From an uncultured Chloroflexia bacterium (GTDB lineage Bacteria; Chloroflexota; UBA6077; JACCZL01): a DNA stretch of 64,000 nt. The notes under the pieces were generated by a model, which had not been told where the DNA came from, ran no database searches, and saw only the letters and a list, made by a program, of their open reading frames with translations. Position 1 is the first letter of the stretch; every line of letters starts with the position of its first letter. The translations under genes were made by a program, and so were the position numbers. Where the stretch lies: NCBI GenBank assembly GCA_963765765.1, contig CAVXYC010000001.1, forward strand, positions 1 through 64,000. Reading direction: 5' to 3'. Positions 1 to 64,000 of this stretch are shown piece by piece.

Positions 1-80
1 TGTCGGGTCGGAGACAGCGCCGGCCGCCCTCGCGAGGGATCATCACTGTAGAAGCGTCGATAACCAAGGGGGCGCCAGTT

Positions 81-290
81 ATGACTACACCAACCATCGC
101 GACGAACGCACGCTACGGCTACGGACTCATCGCTCTCTTCAATGTGCTAGTGCTCTGCATCGCGTTGCTTCAGGCGTCGACCGGCTCCGCCGAGGAGAAG
201 GATGAGAAGGCGCTCGCGGCGACAACCCCGACACCATCCGCAACCGTCGGGTTCAATTACTCAAAGGTCTTGATCGAATACGAGCGATAG
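81..290 (+). CDS. small hypothetical protein with N-terminal hydrophobic segment
   Basis: 69-aa ORF, purine-rich RBS-like AAGGGGG upstream, hydrophobic stretch LIALFNVLVLCIALLQA. Confidence 0.4.
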   Translation: MTTPTIATNARYGYGLIALFNVLVLCIALLQASTGSAEEKDEKALAATTPTPSATVGFNYSKVLIEYER

Positions 291-699
291 CGTCGGCCAG
301 GGTGTCGGAGTCCATGCCAGGAGATCGCCTGACACCAGCAGCTCCGCCGCAGCCGGTATCAGAGAGCCGACAGTGGACCTGTCACCGGGCGGGCTGGATT
401 GCCTGAACGGAGGAGCCCGTTCGGGCCATGCCGAATCGCACAAGTTCGCCCCATCTCGTCAGGATTGCATTAATGGACGCTCCGTGAACGGGTGCGGATG
501 TGCTACGCTGATCGGGTAGCCCAGCGGACCAGCTTAACCACAACAGGCCCGCTGACTATGGAGACCCTGGCCGTTGGACTTGCTGCAAAGCAGGCCACAA
601 AGACCAGGGTTTTGATTTGCCCGTCATTAGCCTTTCTGGCTGGATCACCTGGTTGGCGTCGAACCGAACCACGCGCATTGCTCACGGGCGCCGTGTGAG

Positions 700-788
700 C
701 AGGTCTTCGGACACCACCCCGCCCCGCGGAGGCGGTTTCTCAGCACGCTCTGAGGCGTTCTAGGGGCATACCGTTGCACGTACCGTCC
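700..788 (+). repeat. partial copy of the conserved intergenic element also at 1690-1940 and 12480-12716
   Basis: CTTCGGACACCACCC..GTTTCTCAGCACGCTCTGAGGCGTTCTAGG..CCGTTGCACGTACC is nearly identical to 1861-1939. Confidence 0.85.
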
Positions 789-905
789 GCCTACAGGCAT
801 TTTCCATCCTGTTACTGTGTACGGACATGCATTGATACCTGTATGGTGTACATGCATTCCTCCACAGTGAGAAGGCGTTGACCCCGCGAGGAAGGGGGTA
901 AGTCC

Positions 906-1079
906 GTGGACACTCCTCAGCGCACTGACAAAGAGCTCGCGGAACGTCTGACTGCCCGCGAGATCGAGGTGCTCCGTCTCGTGGCGGAAGGGTGCGATAA
1001 CCAGACGATCGCAACCCGCCTCGTGCTCGATCGGGCCACCATTCGAACCCACGCCGAGACGGTCCTCACCAAACCGTGA
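906..1079 (+). CDS. stand-alone LuxR-type HTH protein, possibly C-terminally truncated
   Basis: Hand translation MDTPQRTDKELAERLTAREIEVLRLVAEGCDNQTIATRLVLDRATIRTHAETVLTKP; LT.RE.EVL.L.A.G..N..IA motif; GAGGAAGG RBS. Confidence 0.75.
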   Translation: MDTPQRTDKELAERLTAREIEVLRLVAEGCDNQTIATRLVLDRATIRTHAETVLTKP

Positions 1080-1188
1080 CGGGCATTCGCGGCTGTAAGC
1101 GGTAGCTCGGGCCGCGCGATTGGGACTCTGCGGCTAAACGAGCTCGGGGGCGGACTGGCGGGTGAATGTCGGGCTAACTGAATTCAGT

Positions 1189-1488
1189 TCAGTGAGCGCC
1201 TTGACTCGCACGCTCGGTCCAGTCCCGGTGCCTTACTGCTCTCGTCGAGGCAGCCGGTTCGCGGTCCGCCAGCTTGGCACGAAGCCAGCGGAACATCGCG
1301 GCGCCATCGCCGTCCGTATGGCCGGCAGCCCGATACTCCGCTTGGAGCCGGTCGATGATGGGAGCCGCGGCCGATCGCAGCTCTCCGAAGGCCTCGTCCG
1401 ACGGGCTCCGCTCAACGGTGTGAAGCGCCACCCGGAATCGCCCGAGCAGAGCGTCTCGGTCCTGATCGTTCGTCCTATGAGGGCTCAT
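1189..1488 (-). CDS. hypothetical protein with a degenerate paralog at about 16600-16830
   Basis: HTVERSPSDEAFGELRSAAAPIIDRLQAEYRAAGHTDGDGAAMFRWLRAK; the paralog conserves this frame. Confidence 0.55.
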   Translation of the reverse strand: MSPHRTNDQDRDALLGRFRVALHTVERSPSDEAFGELRSAAAPIIDRLQAEYRAAGHTDGDGAAMFRWLRAKLADREPAASTRAVRHRDWTERASQGAH

Positions 1489-1689
1489 CGTTTCACACAT
1501 CTGCAAGTAACTCCGGTAGCCTCTCACTCGTCCACATCCGCCACCCGACCCACACCGCAGGCTGCGCTGTTCCCCCAGTATTCTGCAAAAAGTGACGTCT
1601 AGATAGATGCACCGTGACATAAAAATGCACGCAGATAGACACCAATTTCGTTGAGTAGAGGTCGAGGACACCATCCCGCCCCCACCGCG

Positions 1690-1940
1690 AGGCGTCGAAA
1701 GAGCGCCACGCTTGGGACGAGCAGGGGCGCTCTTTGTTGGAGGCGGTCACCCTGACCCGGCCCGGAATGCCAGGTGTACCACTCCTGAGCCAGACGCGCA
1801 TTGAGCATCCCCCGTTCCTATTCCAGGATCGCCCGTCGCCCCAGCGCCATCCCTCCAGATCTTCGGACACCACCCTGGGCGCCGAGACCGTTTCTCAGCA
1901 CGCTCTGAGGCGTTCTAGGAGCACACCGTTGCACGTACCT
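1690..1940. repeat. conserved intergenic element upstream of an ABC SBP gene, with terminator-like hairpin
   Basis: Aligns in reverse orientation to 12480-12716; hairpin AAAGAGCGCC...GGCGCTCTTT at about 1698-1735. Confidence 0.85.
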
Positions 1941-2032
1941 ATCGTCGAATTGCCTGCGCTGCTGGGCAACCGCAGCGGGCCCGGGGCGAGCTCGATGGCG
2001 CCGTCAGTCCACGGGCGTACACTAGCGCCATC

Positions 2033-3054
2033 ATGACGCCACTCGGACCATCGAGCACCCGTCGCCGATTACTGAGGGATGGCCTGTCCCTGGCCGGCCT
2101 CGGTCTGCTGGCCGGCTGCGGGCTGCTCCCTCCCCAGGCCCCAACCTCCGAGCGGGTGCGCCTGATCGGGGTCCTCGGCGACGTGCCTGGCGGGCGTTGG
2201 GACGGGTTCTGGGATGGAATGCGGGAGCTGGGCTGGGTCGAGGGCCGCAACCTCGCCGTGGAGTCCCGCTGGGCCGAGGGAGACATCCCAACGGTATCGC
2301 GCCCTCGCGACCGAGCTCGTCGAGCGGAAGGTCGAGCTGATTGCAGTGGGGACGTCGGGGGCCAGCGTCGCCGCCAAGCAGGTGACCGCCACCGTCCCGC
2401 TCGTGGCGATCCTGTTCAGCGGGGAGGCAATCGAGATGGGGATCGTCGACAACATCGCGCGGCCCGGCGGGAACATCACTGGGACGGCCGGCATAAGCGG
2501 GTCGCAACTGGAAGGCAAGCAGCTGCAACTCTTGAAGGAAGCGGTCCCGCACGCCTCCCGTGTAGCCGTGCTCCGCGGAGGCAGCCGAGCGACCCGGCAC
2601 AGAGAGCCGCGTGCGGGCGCTCCAGGAGGCCGCGCCCGGCCTCGGGGTACACCTTCACGTCGTCACCATGCCGAACGTCAGCGGCCTCGACGACGCGTTC
2701 GCGGCCATGTCCACAGCCGGCGCTGATGCCCTCAAGATTCTCGCCAGCACCCAGTTCGAGACTGCGTGGGACCGCATCGCCGAGTTAGCGCTCCAGTATC
2801 GGCTGCCGTCGGTCACGGAATATCCGGAGTTCGCTCGGGCGGGAGGCTTGCTGGCCTATGGCTTGAGTCGAGCCGAGATCTACCGGAGTGCAGCACCGTA
2901 CGTGGACAAAATCCTGCGAGGTGCCCGCCCCGGCGATCTGCCGATGGAGCGGCCCACGGACTTCGACTTTGTGGTCAATTTGAAAACGGCGCAGACCCTG
3001 GGGCTGACCGTCCCGCAGTCCATCCTGCCGCAGGCCACGGAAGTCATCCAGTAG
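2033..3054 (+). CDS. ABC transporter substrate-binding lipoprotein (ABC_sub_bind/TrpX-like), frameshifted
   Basis: Twin-Arg plus lipobox (RRRLLR..LAGC); ARPGGNITG, YVDKILRGARPGDLPMERPTDFDFVVNLKTA; spread over three frames. Confidence 0.9.
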
Positions 3055-3094
3055 CAGACCGGGCAAACACCCCGGCCGTGGTTCTTTCGAACGA

Positions 3095-3200
3095 AGTTGC
3101 GGATAACTCCCCATTATCAGAACTTCGCGCGGTCACTGGAACGTGTTTCCTATTGGCACCTGGTTCCAGATACGTCAGTTTGAACACGGTTATCGGAACC
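3095..3200. repeat. family A putative tyrosine-recombinase site
   Basis: AGTTGCGGATAA-CTCCCCA-TTATCAGAACT, then 37 bp, GGTTCCAGATA (3162-3172), and a further TTATCGGAACC (3190-3200). Confidence 0.55.
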
Positions 3201-3290
3201 ACTTTGGGTCCCTTCCAGACTTGACAATGACGCACCGTCTAATCCCAAGCCCGGCGTCTGCTGAGAAAGAGCGTGGCCCGGCGTGATTAC

Positions 3291-3680
3291 AGGGAAACGG
3301 TTACCGGAATGGAAGTGGTGCGATGGGTGCCCGGTTTATCACCGGGCGATATGCATCGGCAGGACGACTCTCGAGCGATAAACCCGCGGAGTGCACGCGT
3401 TCAGGTGCCAGACGCCTCAACCATCAGGCCGCTCGGAGGGCGAACGTGAAGCTGAAGGGTAGCGACCCGCTCCGCGCCTCATTGCTATTGCTGGCGTAAT
3501 AGTCATCCCGATGCATATTGCCCGGTGATAAACCGGAGGCGCTCTCGGGCATTCCTTTTGCTTTGGTCGTAGCTCTTTAGGACTCGCGCTGCTATTGCTG
3601 ATGTACGTGTCATCGGCATGACTATTACGCCAGCAATGGCGTTAGGAAGCGGGCAGGACTCCCGTTCATGTTCACTCTCG
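3291..3680. repeat. cluster of family B dif-like sites in inverted arrangement
   Basis: TGCTGGCGTAA-TAGTCA-TCCCGATGCAT at 3489-3516; inverted copy at 3608-3635; 28/29 inverted repeat between 3331-3359 and 3508-3536. Confidence 0.7.
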
Positions 3681-3850
3681 ATCTGGCAGCCTGAGTACGT
3701 TGTCTGGTGACCGGCCGGAACGGATACAGCAGCTATCTCTCCTCAACGAGATCGAACGGGTGTTGGCACGCTCCCCGATCGCGGAATGCAGCTGCAGATC
3801 AATCACTTAAAGATACAGGGCGTCCGCCTCAGACAGTCAGTCCTCGCCAC

Positions 3851-4352
3851 CTAGTGCCTCCAGACACTGGGCCAACCATAGGCCGTGGCCTGATCCCGAG
3901 GCATAGCCGCGTAGGCCGCACGGAAGTGCAACTCGGCCTCATCCATGCGACCGAGATTGCCCAGCACCACGGCGAGGTTCCAATGAGCATAGGCGTTGTC
4001 GGGTTCCAGGGTGAGCGCGGTCGCCAACGCTTGGCTTGCCTCGTCAGGACGGTGCAGTCGCTGTAACGCGACCCCCAGGGCCGTATGCGCATTGGCGCGT
4101 CCAGGATCCACCTCGGTGGCGCGCGCCGCAGATGCGCGACCGCGCGATCCAGGCGCCGAGATCGCTCTCGGCCATGCCCAGGTTGTACAGCGTATCGCCA
4201 TCATCAGGATCGAGCACCACTATCGTCTCGAGAAACGGCACCGCCTCGGTGAACTTGCCGGACTTCAGGAGCCGCAGGGCGTGCTGTGTGAGCGAGCCTT
4301 CCGACGGCACGTTGGTCCAGGTGACCTCCACAGTGTTGTCCGTGATAGCCAC
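3851..4352 (-). CDS. tetratricopeptide-repeat protein, frameshifted
   Basis: DPDDGDTLYNLGMA, DPGRANAHTALGVAL, EPDNAYAHWNLAVVLG TPR motifs. Confidence 0.8.
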
Positions 4353-4691
4353 GTCGACCTCACCACCTAGACGGCCGAACCCGCCGCGAAATAGGCGCGC
4401 ACTGCATCGGTAAACGCGGGAGTTCCGCGGGCCCGACTGCGTTCCGGCAGCAGCCCGACATCGAAGTCGTCCAGCGCCGTACGCACGAGAGGGCCCCTAT
4501 CGTAGCCGCACCTCCCGACAAATAAGAGCTTCAACTCGAGGCGCGTACTGTAGGTCGAGTGGGCTTCCACTGCCGTCATCGCCGTAGCTGAATACCGAAG
4601 AACGCCAGCGGCGTCCAATCGACGTTGTGAGCACAGGGGATCTCAGAGCCGTCCGATCCGCCTGTATCCTTAGGTGAGCCATGAGTTGCGC

Positions 4692-6123
4692 ATGCCCCTG
4701 AACATTCTCCTCCTCTCCACCTACGAGCTGGGCCACCAGCCGCTGGGACTGGCCCAGCCGGCGGCGCACCTGGCCGCGGCCGGGCACCTTGTGCGGTGCC
4801 AGGATCTCGCCGTTGACTCGCTTAACGAACCGTGGGTGCGCGAGTCTGATCTCATCGGGATCTCCGTGCCGATGCACACGGCCGCCCGCCTGGGCGTGCG
4901 CCTGATCTCGCGGCTGCGCGGGCTCAATCCGGGGGCGCACCTCTGCTTCTACGGTTTGTATGCGGCGCTGCATGCCGAGGAGCTGCTGGCCGCCGGCGCG
5001 GACGCGACCATTGGCGGCGAGGTGGAGACTCCGTTGGTCGCGTTGGCCGATGAGCTGGACTCCGCTCGCGGGCAGAGCTCTCCTGAGAATGCCCGGACCG
5101 TGTTTCTCGGGCGCCAGTCATCGCTCGTACCGAAACGCACCATGCTCCCCCCGCTCGAACGGTACGCCCGGCTCCAGATCAATGAGGAACAGCGCCTCGC
5201 CGGGTACGTGGAGGCCAGTCGAGGCTGTGCGCACCGGTGCCGGCACTGTCCAATCCCGCCCGTGTACGGCGGCCGCATGCGCATCGTCTCGGAAGACGTG
5301 GTGCTCGCCGACATCCGCCAGCTTGTAGCCATGGGCGCCCGGCACATCACGTTTGGCGACCCGGACTTTTTCAACGGGATCAAGCACTCATTGCGCATTG
5401 TGGAGCGATTCCACCATGAGTTCCCGTCGCTGACCTACGACGCCACGATCAAGATCGAGCACATCCTGGAGCACCGGACGCACCTACCCGGGGCTGGCCT
5501 CAACCGGCTGCCTGTTCATCGTCTCGGCCGCGGAATCAGTGCAGGATCACGTGCTGGCGCACCTGAACAAAGGCCACACGGCCGCGGACGTGGACAGGGC
5601 CATCGAGATCACCAGATGCGCGGGTGTTGCGCTCCGCCCCACCCTTGTTGCATTTACTCCCTGGACCTCGATGGACGACTACCTGGAGCTGCTCGACTTC
5701 GTGGCCAGTCGAGGTTTGGCCAACAGCGTGGACCCGATCCAGCTCGCGATTCGACTGCTCGTTCCGAGCGGATCGTGGCTCATGGACGACGGACCGATGA
5801 GCCCCTTCGTCACGGGTTTCGATCACGAGGGCCTCACCCATCGCTGGATCCATCCGGATCCGCGCGTCGACCATCTCCAGAAATTGGTGATAGGAATCGT
5901 CGAGCGCGCCACAGAACAGGATGCAGCGCCCCTCGCCACGTTCCAGCAGATTCGGTCCGCCGCCTGGCGCGAGGCGGGTCGGTCGCCAGATGTCGCCCCA
6001 CCGCTCGAGCCCGCCGCGCACGTTTCGGTCCCGCGCTTGACCGAACCCTGGTTCTGTTGAGCGGAGCCCACCGCGGACCAGTTCGGTCCGCTCGGGCGAC
6101 CGGCGTCGACGGTCCTGATATGA
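4692..6123 (+). CDS. B12-binding-domain radical SAM protein with CUAEP tail (predicted selenoprotein); one frameshift near 5495
   Basis: LLSTYELGHQPLGL N-terminus, CxxxCxxC (GCAHRCRHC), C-terminal PRLTEPWFC-TGA-AEPT; readthrough frame ends at TGA 6121-6123 overlapping the next ATG. Confidence 0.88.
6067..6096 (+). promoter_or_regulatory. bacterial SECIS-like hairpin
   Basis: GCGGACC-AGTTC-GGTCCGC perfect 7-bp stem (6073-6091) beginning 12 nt after UGA 6058-6060; G in the loop. Confidence 0.7.
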
Positions 6124-7442
6124 GTGCTGGTCGGCTGCTCCTGCTGATGTCGACCCGGACGTATCGCTCACGGGCGTTCATGAGTGCCGCCCGACGCCTG
6201 GGAGTGGAGGTGGTGGTGGGCTCAGAGCAGCGTCAGGCGCTGGCCAACCGAGCGCGAAGCACCACGCTCACGCTCGACTTCCGTCGGCCGTCACATGCCG
6301 CCGATCAGATTGTGCGCGCGGCCCGCGAGCGCCCATATACGGCGGTCGTCGGCGTGGATGATGACAGTGTCCTCATCGCCGCGCACGCCGCGGCCCGCCT
6401 TGGACTCCGGCACAACACCGTGGAATCGGTGAAGGCCGCACAGGACAAATTCCGCGCGCGGAAGCTTCTTGCACGCGCCGACCTGCCACAGCCATCCTTT
6501 CAACGCGTGAGTCTGAACGCGGAGCCGCGCGCTGCAGCTCGCCGTGCCCCGTATCCGTGCGTGCTCAAACCCCTCTCGCTCTCGGCAAGCCGGGGCGTGA
6601 TCCGCGCGAATGATCCTGATGAGTTCGTGCGTGCCTTCCAGCGCATCAGGGAGCTTCTCGCGTCCGTCGGCGTCGGACATCGGCACCTGCTGGTCGAGAG
6701 CTTTGTTGCGGGGCCGGAGGTCGCCCTCGAGGGTTTACTGGCGGACGGCGATCTCCGGGTGCTGGCGCTCTTCGACAAACCGGATCCGCTGGACGGTCCG
6801 TATTTCGAGGAGACGCTGTACGTGACGCCGTCGCGTCTGTCCGGCGCCGTCCAGATGGCCATCCAGCAGACCACCGCGCACGCCGCGGCGGCGCTCGGGC
6901 TGCGCGAGGGGCCGATCCACGCCGAGCTGCGCATGGGCGAGCACGGACCCTGCGTGGTGGAAGTCGCGCCGCGCTCGATCGGCGGCCTGTGCTCGAACAC
7001 GCTGCGATTTGGTGTGGACGCGAGTCTCGAGGAGCTGATTCTCCGCCACGCGGTGGGCCTGGAGCCTGGCCCAGTTGGTCGCGAGCGGGTGGCGGCCGGT
7101 GTGATGATGCTGCCGATCCCTCAGGCGGGGATTCTGCGCACCGTCCGTGGCAGGGATGCTGCGCTCGAGGTCCCCGGCGTGGAGGACGTGTCGATCACCA
7201 TCCCGGTGGGCCAGCGGCTGGTACCCCTACCGGAAGGTGACCGCTATCTCGGCTTCGCCTTTGCTCGCGCCGGAACGCCGGAGGCCGTTGAGACAGCCCT
7301 GCGTGAAGCGCACCGTCGCCTGGAGTTCGTCATCGCGATCGAAGACGAACTCGCTAACGCTGAAGTCTGCTTGCCCGCGAACCCGCGGTCCTGGCCGCGC
7401 ACAACTGACGAATCGAAGCCGTTACCGGTGGTGGGTCGGTAG
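6120..7442 (+). CDS. ATP-grasp domain protein (L-amino-acid ligase-like)
   Basis: DKFRAR, YPCVLKPLSLSASRGVIRA, LLVESFVAGPEVALEG, VEVAPRSIGG; fused to the rSAM in the ORF track only through a frameshift. Confidence 0.9.
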   Translation: MSAGRLLLLMSTRTYRSRAFMSAARRLGVEVVVGSEQRQALANRARSTTLTLDFRRPSHAADQIVRAARERPYTAVVGVDDDSVLIAAHAAARLGLRHNTVESVKAAQDKFRARKLLARADLPQPSFQRVSLNAEPRAAARRAPYPCVLKPLSLSASRGVIRANDPDEFVRAFQRIRELLASVGVGHRHLLVESFVAGPEVALEGLLADGDLRVLALFDKPDPLDGPYFEETLYVTPSRLSGAVQMAIQQTTAHAAAALGLREGPIHAELRMGEHGPCVVEVAPRSIGGLCSNTLRFGVDASLEELILRHAVGLEPGPVGRERVAAGVMMLPIPQAGILRTVRGRDAALEVPGVEDVSITIPVGQRLVPLPEGDRYLGFAFARAGTPEAVETALREAHRRLEFVIAIEDELANAEVCLPANPRSWPRTTDESKPLPVVGR

Positions 7443-7449
7443 GGCGCTT

Positions 7450-8103
7450 TCAGCCCTTTGCCGGCTGATAGAAGGGGCTCGCGTCGGCGTCCGCGCCGCC
7501 TTTGGATGGCTCGTAATACGGGTTGTGCCCGCTCGCGTGGTCGGTCGTATCAACCACACTGTGGATCTGCGGGAATTCCTGCTGGATCAGATGCTCGATT
7601 CCCTGGCGCAGCGTCACATCCACCATGCCGCAGCCCTGGCAGCCGCCTCCCAGTCGCACGTAGACCACGTTGTCTTTGACGTCGATCAACTCCACCTGGC
7701 CGCCGTGCGAGGCCACGCCCGCACTTATCTCGCCATCGATGAGCTTCTGAATGCCGTCGGCGAGCGGGTCGTCCCAGCCCGCTGAGGGACTGTCGATCTT
7801 GAATCCGGAGCCCATGAGCTCATCGACGAAGTCCACCGTCGCGCCGCGAAGCTTCGGCAGAGTCTCGGCATCCACCAGAATCTTGAAATCGCCCTCATCC
7901 TGCACCGCGTCACCCGGCTCGGGCGACCCGTCCGACGTCAGCGCCATCGCGTAGGTGATCCCGCCAGCTCCACGGCCCGTGGCCGCGATGCGGACGGCCG
8001 CAGTGCCACGCACGTTCTGTTCGGTCAGCGCCTCAATCAGCCGCTGCCGCGCCAGCTCGGAGAAGGTGACGATTGTGTTGTTGCGATCCGTCGCTAAATC
8101 CAT
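7450..8103 (-). CDS. nfuA: NfuA-like Fe-S carrier (degenerate A-type domain + NifU C-terminal domain)
   Basis: GATVDFVDELMGSGFKIDSP plus SHGGQVEL..YVRLGGGCQGCG..TLRQGIE, DTTDHASGHNPYY. Confidence 0.85.
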   Translation of the reverse strand: MDLATDRNNTIVTFSELARQRLIEALTEQNVRGTAAVRIAATGRGAGGITYAMALTSDGSPEPGDAVQDEGDFKILVDAETLPKLRGATVDFVDELMGSGFKIDSPSAGWDDPLADGIQKLIDGEISAGVASHGGQVELIDVKDNVVYVRLGGGCQGCGMVDVTLRQGIEHLIQQEFPQIHSVVDTTDHASGHNPYYEPSKGGADADASPFYQPAKG

Positions 8104-8201
8104 GGCCTTATACCGTCCTTCCAGGACAGGGACGCTCCAGTCATGCTACCACGGCGCCGTCCGTGCGCTGGGTTTGATCCTACGAATGGAGCAGTCAGAG
8201 G

Positions 8202-8963
8202 TTATTCGGTCGCAAACTGCTGTCGGCGCTGGCGGTGGTAATCACCAAGCTGCGCATTAGCGGCCGTAATGATGGCGAGCGCGTCTACTACGCGAGGCAG
8301 GTCTCTGCCCGGTATTGCCATGTAGATCTCGTCCTCGCCGACATCGGTGTACACGCGGTTGCCCATGCAGCCGGTGCTCACCACGGTGCCCTGGGCCAGA
8401 GCGGCTGGGATGGCCATGCACGTCGGGCGACCCAACAGGGGGAGCTGAGCGGCGACGCCCGCTCGCATCGCGGCTTCGTAGGCCAGCATGATCCGGCCGG
8501 GTCGGCCTGAGAACAACACAACGTCCGGTTCGACCGGTGTGTCGCCGAGCGCGGCGTAAACCACGACCGCGGGCGGCCGCGCGAGCTGGGGGATCTGGGC
8601 CATCTCCTCCATGCGGACGTAGCCGATGTCCGACATGAGGCTGAGAGTCTGCTCAAGCTCCGGGGCTCGTTCGGGGGGAAGTGGGATGCTGTGCGTGTAG
8701 CTGCCGATCGCGCAGTTGTAGTGGTCCGATGGCACCGTGTAGAAGACTCGCCCCTCAGCGGCGAGTCGCCAGAAACTGCACCCCGCCGGCTCGACGCCAC
8801 CAAACTCTTCCACCCCGGCCGGCGGAGAATCCCTGAACGCCACCCCGACAGGGCGACGCGGGAGCGTTAGTGCGGCGTCCAACCGGCGCTCGAGACGTAA
8901 CCAACCGCTCGCGTCGTCCTCCAGGCAGCGTGCACGGAGATCTCCATTTTCGCTCACAGTCAT
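8202..8963 (-). CDS. DUF169 family protein
   Basis: PVGVAF, GCSFWRLAAEG, HYNCAIG, EPDVVLF, GRPTC, STGCMGNRVY motifs. Confidence 0.8.
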   Translation of the reverse strand: MTVSENGDLRARCLEDDASGWLRLERRLDAALTLPRRPVGVAFRDSPPAGVEEFGGVEPAGCSFWRLAAEGRVFYTVPSDHYNCAIGSYTHSIPLPPERAPELEQTLSLMSDIGYVRMEEMAQIPQLARPPAVVVYAALGDTPVEPDVVLFSGRPGRIMLAYEAAMRAGVAAQLPLLGRPTCMAIPAALAQGTVVSTGCMGNRVYTDVGEDEIYMAIPGRDLPRVVDALAIITAANAQLGDYHRQRRQQFATE

Positions 8964-9166
8964 ACTATGCGCCGCACCGGCCGGCACGTCAAGCGGAATA
9001 TGCGTCCGTCCCAGCGGAGAGCTCCGCGGCGTAGCCAGCGACAGTAATCTGTGTAGCAGAGTCCTCGTGTCTTGGCAGGCCGTTCGCAGCCATCCACCGC
9101 GCACGGACCATCCATACCCGCCCGTCCGAGCCCCAGAGCACAGCAACTAACGGCGAGTGCTACGTC

Positions 9167-10194
9167 TCACTGGATCACTTCCGTCGCCTGGCTCAGCAGC
9201 GACGGTGGAATGGTGATTCCCAGCGCCTGGGCCGTCTTCAGGTTGATCGCGAAATCGAATGTCGTGGGGCTGCTCAATAGGCAGTCGCCTGGGTTGGCGC
9301 CCTTGAGAAATTTGTCCACGTAGCCGGCGCCGCGGCGCCAGAGGTCGAGGCTATTCCGGCCATAGGCGACAAGAGAGCCCTCACCAGCTCCGTGCCCTCC
9401 GACATCAACGGGAGTCGGTTCAGAAGCGTAAAGTCGGCGATACGACCACGCTGGTTGCCTGCCATAAGCGGATCTTCCAACACCATAAGCGCATCAGGGC
9501 GCACCTGGGCCAAAGTCGCCAATCCTTGGTCGAAGTCATCAAGGCCGGTGACTCCCACGGAAACGATCTCCAGGCTATCCCGCTGGGCCAGACTGCGCAG
9601 CTCATCAAACTCTCTGACCTTGGACGCTTCGGCGGTGTTCCAGAGCACGGCGAGTCGGCGTAGGGACGGGCGGATCTCCCGAAGCAGCTCCAGGCGCTTG
9701 CCCACCGTATTGACCGCGTTTGAGCTCAGGCCGGTCAGGTTGCCGCCGGGGCGGGACAGACTGGTCACGAACCCGTCCCCGACTGGATCGGCGCTGACCA
9801 GCATGACGATCGGCGTGGTACTTGTGGTGTCGAGCGCGGCACGAATCGCGGCATTCCCCGATACCGCGATCACGTCCACCTCGAGGCTCACCAATTCGGA
9901 TGCAAGCTGGCCGAGACGCTCAGTCCGGTTCTCGGCCCACCGACTCTCGAGGGTCATGGTCTGCCCATCAACGTAGCCCAGCTCGCGCAAGCCGTCCAAA
10001 AACGCGTCGGGCGGTGACATGCCGGAAATGCCAGCAGGGACGACTCCCAGACCACCCAGGAGCAGCAACCCAACGCGGGGCACGCGCGCCGGCCTCCGCG
10101 GTTGCCACGGCAGGGCCGCACACCCGGAGAGCAGGCCGAAAGTGGCCAGGGCCAGGCTGTGAAGCACGAACTTGCGGCGGCTCTGGCGGTTCAT
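9167..10194 (-). CDS. ABC transporter substrate-binding lipoprotein, frameshifted near C-terminus
   Basis: SRRKF..LSGC; DPVGDGFVTSLSRPGGNLTGLS; GKRLELLRE. Confidence 0.9.
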
Positions 10195-10313
10195 GACCTG
10201 CCCAAGAGGCTACTACTATCCGCGCGGCTGCGCCACACCCCCTGAGTACTACCTACGCCCTGAGTGGGATGGTGTCCGTTCGTAAACGGGCGCCTTGATA
10301 GAGCTAGCGGTGA

Positions 10314-10357
10314 TTATCGGAACGAGCGGAGGAGCTCGTGCGGCGATTGATGGCTGA
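10314..10357 (+). repeat. family A half-site with downstream box
   Basis: TTATCGGAACGAGC...ATTGATGGCTGA matches the reverse complement of 17047-17083 (TTATCAGAACGAGC...ATTGAGGCTGA). Confidence 0.5.
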
Positions 10358-10391
10358 GACGGGGCTCGCCGCTGCAGAGGGTGGAACGAGG

Positions 10392-11416
10392 TCACTGGAT
10401 CAGCTCAGTCGCCTGGTTCAACACGGATGCGGGTATCGTGAGTCCGAGGGCCTGGGCGGTCTTGAGGTTGATGACCAGGTCGAACTCGGTGGGCTGCTCC
10501 ACCGGCATGTCCGCGGGATTGGCGCCCTTGAGGATCCTGTCGGCATAGCGTGGCGGCACGGCGGAATTGGGCGAGCCGGTTCGGCCCGTAGGAAATCAGC
10601 CCGCCCGCGTCCGGGAAAGATGCGGTCTTGAGCCAGCACGGGCAGCCGGTGCGCTCTCGCGAATTCGACGATCCGCCCCACCTCACCGGCGAAGAGTGGT
10701 GACCCGCTCACCAGGAGTGCTTCGGCATGGTCCTCGACGGCCATCTCCAAGGCGGCTGCGAGATCCGCGGCGGTGGTAATGTCCGGTGCCATGAGCTGCA
10801 CGCCGAGCGACTGGGCGGCCTGCTCCACCTCCTGCAGACCGCCGGTCGACTGGGATGCGCTCGCGTTGGTGAGAAACATGACCCGCGAGACACCCGGTGC
10901 CAGCTCCCGCAGCAGCTGCAGGCGTTTCCCCATGGCCTGCGGCGCCAGGGCGCTCAACCCCGTCACGTTTCCGCCGGGCCGGGCCAGGCTGGCGACAAGC
11001 CCGGTTCGGACCGGATCGGGCGCGGCGGCGAAGACGATCGGGATCGTGCGCGTGGCACCCATTACTGCCTGGGTGTACAACGTTCCTGCGCCGACACAAT
11101 CAGGTCCACCGGCAGAGCCACCAGCTCAGCGGCCATGGCCGGAACCTGCTCGGACGACTCCGCCAGGCGCACCTCGATCGCGATGTTCTGGCCCTCCGAT
11201 GTACCCCAGCTCGCGCAGGCCTGCGCGGAATGCCTCGAGCTCGGCTGTCGGCGCGGCGCTTGGCGCCAGGTACCCGATCCGAGGAACCTTCGTCCCGCCG
11301 GAAGCGGGCTGTCCTGGGAGCGACACAATTCCACAGCCAGAGAGCAAATTAAGGCTCGCGAGGATCAGGCCGCCCCGCAGGAACGCGCGCCGCTGTAGAG
11401 GGTGGAACGAGGTCAC
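10392..11416 (-). CDS. ABC transporter substrate-binding lipoprotein, frameshifted
   Basis: [13 protein letters not shown]; [22 protein letters not shown]; ends ..TELIQ. Confidence 0.9.
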
Positions 11417-12425
11417 TGGATCAGCTCGGTCGCCTCGGCAAGGACCGACTGAGGAATCGTCAGACCCAGCGCCTGTGCGGTCTTGAGATTGATCACCAGG
11501 TCAAATTTCTCCGGCCGCTCCACGGTAGCTCCGCGGGATTGGCGCCCTTCAGAATCTTGTCCACATAGGTGGCGGCGCGCCGCTCCTGGGCGGCACGATT
11601 TGCCCCGTAGGCGATCAGTCCGCCGACTGCCACATATCGCCGATCGGCCCATCATGGGCAACCGGTGCGTGAGCGCCAGCGCGCCGACTCGCGCCACATT
11701 GCTCGCCAGCACGATATTGTCCACCAGGGACAGCGCATCCACGCGCTCATGCACCGCTCGCTCGAACGCGCCCTCGAGGTCGGCGGAATCACGCACCTCC
11801 AGCGGCACCAGCTTCAGCCCCAGGGGGCCGGCCGCGGCCTCCGCATCCGCACCTGGCCGGCCTGGTCAGAGACCAGGCCGTCAGGGTTCCAGATAATGCC
11901 AACGCGTGACACGGACGGGAGAGTCGTTCGCAGGACTTCCAACCGCTTCCCAATCAGCTCGCGGGCGATGTTGGTCTGCCCGGTGACGTTGCCTCCTGGC
12001 CGTGCAAGACTGGCCACAAAACCGTCCTCCACCGGGTCGTTCGTCCGTGCCATCACAATCGGGATGGTGCTGGTGGCACGCATTGCGGCCTGGATATTAG
12101 GGGCCCCGGAGGCCACGAGCACGTCAACGGGCAAGCTCACGAGCTCGGCGGCCGGCGCGAGGGAGCTATCAACCTGCCCACTGGCGGGTCGCCACTCCAC
12201 GGTGACGGTGCTACCCTCAACGTAGCCCAGCTCTGCCAGGCCCTCCCGAAAGGCGTCGGCCCATTCCTGTTCGCCGTTCCACAGGTAGCCGATACGCGGT
12301 GGCCGAACCGCCTGCTGCGAGCGTGGCGATACCAGCCCACAGCCGGCCAGCAGACCGAGGCCGGCCACGGACAGGCCACCCCTGAGGAAGCGGCGACGGG
12401 TGCAGGAATGTCCGAGTGGCGTCAT
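11413..12425 (-). CDS. ABC transporter substrate-binding lipoprotein, frameshifted
   Basis: TRRRFLRGG..LAGC; [20 protein letters not shown]; [16 protein letters not shown]; 5' end nearly identical to the gene at 2033. Confidence 0.9.
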
Positions 12426-12479
12426 GATGGGGCTAGTGTACGCCCGCGGGGTGCTTGGGACAATCCGTAGCGTTGGTGC

Positions 12480-12716
12480 TGGTGGGTCAGAAACCGCCTT
12501 CATAGCGGCCCGAGAAACGGCCTCCGCGGGGCGGGGTGGTGTCCTCGGACCTGTGAGGATGGCGCTGGGGCGACGCGCGATCCTGGAATAGGAACCGTGG
12601 AGGCTCCATGCGCGTCTGGCTGAGAGTGGTACACCTGGCCGTCCACACCGGCCAGGGTGACCGCCTCCCACAAAGAGCGCCACGCTTGGAACGAGCGTGG
12701 CGCTCTTTCGACGCCG
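12480..12716. repeat. second full copy of the conserved intergenic element
   Basis: Reverse-complement homolog of 1690-1900; hairpins CCTGGCC..GGCCAGG and AAAGAGCGCCACGCT..AGCGTGGCGCTCTTT. Confidence 0.85.
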
Positions 12717-12809
12717 ACCGCTGAGCTTTCCCCATCGTCAATGAATCTCGGCGATCGCACACTGACCTCAAGCATCAGCTCGGCACGGTAGTCGGTACAA
12801 TTTGGCTGT

Positions 12810-13500
12810 ATGTGTGGACGCTACACGCTGGGTGATCCCAGCCCCTTGAAGCGGCGGTTCGGCCTCGAAGAGTTTGCCGAGACGACCATGACGCCGCGGT
12901 TCAACGTGGCGCCCTCGCAGGACATCCCCATCGTGGTGCAGCAGCTCGGACGACACGCGCGAGCTGCGGATGGCCAAGTGGGGCTTTGTGCCCTTCTTCA
13001 TGGACGGAAAACCGGGCAAGCGCCCGCCCCCGATCAACGCTCGAGCCGAGACGCTGGCCACCAGCGGCATGTTCCGCTCGAGCGTGGGCAAGTACCGCTG
13101 CATCATCCCTGCGGATGGCTTCTACGAGTGGAAGATGATCGACCCCGACAAGAAGACCAAACAGCCCATGTACGTCCAGCTCCAGGACACGAGCCTGTTT
13201 GGCTTCGCGGGGATCTACACATTGCCGACGAAGACGCACCCGGGCGGGAACGGCCGCGATTATCACCACCACGCCCAACGAGCTCATGAAGCCCATCCAC
13301 AACCGCATGCCGGCGATCCTGCTGCCCGCGTTGGAAGACGTCTGGCTGGATCCGAAGATGACCGACACGGCCGAAGCGCTGACCATGCTGATGCCCTACC
13401 CGGCCGAGTCCATGCAGGCGATCCCCGTCTCGAAGAAGGTGAACAGCGGCGAGCGGTCAGGGGCCGGAGCTGATTCTGCCGATCACCTCAGCGTGATCCG
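12810..13500 (+). CDS. SOS response-associated peptidase (SRAP/YedK/HMCES abasic-site protection), frameshifted; end approximate
   Basis: N-terminal MCGRY, PRFNVAPSQ, INARAET, RCIIPADGFYEW, IHNRMPAIL. Confidence 0.92.
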
Positions 13501-13893
13501 CTCGGAGACGCACGCCAGCGGGCTCACGGCCAGCCGAGGAGCGTGCGGGGTAGGTTCTGGGACCGCTGGCGGCGGTTTTGAGCGAGTGACGGATCTCGGA
13601 CCCGATGAGGTGTTCCAGGAGCTTGCCAAGGCCGTCTGAGCGCGTGGACCCTTGCGCACGCTGCTGTCGGGTACCTACCAGACATACGGCCGTAATACGG
13701 TTTCCGGTTTCACATTTGACATCATCATCGACCCGTTCGGAGTCGGCGGATCGACTATCGACGAGCCAGAATTGCTCCTCGACGCGAGCGACCTGCTGTG
13801 CTCGCGTCGAGGAGCAATAGTTTCAATCGAAATACTGCCCTCCGCCAGCGTGATCGCGGCACAGAGATTCCTGCGCATGGACTGAGCCATGGC

Positions 13894-14250
13894 CTACCGC
13901 GTATGAGGCACCTGCGATCTAGCGTGCACCGCCGCGTCGGGCACCCGTCCGGATGCGTTCGTCCACGGTTGACGCGAGCGGTTACGGGCCTCGACATGGT
14001 CGCGAACGCGTCGCAAATCGTGCAGCAGCAAGCTCATTCGGGCTCGGGTCTCCGGGGCATGTTGCGTCTTGGGTGCGAGCTCGCCGTAGTGATCGAGCGC
14101 TTCGAACATGCTGCGCGCCGCCGCTTCCCCGTCCGGTAACTCGAACCCGCCTCCGACGTCCACCGCGCCGATGCCGATCAGGTCCCCGTGGTCCAATTGC
14201 GCGCGCAGCTCAGGGAGCCAGGACGCGGGACGTTCGGTGTCCGATCTCAT
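13894..14250 (-). CDS. hypothetical protein
   Basis: GGGGAA RBS-like sequence before ATG; globular composition (WLPELRAQLDHGDLIGIG). Confidence 0.45.
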   Translation of the reverse strand: MRSDTERPASWLPELRAQLDHGDLIGIGAVDVGGGFELPDGEAAARSMFEALDHYGELAPKTQHAPETRARMSLLLHDLRRVRDHVEARNRSRQPWTNASGRVPDAAVHARSQVPHTR

Positions 14251-14500
14251 CAGATTCCCCCGACCTCGTGGTTCTAGCCGGAGGCCGCACAATCCACGCC
14301 AACTCTCGGATTGGACGGGCCCGAACCTTGGCAGAGTGCCGTTACCCGGGAAGATTGGCGTCATTCACTTGGGGTGCGCGCTTTGTGCGCATTGATACGG
14401 GCTCAGTTCGGATGTCCGCGCAGGCGATGCGGAATGAATCCTGCGGGCCTTTCGAGCAGGACGAGCGGCCATCCGAGCTCCATGTGGGAGGACATCAGCC

Positions 14501-15196
14501 ATGAACGCTCACCGACTCGCCGCCACCGCCACCCTGGTGGCCACGATCAGCGCCGCCGGGCTCGCCGACGCGTCGCATGCGTCGCAGGAATCGGAGAATC
14601 TCACCCCCGAAGCAGCCGAGCGTCAGTTCACGGCCTGCGGGTACGAGGTCATCCCATCGGGTCGGGTGAGCGATCACCCCGCGACGTTGCTCCCGCGCTT
14701 TACCCCGATCGAGCACCCCGACACGGCGGCGCTCTTCGTGGTGCGCGACGCGGGCGAAACCACGCGCGAAGACGGTCGATCGCTGACGGCCGTCGTGTTC
14801 CCGACGCTCGCGGAGGCCGAGCATGTGTTCCAGGATGGGGCCAGGCTGATGCGGGTCGCCGATCAGGTGCAACGACTGGAATCCGGGCACGGCGTCGACA
14901 CCGGGCCGCCACCGCTCCCGGTGGACACGGATCTGGGCCCGCCGCTGTTCCTGGGGCACGGCCTGACCGTCTGGCGGAGGAACGTGGCCCTCACCCAACT
15001 CATCACGCCGCCGGTCACGGCGGTGCGCGCGACGGCCGACGAGCTCGAGCGGCGCGGGCTGGACGCGGCCTCGGCAAGCCGATCGGAATTCACCGGGGCG
15101 GCACAGCGAGCGTTGGCGGCGACCAAGCCGCGCTCCGCCGAATCGACGCGCAGTCCGGTCGACCGTGATTTCGTTCGCTGCCTGGGCGGTCAGTAA
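14501..15196 (+). CDS. secreted hypothetical protein
   Basis: GGAGGA RBS, signal peptide MNAHRLAATATLVATISAAGLADA, two Cys. Confidence 0.65.
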   Translation: MNAHRLAATATLVATISAAGLADASHASQESENLTPEAAERQFTACGYEVIPSGRVSDHPATLLPRFTPIEHPDTAALFVVRDAGETTREDGRSLTAVVFPTLAEAEHVFQDGARLMRVADQVQRLESGHGVDTGPPPLPVDTDLGPPLFLGHGLTVWRRNVALTQLITPPVTAVRATADELERRGLDAASASRSEFTGAAQRALAATKPRSAESTRSPVDRDFVRCLGGQ

Positions 15197-15430
15197 CCAG
15201 GGGATTGGGCAGCCGGGCAGTACTGGCTCCTGGCACCCTGAAAGGAGTGCCAGGGGAGCTTTCAGGACGAGCGGCGGCGCTTTGGAGCAGCTCGTCATGA
15301 GCTTCGAAAGCGCGATGACGGACCACACGCCCGTTTCAGCCACCGCGAAATAGAGATGTGATCGGTATAACCGTCAAGTTGGTGGTATTCCGACGTGGCG
15401 TCCAAGGATCCCAATGGGTGCACGGGCCAT

Positions 15431-15900
15431 TCAGTCCGGCGCCGCGAGGAACTCGATCGGTACCCATCCTTCCAGCCCGTTCTCACCGCGCACATGCGCC
15501 CACTCGCCGTCAGGCCGCTCGATCACGGTCACCCGGGCCCCCTCGAGCAGGCCGCGCGGCACCCGGGCGTCCTCGCGCGGCGCGGTGCGGAGCACCACGC
15601 CCTGCCCGTCCGTGTGCGCCACCCGGGCAGCCTCACCGGGGCCCGGCGCCGGCCGAGAGTCCGCCTCCGGCGCCGCGGCGGTCGGCGCGTCAGGCACGTT
15701 GGTGCCGCGGTCGCTCGCGACGGGCCCGCGCGCGGTCGCGACCCTCGCTCCGGCCGACGCACGGACCCAGGAGAGGTCGAGGGACAGAGCAACGAACCAG
15801 CCGACCGCGACCGGTAGGGCCACCAGCAGCACGAACACCCAGGCCGGGACCGCCCCGCTCTGGGTCCCGAGCGAGGCTGGTCGCTCGACGGGTACGCCCG
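15431..15900 (-). CDS. membrane-anchored bacterial SH3 domain protein (start uncertain)
   Basis: TM segment then VAHTDGQGVVLRTAP..LLEGARVTVI..EWAHVRGENGLEGWVPIEFL. Confidence 0.75.
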
Positions 15901-16098
15901 GTAGCGTCCGCCTCGAGTCATCCACGAGTCCTCCGCGGCGCCACGGCGGCTCCTGCGAACGCCGTCGTGGCACATTTGCACTACCAAGTCCATCGCGGCG
16001 TACACGCCGCACCCTGCGGGCGCTGGAGAGCGTACCAGTTCCGACTGCGGCTCGGGATCGAGCGACAGCGTGCGACTCCGGCCCGGACGCAGCTCCAG

Positions 16099-16166
16099 CG
16101 TGACGGCGAATGGAGATGTCCTGGTGATGCGGCGCTGGTGCTGGCGTAATAGTCATCGGGATGATG
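16099..16166 (+). repeat. family B dif-like site with upstream box
   Basis: CGTGACGGCGAATGG...TGCTGGCGTAA-TAGTCA-TCGGGATGATG (core 16139-16166). Confidence 0.65.
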
Positions 16167-16284
16167 GATGAGGCGCGGCCGCGCGATTCCTCCCACCGTG
16201 GACCCAAAACAACAAGCTCCTTCGCGACTTTGGGGTCAGTGGGTCAGCGGTGAGACCACCCATTCGGAGCTGCCCGGCCGGATA

Positions 16285-16524
16285 CTATTCCTCATTGATG
16301 ATCTGCAACGGTGTGACACGGATGACACCATCGCGGCTCGGTAAATTCTCGACGATCGCCTCATGCAGGAACCTCAGGTTGTCGCAGTGGAGGTGGGCCA
16401 CCACTTCCGCGCCCATGAAGTTGTGGCCGAGCGCTAGGCAATTCGTCAGATTGCTGCCGATGCCGGCCAGCACGTCGCCGGTCTTATCCACTGTGGTCTC
16501 TATGAGGACGTATGCGCGCACCAT
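16285..16524 (-). CDS. stand-alone Lrp/AsnC ligand-binding domain protein
   Basis: MVRAYVLIET..GVIRVT pattern; GAGGAGG RBS. Confidence 0.75.
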   Translation of the reverse strand: MVRAYVLIETTVDKTGDVLAGIGSNLTNCLALGHNFMGAEVVAHLHCDNLRFLHEAIVENLPSRDGVIRVTPLQIINEE

Positions 16525-16599
16525 TGTTTGCCTCCTCCTCACCGCGAGCGACGGACGGGCTGACACGAGCGCGCCATTGGCCCGCCGTGCGTCGTCTCG

Positions 16600-16830
16600 T
16601 TACTTAACCGGATTCTACGTGCAAATTCCTCCATCGTCTGGCACACCGTTGAGCGTCGTCCGTCGGAAGAGGCCGTCGGAGAACTGCGATTGGCCGCGGC
16701 ACCCATCATGGACAGGCTCCGAGCGGAGTATCGGGCTGCGGGACACACGGACGAAGATGGCCCCGCGATGTTCCGCTGGCTTCGTGCCAAGGTGGCGAAC
16801 CGCGGCTCGGTTGCGGATCGGCCCAGACTC
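16600..16830 (+). pseudogene. degenerate paralog of the 1189-1488 hypothetical gene
   Basis: HTVERRPSEEAVGELRLAAAPIMDRLRAEYRAAGHTDEDGPAMFRWLRAK; no start codon upstream of the conserved region after the stop at 16561. Confidence 0.55.
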
Positions 16831-17072
16831 TCGAAGACTCCTCTGACAGGTCGAGCGTCTCCCGACAGCCGCGTCGTCCATGAAACGGGAGTTCTCCGCC
16901 GGGCCCGCCCACGGGAAAGAGACAGGATCGTCCTGTGCCAGCATGGGCGGGACGATGAGCGTGGACCTGAAGGTTCGGCGGCACCGCACAGCGGAATCGC
17001 GCAACAGCCGTCGCTTGTCCAGTCGTCCATGGTGGTTCACGTGTGAGTCAGCCTCAATTCGTGTCGCCGGCT

Positions 17073-17100
17073 CGTTCTGATAATGGAGGTTATCGGACCC
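17073..17100. repeat. family A 11-6-11 palindromic site
   Basis: CGTTCTGATAA-TGGAGG-TTATCGGACCC. Confidence 0.65.
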
Positions 17101-17170
17101 TCGACCACGGTCCCGACTGGGCCGGGTGTCCTACAATCTCCCCTCATGCTTACCATGTTTCGGGGGCAGT

Positions 17171-17700
17171 ATGCGCACGGAACTCGGCTATCGCGCGCAG
17201 ATGGGAGTGATGACTCCCGCCACCAACACGACGGTCGAGCCCGAGCTCTACCGGATGGGCCCGGCCGGCGTGACGTTCCATTTCGCCCGGATTTCCGTTG
17301 CGGGCGGACCGCGGGAGGACAGCCAGGGACCCATTCCGGCGATGCTCGAGACGCCCCTGCGGGACCTCGCTGCTATGGAGCCGGACCACATTCTGCTCGG
17401 CATGTCGGCGCCTTCCTTCGCGGGAGGCGTCGAGGGGGACCGGCGCCTGCGCGCGGCCATCGAACAGAGGATGGGGACGCCGGTCACGACCTCCGGTGAG
17501 GCCGCCCTGGCTGCGCTCCAGGCCTGTAAAGTCCGGCGCATCGGAGTGCTGTCGCCCTATGCCGCGAGCATGGACGAGCAGACCACCGACTTCTTCAGCG
17601 GGCGCGGGGTACGAGGTGGTGCGGTACCGGAGGCTGGAACGCGGCAGCCCGGCCTCCATCGCGGCCAGGTGCAAGGTGGCATCCCGGATCAGCCGATCGG
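17171..17700 (+). pseudogene. maleate cis-trans isomerase/Asp-Glu racemase family protein, 3'-truncated
   Basis: GVMTPATNTTVEPE, GVTFHFARI, PVTTSGEAALAALQACKVRRIGVLSPY; C-terminal catalytic region not seen. Confidence 0.75.
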
Positions 17701-17770
17701 AATCGATATGCTCGGGTGGCGGCCTTACAGCTTCGGTGGCCGCGGCGGCAGCACCGGGAGGCCTCCCCAC

Positions 17771-18628
17771 ATGAGTACCTCGAGCGTACCGCGTCGAAAC
17801 GTGCTGAAACTCGGCGCGGTCGTCATCGCCAACAGTCTCTTCGCCACGATGTCACAGGTCAGTAATCACGACCTGACGCCGGCCCCGGCCCTGGCCGGGC
17901 CCCCGGACCAGGTACCGACGCCAGCGCTAGCCCTCACCCAGGGAGTCTGGCTGTGGCAGCACACCGCCTACGCAAATGACCAGACCGTCGTGTGCGCGGA
18001 CCCTCGCAAGTACACCCTCGCCTTCCTCGACAGCGGCCTCTACGGCGTCCAAGCAGACTGCAATCACGGCAGTGGGAGCTACGCCGTGGCCGGGACGCAG
18101 CTCACTTTCCAGCCAGGGCCGATGACTCGGGCGGCCTGTCCGCCGGGCTCGCAGGACACGGTGTTTCTGCAGGATTTGGGGCAGGTCGCCATGTACGTCT
18201 TCGACGGCGAAAACCTGGTGCTCAACCTGTGGCTGGACAGCGGCAACATGGTCTTCAGTCCGCAGCCGGCGGTTTCGCTGACCGGCTCTGCCTGGCAGGT
18301 ACTGGGCGTCAACAACGGCCATGGCGCGGTAGTCTCGGTGCTATCGGAGACGCAACTCGACGCGACGTTCGGCGAGAACGGTATTGTCAGCGGCACCACT
18401 GGCTGCAATACGTACCGCGGGCTGTATACGGTTGCCGGCCCGACGATTGCGCTCGGCCCGCTGATCAGCTCCCATCAAGCCTGCCCCTCGGAGGCGGCCG
18501 CGGTGCAAGAGCAAGCCTTCCTCGCGGCGCTCGGCGCATCCACCAGATATGAGCTGCGGGACGACCGCCTGACGCTTCGCAGCGACGCGGGGGCCACCCA
18601 AGTCGACCTGGTTCGGCCGATGGGCTAG
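17771..18628 (+). CDS. Tat-exported double META (HslJ-like) domain protein
   Basis: PRRNVLK signal; ADCNHGSGSY..MTRAACPPGS and GTTGCNTYRGLY..ACP..QEQAFLAAL. Confidence 0.85.
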   Translation: MSTSSVPRRNVLKLGAVVIANSLFATMSQVSNHDLTPAPALAGPPDQVPTPALALTQGVWLWQHTAYANDQTVVCADPRKYTLAFLDSGLYGVQADCNHGSGSYAVAGTQLTFQPGPMTRAACPPGSQDTVFLQDLGQVAMYVFDGENLVLNLWLDSGNMVFSPQPAVSLTGSAWQVLGVNNGHGAVVSVLSETQLDATFGENGIVSGTTGCNTYRGLYTVAGPTIALGPLISSHQACPSEAAAVQEQAFLAALGASTRYELRDDRLTLRSDAGATQVDLVRPMG

Positions 18629-18699
18629 CATCGTGGCCCATTGCGCCGACCAGCAGCCACAGCCGCAACTACCCCCGCCTATCACGACGTGGCCCGACC

Positions 18700-19739
18700 G
18701 TCTGGGCGCCGAGGCGCGCTCAGCTCCTCATAGAGAGTCTGGCGGAAGAACGCATGGGCAAAACGGTAGTGAATCGCGCCGGGCCGCGCCTCCTCCTGCA
18801 GGACCGCCATCCGCGTGGACTCGCCAAGTGCCGATTCGAGCTCATCCTGCGGGACCTGTGCTATCTGTTGGAGGACGTCCAGACGGAACTCACGCCCGAT
18901 CACTGCGGCGATGGCAAGGACTCGATTGGTCGCTTCGGAGAGGCGGCTCAGCCGTTTGCCGATGACGTCGCACAATCCTTCCGGGATGCCGGACTCCGGA
19001 TTGCCATCGTCGGTCCGAACCCATTGAGCCCCCTTCGCGTACCACAAACCCTCTTCGACCAGGTAGCGCAAGACCTCTTGCACGAACAGCGGATTTCCCT
19101 CTGTCTGGCGATGGATCGCCTCCGCCCGGCTCCAGGCGATCTCCTGGCCGCGAACCTGCTGCATCATGCGGTGCACCTCGTCCACCGAGAGACCACGCAG
19201 CCCGATGCGCAGGAAGGCTGACGAGCGGCGCAGATCGGCCAACGCCCCTGAGAGCGGGTGACCGCGATCCACTTCCACATCGCGATAGGTCCCGATGATC
19301 AGTAGGCGCGTACCGGTCAGATTGCGGGCCACGTGGTGGAGCAGATCAAGCGTGCCCCAATCCGCCCAATGGAGATCTTCCAGGACCACGACCAGAGGCT
19401 GGCGGCCCGAGGCATTCCGCATGAAACCGCTGATCGCTTCAAGCAGGCGCCAACGGTCTTCTTCGCGGACCACTGGCCGGTGGGCGCGGCTCGATGGCCA
19501 CGCGCTCGCGGACCTCGGAGATGATACGGGCCACAGCTTCGGCGCCTGAGCCAAGCGCCTCCTTGAGCGCGTCGGGCTCGCGGGTGAGAACGTAGCTCCG
19601 GAGGGCTTCGACAAACGGGAGGTACGGCAAGGAGAGGGAGCCCTCCTCGTAGGAGTGGCCTACCAGGGTGGCCCCTCCACGGACGGTTGCATAGCTGGCC
19701 AATTGCTCCCACAGCCTCGTTTTGCCGATGCCCGGCCCC
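18700..19739 (-). pseudogene. internal fragment of a STAND/AAA_16 ATPase regulator
   Basis: GPGIGKTRL P-loop at the 5' edge, LEDLHWAD, TEGNPLFVQE, YRFAHAFFRQTLY; both ends missing. Confidence 0.85.
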
Positions 19740-19815
19740 TATCTGGAACCTGCGTCATCCAATCTCGAGAGACGGTCCTCGGCGGGTGGTTCCGAGCACG
19801 GGGATTCTCGGAACC
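19740..19815 (-). repeat. family A site at the ATPase truncation point
   Basis: Minus strand reads GGTTCCGAGAA-TCCCCG-TGCTCGGAACC, 37 bp, GGTTCCAGATA; same layout as 3095-3172. Confidence 0.6.
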
Positions 19816-19936
19816 TAGGATAAGATACGCTCCGTTGCAGTCTCTGCCCAGAAGTATGGCCGATTGCCATTCATGGTTGGCACAGAGCTTGCGTGAGTTC
19901 GCCCGGCACCGCTCAGATGCACATCATGGAGGACGA

Positions 19937-20113
19937 ATGGCAACGTTTGAGTCACTGGGGCAGGACAATCCGAACATTCGGCAGCAATACGACGAGTGGA
20001 GCACCGCGCGCTCCCAGAATGGCGAGGACCCGACGGACTGGGAGGCCTTCCGTACGCACGTGCTGGCCCTGGGCGCCCCGGACCCGGGGAGCGAGTCACC
20101 GGACGACCTCTGA
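19937..20113 (+). CDS. small acidic hypothetical protein
   Basis: GGAGG RBS; MATFESLGQDNPNIRQQYDEW..DPTDWEAFRTHVLALGAPDPG. Confidence 0.7.
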   Translation: MATFESLGQDNPNIRQQYDEWSTARSQNGEDPTDWEAFRTHVLALGAPDPGSESPDDL

Positions 20114-20224
20114 AAGACGGAGGCCGGACGGAGCCGGCGGCCACGCACCGGTCGGGTGGCTCGGCTCCATTGAGACGCACACTGAACAGCATCGACCACG
20201 ACCACGAGGAGGAAGGCAACACCA

Positions 20225-20404
20225 GTGGCCGACATCGCGAAATACGTGAACAAGTCGCACGAGCAGAAGGACTTCGCCGAGCTGGCCGAGCTGCCCACCG
20301 ACGCGCTGCAGGGCGTGAGCAAAGGCGACGCCGAGGCCATTCAGAAGGCCTTCGGCGTCAAGCCGATCCGGCAGCTGGCCGAGCACAAATTCGTTCGGGC
20401 CTGA
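20225..20404 (+). CDS. small hypothetical protein (59 aa, below the ORF-track cutoff)
   Basis: GAGGAGGA RBS; MADIAKYVNKSHEQKDFAELAELPTDALQGVSKGDAEAIQKAFGVKPIRQLAEHKFVRA. Confidence 0.7.
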   Translation: MADIAKYVNKSHEQKDFAELAELPTDALQGVSKGDAEAIQKAFGVKPIRQLAEHKFVRA

Positions 20405-20415
20405 GCCGGGGCGAC

Positions 20416-20868
20416 TTATCGCGTACTGCCCAGCGGCGGGTCGAAGGTCCACTCCTGCTCGGCTCCGCTGGTGTCCTCCCACTGCACCACCACCGTCCCA
20501 TTCGCCTGGGAGGCGCCTGGCACGGCGAGCAGCTTCCGGCTGGCCTGGTTGCGCAGCCGCATCCCGCCGTTCGGGCCCGGCTCCAGCGTCCACACCTGGT
20601 CCGATTCCCCGCGGTCATCCCATTGGATCAGCTCCGTGCCGTTGTCGCGGGATCCCTGGGGATTGGCCAGCACCTTGCCGCTCGCCGCGTTCCGGAGCTG
20701 GGCACCGCCGCCCGGCACGGGCTCGAGCGTCCAGGCCTGCTCGGGGCCACCCGAGTCGTCCCATTGGATGATTTTGGCGCCGCTGTCGCGGGAGCCGCCG
20801 GGGTTGGCCAGGAGCTTGCGACTGGCGAGATTGCGGAGACGGTACGCGATTGGACGCATGGTCATGAT
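20416..20868 (-). CDS. ricin-type beta-trefoil (RICIN) lectin domain protein
   Basis: Three repeats of LRNxASxKxLAxPGxSxxNGxxxIQW..EQxW. Confidence 0.88.
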   Translation of the reverse strand: MMTMRPIAYRLRNLASRKLLANPGGSRDSGAKIIQWDDSGGPEQAWTLEPVPGGGAQLRNAASGKVLANPQGSRDNGTELIQWDDRGESDQVWTLEPGPNGGMRLRNQASRKLLAVPGASQANGTVVVQWEDTSGAEQEWTFDPPLGSTR

Positions 20869-21186
20869 GTGCCTCGTGACGGGGCTCATCGGGACGGCCG
20901 CGGTCGCTCATGCGCCGTTCCCGATGGACCCGGTCGTGGGTGCAAGCGGCGTGCCTCTGCGCAAAGGGAGTACCGTCGCCTCTACGATGCATGTGTGATG
21001 TGTGCGTGAATCAGCGAGCGGGAGATTTCCGTGCGCTGCTGGTCCATCATTACGCCGTCCGACCGCGGGGGCGCAAACGGTTGCGCTGGCAGTGCACCGA
21101 GCGCGAGACGAGGGAGTCTGCTGGAATTGGTAGCCCATGCGAAACGATCGGATGGAGCGGTCCGGCTAGCGGACTCGGAGATGCAG

Positions 21187-21315
21187 CGTGAAAGCGAAGG
21201 GGAGAGTCCCGGCCCCGACACCATTCTTATTGTTGGCGTAATAGTCATCTCGATGCACATTGCCCGGTAAATGAAAACCCTACGCCCGGGCCTGCCCTTC
21301 CGGGTAACCGTCCCG
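21187..21315 (+). repeat. complete family B site with both flanking arms
   Basis: CGTGAAAGCGAAGG...TGTTGGCGTAA-TAGTCA-TCTCGATGCAC-ATTGCCCGGT...GGTAACCGT. Confidence 0.65.
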
Positions 21316-21479
21316 CTCCAGCGTCTTCTGGGTGAACTTCCGTTCTTCGCAATGGGCTTCGATGCATGCGGTCGGCGTGCGACCCGTCCCATCCGGCTAG
21401 CATCGCGGCATCGGCTTCGCTGGCTGCACTGGTCGTGAGGTCGCTGACCGTCTGGCGAGGGCTAGGTCGGCCGAAGGAG

Positions 21480-21713
21480 TGGGGGTGGTGACCGTTCCCG
21501 TTCTATCACTCCATGCTGGCGATCCGGCAGCACTTTGGCGCCGGCACACCGCTGTACCGCACAACCGCGTCGTCCGGGGATATCGAGGTGTTGGCCTCCG
21601 CGACGCAGACCCTGCTGGTCAACAAGCGATCGACGGCCGTCACCGTAGGCATAAACGGTAAGACTGTATCCATGGGGGCGCACAAGGTAGTAGTGATTTC
21701 GGCGGGCCCCTAG
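21480..21713 (+). pseudogene. orphan C-terminal beta-rich fragment
   Basis: DIEVLASATQTLLVNKRSTAVTVGING; no convincing start or RBS. Confidence 0.35.
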
Positions 21714-22042
21714 TTACTCTGTCACATGGCGCTTGACGACTCGACGCTTATGCTTGATTCGGCTGCCTCGCTCTTAGGCCAGCCAACCTGGTCGCGCTGC
21801 GACCAGGTTGGCTGGCGGCGATCTTCCGCTCGAGTGTGGCAATAGTGCACGCCCGTTTCCCTCGACCACCGCGTTTCAACCCGGCCGGTCGGCCCGGCCT
21901 CGAAGTACAAGGCTGGGCCCGCTCAGGTTGTCCTAGACAGCACGAAGCACTCGCCCATTGGGTAGTGCCCATCGCTCGGCCCTTGACGGCCTGAGCCGAC
22001 TCGACGGCGGCGCACCATCCGGAAGTGGCTCGAACTAAGCGG

Positions 22043-23776
22043 CTATCGTGCCGTGGTGACCAGCGACTGCAGTGGCTGGTCTCGGAGTGAATTTCGAATG
22101 TGGCGTGCCAGTCTCACCGCGAAGACGACGATCATGAACGTCGAGTTCGCTTGGCTGGAGGTCACGAATGACGAGCTACTGGCCACGAAGAGATTATCCG
22201 TCCCGTGTACGGCCAGGTCAGCATCGACGACCCCATCAGCGGCTCGCTCTGCCATCCTTGTGGTTCCAATTTGATGAAAACCGCCGCCGAGTCGCTCCCA
22301 GATTCGCGCCTCAGAATCGCTGCTGAGATACTCTAGGCGACCACAATTTGTTTTCCGTAAATAGTTATCCCAGTGTCGATGTGCGCGCAGCACGCCATCA
22401 ACATCCTTGGCGGAGAAACGCAGGTCGATCTTGAGCCGCGGCATGCCGAAGTCGTCTCGTTCGGTTCCCAGCGTGACTCGACTGTTGTAATCGGGGAGGT
22501 GCTCGCCATGGTATTGAAGCGGGTACACGTTCTCGGGACTGTAGATAAAGAAGCCGGGCGCTCTTCTACGCCTAGCAAGGAAGCGCCCAGTTCCGAAACC
22601 AGCAATGAAGCGCAAGGTCGCACCCCACTCACGCACCATATTCTTAATGTGTAGGCTGAGCGGCCCCTTCTCAGCAGCACCGTAGGGCGAACCCGGAACG
22701 GCGGAACCTGTGAGAGACAATCGCTGGGCGTCGGGTGCCACAAGCGGACCTAAGGGTGAAGCAAGCGCTAGATATGCGAATGAGAGAGGGCCACTCCTGT
22801 GTCTAGGATCTGGCAAGTCCCTGTTCGCAAGCCAAGCAACAATGTTCGGCAACTGTTCTTGATGCTGAAACGTCCGAGTGAACGAAAATCGGCGGCGCAC
22901 AAAGGTTCCGTCTTCGTCCCGTTCGTAATCGAAAATTGTGGACTTTGGTGGTGTGGAAAATCTGACGTTCGCGATGACGCCCTCAGCATGGCCCATGTAC
23001 CAACGCCCAAGGTGGCCCGAGTGGTCGCCAAGAGCGTGACCCTGGGGCGCCCCGGAGTACGCGAGCAGGATGCGCGTGCTTTCCAAACCACCTGCAGCCA
23101 GGACAAACTGCCGCCCCCGGACGGTGACCCACTTCAGTGTGGACGTGCGGCCTTCAAGCCAATCCACCCGGTTATCGCTGGCACGGCAGACAATCTCGGT
23201 GCACGTTAATTCAGTAATCAGTCGAATGCGTTTGGACCTGCGTAGCTGCCTTGCATATTCACGTCCAAAGTTTGTTGGCAGTGACCAGCGCTCGAGTGCC
23301 GAACTGCGCACTGCATCGTTCGGAAGGCCGGGAACAATCGAGTTGGGCAACCCTTCGACCGCTGTCGAATCAAAAACCGGTCGGCCGCACACAAGCCAAT
23401 TGCAGGCTCTTTAAAAGTATGGCGTTAACGCTTCATAGGAGAGAGGCCAGCTGGCGTTGCGCACGAAATTCCGGCGGTCGAAGTCAACCGGGTAATAGGG
23501 GACGCAGCGCCGTCCCCAGATAACAGAGGCCCCGCCCACCTGGCGTCGTGTCGCCATGGAGACCTCTGCGTGGCGCCTGGGGTCCCATTCCGATGCTTCA
23601 GCCGAACGTTGAATCCGCGGGTCGAACTTTTCACCGCCGCTCTCGATCAAGATGACCGTAAAGCCCTCGCTGGCAACCTCAAGGGCAGTGACGATTCCCG
23701 CGGGGCCAGCACCAACGACTACAACATCAGCGGAGAGCTCGGCCTCGTCCTCTAACGCTGTTCCGTCTATTTTCAA
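22043..23776 (-). CDS. GMC-family FAD oxidoreductase, frameshifted near 23400
   Basis: VVVVGAGPAG, RQVGG, VLAAGGLESTRILL, HQIGTTRM, GVVDADLAVHGTDNLFV. Confidence 0.9.
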
Positions 23777-24803
23777 AGCGGGACTTCCGACTGACCACGA
23801 ATGCTCGACGCCTCAGCGGCGACCAGCTTTCGAAAAGCTTCAAGCACCGGAAGTACAACGTATGGCTCAGCGCCCGCCGCGGCAACAGCAGAATCGATCT
23901 TCGCTTCACTAACGGTACTGAAGATCACGACAGTTCGTCTGTGTCGTTCTAGCTCATCCTGCAGCAACAGGCATGCAACCGACTGAGGGTCACCGCAGTC
24001 GAGGCCAAGGGAGGCACTCCAAGCCTCACGTCGCTCGGGGTGTGCCGTTAAATAGTCGACGATCTGGGGAAGCGCATTCCGCAGGACGCCATAGGTGACC
24101 CGCGCCTGGGTAATCACGGCTGAGGCCCGTTCGAGTGGGCTGGAGAATATGTCTTCAGGGACCTGGAGAACTGGTACCGGCCTGGGAAACCGTGTGGCAG
24201 CGGTCACGCTAGGGGTCAAATCGCCTGCGATGCCCCAGGCGCGGATTCGGCCAGCGTCTCGGGCCCGCTCAAGAAACTCGCAGGTGTCGTCGTAGCTGAT
24301 ATCGTCCGGAAGTGGGTCGTGAAGCAAGAAGAGATCAATGTAGTCGGTTCTCAACGCCCGGAGTGCTCGACTCCAAACTCAACTGCGCGGATGAACCGGT
24401 ATAGCCGTCGGACGAGTAGAGTAATGATCCCGCTCGCCCCGATGAAGGACCCGCCGCATTCGAACGAAGCCCCTGACGAAGGCCTGGGGCGATCGCTAAC
24501 AACTTGCGCACAGGGGCTCGCGATACGCGCAACGCCTCGGGCCAGCGAGGTGGGCTTAATTCCGAACTTCGTAGTAATGGTGATACTGTCGCGACGCCCT
24601 TGACAAAAGCGTCCAAGTTCGCTCTCTGCGAGACCGAGACCATACATGGGAGCGACATCAAAGTGACGGACCCCTCTTTCGAACGCGGAGCGCAGAAGGC
24701 GAGATCGTTCAGCCCTAGTCGGGGCACGGAAAAGATCGGCACAGCCAAAACCCAGAACGGTCGTATGAATGTTCGTGCCCGGCAAGGTCACTGCGCGCAG
24801 CAT
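23773..24803 (-). CDS. aldo/keto reductase, frameshifted near 24360
   Basis: LGFGCA, FDVAPMYGLGLAE, TTKFG, RTDYIDLFLLHDP, GRIRAWG. Confidence 0.9.
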
Positions 24804-26083
24804 GGTAGATCTCCCAGTCTGGCGGATGCCGCGATCCCACCACGCTGGCCATGTGATGGAGAAGCTAATGAATTCACAGTTACCTCAATTGCAGGCTGCC
24901 CGGTACCCAGTCAAATGCTGCAATCCCAGCTCCGTGAGATGATCACTCGGGCCCGACCTGTGCGTGCCACCGTCAAGACAGGTCGTTCCGCCTGGGTGTA
25001 CCAACGGTACTTGGATGCTGACAATCTTCCGAGCGTTGTGCTCCCGGCCTTAGCAGACTTCATGCCAGCCCCCCCACGCAGCGCGTCAACATTCAGCATG
25101 CTATCGTGCCGTCATTTGGAGACGACTCCGGGACTCAGGGGAGTCAGGAGCACCTGCCAGGGCTTGACGATTCCGCAGTACCCCGTATCCGAAATCAGCG
25201 GGGCGGCTCGCCGTGTCACATCACCTGGACCTGACTCCAAATGCCGCTGCACCAGGATGAAATGGCCGCGACTCGTGGTCTCTCACTGCTCGGTCACGGC
25301 AATACCCAGTCGGCGGGAAAAGATTTTCGAGCCGACTACCCATGGCCCAACTTTTCAGCATCTCATCAGCTTGCAGCCGAGTGGCAATCACGCCCCGAGC
25401 ACGATAGGCGAACACCAGCCGCAAGACGGCGCTTTTGATAACGGCTGGGCTCGGGCGATCACTGATGGAGCGGCTTTGGACACCGTACTGAATGACGTTC
25501 AAGTGAAGCTGGGCTCGAGGACTAACGCCAGAACGACGCCGGGACGAGAGCGCTATAGACCATCACGAGGGCGCGTGGGGCACAGGATAAGGGGCGCGAG
25601 CAATACCCTGGGCGTTTCACTCCAGTGGCCGCAATGCGATGCGGAAGGCCCAGTTGCTCGCGTTTGAAACCGTTACTCGCGAGGGCGGAGCGTTCTCGAT
25701 AGCGGTATCTCAATTCGAGCCCGGCTTTTTCAGGGCGTGTTGGCAGCGTCCTGTCCAAATCCAACCAAGATCGGGTGGGCGCTCCTCCCCACTCACTTCG
25801 GACTGCCTGTGTGGCGTCGTTTCTGTTTGCACCTGACATCCTTGTCATCCTAAATGCCTTTGTCGAACTGGCAGCCGCGATGCCCACAGTGCATCGCAGG
25901 CGCGAGTATCGGCGGGGCGAGTCCGATGGCGAGGAGAGATGCAAACCGTTGCGCCGGCCGATAGATCCGGCAGGATCGCCTGTACTGGCGCTGGTCTTGA
26001 TCGGCCGTCTGGACGATTGCGCCAGTAGGTAGGCGAAAGTAAAATGGCAACGGCCAGGCTGCCCACAAGCTCCCTCGGCCGAA

Positions 26084-26111
26084 GTACCCCGGGGTTGCCT
26101 CCCCGGGGTAC
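26084..26111. repeat. GC-rich hairpin in a gene-poor region
   Basis: GTACCCCGGGG-TTGCCT-CCCCGGGGTAC. Confidence 0.6.
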
Positions 26112-26447
26112 CCTTCTCAATCCACCCGCTACGTTAAAGAATCAAACGCGCTCGGGAAAGTACCTCCAGCGGCGGGAATTAGACCAGGCCGCAAGTGCAT
26201 GTCCTGTGCCAGCGCTGGAAGCTGCGTCCTCCTATGTAATAGCCTGAACCAGCAAGGTCCTTTGAGCGACCGTTAGCTCTATTGGAGTGGCACTTCTCGG
26301 ACCGCGCAGCGCCCCAGACGGTCATCGCAGCCCGGCTACGTCCACAAGCCGCGCTGGGCGAGACGGAGTCACCCCGAGTACGAACCAGGCCCCAGACATC
26401 GTGCTGTAAGGCTCCCGTCGGAGCCGCGTTACTGCCGGCCGGTACGG

Positions 26448-27781
26448 CTATATGCCGCGGAACAGGCGTTTCAGTGTGGCATCGTAATTCCACAGCGGCG
26501 CCCAGGTCTCGGATCGCGGCAGATAATATTGGCGGAACTGTCGGTATTCGTCCTGCCACCAGTAGGGCAAGTTTTGGAGGGCGATGCCGTCGGCGCCGTT
26601 CGCCAGCGCGCGCGTGATGAGATCTTCCGCCTGCTGGGGCGAGACCTGCTCATACCACGCCGTCGCGAGTCCTAATACCACCAAAGCTCGCCGTCCCCCG
26701 ACAGCCGCCGCCCGGCGATCTAGCTCGGCGATCGTCTCGTGCAGGTAGGTCTCGACACTCCAGAGGTCGCGCGCTTCGGCGTAGTACATGGGATAGACCG
26801 CGTCCACCAGGCCCTCCGAGGCCCACCGTCGCCAATCCTGGAACACGCCGCGATACGCCCATTCGGTACTCGGGAACACGTCGGCGGCGACGGTCAGGCC
26901 CGGTCGCTTTTGATCCACCAGCGCCCGGATGCGCCGCACCAGGTCCGTGATCTCTCCCGTCCTCCAGGCGATGTACTCGTCCTGATGGTGTAGCCGAATA
27001 AACTCTGCCCGCGCAGCAGCATCTGGCAGCGCCGCCGGGCAGCGACGGTTCCGGTCGCGGCCCCAAATCGTCCCAGGCAGGCATCGGAGTAACAGCCGCC
27101 CAGCCCCGGATCGCGAATGTAATCGAGATGCACGCCCTCGATGGTTGGGTATCGATCGAGTGCCTCGGCCAGCATCCCCAGGAGCCGATCCTGCACCGCC
27201 GGGTGACCGAGGTCCCACCACAGGAACGTCCCCCACGCGGTGGCAGTCCCGGCCGCGCCGCTGAGCGTGCCGCGGCCATTCGCGGCGACTACGTCCCATT
27301 CGGGGTTCGCTCGCAGATCTGGGGCGGCCCAGGGATCTTCGAGGAAGCCGACGAAGCCCGCGAGCACGTAGAGCTCGGTCCCGATTCCTCGCTCGTCGCC
27401 CCCTAGGACGGCGGCGTCGAGCGGGCTGCGCTCACCGAACAGCGCCCGTGTATCGGGGAATCGATCGGAGGGCCAATTCACCCGGCCCGATGACAGCGCC
27501 AACGGCAGGTAGGTCGTGATCCCGACCTCCCACATCCAGTCGAGCTCACGCAAGACGAAATCGGGCTCGCGCGCGTAGATATCGGATTGCCACGGCTTAT
27601 AGTCGGAATGCGGCCAGACGGCGTAGATGCGCGACGCCTGCCCAACGCTGGCTCCTGGAACGATGGCCAGGCTCAGGGCCCCAAGCACCGCCAGGAGAAG
27701 CGGTAGTCCTCCTTGTCGCGCTCGATACCAGATTCGCCTTGCGGCGCCGAGAGCACTGCGGGACTGGAGCGGGACTCCCAT
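26448..27781 (-). CDS. glycoside hydrolase family 10-like (GHL10/DUF187) exported protein, frameshifted
   Basis: DLGHPAVQDRL, EGVHLDYIR, WRTGEITDLVRRI, FQDWRRW..GLVDAVYPMYY. Confidence 0.85.
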
Positions 27782-28039
27782 TATGACATCATCCTGCTAC
27801 GCCTTCCTCACTCCCATCTTACCGTTCGATGTCCGGTGCCCCATGGCGGCAAGACAGGATAGACAAACGAGGGTCTCAAACTGGGCGATCTTGAAATCCG
27901 AGGCGACGCTGGCGGGACGGCTAGAAGGCACTCCGGATGCATTCGCCCATCTTGCCCAGGACGGTCCAGAGCGCACCACGTCATGCACGTTTCCAGCAAT
28001 GCTATCAACGGTGCGCAGCGACTTGTGTCGTTCCTGCAA

Positions 28040-28200
28040 CGGTCCGAGTTGATCGGACCGGGCTCCCTTCCAGATCCCCGGAGCTGAACCGCAACGCCGA
28101 GCTTCTCGCCATCTTTCTTGAGACCATACCCCAACGTCTTGGATTGCGTTGGGCCATCGAATTCCGAAACGCATCCTGGAATGCGGACGGAGAACCTGGG
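28040..28200 (+). pseudogene. DUF72 (YecE-like) fragment
   Basis: LAIFLETIP..RWAIEFRNASW resembles the AxEFRHxSW motif; no intact ORF. Confidence 0.5.
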
Positions 28201-28277
28201 CCGCGGTCATCAAAGAGGGGCCATCGTCAAAGCGTCCCGCTTCAAAACAATATTCGTGCCACAAGCTACGTCGACAA

Positions 28278-28320
28278 CAGAAAAGGGATGGGCCGCCATT
28301 GGCGGCCCATCCCTTTTCTG
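28278..28320. terminator. bidirectional intrinsic terminator
   Basis: 21-bp perfect inverted repeat CAGAAAAGGGATGGGCCGCCA / TGGCGGCCCATCCCTTTTCTG. Confidence 0.85.
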
Positions 28321-28339
28321 ATCCTACGCTTCGTAGTAG

Positions 28340-28609
28340 TTAGACGGGCGAGCGTCCCGGAAGGGCACGCACAAGCGCGATGAGTAAACAAGCGCCGATG
28401 AACGCGACGATGATGCTGCCAAGGAGACCCGCGCTGCTACCAGGAGCGAGAATTCCGAAAAGCAGGCCGCCGACGAAGGCGCCGACGATGCCTACGATGA
28501 TATCGCCGGCAACTCCGTATCCACCGCCGCGCATGAACTGTCCGGCTAGCCAGCCAGCAATGAGTCCAACAATGAGCCACGCAATAAGGCCGCCAGGTTC
28601 GAGTGCCAT
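28340..28609 (-). CDS. GlsB/YeaQ/YmgE (transglycosylase-associated) stress membrane protein
   Basis: WLIVGLIAGWLAG..GGGYG..DIIVGIVGAFVGG. Confidence 0.92.
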   Translation of the reverse strand: MALEPGGLIAWLIVGLIAGWLAGQFMRGGGYGVAGDIIVGIVGAFVGGLLFGILAPGSSAGLLGSIIVAFIGACLLIALVRALPGRSPV

Positions 28610-28627
28610 TTCAAATCTCCCCTTCGA

Positions 28628-28720
28628 TTACATCCCAAAGAATTCCAGGATGACGATGAAAAGGGTTAATACGAGCAGGCTGGCCATAAGTCCAAAACCC
28701 CACGCGTAAACCTTTGTCAT
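28628..28720 (-). CDS. 30-aa single-TM small protein
   Basis: MTKVYAWGFGLMASLLVLTLFIVILEFFGM with AGGA RBS, co-oriented between two small membrane genes. Confidence 0.55.
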   Translation of the reverse strand: MTKVYAWGFGLMASLLVLTLFIVILEFFGM

Positions 28721-28758
28721 GTCATCCTGTCCAATTCCGATCTTCCAGCTATCTGTAC

Positions 28759-29022
28759 TCAGGGGTTGCTCGGCGCCGACTGAGCAGGCGGATTAACGTT
28801 CACATCGATCTTCCCGGACGGCGCCGGGGCCTGTGGTGGGTTGACCTGGATGTTGGTTGGGCTATTGGTCTGCGGTGTATTCCCGCTTGATCGGAACGCA
28901 CCGTTGAAGAGAAAGAATGCCGCCACGGCCAACACGGCCACGACCAGCACGATGCCCAGCATCATCCCCATTGCTGTACCACCACCACTATCCGTGTGGT
29001 GTACCTCTCGGACTTCTCGCAC
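28759..29022 (-). CDS. small membrane protein with Pro/Asn-rich tail
   Basis: GAGGA RBS, single TM segment, low-complexity C-terminus. Confidence 0.75.
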   Translation of the reverse strand: MREVREVHHTDSGGGTAMGMMLGIVLVVAVLAVAAFFLFNGAFRSSGNTPQTNSPTNIQVNPPQAPAPSGKIDVNVNPPAQSAPSNP

Positions 29023-29118
29023 TAGACAGTCCTCGCTTTCTCCCGGGCACTCTCAACGCTGCGCCACGGGTTTTCTCGCATGGCGACTTAGGCAAACCGT
29101 GTGCCATTTCGAAACCGT

Positions 29119-29183
29119 GGTGCAAATAGGGTGGAAAAAAGGTGCAAATGGGGTTGACAAATGGGGTTGAAAAAAGGTGAAAG
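29119..29183. promoter_or_regulatory. imperfect tandem repeats in a divergent promoter region
   Basis: Repeated CAAAT(A/G)GGGT(G/T)GA and AAAAAAGGTG units; includes TTGACA. Confidence 0.4.
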
Positions 29184-29344
29184 GAGCTACCACCAGCGAA
29201 ACCTCTGCGTGGCACAAACCGTGCACCGGGCCTACAGCCCATTGACGGATTGGCAGCCACGATGACAGCTCGCTGAGCGCTTCTGGATCAGTCTTTTCGT
29301 CAGACACGGCTCGCCGATCAGGCGCAGCGGAAGGGAGGATCACT

Positions 29345-29491
29345 ATGATCTGGACACTCCTGGCCGTGCTCGTGGTGTTGTGGCTGTTTGGCCTCGTCTC
29401 CGGTGCCGTGGGCAACCTCATACACCTGCTGCTCGTAGCGGCCGTTATCGTTTTTGTGTTCCAGTTCATCACCGGCCGTCGCGCCGTCTGA
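29345..29491 (+). CDS. lmo0937-like (DUF5670) small membrane protein
   Basis: GGAGG RBS; MIWTLLAVLVVLWLFGLVSGAVGNLIHLLLVAAVIVFVFQFITGRRAV. Confidence 0.85.
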   Translation: MIWTLLAVLVVLWLFGLVSGAVGNLIHLLLVAAVIVFVFQFITGRRAV

Positions 29492-29854
29492 TCGCGCATC
29501 AGCGACCCATCGGTAGCGAAGCGGCCGGGCCGGTTGCAATACAGCTTGCCCACCCGCTCCCGCCGATGGTGTCTCTCATGTCAGCTTAGATACTCGAGCC
29601 AGGAATGATCACCGCCACACCGGCGCCGCCCCGACTAAGGAACAGGGGATAGCTTCATGCACTGGATTGGGGCGGGCGGGCTCAATTGCCGACTGGAAGC
29701 GGTAACGTTACGGAGGCGATGTGACTTTTAAGACTATGTCTCTCGCGTAAGAGGTGCGGCAGAAGAAGTTCCACCAATATCCGCGACTGATACGTGCTCC
29801 GTTGAGGCGTGTGTGAAATCCGCACTCTGTCCTTCGCCCGCAAGGATTCGAGCA

Positions 29855-30337
29855 TTGAATGAATCCTGGGAGAAGAAGTTGAACGATCTCTTTCGAACAT
29901 TTGCGCACCGCACATCGAACGCCGTGGGTACACCATGGGCGTTTCTCATTGCAGTTGCTGTCATTGTTATCTGGGCGGTTTCCGGACCTCTCTTCGGCTA
30001 CTCCGACACGTGGCAGCTGGTTATCAATACGGGCACAACGATAGTCACGTTTCTGATGGTCTTCTTGATTCAGAACACACAGAATCGTGACGCTGCGGCG
30101 CTCCATCTCAAGCTTGATGAGCTACTGCGGGCTGTAGAAGGGGCGCGCGAACAGAAATTTGTGGATCTCGAAGAGAAGAGTGATGAAGTGGTTCAGCATG
30201 TCAAGAAAGAACTTCTGGAGCAGGCTGGCTCGATCGCTACGGAACAGCAGCGTGTCCAACAGGACCGCATGCGGCAAGAAACGGAGAAGGCCGAAGACAG
30301 AATGGTCAGCCGGCCGCTGGCTAGACATCTGAACTGA
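29855..30337 (+). CDS. low-affinity iron permease family (Fet4-like) protein
   Basis: GPLFGYSDTWQLVINTGTTIVTFLMVFLIQNTQNRD..LKLDEL. Confidence 0.92.
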   Translation: MNESWEKKLNDLFRTFAHRTSNAVGTPWAFLIAVAVIVIWAVSGPLFGYSDTWQLVINTGTTIVTFLMVFLIQNTQNRDAAALHLKLDELLRAVEGAREQKFVDLEEKSDEVVQHVKKELLEQAGSIATEQQRVQQDRMRQETEKAEDRMVSRPLARHLN

Positions 30338-30940
30338 TCGAAGAATTTGCAGCGACTGGAGCGGACCACAACAACGGTCGCATCGTCGCGTTCGCGGCCC
30401 CAGCCATGCAGGATGGCCTCCGCTGCCTCGTCCACGCTGACGTGGTCGTTCAACGCCGCCCCGGTCTTCGAACCGAGCGCTGACGCCATCGGTATGGAGC
30501 ACCAGCGTCCAGGCTGACTCGAGCGAGTACTCAAAGGTTCGGACGGTCCGCATGGCTACCCCGACGATACCGCGGTAGGAGATCAAGCGTTCCGGTCGGC
30601 CATCCCGATAGAGCCGCCCTTCGACATTCCCTATGCCGCCGAAGTAGAGCCGACACTTTGCTACATCGATCGCGGCCACGCCTATGGCGGCACCTCGCCT
30701 ACCGCGAAGCTGACGATCACAGAGACTCAGTGCATCAGATGGCGATAGATCCGGATGCTCGCGCAGCGCCGACGCCGCCAGCGCCGCATCACCGGCGGCG
30801 TCCACCCCATGCCCGAGAGCGTCGATGACGGCGATTCGACACCGATCTTCGCTCCAATCTACCTGAGCAACATCACCGTTAGCGGTCTCGCCGATGAATG
30901 GTCGCGTTGCGACCGCGATGGTCAGGACGCTTTGAGCCAA
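30330..30940 (-). CDS. RsbX-like SpoIIE/PP2C phosphatase, frameshifted; 3' end approximate
   Basis: GETANGD, IDALGHG, GIGNVEG, GIVG, LHTDGV, DDATVVV. Confidence 0.85.
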
Positions 30941-31341
30941 CGGCGGCCTACGATATCGGTTCCTTGCGCACCGCTTTCGATCTCGAATTCATGCAGCAGT
31001 CGTCGAGCTGCCGGCAAGCCATTGCCGAGCCCACCCTGAGTACTAAATCCATCGGTCATTGCTTGCTCAACGTTCGCAATACCCGGGCCATCATCGTGAC
31101 TCTCGATCTGTATGCCTGAGGTCTGCGTGCCGGTGACCTGCTGGATAACCATGCGCCCGTTTCGGCCATAGCGAGCAAGATTCGTGGCCAGCTCAATCGC
31201 GGCCAATACAACGCGTTCCGCATCAGCCGCTGGAAACCCGGTCTCCATGGCCAGACGTCGCGCCTCACGACGAAGCGTTTCTACATGAACCGTGGAGGTG
31301 ACGAGAAGCTCAACTCGCTCCATTGTTACCGTCGGCACCAT
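30922..31341 (-). CDS. second RsbT-like Ser/Thr kinase
   Basis: ELATNL, DDGPGI..AMTDGFST.GGLGNGLPAARRL. Confidence 0.85.
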   Translation of the reverse strand: MVPTVTMERVELLVTSTVHVETLRREARRLAMETGFPAADAERVVLAAIELATNLARYGRNGRMVIQQVTGTQTSGIQIESHDDGPGIANVEQAMTDGFSTQGGLGNGLPAARRLLHEFEIESGAQGTDIVGRRWLKAS

Positions 31342-31737
31342 TTTCGGATTGTGACCGCGGTTCCCCGACCCGGGACGCTATCGATCGTGAGCTCATCCAT
31401 GAGCCGCCTGGCGCCAGGCAGTCCCATGCCCATACCACTGCCCGGATGTATATCCGTCGCGCAGCGCTTCTTCCACATTTTCGATCCCCGGGCCTTGGTC
31501 CGCCACGACGATCTCAATGCCCATCCGCTCGCCGTTCAAGGAACGAATGTAGGTTTCACCCTGACCGTTCGTGGCATAGCGCACCACGTTACGGGCAAGC
31601 TCCGACACCGCCGTAGCGATTCGACTCTGGTCAACCATGCCGAATCCTAGAGACCGGGCCACCTCTCGCGCGCGCTGACGAGCCACGACGATATCCTGCT
31701 CAGATTGAATAGGAATCCGTTCTTCAGCGGTTGGCAC
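31326..31737 (-). CDS. rsbT: RsbT switch kinase, frameshifted near 31440
   Basis: DIVVARQRAR..GF..DQSRIATAVSELARN, DQGPGI, GMGMGLPGARRLMDE. Confidence 0.9.
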
Positions 31738-32113
31738 TGCGAAGGCGGAACCGATCCTGGTCCATCCTGCGCTGCAGGAGAGCCAAACCCTTCTCAGAAT
31801 TGAGGGCCGTGTGTACGCCTCGAAGCTCCAGACCAAGCTCAACGAGGGTGACGGCGACAGAGGGCTGAATGCCGGAAATTACCGTTTCAGCTCCAAGAAG
31901 TCGGGCGCCCATTGCAATCTCGTTGAGCAGCCTGCCCAGGAAGGAGTCCACAGTTTCAACCGCTGAGACATCAAGAAGCACGCCGCCAGCTGCCGTACGT
32001 TCGAGCGCACCGTTCAGGTCCTCCTGAAGTACCAGAGCATCATGGTCGTAGAGCTCCTCGGTGACGCTCACGATCAGGACTCGTCCAACCTTGATGATCG
32101 GGACTCGTGCCAT
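31724..32113 (-). CDS. rsbS: RsbS STAS protein
   Basis: RVPIIK, LLDVSAVETVDSF (conserved phospho-Ser), GIQPSVAVTLVELG; own GAGGA RBS. Confidence 0.9.
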   Translation of the reverse strand: MARVPIIKVGRVLIVSVTEELYDHDALVLQEDLNGALERTAAGGVLLDVSAVETVDSFLGRLLNEIAMGARLLGAETVISGIQPSVAVTLVELGLELRGVHTALNSEKGLALLQRRMDQDRFRLRSANR

Positions 32114-32599
32114 TAAATCGTCCTCGGTGTCGTTTTCCAGCCGGGTCCTGGACGCGCGCCGATTCTTCACTTCGAAGCCCAGACGATCAAACGCCAGCTC
32201 TAGGCCCTTGGCCATCGTGACTCGTGTCGTCACGCCCGAGAGATCCAGTCCGAGGTGCACGAGTGTCAGCGCCGTATGTGTGGAGACGCCGACAATGAGC
32301 ACCTCTGCGCCCAGCAGCCGAGATGCTGCTACCGTCTCCAGCAGGTGTTTGGCTACCGCGGTATCAATGACCGGTACGGCGGTGATGTCCATGATGACGA
32401 TCTCCGAACCCGTGGCCACGATCTTGTCGAGAAGCGCCTCATTCATCTCCTGTGTTCGAGCGGTATCCAGGCTTCCGACAATTGGGAGTGCCAGGATGCC
32501 TTCCCAGACCTGGATGACCGGAGTCTGGAGCTCGCGAATCGTTCGCCTCTGCTCCTCGATTTGCCTTTGGATGCCTGTGCTGTCGCCGCCACTCACCAC
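32113..32599 (-). CDS. rsbR: RsbR-like STAS protein lacking an N-terminal sensor domain
   Basis: IRELQTPVIQVWEGILALPIVGSLDTAR, DITAVPVIDTAVA (both phospho-Thr conserved). Confidence 0.88.
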
Positions 32600-32602
32600 C
32601 GC

Positions 32603-33697
32603 TTACTCCTTCGCACCACTTCCCTCAATGGGTATCCAGACGCGCAACGTGGTTCCTCGCCCCGGCTCACTCTCAATGTCGATGCGCCCCTGATGCGCCT
32701 CAACGAGGTTCTTGACAAGGGATAAGCCCAGACCGAGACCACGGATCTCCATTTTGCGAGCCTCTGGTGCCCGATAGAATTTATCGAAGATCCGATCCTG
32801 AACATCTGCCGACATCCCGATACCGGTGTCGGAGACCTCAGCCCAGGCGAGGTTCTGCTCGCATCCGGAGCGGACCTTGACACTGCCGCCCGGAGGCGTA
32901 TACCGCACGGCATTCGATAGGAGATTGCCAAAGGTACTGAGCAGAGCATCCTCATTGCCCCACACCATGACCTGCTGGGGCGCGGGCTCGAAGTGAATGG
33001 CGACCTCGTCTTCTGCGCCACCCACAGCGGCCCAATCACACGCTTGCTGCAGAATGCTCGTGAGGTCCTGCGGACCCAGCACCAGCTCCGGCGATTCATC
33101 GCGACTGGCTTCCACCAGGTCCGCGCTCAGCCGCGAGAGGCGATCCATCGCTCGACGCGCCGCTTCCAGCAGCCCGCTTGCGCCCTCGGTCTCGCCCCGC
33201 GTCAACATGCGGCGCGCCAGATCGAGATTGCCGCGGGCCGCCGTGAGCGGCGTTCGCAGTTCGTGTGCGATCACCGCCAGCAGCTCGTCCTTCTGATGAC
33301 CCAGCCGCTCAACGTCTAGTACGCGTTGATGCTGCTCCTCGGCTTGAACATCGGCATCCTGCATGCTCTCTTTCAAGCGCAGCTCGAGGAACTCCTTAAA
33401 GTGCACGCCATACGCGATCATGATCTCCAATAAGAACTGCTGGGCATCGATCTCGGCCCGTGCGCGGTCACGATAGGTCTTACCTGACAGTACGCGATCG
33501 AAGCTCTCGAAATGGAGTGCAATGATGTCCTCGGGGCCGAGGCCGCCATCGATGAACTCCTGGCTCAGCAGCGACACCCGATAGAGATCTTCCTCACTAC
33601 GAGTTTGAAGATACGTGGCGAGGATCTGTTCGTACGCGTCTGGCCCGCCTAAGGACTCGCTTCTCTCGCTGGCATTCTCGAAGTGATCCGTTGTCAT
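32603..33697 (-). CDS. histidine kinase with N-terminal RsbU_N-like domain
   Basis: N-term YEQILATYL..SEEDLY..LSQEFI..LGPEDIIALH..FLLEIMIAYG; IAHELRTPL, NLLSNAVRYT, DTGIG, GLGLGL. Confidence 0.88.
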   Translation of the reverse strand: MTTDHFENASERSESLGGPDAYEQILATYLQTRSEEDLYRVSLLSQEFIDGGLGPEDIIALHFESFDRVLSGKTYRDRARAEIDAQQFLLEIMIAYGVHFKEFLELRLKESMQDADVQAEEQHQRVLDVERLGHQKDELLAVIAHELRTPLTAARGNLDLARRMLTRGETEGASGLLEAARRAMDRLSRLSADLVEASRDESPELVLGPQDLTSILQQACDWAAVGGAEDEVAIHFEPAPQQVMVWGNEDALLSTFGNLLSNAVRYTPPGGSVKVRSGCEQNLAWAEVSDTGIGMSADVQDRIFDKFYRAPEARKMEIRGLGLGLSLVKNLVEAHQGRIDIESEPGRGTTLRVWIPIEGSGAKE

Positions 33698-33997
33698 GGG
33701 CCTTCTTCTTCAACCGGATCTCTGTTGGGCGTTTCGGCCAACGGAGGTCCAGATTCGAGCTCCTCCTGTCCCGACGCGATGTGATTGCCTATCAGGCGCC
33801 ATGCCCGTCTCTGACGGCCCGCATTGCGCAGTCATACGCACAACGCTGACCGGAACGATGCATTGAGCCGGCAGCGATGCAAGCCATTGTACGCGTAGTA
33901 GGTCCGTTTTGATAATCGAAGCCGCTCGCTGCGCCGACTCAGGCTGAGTTGCCGGCCATTTGCATCGCGCCAACAACCACCACGAGCCAACCTACAA

Positions 33998-34240
33998 TCA
34001 TGACAAAGACATTAAAACCAGCCGAACCCAACCGGTGGGCGTACCCGGGTCTTCCGGCACAGCGCCGCGCTCAAAGAACAAAAGGTTTAGGAAGTACGAC
34101 GCTGGGTGTGAGCAGGCGTAGAGGCCGAGCACAATACCGATAGCGCCATCCAACATCGCATGGCCGAGAATGCCGTGCCAGATGTAGAGCAGTGCCCCGT
34201 AAGTCGCGGCAATGACTACGCTCCACAACCGCTCTTCCAT
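33998..34240 (-). CDS. small membrane protein
   Basis: Two hydrophobic segments; GLYACSHPA motif. Confidence 0.45.
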   Translation of the reverse strand: MEERLWSVVIAATYGALLYIWHGILGHAMLDGAIGIVLGLYACSHPASYFLNLLFFERGAVPEDPGTPTGWVRLVLMSLS

Positions 34241-34566
34241 CAGGCCTCGCACTATACCGAGCGCGTACTCCGTTGCCCCTCATATCGAATGGGCCGGGTT
34301 TATTGCCGAACGTTTGTGACGCGAGGCGCGTCCAGCCACGAGTATAGTGCCGCTCTCTAGGCTATCATTCCATTAAACTTCAGGATCCCGCGGTCCTGTT
34401 CTCGAGGCTAGTGGCCCGGTCCTGCCGTGGACTCTCCATCGGGCCGCGCCCCGTATAATTACAGTTCCTGATCTGGGAAGATTCACACTTAGCCGATACG
34501 GAACAAGTGTAGTCCGCACTTCCCCATCTGCATTCCCCGCAGCGCCGCCTGCACTGAAAGCATTCC

Positions 34567-36390
34567 TTGGCTAACTATGTCCGGCTTCTCCTGCTGACCG
34601 TCCTGCTCGTAGGGTGCTCAGCGGGCCCCGCCACCATGACCTCATCAAACGATAACGAGGATAGCGTTGTCTCGGAGCTGCATCAGCGGTCTGATCGCAC
34701 GGAGGATCTGCATTGGCTTCGGTCCATGGCTGGAGACCATCCATGGTTCGCCGAAGGCAACAGTCGATCAAGCGTCATCGAGGAAAAGTACCGCGCTTTC
34801 AATAGCGGCGATCGTGCCCGAATTGCGCGCATGAACGCGGTGCTCTCCGCCGAAGCTCAGACACGGGCCAGCCTCGTGTTGACCCGCTGGATGAGTCAGC
34901 TTGATCCCGAGAACGGCCTCCTACCCAAGGGCCGGGCTTCAGAAGACCGAGTCTGGGATTATGCCGATACCAGCGCAGATCTTTTTCCGCATCTGCTCAT
35001 CGCGGCCACACTGATTGACCCCAACAGCGCCGCGGCACTTACAAGGATCATCGCCACCGAACGTGCGATGTCGAGCGCCCTGGGGCTGCCCGAGAATATC
35101 GACCTGAAGACAGACAAACCGGTCAAGCAAGATCTGGAAGATCGTATCTACGGCTCGGTGGAGTACGCCAAGGATGGGCTTCTGCCGCTTCTGGAGCGAC
35201 TGGGCCCCGGGCCATGGTCAGACCGATTGCTGGATATCGCACGGCGCGTGGACGCCGCGGGAGTTGAGACCACTCGCTTTGGCAGCATTCCATCCGATTC
35301 AAGCGAGGTGAATGGCCAGGCACTGCAAGTGCTGACGCGCGCATACTGGCTCACCGGGGATGAGCAGTTCACACGCAGCGGTGCGCGTATAAGCCGCGCC
35401 TACCTTGACCTTGCATTGCCCTCTACAGGAATGATCCCCGGTCGCACCTGGGATTTCCGTCGAGAGACGGCGAATACGCAACACGCACAGCTTCGAGACC
35501 ACGGTAATGAGGTTGTGGCCGGCCTGGTGGAGTTTCACTTGATCGAGTCTACCCTGGGGATGCCCGAGATTCAGGAGCGGCGCCAGGACATTCGAGACAT
35601 GCTCGGAGCGCTGTTGAGGCTGGGCCGTACGGACGTTGGGCTCTGGAAGAGCGCCATCGATTTCCAGACTGGCGAGGCGCTCAAGGACACCATCTCGGAC
35701 AATTGGGGCTATCTGTTTTCCGCCTATCTCACTCAGGCGATGATTGAGGAACGATTTCCCGGTGGTGACCTTGAGCTTGCAGCCACCTATCGGGCTGCCA
35801 CCAAGCGCGGGCTCAATGCCGCGGCGAACCTCGACTTCTATCCCTGGCAGGGCATCGAGCAGGATGGCTATGCCGATACCATCGAGAGCGCGCTGTATCT
35901 CATCGACCAGATGGCTGCGCCACGCGCTGAACGTTGGATTGATCGTCAGGCGGGAACGCTTTTTGGCGCACAGGATGCCACCGGTCGAGTGGAAGACCGG
36001 TACCTTGACGGTAACTTTGTTCGAACCGCGCTGCTCTATTCGGGCTGGCAGAGCCAGGGCGTGCGGGCGGATCCGTGGGAGCCAGGAGTCCTACTGGGCG
36101 CCGTGCCCGATGGCGATTGCGTGCAGCTTGCGCTCGGCTCGGGGCATCAGTGGGATGGGCGGATTGTCTTTGATGCACCCCGCCATCGGACCATCCTCAA
36201 TCTTCCCATGTCGTACCCACGCCTGAACGGCTGGCCTGAGTGGTTTACCGCGGAGACGGATAGCGTCTACCGTGCGAGCGATCTCAGTGCTGGTACAGCG
36301 CGAGAGATGACTGGCGCGGAGCTTCTCAGCGGGGTTCCAATGCAGCTTGAGCCCGGCTCAGAGCGAGACTGGCGCGTTTGCCCAGCCTGA
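34567..36390 (+). CDS. hypothetical lipoprotein, possibly alpha/alpha-toroid fold
   Basis: Lipobox LVGC; long uninterrupted ORF; motifs EYAKDGLLP, LRDHGNE, SDNWGY, DGYADTIES, DGNFVRT. Confidence 0.75.
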   Translation: MANYVRLLLLTVLLVGCSAGPATMTSSNDNEDSVVSELHQRSDRTEDLHWLRSMAGDHPWFAEGNSRSSVIEEKYRAFNSGDRARIARMNAVLSAEAQTRASLVLTRWMSQLDPENGLLPKGRASEDRVWDYADTSADLFPHLLIAATLIDPNSAAALTRIIATERAMSSALGLPENIDLKTDKPVKQDLEDRIYGSVEYAKDGLLPLLERLGPGPWSDRLLDIARRVDAAGVETTRFGSIPSDSSEVNGQALQVLTRAYWLTGDEQFTRSGARISRAYLDLALPSTGMIPGRTWDFRRETANTQHAQLRDHGNEVVAGLVEFHLIESTLGMPEIQERRQDIRDMLGALLRLGRTDVGLWKSAIDFQTGEALKDTISDNWGYLFSAYLTQAMIEERFPGGDLELAATYRAATKRGLNAAANLDFYPWQGIEQDGYADTIESALYLIDQMAAPRAERWIDRQAGTLFGAQDATGRVEDRYLDGNFVRTALLYSGWQSQGVRADPWEPGVLLGAVPDGDCVQLALGSGHQWDGRIVFDAPRHRTILNLPMSYPRLNGWPEWFTAETDSVYRASDLSAGTAREMTGAELLSGVPMQLEPGSERDWRVCPA

Positions 36391-36567
36391 TCCCTGATCG
36401 CCGCATCGCGACGCGCTTGTTATCGCCGCCGGCCGGACTGTCCCCATCGTGCGATCCCGCACCACGTTCAGTGAAATGGCACGCTTTCTGCTATATTAGC
36501 GCCGAGTCGCTTCACCAGCTCGATCGACAGCGATCGCTGGTTGATCAAGCGGATGTGAGGTGTAGGT

Positions 36568-36831
36568 ATGGGCATACTGTCGTGGATCATTCTGGGGCTC
36601 ATCGCGGGTTGGCTGGCCGGACAAGTCATGAAGGGCGGCGGGTACGGACTCGTCGGTGATATTGTTCTTGGCATTATCGGTGCCATCGTTGGTGGGTTCC
36701 TGTCGAGCGCCATTTTCGGATGGGATGTCTCCGGTATCAATATCTCTAGCATCCTCATTGCGTTTATCGGTGCTTGTATCGTGATCGGGCTGTCACGCCT
36801 AGTGACAGGACGACGAGGCGCAAGCGTCTAA
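36568..36831 (+). CDS. GlsB/YeaQ/YmgE stress membrane protein (second copy)
   Basis: WIILGLIAGWLAG..GGGYGLVGDIVLGIIGAIVGG. Confidence 0.92.
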   Translation: MGILSWIILGLIAGWLAGQVMKGGGYGLVGDIVLGIIGAIVGGFLSSAIFGWDVSGINISSILIAFIGACIVIGLSRLVTGRRGASV

Positions 36832-36852
36832 ACTTCTAGCAACGAAGTAAGT

Positions 36853-36890
36853 AAGAACGGGCACCCAAAGGGTGCCCGTTCTTCTTGTTG
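36853..36890 (+). terminator. intrinsic terminator
   Basis: AAGAACGGGCACCC-AAA-GGGTGCCCGTTCTT followed by a T-rich tract. Confidence 0.85.
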
Positions 36891-37191
36891 TTTCCTTTGT
36901 GTTGTTCTCGCGACGACCGCCACACAGAGAAATGACCCTACCCAGCCCGCTCCGCTGCGGCAGGTGGCAGCGTGTTTAGTTCGTCAGAGAATCCGGCTGC
37001 TTCATCACCGCAGCGGGGCGGGCTGGGGTCGAGGCTCCTTCCGTCAAGCCCTACTCGCCATCTACCCCGAATTACGGTACGGTGGTATCCTGTGCTCCGC
37101 CGCCCGCAACATCGTAAGCAAGGACGCTCTCGAGCCAACGAACGACCCAGCTAGCCGTTTGCGCTTTTGCGTCCCCAACGGAGGGTCACTG

Positions 37192-38581
37192 TTGTCATTG
37201 CTCGATGCTCTTGCAAATCTGGTTCGTCCCCAGCGTCCGTTAGCCGCCGGTGGTTCGACTGAACCAACTGCTCCTCCAAATGCTTCAATGATCTCGTCAA
37301 GCGCCTCGTCCGGGGCTGACCTGCCCGTGACTGGCGCCGTCGATGCCGCGGAGCCGACCACAGCGGAAGAAGAGGAAGGTCCTTCTCCTCGCGAGGCCCA
37401 GGCGATGCTTCAGCTAAGCAACGTCTCTCACGGCCTGAACCACTTCCAGAATCAAATGATGGCGATGCTCTATCCGTCCATCATGGCCGAGCTGGGCATG
37501 ACAAACATGGAAGTGGGCATGCTGTCCGCCGTGCGCGGTGTGACCAATAGTGTCAGCCAGGGCCTGTACGGATTCGTGACGCCTTTTGTCTCGCGCTGCA
37601 AGATCCTCGCCTGGGGCAACTTCGGCATTGCCATCGGGACGTTCATGAGTGCCATGGCCGGTAGTTACCCCATGATGGTGCTCGCTCGTAGCGTCGCTGG
37701 CACGGGATCCAGCGCGCAGCACCCCGTTGGGCTACAGCATCCTTGCCAGTTACTTCCCTAAGAACCGCGGCTCTGTGATCGCGATCAACACCAGCGCATC
37801 GAACGTTGGCACGCTGATAGCCACGCCCGTTGCCACGGCCATGCTGCTCATCATGGGCTGGCGTGAGATCTTCTATATCGTTGGATTCCTCAGCGTCATC
37901 ATGGGCGTGATCTACATCCTGTTCAAGGACTACGGCGCCCCGGACCGCACCGGCTCGAAGAGCGCGCGTATGGCCGCGGGCTTCAAGAGCTACGGCCGGG
38001 TTCTCAAGAACCGCAACATGATGATTATCGCGCTGGTGTTCATGGTTGGCGCCGCGGGGAGCGAGGGCGGAATCAACCAGACGTACTTTGCGCCGCACTT
38101 AGCCAACGACTTCCTGTACGGCTCGCTCGTTGTCGGAATACTCATGACCGCGATTGGACTAGGAAGCGTTGGTGGCCCGATCCTCTTCGGTTGGCTGTCA
38201 GACCGCATGGATCGTGTCCACGTGCTTCAGACCTCGCTCGCGCTTTCAATCGTTACTACGCTCTGGGTGGCCTGGATTGGCCCTGGCGAGGCGCTGCTTT
38301 TCGTGAGCCTGTTCATCTACAGCGCCGTCACGTCATCGCGCGGTACGCTGACTCAGGCTATCGTGGCGGACGAAGTTGGCGATCAAGATCGCGACGCAGC
38401 ATTCAGCCTGTATTTTCTGCTGGGCTTTATCTCGCAGCCGTTCTGGGTGCTGCTCACTGGCTATCTGATGGACACGCAGGGCTGGGGTGTTGCCCTCTCG
38501 CGACTAAGCGTCTCGTACATCGCTGGCATTATTCTGCTCTTCTTCATCCGCGCACCCGAGAAGAGCGCAGAGAAGGCCTAA
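37192..38581 (+). CDS. MFS transporter (Fsr-like), frameshifted near 37730
   Basis: SHGLNHF, GSSAQHPVG, FPKNRG, GWLSDRMDR; multiple TM segments. Confidence 0.88.
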
Positions 38582-38816
38582 CAGAGCAGAGGCGTCTAAG
38601 TAAGGGCGAAGGCTACTACGGGCAGTTGCAACGCAATACAGTCTGGTTGGCGCCAACGATTGCTACGGAGTTCTCCACATGGAGTTCCTCATGCTTGACT
38701 TGTGGCAGCACCACGCGCCAATATCAGTCTCTTTTGTTTGGTAGTAAGAAAAGCTGTCCATTGACGGCGACCGCAACCGGCGCTGCCCGCGACATACGAG
38801 CTGGCAGCATCCACGT

Positions 38817-39239
38817 TCATCGCTCGGTTGCCATGGACCCAGGAGTGGCGGCCCACCGCCCCTGCACCGGGATCGCCTCGTTCGGCCCCGGCCAGGGCGG
38901 AATGGTCGTAATGATAAAGGTGAGCGGCAGGTCGCCAATGGTACGGAACTGGAATTCCGTGCCGAGGGGAATCGTGAGCGCCACGCCGGCGTGCACCGGA
39001 GTCACCTCCTCGTGGCTTCCCGATCTGCGCCACACCTCACCCACTCCGCTGAGAAAGAACCACGTCTCTTCAACGGTCTGATGCCGTACCGCCTGGGTGA
39101 CAGCGCCTGCCGGGAGCGTGCAATGCACGGTGCTCGCCCCATTTACCTCAGCGAGAAGCCGAATTTCCGAGCCATCTGGAGCGAGGACATCGTAGGCAGT
39201 GGGCAACGAGCGAGTCTGCCACGGGGACTCGGCGGCCAT
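38817..39239 (-). CDS. cupin domain protein
   Basis: APDGSEIR, HQTVEETWFFLSGVG, IPLGTEFQFR, PPWPG. Confidence 0.88.
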   Translation of the reverse strand: MAAESPWQTRSLPTAYDVLAPDGSEIRLLAEVNGASTVHCTLPAGAVTQAVRHQTVEETWFFLSGVGEVWRRSGSHEEVTPVHAGVALTIPLGTEFQFRTIGDLPLTFIITTIPPWPGPNEAIPVQGRWAATPGSMATER

Positions 39240-39244
39240 GCGCT

Positions 39245-40282
39245 CTAGACCTGAGCGACCTTTACGTCGTTGACCGCGGAGAGCTGTATCCCCAGCTCAC
39301 TCCAGGAATCACCGGCGTCCTCACTTCGGATCAGCTCACCTCGGCGAAGACCAGCGTAGATGTGATCTGTCTGCTCAGAGTCGTAAGCCATGGCGCTGGC
39401 GAATGGCTTCTGATCTTCTGGCAGGTCCGGTTGGAGCGGCTTCCATGTCCGTCCACCGTTGGTGGTTCGAACCATTTCGGCCCGCGGCCCGCCGTTCCGC
39501 CATCCACCCGGTGCGCTCTTAGCCAGACAGGTCACTAACGTTTGTGGGTCATGGGGATGCATGGCCAGGGTGGCCGAATAGGTCTGCGAGAAATCCATCG
39601 CCTGCGGCTGCCACGTCTCACCGCCGTCATCGCTGCGATACAACGACTTCCCTGGGGCATTTCCGGCGCGCACGCCCGCCCCACCGGTGGAAATGAACAG
39701 CGTATCGGGATTGGATGGATCGAGGACGATGACGTGGACGTCCTCATCCAGCCCATTGTCCAGGGTGCGCCACGACCGGCCGCCGTCGGTTGTCTTGAGC
39801 ATGTAGCCGACCTGCAGGGCAAGGTACATGGTGTCATTGTTCCTGGGATCGATGGCGATGCTTCGGATATGTGGCTCAACCGTGGAAACGGGGTACACGA
39901 CGTCCGGCACGCCCTCCGTCTCGCGCACGCTATCGATGCGGTCCCATGACTTACCGAGATTGTGGCTGACGAATAGCTCGATAGGCTCTCCGCCGGCCCA
40001 GAGCGTGTTCGAATCATGAGGATCGAACATCAACGAGGTGACTTTGCCTGGTCCGGGCTTCCCATACGAGGGTTTGGTCCAGGTCTGACCACAATCCTGA
40101 CTGAGCCACACACCATCACCTCGCGTGCCAGCCGCGACGATATTGGCCGACGTGGGCGAAACGGCCAATTCTCTGATAGCGAACGGTGCAAGCGCATGCG
40201 CGCTTTCAGTCCAGCCACCCGAAGATTCCTGGGTCAATGACACGAATCCATCGCCTGTTCCGCAATACAGCATCGTCGTCAT
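39245..40282 (-). CDS. BNR/Asp-box repeat beta-propeller protein
   Basis: Repeated S.D.G.TW motifs (SQDCGQTW, TTDGGRSW, SDDGGETW, SEDAGDSW). Confidence 0.88.
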   Translation of the reverse strand: MTTMLYCGTGDGFVSLTQESSGGWTESAHALAPFAIRELAVSPTSANIVAAGTRGDGVWLSQDCGQTWTKPSYGKPGPGKVTSLMFDPHDSNTLWAGGEPIELFVSHNLGKSWDRIDSVRETEGVPDVVYPVSTVEPHIRSIAIDPRNNDTMYLALQVGYMLKTTDGGRSWRTLDNGLDEDVHVIVLDPSNPDTLFISTGGAGVRAGNAPGKSLYRSDDGGETWQPQAMDFSQTYSATLAMHPHDPQTLVTCLAKSAPGGWRNGGPRAEMVRTTNGGRTWKPLQPDLPEDQKPFASAMAYDSEQTDHIYAGLRRGELIRSEDAGDSWSELGIQLSAVNDVKVAQV

Positions 40283-40361
40283 TCGTTGGCACCTCCGCCC
40301 CTGTCTATCGGCCACACAGTACCACTGATCCAGCGCTCTAGCCATCATGCCCCGGCTTGCG

Positions 40362-40739
40362 TCAATGCTCGAGGCTCTCGACCAACGCCTTTGGCGCCTG
40401 GCAGCACCACCCGTTCGTAATGATCTCCCTGAGCTCATCGGTATCGACTTCTGGGAGTCTGACGAGTATCGCCGGGAAGCCTTCATAGTGCGGCTCGGTG
40501 AAATATTTGGCTGAGTCCGAAGCGAGGAACATCTTCTTCTCGTCCAGGTCTGCAACTCTTACGGCGATGACATCAGGTCGTGGCACACGAGGCTTCTTCG
40601 GTGTGACGCGCTCCATCCATACCCAGGCGAAGCCCTTTAGCTTCGACTTATTTCGCACTGAGAACGCAAAGTGATCGTCAGCCTCCTCCGTCTGCGGCAG
40701 AGAAAGGGCGATGCGGCGAACGTCGTCCTGGTCAGCCAT
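40362..40739 (-). CDS. MmcQ/YjbR family protein
   Basis: DVRRIALSLP, YFTEPHYEGFPAILVRL, ELREIITNGW..QAPK. Confidence 0.85.
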   Translation of the reverse strand: MADQDDVRRIALSLPQTEEADDHFAFSVRNKSKLKGFAWVWMERVTPKKPRVPRPDVIAVRVADLDEKKMFLASDSAKYFTEPHYEGFPAILVRLPEVDTDELREIITNGWCCQAPKALVESLEH

Positions 40740-40777
40740 ACGTGCTCCCTCAGGAGATCCTTGCATCTGCCGCGGCG

Positions 40778-41791
40778 CTATTCGTCACCCTCAGAATGAG
40801 CAACGCGTAGCATCGCTGCGCCGTTGACGCGGCCATGCTTCAGATCCTGCAGCGCTCGATTCGCTTCAACAAGGGGGTATTCGCTGATCTCGCTGCGAAT
40901 CGGGATGTCTGCCGCAAGCTCGAGAAGCTCGCGAGCATCCTGCCGGGTGAGGTTCGCCACGCTACGCACAGTTCGCTCGTGATACAAGAGCTCGTACGGC
41001 AGCTCAGGGATCGGGCTCATGTGAATGCCGGCCAGCGCCAGTGTTCCTCCTGGTCGAAGTGCCCGAAGGGCAAGAGGAACGATCCAGCCGGCGGGGGCGA
41101 AAATGATCCCGGCATCGATCTCAGGCGCAGGCTCAGCATCCGCGCCTCCAGCCCAGACTGCGCCAAGGTCCCGTGCGAGCTGACGATGCTCCTCCGAGCG
41201 CGTGAAGACGTACGGCTCGATCCCCTTATGGCGGGCAATCTGGAGTACGAGATGCGCCGACGCGCCGAACCCGTACAAGCCGAGTCGCTCGCCAGGCTGT
41301 ACCTCGGACAATCTCAACGCCCGATACCCGATGGCGCCGGCGCAGAGGAGCGGCGCAGCCTGGTCACTAGTGAATGTCTCAGGAATTGGCACCGTGAAAT
41401 CGGCGCGTGCCACCATGTACTCCGCGTATCCGCCATTGGCGGTGTAGCCATTGAATTCGGCCTTTTCACACAGGTTCTCCAGGCCGCGTCGGCAGTAACG
41501 GCAAACGCCACAAGCAGAGCGCAGCCAGAATGCCCCGACCCGCTCGCCGACCTGTCGGTCCTGTACGCCTCTCACGGCGACAATTCTCCCCACTACCTGG
41601 TGGCCTGGTGTCACCGGGGTGAGTCGCGCGGGCAGGTCACCCTCCACTACGTGGAGATCTGTATGACAGACTGCACACACTTCGACACGGATGACGACTT
41701 CTCCAAATCGTGGAACGGGCCGCGCGACGTCCACTGGAGTGAGGGGCGACGTGTCTATGGAGTTCGGTGGCGTGGCACGCATACTCAGCAT
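40778..41791 (-). CDS. zinc-dependent alcohol dehydrogenase family protein
   Basis: CAVCHTDLH, PGHQVVG, CGVCRYC..LC, APLLCAG, GLYGFGASAH. Confidence 0.92.
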   Translation of the reverse strand: MLSMRATPPNSIDTSPLTPVDVARPVPRFGEVVIRVEVCAVCHTDLHVVEGDLPARLTPVTPGHQVVGRIVAVRGVQDRQVGERVGAFWLRSACGVCRYCRRGLENLCEKAEFNGYTANGGYAEYMVARADFTVPIPETFTSDQAAPLLCAGAIGYRALRLSEVQPGERLGLYGFGASAHLVLQIARHKGIEPYVFTRSEEHRQLARDLGAVWAGGADAEPAPEIDAGIIFAPAGWIVPLALRALRPGGTLALAGIHMSPIPELPYELLYHERTVRSVANLTRQDARELLELAADIPIRSEISEYPLVEANRALQDLKHGRVNGAAMLRVAHSEGDE

Positions 41792-41816
41792 GACGGCGCC
41801 GTTCGGAGTAGCGAGA

Positions 41817-42272
41817 TCATCCCGCGGCTCCCTGGCCCTGTGGGAGATTGAGCTTAAAGAATACTTCTGCATCCCCAACCGTCACCCGTTCCCCGCGCTG
41901 GTTCTCCGCCCAGATCTCAAGTGACGCGAGCACTCTTCCATCTCCTTGGGGAGCTATTCCATTGATGGCTCCGCGGCACGTAAGCGCGTCACCCAGCCGT
42001 ACCATGCCAACGAATCTCACGTCGAGCCGGCGCGTGGCTCCCGGGCCGGCCAGGTACGTCAGGTAGTGACCAAGGAAGCCCATAGAGAGCATGCCGTGGG
42101 CAATGACTCCGTTCAGGCCGCGCTCCCTGGCGGTCTCCACGTCCGTATGGATGAGATTGTCATCGCCCGAAGCGCCGGCATAGCGAAGTATCTGGGTCTT
42201 TGTAACCGCCGGTTTCTCCAGTGGCGGCAGGGATTGTCCAACCTCGAGATCGGCGGCGCGAAGGACGGCCAC
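41817..42272 (-). CDS. MaoC-family dehydratase (catalytic subunit)
   Basis: YAGASGDDNLIHTD..VIAHGML. Confidence 0.88.
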   Translation of the reverse strand: MAVLRAADLEVGQSLPPLEKPAVTKTQILRYAGASGDDNLIHTDVETARERGLNGVIAHGMLSMGFLGHYLTYLAGPGATRRLDVRFVGMVRLGDALTCRGAINGIAPQGDGRVLASLEIWAENQRGERVTVGDAEVFFKLNLPQGQGAAG

Positions 42273-42273
42273 C

Positions 42274-42675
42274 TTAGTGGGTGAGGCGCGTCGACCGCGC
42301 CCGATAGACGAGATTGCCCCCGGGATCGCGGCCCTCGGTATCGCTCACGATGAACGTCATCCGGCCGAGCTTCCCCTGTTTCTCGAAGACATCGACGATT
42401 TCCTCCACGACGGTGATAACGTCGCCGGCAACCAGTGGCCGTTCGTACTGGTACTCCTGGTTGGTGTGGATGAATGACGAACGATCGACGCCCTGGAACC
42501 ACGGAACGTCATCCATCCTGAAGGTCGTAGGGAATGTCGGCGGCGCGATGTCACCGCGCTGATACTCCGGCGTTTGATCATCAATGGCGCGAGCAAGTTT
42601 ACGGATCGCGCCACGCTCAACTTCGAACCTGGCCGGCGTCGACTTCATGCCTATGATGGACCGATCGATAGTCAC
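42274..42675 (-). CDS. MaoC dehydratase N-terminal-like (HadA-type) partner
   Basis: VERGAIRKLARAI, APPTF, HTNQEYQYERPLVAGD. Confidence 0.85.
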   Translation of the reverse strand: MTIDRSIIGMKSTPARFEVERGAIRKLARAIDDQTPEYQRGDIAPPTFPTTFRMDDVPWFQGVDRSSFIHTNQEYQYERPLVAGDVITVVEEIVDVFEKQGKLGRMTFIVSDTEGRDPGGNLVYRARSTRLTH

Positions 42676-42852
42676 TCCGCCTCCTCATTACGGACTCAGC
42701 GGCACGCAGACCGATTCACCTGCGATGTAGTTTGGAGCCTTAGACTCCAGGCGCTTGTCATCTTGTTCCCGCCTGAGCTGCTCAGTTTTATCAGGAAATT
42801 AGAATTGGCACGCTGACGCGCCGCGCCTCGAAGGAGGGCATGGTGACGGAAA

Positions 42853-45010
42853 TCACCGCGGTGAAGTAGATAATGAATCGCCAGCCGCGTGAGTGACGAT
42901 TCCAAGCTGGTGAGCTTTGTGAGCAGCCTCGGCGCGCGTGGCGCAGTTGAGCTTGCTGAGAACGTTGCTCACGTACATCTCCACAGTACGGGGACTGAGC
43001 ATGAGCAGCTCGGCAATCTCCTTACTGGTGTGCCCCTGGCACACTGAGCTAAGCACCTCGAGCTCGCGCGGTGACAGACCGCCGCGCTCCAGGAAGCGCG
43101 CCGCTCGTCGACCTAACCTTTTGTCCACCGTTTCACCTAGCTCGCTGAGCTCGTGAGCAGCTTCCAATGCGAGAGGACGGGCGCCAAGCTTTTGAGCGGT
43201 GCGGTATGCATCGGTCAGCAATCCAATTGCAGACGGCGTATCTCCCAGCTTGGCCCGGGCGACGCCTGCTCTGAGCTGGACGCGGGCGCGCTCATAGGGC
43301 ACTTCAAGCGGCGCCAGCAGAGAGAGGGATCGATCGAAGTGCTCCACAGCTTGCTGAACGTTGGCCATTAATAGCGCCGACTCCGCCAGAGCCGTCGCCG
43401 CTCCCGCAAGGGCTTCCGCATTGCCCGTTTCAGCGGCGATGGCTGAAAGGATCCGTGCGCACGTCCGGGCTTCGGCCTCCATGCCAGCGCGGGCAAAAAA
43501 CGTCGCCGCGTCCCCGAGAGGCGATACCACGTAGTGGCGATCCTCCGTGCGATTCCAATGCTCCAGGATGAAGCGATAGCGCTCCGCAGTTTCGGGGCGG
43601 CCTTCCTGCTCATCGAGCATCGCCAGATTCCACGCGCTGTCGATCACCAGTGCAGCGATCCCTATCTCCTTCGATCGCTCATGCGCTTCACTCAACAGGG
43701 CACGTGCTCGCGTACGCTCGCCACGTAGAACCTGAAATGAGCCGAGCATGCCTGTGGCAATGACTCGAGCGGCCGTGGGTGCGCCGTCGTCATCGATGAC
43801 CGCACGGCATATCTCGGTGCCGCGATCCCACTCGCCAGTCTGACGCAGCACCACGGCCAGGCAGCCCAGACACACGAGCTGCATCACGGGCGCATCGTTA
43901 GTCTGGCAGAAGGAGATTGCCTCCCCGTAGGCATTCCTCGTTGCAGCGTAATCGGTCGACAGGCTCATCGCGTTTGCAAGGCGGTAGTAAGCGTCTGCCG
44001 CAACTTCAACCAGGTTCGCTTCCAGCGCCGATCCGAGCCCCCGTCGGATCATGTCTAGACCGGCTTCCACTTCACCTCGATCTGCCCGTAGCTGACCTTC
44101 CAGCGCCAGTGCGCGGGATTCGATGTCCGGCCGCTGTCTTTCTCTGGCGATGTCCTGGAGGCCGTGGAGTGCCGCAAGGCCATCAGCGAATCGGCCCATG
44201 CCCTCCAGGTGCTCTGCCAACGCGAGGCGCTCGGCCGCGGCTTCCTCAACTGCGTTGCAGGCCTCGAAGGCCTGTCGCGCCGCCTGTCGCGCCTCCACCG
44301 CGGCACCGCCGTCACCCTGCATTTCAAAAAGGCCCGCGAGGTTGCGTTGCACTCGTGCCAGCGAGGGCCAGTCTTTGCGAAATCGATAAAGCTCCGATGA
44401 CTCACGCCAGGAGCGCGCCGCCTCCGCGGCGTTGCCGCTGGCGAAAGAGCATTCCGCGTATCGCTCCAAGACAGTTATTCGCTCGATATCGGCCGTATCC
44501 CGAGGCCATAAATCCAGCGATTTGCGAGCACTCTCCGCCGCGTCTCGATAGGCATGTTGCGCACACGCTTCATCGGCGGCTTTGAGAAAGCTGGAGCGTG
44601 CGGAATCACGTCTGTTGGCCGCTAGCCAATGCTGCGCGATCTCAGTCGCGGGTGCTCCGCCTGAATGAAGAAGCTCCGCGATCTGGCAGTGAATTGCGCG
44701 CCGCTGGGTTCTACTAAGCGTTCGATAGACGCATTCCTGCACCAGGGCGTGTCGAAACATCGCGCGACCATCGCCAGCTTCTCGAATGATTCCCGTATCC
44801 AGCGCGTCGTCAATCGCCTCGGGAGCAGCGACTAATTCGGTCACGACGTCGAGATCAAACGACGGGCCGGCAACTGCCGCGACGTCCAGCGCGGCGCGCG
44901 TGGCGCTGGAGAGCGCTGACAACCGAAGGAGCACCGCCTCGTGAATAGTTGTTGGAATTGTGCCACTGGTTGGTTCGAACTGGGAATCTCGGAGCGACTC
45001 ACTCAGTGCC
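42853..45010 (-). pseudogene. LuxR-family ATPase/TPR regulator, 5'-truncated
   Basis: IPTTIHEAVLLRL, FRHALVQE, TPR-like body, LSPRELEVL..IAELLMLSPRTVE..SKL; P-loop domain missing. Confidence 0.85.
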
Positions 45011-45853
45011 GTTTCGGGACTTGCTCGCGGTCGTAGAGCGCGCGCGTATCGTGCCGTTCGTCGGTGCGGGCATGTCCAAGCCGATGGGCATGCCGTTGTG
45101 GGGTGAAGCGCTCAAGGAACTGCTGGGCCGCTTGCCCGGTGCCGATGCTGCGGCGATCAACGCACAGATCGACGCAGGGCATTACCTTGGGGCCGCCCAG
45201 GCCCTGGTGGACCATGACGACGTACAGACGACAAACTTCGTCCGCACGAAGTACCGCATCCAGAAAATCAAGCTGGGTGGGCCGATGGTGCTGCTGCCGC
45301 GGATCGCGAAGGGCTGCGTCGTCACGACGAACTTCGACGACGCGATCGAGGAGACCTATCGGGGGGTAAACGTGGAGTTCAAGGCTACATGCACGGAACG
45401 CAGGAGCACAACTTCTTCCCGCGTCCGGTGCGCGGCGACCACTGCCTGCTCAAGTTGCACGGCGACGCGGACAACGCCGCCACCCATATCCTGACCAGGC
45501 GCAGTACGCCGACGGCTACGGTTGCCCGTTCGACTTCCACAAGCCGTTGCCAAAGGCATTGCGGCAGGTGTTCGTTTCGCAGTCGCTGCTGTTCCTCGGT
45601 TGTAGTCTGGAGCAGGACCGGACGTTGGAACTGTTCGCGCAGGCCAAGCAGGCGGAAGAGTACGTCATACCCAACCACTACGCGATCCTGCCCGCGCCGG
45701 ACGACGCCCTGGCCAAGCAGCAGAAGGAGACGCGGCTGCTCGGGGTTGAACATCCAACCGCTGTGGTACCCGGCGGGTGAACACTAGTTCGTCGCCCGGG
45801 ACCTGCAACTCATCGTCGATGTGGCCGAGCGGCGCATCAGCTACAACGGGTGA
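45010..45853 (+). CDS. SIR2-like (SIR2_2) protein, 5'-truncated and frameshifted
   Basis: VPFVGAGMS, VTTNFD, LKLHGD, LLFLGCSL. Confidence 0.88.
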
Positions 45854-45862
45854 CTCGCCCAA

Positions 45863-48800
45863 ATGCTCACTGAGAACGAACTCGAAGCGCTGGCGCTCAC
45901 TTGGTTCCAGGACTCCGGCTGGGAGTACCGCCACGGCCCGGACATCGCGCCGGACGGCGAGACGCCAGAGCGCGCAGACTACCGGCAGGTGGTGCTCACC
46001 GGCCGGCTGCGCGAAGCGCTTCAGCGCCTGAACCTCGACATGCCGGAGTTCGTAAGCGATGAAGTGCTGCATCGCGTGACGACGCTGCATGAGCTGTCGC
46101 TCGTGCAGAGCAACCTGTGCTTCCACGAGGCGCTGGTGGATGGTCTCCCAGTGGAAGTGGAACAAGGCGGCGAGAAGCGCGGCGACCGGGTGCGGCTGAT
46201 CGACTTCGACCACCCGCAGGCAAACCGCTACCTGGTGGTGAGCCAGTACACGGTGCAAGGCAGCAAGCAGCCGCGGCGGCCGGACCTGGTGTGCTTCATC
46301 AACGGGTTGCCGATTGCCGTGATCGAGCTGAAGAACCTGGCCGCGCAGCAGGCCGACATCTGGTCGGCTTTCAACCAGCTCGACGCCTATAAGACCGAGA
46401 TCGCGGGCTTGTTCGTGTTCAACGAGGCGATGGTGATCTCCGACGGGCTGAATGCGCGCGTGGGCTCGCTGACGGCCAGCCGCGAACGCTTTCTGCCGTG
46501 GCGCACGGTGCGCAACGAGAATGACCGGCCGCTGCTGGAGTTCGAGCTGGAGAAGGTGGTGCGCGGCTTCTTCGCGCCCGAGCTGCTGCTCGACTACCTG
46601 CGCTACTTCGTCCTTTTCGAGCAGGGCGACGACGGTATCGCCAAGAAGATCGCCGGCTACCACCAGTTCCACGCGGTGCGCGAGGCGGTGCGGGTTGCGG
46701 TGATCGCAGCGACGCAGGCCATCGCCGGCGAGTACGGTACGGGAAGAGCGAGCGACCTACGGTCGGGAGGTGATCCCGGTTCGCGCAAGGGCGGCATCGT
46801 CTGGCACACGCAGGGATCGGGCAAGAGCATGTCGATGGTGTGTTTCGCGGCCAAGCTGATGCAACGGCCGGAGATGAAGAATCCGACGATCATCGTGGTG
46901 ACCGACCGCAACGACCTGGACGGGCAGCTCTTCCAGACGTTCATGGGTGCGCGTGCGCTGCTGAAAGAGACGCCACAGCAGGCGGAGGACCGCGAGCAAC
47001 TGCGCTCGCTGCTTGCCGGCGCGGCCCTCGGGCGGCATCATCTTCAGCACGATGCAGAAGTTTTCGCCGGGTGACGACGAAGAGCGGTTCCCTCGACTCA
47101 CGGAGCGCACCAACATCGTCGTCATCGCCGACGAGGCGCACCGCTCGCAGTACGGCTTCCGCGCCGTGCTGGACAAGAAGTCCGGCCAGTACAAGTATGG
47201 CTTTGCCAAGCATCTGCGCGACGCGCTGCCGAATGCGACCTTCGTCGGCTTCACCGGCACGCCAGTGGAGACGGACGACAAGGATACGCGCGCTGTGTTC
47301 GGCGACTACGTCAGCGTCTACGACATCCAGGACGCGGTGGACGACGGCGCGACCGTGCCGATCTACTACGAAAGCCGCCTGGCCAAGCTGAACATCAACC
47401 AGGCCGAGATCGAGCAGCTCAGCAACCAGGTCGAGGAAATCTTCGAGGACGAGGAGAGCGTCGCGCAGCGCGAGGCGGCCAAGACCAAGTGGGCGGCACT
47501 GGAGAAGCTGGTTGGAGCCGAGCCGCGCATTAGAGAAGTGGCGGCGGACCTCGTGAAGCACTTCGACGCGCGCATCGCCGCTGTGGACGGCAAGGCCATG
47601 GTGGTGGCGATGAGCCGGGAGATCTGCGTGGACCTGTTCGATGCCATCACCGACCTGCGTCCGCAGTGGAAGGGCACGCTGTGTCGAGCCATGACGCAGA
47701 CAGGCCGAGCCACTACAGCCCAGGCGATGGCGTGGTGCGCATTGTGATGACGGGCTCGGCAGCCGACGACGCCAGGCTGCGCCCGCATATCTACAACGCC
47801 AGCGCGAAGAAGCAGCTCGAAAAGCGCTTCAAAGACCCGCAGGACCCGCTGAAGATCGTCATCGTCCGCGACATGTGGCTAACCGGCTTCGACGTGCCCT
47901 GCCTGCACACGATGTATGTGGACAAGCCGATGCGCGACCACAACCTGATGCAGGCCATCGCGCGTGTGAACCGCGTGTTCCGCGACAAGGAGGGCGGGCT
48001 GGTCGTTGATTACATCGGCATCGCGGCCGAGTTGCGGCAAGCACTGCAAGACCTACACCGAGAGCCGTGGCAAGGGGCAGCCCACGCTGGAGACGGCCGA
48101 AGCGCTGGCCAAGCTGAAGGAGTTGATAGAGGTGGCGCGCGGCATGCTACATGGCTTCGATTACTGGGGCTATCGCACCCAGCCTATCGCGCTGCTCCTG
48201 CCGTCCGCGAACTTCGTGCTTGGGCTGGAGGACGGCAAGAAGCGCTGGTCCGATGTGGTGCTGGCGATCACGAAGGCGTTTTCGCTGTGCGGCACACTGG
48301 ACGAGGCCATCGAGCTGCGCGAGGAGATCGCGTTCTTTCAGGCGATCAAGGGCGTCATCGCCAAGGCAACCGAGACCGAAAAGAAGCTCTCACAAGACCG
48401 CAAGAACGCCGTACTGAAGCAGATCCTCGACAACGCCGTGGTCGCCGATGGCGTAGAGGACATTTTCAAACTCGCCGGTCTGGAGAGGCCGGACATCGGG
48501 TTGTTGTCCGACGCATTCCTCAACGAGGTGCGGCAACTGCCGCAACGCAACTTCGCGGTCGAGCTGCTGCAGAAGCTGCTCAACGATGAGATCAAGTCAC
48601 GTAGCCGCACCAACGTGATCCTGGAGAAGAAATTCAGTGAACGCTGCTGGTCGCCGCTTTGAATCGCTACCGCAGCCGCGCGATCGAGAGCGCGCAGGTC
48701 ATCGAAGAGCTGATCCGATGGCCAAGGAGTTCCGCGAGGCGGCAAAGCGTGGCGAGAAACTTAGCCTGAACGAGTCCGAGCTCGCTTTCTATGACGCGCT

Positions 48801-49050
48801 CGCGAACAACGAGAGCGCCGTGCGCGAGCTGGGTGACGATGTGCTGAAAAAGATTGCGTTCGAGCTGACCGAGAAGCTGCGCGTGAGTACGAGCGTCGAT
48901 TGGCAGAAGCGTGAGAGCGTGCGGGCACGGCTGCGCAACCTGGTGCGCATCACGTTACGCCGACACAAATACCCGCCGGATCAGCAGGAAGAGGCCATTC
49001 AGTTGGTCTTGGAACAGGCTGAACGACTCTCCGATGATTGGACGAAGTAG
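45863..49050 (+). CDS. hsdR: type I restriction endonuclease subunit R, frameshifted
   Basis: [72 protein letters not shown]. Confidence 0.95.
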
Positions 49051-49224
49051 GCAACAACCGGTCGACGACCAGCACCCGTCGCCGGAGTGGCGCCCAAGAA
49101 ACAGCTGCCGCGGGCGGGCATCAACGCGAGGTGAATACGGTCTTCGCAGGATGGCTGGCGGCGACTCTTACGCCATACTGAGCGCGAGTGACCTATCGAT
49201 GGCGAAGTTGATCAGTGGCCGCCC

Positions 49225-50422
49225 TCACGAGCGCCGATCACCCCGCGGCTCGATGAAGCCTCGCACCTCGTCGGCGCTGAAGCCGAGCTCCGCGACGATT
49301 TCGTTCGAATCCTGCCCCAGGGCGGGAATCCGATCGGTACGCTGCTGCATAGAGGCTAGATTCATCGGGTGGCCCAGCAGTTTGATCGGTCCAGCCTCGC
49401 TATCGAACTCGTGCCAGCGGTCGCGTACGTCGAGCTGCTCATGCTTGGCCAGCGATTCCACGTCGTTGACGCGACCATTGGGGATATCGGCTCGCTCCAG
49501 AAGATCGATTGCTTCGGCCTGGGTCAAACGACCAAGCTGGGTCTCGATCAGCGGCTCGAGCTCAGTTCGATTCTGAACGCGCTTCTCATTAGCGTTGAAG
49601 CGCGGATCGTTCACCAGGTCATGACGTTCCATCACGACCTCGCAGAGACGCGCCCACTGGCGCGGATTCTCCACCGCGATATTCACCAGCAAACCGTCGC
49701 CACACCGATACACGCCGTACGGCACGATGACGTTGTGGCGCATACCGGCGCGTGGCAGCTTTCGATCGGCAAAGCTGTAGAAGTAGGCAAAAGGCGACAT
49801 CCAGTCCGCCATGCACTCCAGCATGGAGATATCGATGGAGTCACCTTTGCCGGTGATGTCTCTCTGACGCAGCGCGAGAAGCACCGAGCTAAAGGCGTAC
49901 ATGCCCGCGCTGATATCGCAGACGCTGATGCCGACCTTGGCTGGAAAGTCCGGCGTGCCCGTGACCGAGATCAAGGCGCTCTCTCCCTGGAGGAGCAAGT
50001 CGAACGCCTTCTTGTCGCGGTACGGTCCGTCCTGGCCGTAGCCCGGAGATATTGCAGTAGATCACACCCGGCTTACTGGCGCTGACGGCCTCGTATCCGA
50101 AGCCGAGTCGATCTAGGGCGCCCGGCGCCAGGTTTTGAAGGACAATATCTGCCGAATCAACCAGTCTGCGGGTGATCTCCTCCGCGCCCGTCGCCTTGAG
50201 GTCGATGGCCAGACTGCGCTTCCCACGGTTCAGCCACACGAAGTAGGCGCTCTGGCCGTTAACGGCCGTGTCATAGTGACGACCAAAGTCGCCACCTTCC
50301 GGCCGCTCAATCTTGATGATCTCCGCGCCGGCGTCCGCCAGATGCCGCGTTGCCAGCGGGCCGGCGACCGCCTGCTCAAAGGCGACGACGCGAAGGCCGG
50401 ACAGAGGGAAACCGGTCGTCAT
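49225..50422 (-). CDS. CaiB/BaiF family III CoA-transferase, frameshifted
   Basis: LSGLRVV..AVAGP..LADAGAEIIKIERP.GGD, NRGKRS, DISAGMY. Confidence 0.92.
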
Positions 50423-50441
50423 CTGGGGATCACCCGAGGGA

Positions 50442-50540
50442 ACCCTACCCCAGCCCTCCCCGTGCTCGGGGCGGGGGCCGGATTCGCCAGTCTTCTCGAT
50501 CATGCCCCCTCCCCGAGCACGGGGAGGGCTGGGGTAGGGT
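50442..50540. repeat. REP-like inverted doublet
   Basis: 37-bp inverted repeat (36/37) ACCCTACCCCAGCCCTCCCCGTGCTCGGGGMGGGGGC, each unit itself a hairpin. Confidence 0.8.
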
Positions 50541-50570
50541 CGCTTTCGCGGCTTCCGCATCACCGGGCGC

Positions 50571-52260
50571 TTAACCCGTGACCGCCCCAATGGACGCCGA
50601 AGACACGAGCTTGGCGTACTTGGCCAGTGTACCGGTCGTGTACTTAGGAGGAGGCGCGGTCCAGGCATCCAGGCGGCTCTTGATTTCATCGTCCGAAAGC
50701 GCCACGGACAGTTCTCGCTTGGGGATGTCGATGGTGACCATGTCGCCTTCCCGCAGGATGGCGATCGGTCCACCGGTCATCGCCTCAGGCGCTACGTGCC
50801 CCACACAGAAGCCACGGCTAGCGCCGCTGAAGCGACCGTCGGTGATCAGCGCTACGTCATCGCCGTGACCCTGGCCCACGAGCGCACCGGTCACCGCCAG
50901 CATCTCGCGCATGCCGGGACCGCCCTTGGGCCCTTCGTAGCGGATGACGATCACGTCGCCGGCGTTGATCTCGCTGCGCATGATCGCGCGGAAGGCATCC
51001 TCCTCCGTGTCGTAAACCCGCGCCGGGCCGGTCTGTGAGGTGCGATCGGTGCCCGCCGCCTTGATGACCGCGCCCTCAGGAGCAAGGTTGCCGCGAAGAA
51101 TCGCCAGGCCGCCATCGGCGTGGCGCGGGCTGGACACCTCGCGGATCACGTCCTGGCCAGGCGTCTCTTTGAACTTTGGCAGCGTCTCCGACCATGTACC
51201 GCCCGTGATGGTGCGCTGGCTTCCATCGAAGAGGCCGGCTTCGATCAATCTACGGATGACAATTGGGACACCGCCGGCCTTGTCGAGGTCGGTCATGACG
51301 TAGCGGCCGCCAGGCGACATATCACCGATGAGCGGCACCCTGCGGCCCATCTCGTCGAAGTCGTCGATGTTCAAGCTCAACACCGGCTTCATGGGCAATG
51401 GCGAGAAGGTGCAGCACGGCATTCGTCGAGCCGCCCATCGCCAGCACTACCGCGATGGCGTTATCAAAGGCTTTGCGGGTGAGGATGTCGCGCGGGCGAA
51501 CGTTCTCGCGCAGAAGCTGCACCACGCGCTCGCCAGCCTGATAGGCCTCTTTGTATTTGCGGCCATCCACTGCCGGATAGGCTGCCCCGCCGGGAATCAT
51601 CATGCCAATCGCTTCAATAGCCGATGACATCGTGTTGGCGGTGAAAAGGCCACCGCACGCGCCGGCTCCGGGGCAGGCCACGTTCTCGAGCTCGCGCACT
51701 TCTTCGAACGACATGGAGCCCTTGGAGTACGCCCCGACTGCCTCGAAGACGTGCTGGACGGTGACTTCTTTTCCACGATAGACGCCGGGCATGATGCTGC
51801 CGCCATAGACGAAGACGGACGGGAGATTCAGGCGGGCTATGGCCATAAGCGCGCCGGGCTGGGTCTTGTCGCAGCCAGCCAGCGTCACCAGAGCATCCAG
51901 CCGATGACCGAAGACGGTCAGCTCGATGGTGTCAGCGATCCAGTCGCGGCTGATGAGCGAGGCTTTCATGCCCTCCGTGCCCATGGCGATGCCGTCAGTC
52001 ACGGAGATGGTGTTGAACTCCAGCGGCAGCCCACCGGCTGCGCGGATACCCTGCTTCACTTGCTGCGCCAGATCGTGCAGGTTGGCCTGGCACGGTGTCA
52101 TCTCGTTCCAGGTGCTGGCAATCCCGATGAGCGGCTTGTTGTCCAGGTCATCGTCGGAGACGCCGACCGCGTGAAAGTACGAGCGCGCAGCGGCGCGCTC
52201 AACGCCCTCGGTGATCTCCTTGCTGAGATGCTTCAAACTGCCGTTACCGGACTCCGCCAT
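50571..52260 (-). CDS. ilvD: dihydroxy-acid dehydratase, frameshifted
   Basis: [60 protein letters not shown]. Confidence 0.95.
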
Positions 52261-52374
52261 GAGTGATCTCCCCGTGATTCATTGCACACGTCTATGTAGC
52301 CGGGAAGGATACAGCAGCGCCCTATCACCGTCGCATGTAGTGAGTGATTCAGCGCCTGTGGGGCGGCTTCCTGA

Positions 52375-53604
52375 TCAGCCGCGCACGCTCTTGCAGATGT
52401 TGATGACGGTGTTGACCATCTCCGTGCCGGTATCAGTACCGCGGGCGGGGTAGCGCTCCAGGTGGTTGTAGTCGGGCATGCTGGCAGGGTCCGCTACGGG
52501 CACGTCAGCGCGGCGGCTGTTGCGCGCCACCGGGTCTCCCCAGGCCTCCAACCAGGCTAATTGCCCTTCCCGACTCCAGAACCAGTTCAGGAACACCTTT
52601 GACGCGTTCGGATGCGGCGCATTCTTGAATACGGCCACCGCGGCCACCGCCGCGCTACCGCCCTCGAACTGGAGAAGCTCCACGTTCTTGCCGACACCCT
52701 CAGCCTGGAGCCGTGCTACGTTCTGATCGTCGGCCCCAATGGCAATGGGATAGCGTCCGGTTGCCACCCACTCGCTGGTGATCCGGACCGTCTCCTGGAA
52801 TACGGGTTGCGGCTCGGTCAGCAGCCGTCGCACGAAGTCCTCACCTTTGGCATTCAAGACACCCGTCAACGTGAGCGTTCCCTGAGCCGGCACCGTGCAG
52901 TCGTCCACTACTACCTTGCCGCGCCACTTCGGATCCAGCAGACCGTCGAGCGAATTGAGCTCGTCGCGCGGAATGACATCCCGATTCACGTAGAGCGTAT
53001 GACGAACTGCCCAATCGTGAATCAGGATGTACGGCTTGTCCGGTGCGGTGTAAAGCTCGAACTTACCGCCGTGCCACTTGGCCGGATCGATGGCGTCTGG
53101 GAGAAGAAAGAACGGGCGGATGTCCTGGAATGCATCCGCGGGCATCAACACCTCATGCATATTGGTGGCGCCGCTGGACTCCATGACGTCCCACGCGAAC
53201 ACGCCATTCCGCTGCTCGCCGATCAGCTTCGGCGAGAAGTCGCTGGGTCGCGCGCCGGTGTGCTCCACCGGGATGTCGGGGAATGCCTTCTGGAAGGCAG
53301 CCATAAGGCGCTGATCGTTGGAGCCCGGCATGGTGGCGATGATCAGCTTCTCGCGCTTGGCCGCTTCCACCGTGCGTTCCCATTCCGCCTGCCACGACGG
53401 CGTCTGGGCGGCCGGGACCGCACTCTCAGGCTTTGGCGCGGCCGTTGGCTTGCTCTCGCCCTGTGCGGGAGCCGCGGTCGGCGCCGTGGGCTGGCCCGAT
53501 CCGGCGGGGGCGGTCGGGCTCGCTGAAGGCGCGGCACAGGCTGCCAGCATAAGCACAGTGATGCAGAGGCCCACCAGGTGGGGGCCTCGGTTGACTACGG
53601 GCAT
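52375..53604 (-). CDS. ABC transporter substrate-binding lipoprotein (Fe/polyamine/thiamine-like cluster)
   Basis: Lipobox LAAC, Pro/Ala linker, LLDPKWRGK, NAPHPNASKVFLNW..SREGQ. Confidence 0.88.
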   Translation of the reverse strand: MPVVNRGPHLVGLCITVLMLAACAAPSASPTAPAGSGQPTAPTAAPAQGESKPTAAPKPESAVPAAQTPSWQAEWERTVEAAKREKLIIATMPGSNDQRLMAAFQKAFPDIPVEHTGARPSDFSPKLIGEQRNGVFAWDVMESSGATNMHEVLMPADAFQDIRPFFLLPDAIDPAKWHGGKFELYTAPDKPYILIHDWAVRHTLYVNRDVIPRDELNSLDGLLDPKWRGKVVVDDCTVPAQGTLTLTGVLNAKGEDFVRRLLTEPQPVFQETVRITSEWVATGRYPIAIGADDQNVARLQAEGVGKNVELLQFEGGSAAVAAVAVFKNAPHPNASKVFLNWFWSREGQLAWLEAWGDPVARNSRRADVPVADPASMPDYNHLERYPARGTDTGTEMVNTVINICKSVRG

Positions 53605-53625
53605 GATCCTCCTCCGAAAGTGCGA

Positions 53626-54918
53626 CTACGCAGGTACGATGATGCGGTCGCGCGCCAGGTCGATGACCCTGTCCAATGGGGCATCGTGGTCCACAAGGAT
53701 GGATGCCGAGCGCACTCGATATGCGCCGCCGTGACCGGGCGCCATTGGCTCATGTCCCTCCTGTAGGTCCCTCGCCAATTTGAGGAGCAGGCGGCGGAAG
53801 CCGATGATGGCCGTGTCCGATGTGCCCAGGTGCTCCTTGCTCCTGTCCACAATAGTGCCCATGGTCTCTTGTACGGCGCGATCTTCCGTCCCACTACCGA
53901 CAATGCCGGTGTAGGTCTGGGTGCGCTGCATCTCGCGATCGATCAGGTAGTCGTTGGCTTTGTTCCGAACCGGCTTGTAGCCAGGCTCGTTGTCCGCGAC
54001 GCCCTTGTGCCACATCCACCACTCGGTCTCTTCCTGCCTCAGTGGGCGATCGGGACTCCAGCTCACCGTATACGTCCAGCAATTTTCATCGTCGATCGGT
54101 ACCCAGGCATGTCCGGCATACGGCTCGCCGGGCTCAATGTGCGAGGGGATCGTGGTGTAGAAAGGTAAATACATTGGCGTGAGTCGCCAATAAAAGCCCT
54201 GATCCGGAATTGTGCGCCGAGCGCCAATGAAGAACCCGAACTCAGTGTGCGTGAACATGAACTTCGGGGATTTGTCGGCCGCCATGAGTCGGCCCTCAGC
54301 AGGCGCGCCCTTGATCCATGGCTGGGTGTGCTTCGCCCGCGCCTCGGGGTCCAACCAGCGATGCAGAAACGAGGCGTGGCTCGAGTCGATGCCACCCTCA
54401 ACGGCCTGGGCCCAGTTGCTTTCCTGGTAGTTCTTCCCAATGTAGCGATGGTTCTCCGGCACCAGCGCCCATTCCAGGTCTGGTAGCTCCGGCCGTCGCT
54501 CGCGCGGGCCCATGTAGGTCCAGATCACTCCACCGCGCTCTTCGCATGGATAGGCCGTGACCTTGACCTTGTGCTTGAAGTTGGATTCAGGCGGCTCGTT
54601 GGGCATGTCCACGCACGCGCCCGACGTGTCGAACTTCCAGCCGTGGTAGACACAGCGCAGACCTTCTTCTTCGTTACGGCCGAAGAAGAGCGAGGCGCCT
54701 CGGTGAGGACAGTTCTCAGCCACCAGGCCGACTGCGCCAGCGGAATCGCGATACGCGACGAGATTCTCACTCAGAAGGCGAACTCGCAGCGGCGCGCCAT
54801 CTCGCTCGGGAAGTTCTTCCGAGAGCGCAGCGGGGATCCAGAAGCGCCGCATGAGCTCGCCCATCGGCGTACCCGGTCCTACTCGGCTCAGCAGCTCACT
54901 ATCTTCTCGGCTCAGCAT
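53626..54918 (-). CDS. Rieske oxygenase alpha subunit (phthalate 4,5-dioxygenase/LigXa-like)
   Basis: CPHRGASL..CVYHGW Rieske motif; EGGIDSSHASFLH mononuclear Fe site. Confidence 0.92.
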   Translation of the reverse strand: MLSREDSELLSRVGPGTPMGELMRRFWIPAALSEELPERDGAPLRVRLLSENLVAYRDSAGAVGLVAENCPHRGASLFFGRNEEEGLRCVYHGWKFDTSGACVDMPNEPPESNFKHKVKVTAYPCEERGGVIWTYMGPRERRPELPDLEWALVPENHRYIGKNYQESNWAQAVEGGIDSSHASFLHRWLDPEARAKHTQPWIKGAPAEGRLMAADKSPKFMFTHTEFGFFIGARRTIPDQGFYWRLTPMYLPFYTTIPSHIEPGEPYAGHAWVPIDDENCWTYTVSWSPDRPLRQEETEWWMWHKGVADNEPGYKPVRNKANDYLIDREMQRTQTYTGIVGSGTEDRAVQETMGTIVDRSKEHLGTSDTAIIGFRRLLLKLARDLQEGHEPMAPGHGGAYRVRSASILVDHDAPLDRVIDLARDRIIVPA

Positions 54919-55037
54919 GGTTCCTCCCGATTGGCGCTTGTGTCAGCCCGTTCAAACTATGAAGGCAGTATAGGGACCGCCCGGTGAGTCAGCAATCGAG
55001 GCGCAGACGCCGTCTTCATGCAACGCAGCGGGTGAGG

Positions 55038-55149
55038 GTAGCACGGGCCCTTGTGGCCTGTGCCTGAAACGACCATCCAACGGATGAGGAATGGATCCGT
55101 GGACGCATCAGCACCCGTCCCAGGCACAGGCCACAAAGGCCCGTGCTAC
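55038..55149. repeat. GTAG-type REP doublet (REPIN-like)
   Basis: GTAGCACGGGCCCTTGTGGCCTGTGCCTG and near-identical inverted copy at 55121-55149. Confidence 0.75.
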
Positions 55150-55214
55150 GGGAGTCGTCCGTGCCCGTTCCGCTTCTGAACGCCAACGCCAAGACGCAAT
55201 ACGATGTGCGAAGA

Positions 55215-56012
55215 CTACTTCCACGTCCACGGCTGACAGATTTCGTGCACGAAGCCGGCGGGGTCGCGGAAGTACGCCCGGGCGCGGGCGCCGTCCTCCA
55301 GTCCGCGAGTCTCGGTGATGAACTGAGCTCCTCGAGCCTCCATGGCAGCACGGGCCGCCGGCACGTCCGCCACTTCGAAGCCCAGTACCAGGCCGCCTGT
55401 GACCTCGGCATGCGGGCTCCGCGCTCCAAACAGCTCCAGCGCTTCACCGCTGGGCAGCAGGAAATGAGCGAAGTCGCGCTCGGGATTGAGTCGGTAGGTC
55501 TCGAGGCCAAGCGTCTTTCCAAAGAACTCAACAGAGGCGCCATAGTCACGCGGTCGGATAGCCGCCCAGGGGAAACCATCGACGCGAGCGGCGATGCGCT
55601 CCGGGGGCGGATCAGCACCTTCGGGGACCGCGCCAGGCGCGCGGCGCCACTGCCATGGCTCCGAGATCTCGTAGAGATAGCCATCAGGATCGCTGAAGAA
55701 CGTCCAGACGCGGCCGCCCGGGGCTCCGAGGATGTCGGTCGTGAACTCCACGCCCTTCGATTCGAGCTCTGCCCGGGCTTCTCTTACGTTCTCCACGTCA
55801 AACGAGATCACGGGCCATTGCCAGCGGCGGGGATTCCCGTGCCCTGGACCGAAAATCTCGAACCCCTGCCCGGTTGGAAGCACCCAGATGGCGAGGTCTC
55901 GGCTTGCGTCCAGCTTGATCAGCCGCATGCCAAGGATCTCAGTGAAGAACTCGAGTGCGGGCTGAAATGCCGGCACTTGCATGCCGCACCAGGAGTAGCG
56001 AAGGAGGGTCAT
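55215..56012 (-). CDS. double-domain VOC/glyoxalase protein
   Basis: Two repeats FF..LG..LP.G..E.FG..F.V..V..ARA..E..G..F..F.DP.G..EI. Confidence 0.88.
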   Translation of the reverse strand: MTLLRYSWCGMQVPAFQPALEFFTEILGMRLIKLDASRDLAIWVLPTGQGFEIFGPGHGNPRRWQWPVISFDVENVREARAELESKGVEFTTDILGAPGGRVWTFFSDPDGYLYEISEPWQWRRAPGAVPEGADPPPERIAARVDGFPWAAIRPRDYGASVEFFGKTLGLETYRLNPERDFAHFLLPSGEALELFGARSPHAEVTGGLVLGFEVADVPAARAAMEARGAQFITETRGLEDGARARAYFRDPAGFVHEICQPWTWK

Positions 56013-56536
56013 GAGGATTTCTCGGACGCCTTAATCTCCTTCGCCACAGGAAAGATGTTCTTCCGCGGCGAATCCGCGCGCTTGTAGACCATGATGGTGC
56101 GCTTGAACTCGATCACGGTGGTACCGTCCTGCTTGAGACCACGGGTCTTGATGAACAGGATGCCAACGTTCGGGCGCGACTTCGATTCGCGCTTGTCTAA
56201 CACCTCTGTTTCCGAATAGAGCGTGTCGCCCGGATAGACGGGGGCGGGAAGGCGAACCTCGTCCCAGCCTAAGTTCGCGAAGGCGTTCTCGCTCACGTCG
56301 ATCACACTCATTCCCGTGACCAGCGCCAGCGTAAAGGCACTATTCACCAGCGTCTTCTCGTGCCCCATCTGCCTGGCGTATTCCACGTTGAAGTGGCTGG
56401 CGTTGGTATTCAGCGTCAGGTTGGTGAACCAGGCGTTATCCGTCTCGGTGACAGTTCGTCCGTACGGATGCTTGTAGATGTCGCCGACTTCGAAATCCTC
56501 GAAGTAGCGGCCCTCCCAGCCGGTCTTTATTGACAC
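56009..56536 (-). CDS. MaoC-family dehydratase
   Basis: GRYFEDFEVGD..RTVTETDN, NLGWDEVRLPAPVYPGDTLY. Confidence 0.9.
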   Translation of the reverse strand: MSIKTGWEGRYFEDFEVGDIYKHPYGRTVTETDNAWFTNLTLNTNASHFNVEYARQMGHEKTLVNSAFTLALVTGMSVIDVSENAFANLGWDEVRLPAPVYPGDTLYSETEVLDKRESKSRPNVGILFIKTRGLKQDGTTVIEFKRTIMVYKRADSPRKNIFPVAKEIKASEKSS

Positions 56537-56614
56537 GATAACTCTCCGTGATCAGTTGCAGGCAGCATACCCGACATCAGATCCGCGGAGGCTGTCGGGA
56601 GCTGTTGCCTGAAG

Positions 56615-57130
56615 CTAGCGGAGATGCGCCGCGCGATGGTCCACCACGTCGAACACGTGAATGCGGAATCGATCGTCCACCACGACGATCTCGCCACGGC
56701 CGACCATCGTTCCATTGATATAGAGGTCGCCCGGCTCCCCAGCCAGCTTGTTCAGATCCACTACAGGTCCAACTCGCAAACCCAGCACATCAGCCACCGT
56801 CAACCGCGTACGGCCCAGCTCGAGACATACCTGAATCGCGACGTCGCCGAGCATGTCCAGCGGTGAGCTCCCGACGTCCGCGCTGCCGGCACCAAGGGTT
56901 GGAATTGAACCGGCGCAACCTCTAGGACGGGCGCAGTGAACTGGCCAAGCTCATCGGCCTGTGCGTCACCGATGTCCATGTTGGGGTAGAAAGTCGTAGT
57001 GTTTGATGGGCTTGTGGCGCTCCGCGGAATCTGACGCGGCGGCCACTTGGACCGATGGAGATTCCGCCTCACCGGGGGCCGAGGCGAATAACGATTCGAT
57101 CTCGTCCTGTGAAAGCGTCCGATCTGCCAT
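56615..57130 (-). pseudogene. fliN: orphan flagellar switch remnant (FliM-like N-terminus + FliN/SpoA domain)
   Basis: MADRTLSQDEIESL, KHYDF, then VQFQPL and DVAIQVCLELGRT..LNKLAGEP.DLYING..GEIVVVDDRF; several frame breaks. Confidence 0.7.
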
Positions 57131-57311
57131 CAACAATTCCTTACTATGGTTGCAAGCTCGATCTGCGACCCCTCACATCGGCCCGGGGCTCGCTCCAGTG
57201 ACGGTAACGCCACAGCGCCAGCGTTGGTGAGTACCAGGCTGGGTCCATGAGCTGAGTCACCCGTACCGCGCTCGAAGGTACGCGTGTACCGAATGGATGA
57301 GGTTGGTATTG

Positions 57312-58082
57312 ATGTTCACTGGTGATTCGATTGATCGAATCCTTCCCACGCTTCGACCGACCCGACCGCTGGTGGGTCGTCAGCGCTGGCGCCGCTTGCT
57401 GTTTGCACACTGGACGGTGGACCCCGACGCACTGCGCAAGGTCGTCCCCAGGGAGCTGGAGCTGGATACCTTCCGGGGGCAGGCGTATGTGGGTATCGTC
57501 CCGTTCGAGATGCGCGCCATCCGAGGTGCTCGCACGCCGGCTGCGCTAGGCTTGAACTTCCTGGAGACCAACCTGCGTACGTACGTTCACCTGGATGGCC
57601 GCCATCCGGGCGTGTACTTCTTGTCGCTGGACGCGTCATCTCGTACCGCCGTAGCAGTGGCTCGTCATCAGTCCGGCCTTCCTTATTACCTGGCCCGCAT
57701 GTCGCTGGCCGACGAAGCTGGGGAAACGACGGCACGCTTGAGACGTATGACGACCTCTGCCCCGCGACTTCACATCCGCTACCAGGTCGGCGACTGGCTC
57801 GGGCCCTCACAACTGGGCACACTGCAGCATTTCCTACTCGAGAGATACCTCCTGCACGTCATGAGGCGTGGTGAGGTCTGGACGAAGCAGGTACATCACC
57901 AGCCATATCCCGCACGATGTGCCGCGGTACTGGAAGTGCGTGAGGAGCTATTCCGCGCCGCGGGACTGCCCGCGGCAGAAGGACTGCCAACCATCGCGCA
58001 CTATGCTGAAGGTGTGGACGTGGAAATCTTTGGTCCGTGGCGAAAGAACACTGGGGAGCATCCTGAAATGATCGCGCCGTGA
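57312..58082 (+). CDS. DUF2071 (YqjF-like) protein
   Basis: QRWRRLLFAHW, YVGIVPF, FLETNLRTYV, GVYFLSLDA, FLLERY. Confidence 0.9.
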   Translation: MFTGDSIDRILPTLRPTRPLVGRQRWRRLLFAHWTVDPDALRKVVPRELELDTFRGQAYVGIVPFEMRAIRGARTPAALGLNFLETNLRTYVHLDGRHPGVYFLSLDASSRTAVAVARHQSGLPYYLARMSLADEAGETTARLRRMTTSAPRLHIRYQVGDWLGPSQLGTLQHFLLERYLLHVMRRGEVWTKQVHHQPYPARCAAVLEVREELFRAAGLPAAEGLPTIAHYAEGVDVEIFGPWRKNTGEHPEMIAP

Positions 58083-58531
58083 AGCTGGCGGTGAGCGCGG
58101 ATGAGCGCACGCACTTGGTTGACGCTGTGCTATCGGAGCTGGAGGCTCGCGGCCATGAAGCAACGTACCTTGGACCGCCTGAGGGGGAAGAGCGCGATTG
58201 GCCGGAAGTGAGCGCTGCCGCGGCTGAGCTCGTCGTCAATGGTCAGGTAGACCAGGCCATCGTCATGTGCTGGACCGGCACGGGCGCAACCCTTGCGGCC
58301 AACAAGGTCCCGGGTGCTCGGGCAGCGCTCTGTCACGATGCAGAGACGGCTCGCGGCGCTCGCACCTGGAACGATGCCAATATCCTCGGGCTCAGTATGC
58401 GGTCCACATCCGAGCCGGTTGCAAAAGAGATCCTCGAAGCGTGGTTCAACACATCCTCGGGCACAGATGAATGGAATCAACGGCAGCTCCAGCACATCCG
58501 TGAGCTGGACGAGCGTTATCGTTCGCAATAG
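58079..58531 (+). CDS. RpiB/LacA/LacB sugar-phosphate isomerase family
   Basis: CWTGTG..AANKVPGARAALC, WNDANIL. Confidence 0.88.
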   Translation: MKLAVSADERTHLVDAVLSELEARGHEATYLGPPEGEERDWPEVSAAAAELVVNGQVDQAIVMCWTGTGATLAANKVPGARAALCHDAETARGARTWNDANILGLSMRSTSEPVAKEILEAWFNTSSGTDEWNQRQLQHIRELDERYRSQ

Positions 58532-58624
58532 CAGAGCCGCATCCCGTGAGGGTGCGGTTCCTCTCGCGATATCGGTTCCAGCGTGCTTCGTGGGGGAGCC
58601 GCACCCTCACGGGATGCGGCTCTG
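58532..58624. repeat. REP-like inverted doublet
   Basis: 30-bp inverted repeat (29/30) CAGAGCCGCATCCCGTGAGGGTGCGGYTCC. Confidence 0.8.
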
Positions 58625-58710
58625 GCTCGTTGCGGATCGTTTGCCAGAGACGAGTGCGGCCTGATGACAATGCCCCGTGGGACCCAGGATGGTCCGAACG
58701 GGAGGCCAGC

Positions 58711-58992
58711 GTGGCTACGTTCATTTTGTTGAGCACGCTCACCGATGATGGCGCCAAGACGATCCAGAAGAACCCGGGTCGCATTCGTGAAGTCAATCAG
58801 GAGCTGGAATCCATGGGCGTTCGCGTGTTGAGCCAATGGGCCACCATGGGCCCATATGACTTCGTCAATGTCGTGGAAGCGCAGGACAACGTCACGATGG
58901 CGCGCGTTTCTGCCATTCTGACTTCGCGTGGAACGATTCGTGTGATGACCATGCCTGCAATTCAGATCGACGATTTCATCGGATCGCCGTAA
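58711..58992 (+). CDS. GYD domain protein
   Basis: GGAGG RBS; LTDDG.KTI..P.R, TMGPYDFVNVVEA. Confidence 0.88.
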   Translation: MATFILLSTLTDDGAKTIQKNPGRIREVNQELESMGVRVLSQWATMGPYDFVNVVEAQDNVTMARVSAILTSRGTIRVMTMPAIQIDDFIGSP

Positions 58993-59147
58993 CTCCCGAC
59001 GACAGAGTACCGATGGTGGAGCCGGCGTAGACATTCAGGGGCCGCCCCGATTCTGGCACTCCGTAATCTCAACGCCTATCCTTGATTTGATGGGAAGCGA
59101 GCTGCCAATCTCGCGTCCCACACTTCACTCATTGGAGCTCGTCTCGC

Positions 59148-59918
59148 ATGCATCCCGCTGTGGCGTCCCTGTACGCGGGCGCACTGCAGTTCGCCGTTGG
59201 ACTCTTTATCGCCAACTGGCTCACCGATCTTCGCGGTGACGTAACAGCAGGATTTCTCCGCATCAACGCGATCACCGCGCTCTTTGGCGCGCTGGTGGCA
59301 CTGATGGTCGGTGGCAGCGTTGTGGGTCCTGAACGAACACTGGTGCAGGCCTTTGCGCTCGTCTCGGTGATCGTCTTCGTGCAGACCTGGCTGCGCAGAG
59401 GACGGGCTCGCCTGGTCTTGGGCGGTGTGCTGGCAACGATTGGCGTTGCCGCGCTTCTATTCAGCGCCGTCGATCGTCCAAGTCCGGTACTCGGCCCAGG
59501 TTGGACGTTGGTAGCCTCAATCATGAGCGCTCTGGCGCTGGGTGGGTCCATGAGTGCGTTGATCCTCGGACACTGGTATCTCGTGACGCCGCGTCTCACG
59601 TCGCGTCCGCTTAAGCTCCTATGCGACGTCACGATCATCTCGCTGGTGGTGCTGACCGGCTTTGCCACCTGGTATGTGGCGATGCATCCCGAGACCATCG
59701 TGCTGGGGCCGCGCGATCCGGTCCTGCTCTGGATCGGTCTTCTCGCCATCGGGGTGTTTCCGATTGGGGTGACCATCGCCGCGCGCCTCTGCTGCATCGA
59801 GTGGCCGCGCGGTCGTGCCCTGCAGGCGGCGACCGGTCTGCTTTACGTGGTTGCAACGCTGGTGCTTGCCGGAGCGCTGGCAGGGAACATGGTGGTGCTG
59901 GGCGGGACGACGGGTTAG
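59148..59918 (+). CDS. multi-pass membrane protein
   Basis: About 8 TM segments; LGHWYLVTP and QAATGLLY motifs. Confidence 0.75.
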   Translation: MHPAVASLYAGALQFAVGLFIANWLTDLRGDVTAGFLRINAITALFGALVALMVGGSVVGPERTLVQAFALVSVIVFVQTWLRRGRARLVLGGVLATIGVAALLFSAVDRPSPVLGPGWTLVASIMSALALGGSMSALILGHWYLVTPRLTSRPLKLLCDVTIISLVVLTGFATWYVAMHPETIVLGPRDPVLLWIGLLAIGVFPIGVTIAARLCCIEWPRGRALQAATGLLYVVATLVLAGALAGNMVVLGGTTG

Positions 59919-59927
59919 GGCCCTAGC

Positions 59928-60266
59928 TCACCCAGCGGCCAGATACCACACGCCAAATCCGGCAGCGCCAATGAGGAGCAGGTTATTGCTGCGGCGCCAG
60001 CTATAGAGCAGCGTCCGCGCCCAGCGATCTCCGAGCTCTTCGTGACCAACTTCCGGGGGGTCCTTGGGCACGTGCGCGAAGTGGCGACGTGCCCAGAATT
60101 CGGCGCCGTGTGAGACAACCGTAAACGTGCACCAGAGAATGAGCGCGGTGCCACGGCCCACCACCTCAGCCAGGATGACAGTGAGTAGGAGGATGATGAA
60201 GAGCTGAAACTCGAAGAAAAAGACCACTGAAACTCCGCTGAAGGCGGCACGGAGCCGCCCGGCCAT
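59928..60266 (-). CDS. small membrane protein
   Basis: Three hydrophobic segments. Confidence 0.55.
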   Translation of the reverse strand: MAGRLRAAFSGVSVVFFFEFQLFIILLLTVILAEVVGRGTALILWCTFTVVSHGAEFWARRHFAHVPKDPPEVGHEELGDRWARTLLYSWRRSNNLLLIGAAGFGVWYLAAG

Positions 60267-60323
60267 GCTATATCATGAGCCGCCCCGACACGGACTGACT
60301 CACTCACGCGGAGGCCCGGTACC

Positions 60324-60746
60324 ATGGCGGAAATCCACTCGGTTCGTCGACGAGCGATCTTGGGAATCGCCTTGCTAGGCGCGCTATTTCCGCTCGTTGT
60401 TCCGACACGGATCGGCCTGGCAAAAGAATTTGAAATGCAGGGGACGATCGATTGTGGGCTGCTCTCCGGCCAAAATTGCCCAATTCAGGACTTCATGACG
60501 CTGTATACGCCTGCGATAAGCGGTAAGAACGAGCCATACCTCTTCGACATGTCATGGATTCGGGGACAGCTCGAACAGGGACCGCAGCGTCAGGACGATT
60601 TGATCTGTCTTCTAATCGAGGAAGTGCCCGGTGTGGGATATCGCGGCCTAGCCGTCCGCGATCGATGTGAGGACGAGGTTCCCTCGGATAACGAGGAGAA
60701 TGACCGTCGTAAGCGTGAGCAAAAGGACGGCGCCGAGGTTCGCTAG
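60324..60746 (+). CDS. exported hypothetical protein (Tat-like signal, 4 Cys)
   Basis: GGAGG RBS, VRRRAIL signal peptide. Confidence 0.6.
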   Translation: MAEIHSVRRRAILGIALLGALFPLVVPTRIGLAKEFEMQGTIDCGLLSGQNCPIQDFMTLYTPAISGKNEPYLFDMSWIRGQLEQGPQRQDDLICLLIEEVPGVGYRGLAVRDRCEDEVPSDNEENDRRKREQKDGAEVR

Positions 60747-60772
60747 TCGCTGCATATCGACTACTGAAGTAC

Positions 60773-60808
60773 GTGCGGTGGCGTCGGCATTTGCCGACGC
60801 CACCGCAC
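60773..60808. terminator. hairpin between convergent genes
   Basis: GTGCGGTGGCGTCGGCA-TT-TGCCGACGCCACCGCAC. Confidence 0.75.
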
Positions 60809-60816
60809 CCCGGCTT

Positions 60817-63199
60817 CTAACTTTTTGACGCTTCCCGAATCAGCTCCCTAACGCGACGGGGATCTAGTGGCAAGTCAGTAACCGTCACCCCGAGAGGCGA
60901 GAGCGCATCGACCAATGCATTGGCGATAGCTCCGGCGGGCGCGACTGCTCCGCCCTCCCCCATGCCCTTGATCCCGCCCAGCAGCACTGGCGATGGAGAC
61001 TCTAGATGATCGATCTCAACGTGCGGAATCTCCATGGCACCTGGAACGAGATAGTCCAGGAATGACCCGGTCATAAGCTGACCTTGCTCGTCGTAGGCGA
61101 GGTGCTCGTACATGGTGCTGCCGATACCCTGGGCGATTCCGCCATGCACCTGGCCTTCCACGATCATCGGGTTGATCACTGCGCCGCAGTCTTCGGCTAC
61201 CACGTAGCGAAGGATATCGAGCTTGCCCGTTTCAGGATCCACCTCCACCGCCACGGCGTGGCAGGCGTTCGAGAAACCGCCTGTACCGACTCCCGCCGTG
61301 TAGCGCTGGGTCGACTCCAAGCCGGGCTCTTCGCCGGGCGGCAAGCGATCGCACTGGATGATAGATGCGTAGGCAATGTCACGAATAGCGACCGAGCGCT
61401 CAGGCGCCCCCTTCACAGACGCCTGTCCTGCACTCAGCGTAATGTCTTCCGCGCTCGCCTCCAGCCAGTGAGAGGCAATTCGGCGCATCTTGTCCGCCAC
61501 TGCGCGCGAGGCCATGATTGTGGCGCCCCCCGACATGACGGCACTGCGGCTGGCGAACGTGCCAAACCCGTACGGGGACAGATCGGTGTCGCCCTGCATG
61601 ACGGCAATGTCAGCCACATCAATACCAAGCTCATCCGCGGCGATCTGAGCCAGCGTCGTGGCGTGTCCCTGACCATGGGAATGCGTGGCTGCAAACAGCA
61701 GCGCGGTGCCCGATGGATCGAAGCGAATGGCCACTGGCTCGTAACCCATATTCACGGTGCTGCCGCGTTTTCCGTATTCAACGGCGCCATTTCCCGTCTG
61801 CTCCGTGAAGGCGCACAGTCCAATGCCAAGGTAGCGACCCACTTTGCGAGCCTCTGACTGCTCCCGACGGAATCCCTCGTAGTCGAGCGTATCGAGTGCG
61901 GTACGCAAGGCTTCATGGTAGCTGCCGCTGTCGTAAACCATGCCCGTGGCGGATGTGTACGGGAAGTCATGTTCCCGAATGTAGTTCCGACGACGGACCT
62001 CAGCCGGATCCAGATTCAGGCGCCGGGCAATCTCGTCGACCGTGCGTTCCAGGCTGAAGAACGCCGACGTGCGCGCCACGCCGCGATATGGCCCCAGCGG
62101 CGTCTTATTTGTGGCCACAGCGTGAGCCGTATACGCGTAATTCTGGATGCGGTACAGACCGGGCAGTATGGCTGAGGCCATACGCGGCTCAATGGTGCTG
62201 GTCCAGGGCCACACGGAATACGCGCCGGCATCCACAATGATGGTGGCGCGCAATCCGGTGATGACTCCATCGCTAGTGACAGCCGCTTCAACATAGTGCA
62301 CATGGTCACGCGCGTGCGCGCTGGCCACGAAATGCTCACGGCGATCTTCCTGCCAGAGAACGGATGTGCCCAACGCCGTTGCAGCGAAAGCCACAGCCAC
62401 CTCGTCGGGATAGAGATTGCCCTTGATGCCGAAGCCACCCCCCACGTCCGGAGAGATCACACGGATGCGCCGCTCCGGGATTCCCAGACACTCAGACAGG
62501 CCGGTGCGCAGGAGGTGTGGCGTCTGATGTGATGCCCACATCGTCAACTCCTGGCGGGCAGGCTGGTACTCGGCGAGGCAGGCGCGCGTCTCCATGGGAA
62601 TACCCGTGTGCCGCTGAGTGCTGAAGCGATTGGTAACCACTAGGTCAGCGTCGCGGAAGGCTGCTTCCGGCTCACCCGCCCGAAGCTCGCGTGTGATGAA
62701 GACGTTGGACGCGTGTTCGTCGAATAACCGCGAACTAGCTGCGTCCATGGCCCGCTCAACGTCCACCACCGCCGGGAGCTCGTCATAGCTTACGTCCACC
62801 AGCTCGGCGGCATCTTCGGCGATATAGCGAGTGTCGGCCACGACCAACGCCACCGTCTCACCCACGTAGCGAACCTTTTCCTCTGCCAGAACAGGAAAGT
62901 CCGTTTCCATAAAACCGGGGTAATTGGATGTGGCGTGAATTGGAGCGACGTGACCTTTGATGTCGCGCGCCGTGTAGATTGCTCGCACGCCGGGTACCGC
63001 CAGCGCGGCCGAGACATCGATGCTACGCACAATCGCGTGAGCATAGGGACTGCGCACAAACGTTGCGTGGAGGGACGCGACAGCATGCAGGTCGCCCACA
63101 TAGCGGGCTTGGCCGAGCAGAAAGCGCGGATCCTCCACGCGTTTGACGCTGGCGCCGAAGAATTTCGGGATAGCCGAATCAGGGTGCGTCAGAGGTCAA
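60817..63199 (-). CDS. xanthine dehydrogenase-family molybdopterin-binding subunit (CoxL form II-like); start approximate
   Basis: KRVEDPRFLLG, DVGGGFGIK, PYRGVAR, SHGQGH.T, GTFASRS, KGMGEGG. Confidence 0.92.
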
Positions 63200-63429
63200 T
63201 CCAGGCTACGAGACGTGTCGCGATTGTAGCAGCCGGTGAAACAGCCGATGATCGATTGGGAGTCTAAGAGCAAACGCAATCGCGGCACCGATGGCCTCAC
63301 GATCACGTCACATTTCAGGCGGACACCCAGATGGGCGATCCCAGTAGCCCTTTCGGGCCGTGTGGGATGAGGCATTTCTCCAGATACTTAGCCCGACGAG
63401 TTTGGAGCAACACAAGCGCATACCCTGCC

Positions 63430-63510
63430 TTCGCGAGAAGGGCAAACCGGACGTAAGCTTGGGACGCAAAGCCGTGGGTCTGCCTTAGGTGGCAGCCAGG
63501 CTACGAACGG
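63430..63510 (+). ncRNA. c-di-GMP-I (GEMM) riboswitch
   Basis: AGGGCAAACC..GTAA..GGGACGCAAAGCC..GGGTCT..GGCAGCCAGGCTAC matches the GEMM consensus. Confidence 0.82.
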
Positions 63511-63607
63511 AGGCGCACGGATCGTCAGATCCACTCCAGCAAGGCGGGGACAGTCATCACACCGTGGAGCGGGCCGGGAACTCGCTCCAAAGGGGGAGTA
63601 CTGATCC

Positions 63608-64000
63608 ATGGACGCTCTGACAACAGCAAAATCGGTGGTCCAACGGGCAAAGGACGGAGACCCGGGGGCCCTGACGGGACTGTATGAGGAGCACGCTCCT
63701 CGGCTCTACCGATACTTTTTGCCAAGAGTCGACGGACGGTCGCAGCAAGCGGAGGACCTCACGGAGGAAGTCTTCGTCAGAATGATTGAGCGGCTCGAGC
63801 GCTATGAAGATCGAGGATTACCGTTCGGTGCCTGGCTATTCCGCATCGCACACAACCTCCTTATCGATCATCAGCGACGTCTGCCCAAGCAGCCTCTCGT
63901 CGCAATCGACGAGTGCGAGGAGCTTCGCGGTCCGGCGGAGAAGGAGATCCAGCAGGCGCTGGACCAGCACGAGATCGCCATTACCATGGCCCGGCTGACG
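63608..64000 (+). CDS. ECF sigma-70 factor (runs off the window end)
   Basis: Hand translation VQRAKDGDPGALTGLYEEH..AEDLTEEVF..PFGAWLFRIAHNLLIDHQRR; GGGGGAG RBS. Confidence 0.92.
   Translation, partial: MDALTTAKSVVQRAKDGDPGALTGLYEEHAPRLYRYFLPRVDGRSQQAEDLTEEVFVRMIERLERYEDRGLPFGAWLFRIAHNLLIDHQRRLPKQPLVAIDECEELRGPAEKEIQQALDQHEIAITMARLT

Follow-up and report, generated by a model that had tools for sequence, protein, structure and literature searches.

A stretch of 64,000 nt from a Chloroflexota MAG (the window, taken at its full length) carries short, similar sites scattered through a mosaic of repeated accessory modules, and the question raised by this locus is what these sites are. The first-pass annotation had read them as dif/att-like sites, perhaps used by a trans-acting recombinase that shuffles small accessory genes. 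The 28-bp sites do exist, and what they have in common at their centre has been copied from the final codons and the stop codon of dnaN, the sliding-clamp gene. They are not dif-like and show no sign of present activity; leftover docking sites of elements that insert at the end of dnaN fit the observations better than dif sites do. In what follows C-numbers denote contigs, those of the window's genome (G000) unless another is named; G001 is a congener and G007 belongs to a different genus.

Site copies and their arms in the window

The 17-mer TGYTGGCGTAATAGTCA, with up to two mismatches allowed, matches the window four times (3489-3505, 16139-16155 and 21231-21247 on the plus strand, 3619-3635 on the minus strand) compared to 0.01 matches expected, and none of 100 shuffles reached four; the four-site core described in the first-pass annotation is thereby confirmed. 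The box GTGANNNYGAA(N)GG, which it had placed upstream of all four sites, is indeed there: within positions 1-24000 it occurs only at 3446-3459 (GTGAAGCTGAAGGG), 16100-16113 (GTGACGGCGAATGG) and 21188-21201 (GTGAAAGCGAAGGG) on the plus strand and at 3662-3675 (GTGAACATGAACGG) on the minus strand, upstream of the 17-mer by 43 nt (3489), 39 nt (16139), 43 nt (21231) and 40 nt (3619). The right-arm motif CGATGCAYATYGCCCGGT, with up to one mismatch, has three matches (3341-3358 minus, 3509-3526 plus, 21251-21268 plus; expected 0.00). From these positions it follows that versions with both arms (3489, 21231), with the left arm only (3619, 16139) and, inverted, with the right arm only (3329-3365, the arm extending to 3115) coexist, as had been proposed. 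In order along the window the five copies are oriented -, +, -, +, + and are spaced by 123 bp, about 75 bp, 12.5 kb and 5 kb.

The inverted right-arm-only copy consists of a core copy of the dnaN 3' end (3329-3365, minus), which reads ..VVLPMHIAR stop and then a CCGGT..ACCGG hairpin, and of a type-1 right arm (3115-3328, minus) containing CCATTCCGG at 3304-3312 and GGTAACCGT at 3297-3305. Its relatives lie elsewhere in the same genome, with 88.8% identity between 3115-3351 and C23:469087-468850 and 84.9% between 3130-3361 and C1:191279-191046. The adjacent copy on the plus strand begins with a class-B left arm (3369-3488) that was found in none of the 9 other family genomes; the segment 3369-3526 is 92.4% identical to C32:296750-296907. 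Its 17-mer and true core (3489-3528, plus) hold the dyad TAATAGTCAT / CCCG / ATGCATATTG at 3497-3520 and the frame GVIVIPMHIAR, which closes with the stop TGA at 3526-3528, and a short diverged right arm follows (3529-3582, plus). The profile match at 3498-3582 has an E-value of 2.5e-13, a value to be read with the fact that this copy is itself part of the profile's seed alignment.

The third copy (3611-3635, minus) comprises the 17-mer and the core as far as ..CATGCCGATG, where core homology ends, and has its left arm at 3636-3720 (minus). At 16139-16163 (plus) the 17-mer is followed by TCGGGATG and preceded by a diverged left arm (16080-16138, plus); this left-arm-only copy belongs to a repeat of 836 bp (15384-16219), which has 97.9% identity to C10:150467-149632 and covers the 5' part of a minus-strand gene with an SH3 domain. 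The last copy has a class-B left arm (21174-21230, plus), a 17-mer and core (21231-21270, plus) reading ..VIVISMHIAR with the stop TAA at 21268-21270 in an ORF at 21031-21270, and a type-2 right arm (21271-21324, plus) with CCCTTCCGG at 21295-21303 and GGTAACCGT at 21303-21311. It matches the profile at 21240-21324 (E 3e-10), and 21174-21277 is 78.8% identical to C32:296813-296916.

A core copied from the end of dnaN

The genome has a single dnaN, on contig C7, and the right half of the shared core AATAGTCATCCCGATGCATATTGCCCGGT is the coding end of that gene, stop codon included (..PMHIAR*). Nine sites of the genome match CCRATGCAYATYGCCCGG, and the one on C7 alone lies within a long frame (404 codons), which is also the genome's only PF02768 match. 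When the last 75 nt of dnaN are used as query, nine other places match with E-values no higher than 0.08; every match is confined to the final 19-39 nt (query positions 35-75), as at C20 with 36/39 identities and at C1:191042-191066 with 25/25. The tail of DnaN contains MPMH at 23 of 28 loci of relatives from 7 families; it is therefore native across the order, and the repeats derive from dnaN. Core copies keep the frame and stop of dnaN, reading ..V[IM]PMHIAR stop, as is expected of an att site placed in the end of a conserved gene. The copies in G007 end in GCCCGG, as compared to GCAAGA at that genome's own dnaN.

About 14 copies, and up to 19, are present in the 6.5 Mb of the window's genome, 13 of them recovered as profile matches at E < 1e-5. 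They have a 29-bp core in common, and it is inside this core that left and right flanks change partners: class-B left arms are joined to type-1 right arms (C1:191045, and 3489 in part) as well as to type-2 right arms (21231, C32), and dnaN-like or other left flanks are joined to type-1 right arms (C20, C6:22421, C23, 3359) and to a type-2 right arm (C6:36480). The arm breakpoints fall immediately left of AATAGTCAT and immediately right of GCCCGGT.

The true dyad lies 8 nt to the right of the 11-6-11 parsing given by the first-pass annotation and consists of TAATAGTCAT (3497-3506), CCCG and ATGCATATTG (3511-3520), a geometry of 9-10 bp half-sites separated by 4 bp (alternatively 7-8-7). The corresponding half-sites of relatives, AACGTGCAT / GCCG / ATGCACGTT, are complementary at 9/9 positions (11 metagenome copies); in the window's genome the right half is ATGCATATTG, the Ile allele, and the left half follows it at 7/10. 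As read from these alleles, the dyad covaries between this genome and the relatives. The left arms in turn resemble diverged inverted copies of the right arms, so that the whole unit is a palindrome of about 130-150 bp, which is unusual for attP.

These properties bear directly on the dif interpretation. A dif site measures 28 bp, in which a 6-bp spacer separates two 11-bp arms that show partial dyad symmetry. It is present once per chromosome, at the terminus of replication, the point at which GC skew turns, and is recombined by XerC/XerD. The arms proposed for the window sites contain no dyad, the proposed left arm is flank and not a half-site, and the sites number about 14 with a parent copy that is the coding end of dnaN and not a terminus site. 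Across the window cumulative GC skew declines from roughly -0.04 to roughly -0.5; it reverses slightly in places but makes no sustained turn. Related pdif modules of Acinetobacter plasmids are bounded by sites in alternating orientation, and there is a likeness in that short sites lie across accessory DNA with no adjoining recombinase and the first four window copies alternate. The intervals here, however, are not discrete gene modules, and nothing ties the sites to XerC/XerD or to the Xer-like integrases that the genome encodes at C29:41451 and C10:277094. Nor is the shuffling of small accessory genes borne out, the intervals (123 bp to 12.5 kb) not being single-gene cassettes. Folded single-strand recombination sites, namely integron attC and the CTX-phage attP hairpin, are likewise imperfect inverted repeats (about 60-150 nt) readable by a tyrosine recombinase; attC sites differ in having conserved boxes at their outer ends and in bounding single-gene cassettes in one direction, a pattern not seen here. 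Of the original dif/att interpretation, then, the dif/Xer half is not supported and the att-like half is, by the 29-bp core, the flank exchange, the gene-end identity, the homology break described below and the integrases found near some copies. Proximity of sites to module boundaries carries little meaning in this setting, because the window is a dense mosaic with a repeat boundary roughly every kb; its first 24 kb are crowded with repeats common to more than 15 contigs (66-99% identity).

The dnaN 3' end and integrases in relatives

Comparison of the dnaN loci of G000 and its congener G001 shows that homology runs to position 2651 of the aligned loci and then ends, one base before the end of the dnaN stop codon (2652). 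G000 and G007 share an ORF just 3' of dnaN (40% identity, 93 aa); among 20 segments downstream of dnaN only 5 pairs share anything. Occupied and empty states with a breakpoint at the core are therefore represented among close relatives, by the G000/G001 break, the ORF of G007 and the element genes of a further relative, G008. The core pattern (up to two mismatches) is found in 3 of 41 relatives (nine times in G000, once in G001, twice in G007), and BLAST finds copies in 5 of 10 family genomes, with five in G007; the proposed scan of the genome and its relatives has thus yielded further copies, with a patchy distribution. Another 53 soil contigs carry copies with unrelated left arms. Three copies on G007:C4, and two at L103, are in direct orientation, and the ORFs scanned between the direct copies at these two loci include no integrase. 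Complete left arm-core-right arm copies, which are attP-like, lie between ordinary genes with no mobile genes nearby at L115, L123 and on G007:C4; at L115 and L123 together 4 of 10 ORFs have Pfam matches, none of them mobile. Genes adjoining the copies are unrelated to one another.

An integrase-bearing element stands behind dnaN in G008, where, on contig C178, dnaN, core and right arm are followed on the same strand by orf122 and then by genes for an HTH protein, a DUF3854 protein of 893 aa and a Phage_integrase protein of 424 aa, the integrase lying 5 kb from the copy; no second copy lies within 10.4 kb. A 422-aa integrase is located 3 kb left of a copy at L118, and another integrase 0.7 kb left of a copy at L133. 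In G000 there are 21 Phage_integrase matches, most of them fragment-like. The two that lie closest to copies both carry a frameshift; one is 2.1 kb away from the copy on C20, the other about 6 kb from a copy. The 64-kb window has no match to the Phage_integrase family, in agreement with the first-pass annotation, which had found no recombinase there; the check it proposed, whether sites lie next to an integrase gene, comes out positive for some copies in relatives and negative in the window, and near G000 copies only the frameshifted genes are found. A complete element, with a dnaN-side site, a far-side site and an integrase, was not found.

Several candidates for the cognate enzyme were discarded. 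In G000 the two integrases located closest to copies are not more similar to one another than to the remaining integrases of the genome; the G008 integrase was found in G008 only among 41 genomes, and the proteins of its element have no tblastn match in G000; and the intact integrase on C15 adjoins tRNA-Lys. Resolvase and the TnpB zinc-ribbon family gave 0 matches, IS110 (5 matches) and Y1_Tnp (3 matches) are not near copies, and a viral origin was set aside since the core pattern has 0 matches in viral contigs. No single public sequencing run contained more than 0.23 of the sampled words, and the short contigs obtained showed no inversion or excision joints; the rearrangement looked for was an inverted state of the 123 bp that separate the oppositely oriented cores 3329-3365 and 3489-3526. 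One X3 contig has the core with other flanks.

Proposed att-type sites and competing explanations

The explanation we favour, at somewhat better than even confidence, is that the sites are att-type sites of tyrosine-integrase elements targeting the 3' end of dnaN, and that the window copies, which lack an intact cognate integrase, are mostly relics. In soil Chloroflexota, integrative elements would dock at the conserved dnaN end (..VIMPMH[IV]AR stop), itself by nature a near-palindrome, and would carry their own copy of that end, so that DnaN stays intact after insertion. An integrase dimer may bind the half-sites (TAATAGTCAT and ATGCATATTG in this genome) and exchange strands within the short central stretch ATCCCGAT; each event would join a new left to a new right flank, giving rise to the two-armed, left-only and right-only versions. 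The GTGA..GAA.GG box, which lies about 40 nt away on the left side, and the inverted form of it (CCNTTCC..), which lies about 45 nt away on the right side, are candidate arm sites. The dnaN of this genome looks unoccupied, and the roughly 13 other copies (five in the window), in their mosaic of repeated accessory modules, are probably relics.

Similar systems are known among integrative elements and prophages, where a tyrosine integrase is directed at a conserved gene's end and the element brings a replacement for that end. P4-type islands at tRNA genes are one example. Another is provided by the dusA-specific integrases (PMC4482086). The present sites resemble gene-end elements in their use of a housekeeping-gene end with frame and stop kept, in the occupied and unoccupied states of close relatives, in flank exchange at a short core and in the accumulation of scars; they differ in the target, dnaN, which was not found as an integrase target in the literature searched, in that no cognate integrase is identified here, in the many attP-like units away from dnaN, and in left arms that are relatives of inverted right arms. 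If att-type sites are the right explanation, the sliding-clamp gene end would be a hot spot of integration in a soil lineage that is large and for the most part uncultured, scattered copies would be handy markers of where islands end and where old rearrangements took place in Chloroflexota MAGs that are fragmented, a naturally palindromic coding sequence conserved order-wide would offer a clean case of integrase target choice, and the elements would be a possible source of new site-specific integrases.

Rather unlikely, in our estimate, is that the two-armed unit is a small non-autonomous palindromic repeat (foldback, MITE/REP-like, about 130-150 bp), born once by inverted duplication of the dnaN end with its downstream sequence and then spread in trans by some enzyme, so that the likeness to dnaN would reflect origin alone. 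A repeat of this type would be expected to have conserved inverted repeats at its outer ends, with target-site duplication, and to fold markedly better than shuffled sequence. It would explain why left arms hold the inverted right-arm box at a mirrored distance around a central dyad, and it is consistent with complete units that are intergenic among ordinary genes with no integrase near, with 11 palindromic copies among 54 metagenome sites and with the three Y1_Tnp (HUH) matches in the genome. The imperfect intergenic palindrome, one copy of which overlaps the end of a coding gene, recalls REP/BIME, ERIC and the Rickettsia palindromic elements, which sit within genes. Copy number is low, however (some 14 to 19 in 6.5 Mb), conservation peaks at the centre while the outer ends differ between copies, half-units have swapped flanks, and the Y1_Tnp genes are not near copies. 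Window copies fold no better than shuffles (z 0.04, -0.90, 1.52 and -0.71), and the outcome for seven relatives is uneven (z -0.05 to -4.25). Left-only and right-only copies, dnaN-like left flanks and the break at the dnaN stop would have no account. Less probable again is a live trans-acting system in soil Chloroflexota, with the dnaN-derived palindromic site as a universal joint at which orphan or host recombinases invert, swap and stack accessory modules (e.g. ABC-transporter genes), the sites perhaps also carrying a start-less GVPFxVxVxL frame at the element entry point; if true, such a system would parallel pdif modules on the chromosome and would account for the gene mosaics of these genomes.

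It is distinctly improbable that no dedicated machinery was involved, a dnaN-end fragment having been duplicated by chance, then spread and reshuffled by ordinary homologous recombination and gene conversion among paralogous modules. The repeats shared by the first 24 kb with more than 15 contigs speak for this, as does the 16139 copy, simply part of the 836-bp duplicate. Against it, dnaN-end copies whose left arms are unrelated turn up again in other genera and in the 53 soil contigs, all breakpoints are concentrated in a span of 29 bp, two arm families with no relation to each other both have a left half-site that matches the local dnaN allele, and the homology of congeners ends at the dnaN stop codon.

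The att-site explanation does not account for a coding-like frame in the right arms (GVPFxVxVxL), in which first and second codon positions are nearly fixed and the third is free, 18 of 24 tails have a stop 8-10 codons beyond the codon for the box proline, and length changes (19, 22 and 25 nt) are in frame. These features, with the conserved dyad and the boxes at fixed distances, would suit a regulatory unit (an operator for a dimeric regulator) or a small peptide, encoded by this frame or by an antisense 30-codon frame (MHRDDYYAS..), copied along with controlled genes, an explanation we regard as very doubtful. The right-arm frame has no start codon and varies in its relation to the core, and a longer ORF through the core was rejected since the upstream part shows no conservation at the protein level and copies of the TGA class are in another frame than those of the TAA class. 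Genes by the copies are mutually unrelated, the dnaN-end identity is left without account, and no promoter-like or terminator-like site occurs in 3000-3900. A structured RNA was also rejected (fold z-scores not significant, no Rfam match at the sites); among gathering-level Rfam matches the window has only a c-di-GMP-I riboswitch (63431-63508), and none at 3000-3900. Short proteins starting ATGACTATT (MTITPA..) were rejected because all 5 substitutions between 3489 and C32 change the amino acid. In the antisense frame 4 of the 5 substitutions in that left-arm pair are synonymous; it was not adopted in view of a TAG in C1:191087, the lack of a start at 3619 and a frameshift in two copies (16139 included). 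Its length is conserved, and its synonymous pattern is common to the opposite strand.

Copies of the core in the window

The first-pass annotation described dif/att-like 28-bp sites of 11-6-11 layout, each with a box GTGANNNYGAA(N)GG upstream, and proposed that they shuffle accessory genes. Its 17-mer core, TGYTGGCGTAATAGTCA, is found by pattern search at 3489-3505 (+), 3619-3635 (-), 16139-16155 (+) and 21231-21247 (+); with four matches in the window against 0.01 expected, and four reached in 0 of 100 shuffles, the core is real and beyond chance. The box holds up equally: GTGA...GAA.GG is invariant across the four aligned sites, and in a pattern search of the first 24 kb it has four matches only, 39-43 nt upstream of each 17-mer. 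The right-arm motif has three pattern matches in the window (expectation 0), at 3341-3358 (-), 3509-3526 (+) and 21251-21268 (+). The 17-mer at four sites and this motif at three mean that copies with both arms (L+R), L-only copies and inverted R-only copies all exist, as had been described. One cluster comprises an inverted right arm (3115-3328), an inverted core (3329-3365), a left arm (3369-3488), a core (3489-3528) and a third, L-only copy, inverted, at 3611-3720; its layout recurs on another contig of the same genome (C1:190865-191279), where an inverted partial core and ~112 nt precede an L-core-R unit. Neither an Rfam family nor a promoter-like or terminator-like site was found in the cluster. 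About 450 bp past the 21231 copy, a 39-bp segment (21778-21816) is 92% identical to its own reverse complement.

Origin of the core at the dnaN 3' end

Read downstream along the 17-mer's strand, ..GTA ATA GTC ATC CCG ATG CAT ATT GCC CGG TGA gives ..VIVIPMHIAR stop. In the source genome (G000; a metagenome-assembled genome (MAG) of 6.49 Mb in 33 contigs, 92% complete) CCRATGCAYATYGCCCGG occurs at nine sites, eight of which sit in frames of 20-151 codons whose upstream parts are unrelated; the remaining one, on contig C7, terminates a 404-codon frame that is the genome's only match to the beta-clamp C-terminal domain (PF02768, E 4.6e-19). When the last 75 nt of dnaN were used as query, nine other places were found at E <= 0.08, all confined to the last 19-39 nt of the gene (query positions 35-75); among the matches are C20:11319-11281 (36/39), C6:22406-22442 (33/37), C1:191042-191066 (25/25) and, in the window, 3508-3526, 3361-3341 and 21251-21270. 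The motif ..MPMH.. stands at the DnaN end in 23 of 28 dnaN loci of relatives from seven families of the order, the commonest tail among them being HVIMPMHVAR stop. Since this tail is native to the relatives' dnaN genes, the repeats are copies of the dnaN end rather than its source. In the relative G007, dnaN ends GCA AGA TGA and five copies elsewhere end GCCCGG or near variants; the source of those copies is therefore not G007's present dnaN.

The dnaN end may also be a recombination hot spot. Between G000 and its congener G001, whose DnaN proteins are 91% identical, the loci align at 82% through dnaN and 70% upstream, and the alignment breaks off at position 2651, one base before the stop codon ends (2652). 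In the 1.5 kb downstream of dnaN, only five pairs among 20 relatives have anything in common. One of these pairs, G000 and G007, which belong to different genera, shares a convergent ORF 3' of dnaN (40% identity over 93 aa), and because of this common ORF the dnaN of G000 probably has its ancestral neighbour and would represent an empty site. In G008, another relative, a right arm comes after dnaN, and beyond it the same strand encodes a 122-aa ORF, an HTH protein, an 893-aa DUF3854 protein and a 424-aa Phage_integrase; the genuine dnaN genes of G006 and several soil contigs likewise have a right arm behind them.

Contig C72 of G007 carries a second, partial dnaN (residues 252-364; 108760-109104), its protein nearly identical to that of G007's own gene, and 17 kb away the terminal fragment that matches it (..PGILCPADGPKGSLHVIMPMLVAR stop and right arm; 126240-126345); the stretch between them includes at least one further clear copy of the core (125346) and, less strong, core-like matches at 115200 and 120637. 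The SOS-response associated peptidase (SRAP) module at window 12770-13492 has copies on at least seven other contigs (66-90% identity), among them one just downstream of dnaN on C7.

Distribution is patchy: the core pattern with up to two mismatches has matches in 3 of 41 relatives, and BLAST finds copies in 5 of 10 family genomes. Of the five copies in G007, three are in direct orientation on one contig. No match to the core was found in viral contigs. The first 40 kb of the window have only paralogue-level matches in G001 (66-82% identity), and would therefore be accessory DNA or else be missing from that assembly of 650 contigs.

Arm exchange, dyad symmetry and the right-arm frame

A profile of core plus right arm gave 13 matches in the genome at E < 1e-5 and six weaker ones, eight of the matches being seeds of the profile. 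The left flanks fall into four groups: class B, the arm originally described, at 3489, 3619, 16139 (with a duplicate on C10), 21231, C32 and C1:191045; a flank that continues dnaN for ~13 codons (YFHVVIPM..) at C20, C6:22421 and, diverged, C15:676285; a flank with CAATAGTCATC as sole common sequence at C23 and C6:36480; and another at 3359. Right arms are of type 1 (TGATAAACCGG.., ~235 bp) or type 2 (TAAATGAAAA..), the sequence 3' of dnaN itself being unlike either, and both types pair with class B as well as with other left flanks. What the copies share is a core of 29 bp, homology extending from just left of AATAGTCAT to just right of GCCCGGT; in L-only copies it is lost after ..CATSSSGATG, just beyond the centre. 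By BLAST against 10 genomes of the family, the class-B arm is confined to G000. G000 has two tandem units of a type-1 right arm at C23:468619-469087, the second of which begins inside the core at GCCCGGTGATAAACCGG.

The 11-6-11 parsing shows no symmetry; the actual dyad lies further right. In G000 it reads TAATAGTCAT / CCCG / ATGCATATTG, with 7 of 10 positions complementary (chance ~0.0035 by our calculation, as a single test). Owing to a DnaN with Val instead of the Ile of this genus, other genera have ATGCACGTY as the right half, and an unrelated left arm (..GGTTTTGCAGAAGCGAACGTGCATG) provides AACGTGCAT, complementary at 9 of 9 positions, in 11 of 54 metagenome sites; the same arrangement occurs in copies of G007, G006 and one further MAG. 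That two unrelated left-arm families each mirror their own dnaN allele points to selection for the dyad, as would be expected with a dimeric DNA-binding enzyme. The dnaN gene's own native sequence (CAC GTG ATC ATG CCG ATG CAC GT.) is already a near-palindrome.

On the same strand, 22-26 nt past the dnaN-type stop, the right arms carry a coding-like frame G-V-P-F-x-[VIL]-x-[VIF]-x-L, without a start codon; with its stop it is seen at window 21286-21324 and 3282-3320 (-) and in the soil metagenome stretches L092-L144. The GVPF codons have nearly fixed first and second positions and a varying third in 24 of 39 distinct metagenome tails, and 18 of 24 tails have an in-frame stop 8-10 codons beyond the box's proline codon. 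TGA and TAA classes differ in the register of this frame relative to the core, the spacer in the TGA class being 19, 22 or 25 nt. In the antisense register that shares third positions, stops occur in 0 of 21, and substitutions are less conservative than in the sense frame. In G008 the ATG that opens the first element ORF directly adjoins the stop of this frame. The upstream box GTGA..GAA.GG is the inverted form of this right-arm box motif, for which an arm-type integrase site and a leader peptide are among the possible readings.

Integrases, palindromic units and neighbouring modules

With a core that is the dnaN end and a parsing that has no symmetry, the dif/Xer reading is not supported; the att-like part of the annotation survives in corrected form, as sites derived from the dnaN end. 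We consider it somewhat better than an even chance that these are recombination sites, most likely of tyrosine-integrase elements, and the window copies probably represent fossil joints within an accessory mosaic. As to inversion or excision at the sites, no public run contains more than 0.23 of the sampled words of 3000-3900, and the short assembled contigs available show no joints. The genome has 21 Phage_integrase matches, mostly fragment-like; intact candidate integrase genes are at C15:325619 and C20:548824. Two integrase genes near copies are frameshifted, a phage-type one at 2.1 kb from the C20 copy and another at ~6 kb from C1:190865-191279, and they are no more similar to each other than to other integrases of the genome. 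On soil contig L118 a 422-aa integrase lies 3 kb left of a copy that is followed by convergent oligopeptide-permease genes, and on L133 the same core has a 272-aa integrase 0.7 kb to its left; an integrase-seed search of 53 metagenome stretches (most 1-4 kb) found these two only, and also recovered the seed gene in G008 itself. The G008 integrase family was found in no other of 41 genomes, and the proteins of the G008 element have no relative in G000.

A serious rival is a small palindromic repeat mobilised in trans, because complete L-core-R units sit between ordinary genes (asparaginase-like, LuxR-TPR regulator, ABC transporters) with nothing mobile near, and because the left arms look like diverged inverted right arms, which makes the unit an imperfect palindrome of ~130-150 bp. 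No resolvase match was found in the genome, and none of its IS110 and HUH genes is near the copies. No clean array of elements was found; tandem arrays would yield attP-like junctions. Fold energies give no help in choosing between the readings: z ranges from -0.9 to +1.5 in the window copies and from -0.05 to -4.25 in seven relatives. As for the preferred reading, integration sites at a conserved gene's end, docking at such an end is a known kind of system; this case stands apart by its dnaN target, by the palindromic shape of its units and by a frame that lacks a start codon. A literature search did not find dnaN as an integration target in its listings and the opening parts of abstracts.

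Several modules lie around the sites. ABC_sub_bind (PF04392) genes at 2012-3054, 9159-10158 and 10330-12450 belong to 1-kb modules with at least 10 repeats over many contigs (85-95% identity), some split across two frames (e.g. 2033-2788 and 2611-3054). At two loci (window 3054/3115 and C1:191279/192560) a type-1 right arm adjoins the 3' end of an ABC_sub_bind gene in convergent orientation, and convergent transporter genes follow the right arm on soil contigs L118 and L124. One kilobase downstream of the site cluster, 4674-7442 (+) encodes a 922-aa fusion of an N-terminal B12-binding radical-SAM domain and a C-terminal ATP-grasp / L-amino-acid-ligase domain, in DNA without repeats elsewhere in the genome. 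The AAA_16 ATPase gene at 18682-19614 (-) has six paralogues (69-75% identity), arrayed on C20:1981-7478 and C23:31194-45938. A c-di-GMP-I riboswitch lies at 63431-63508 (+), its 55.9 bits exceeding the gathering score of 35.
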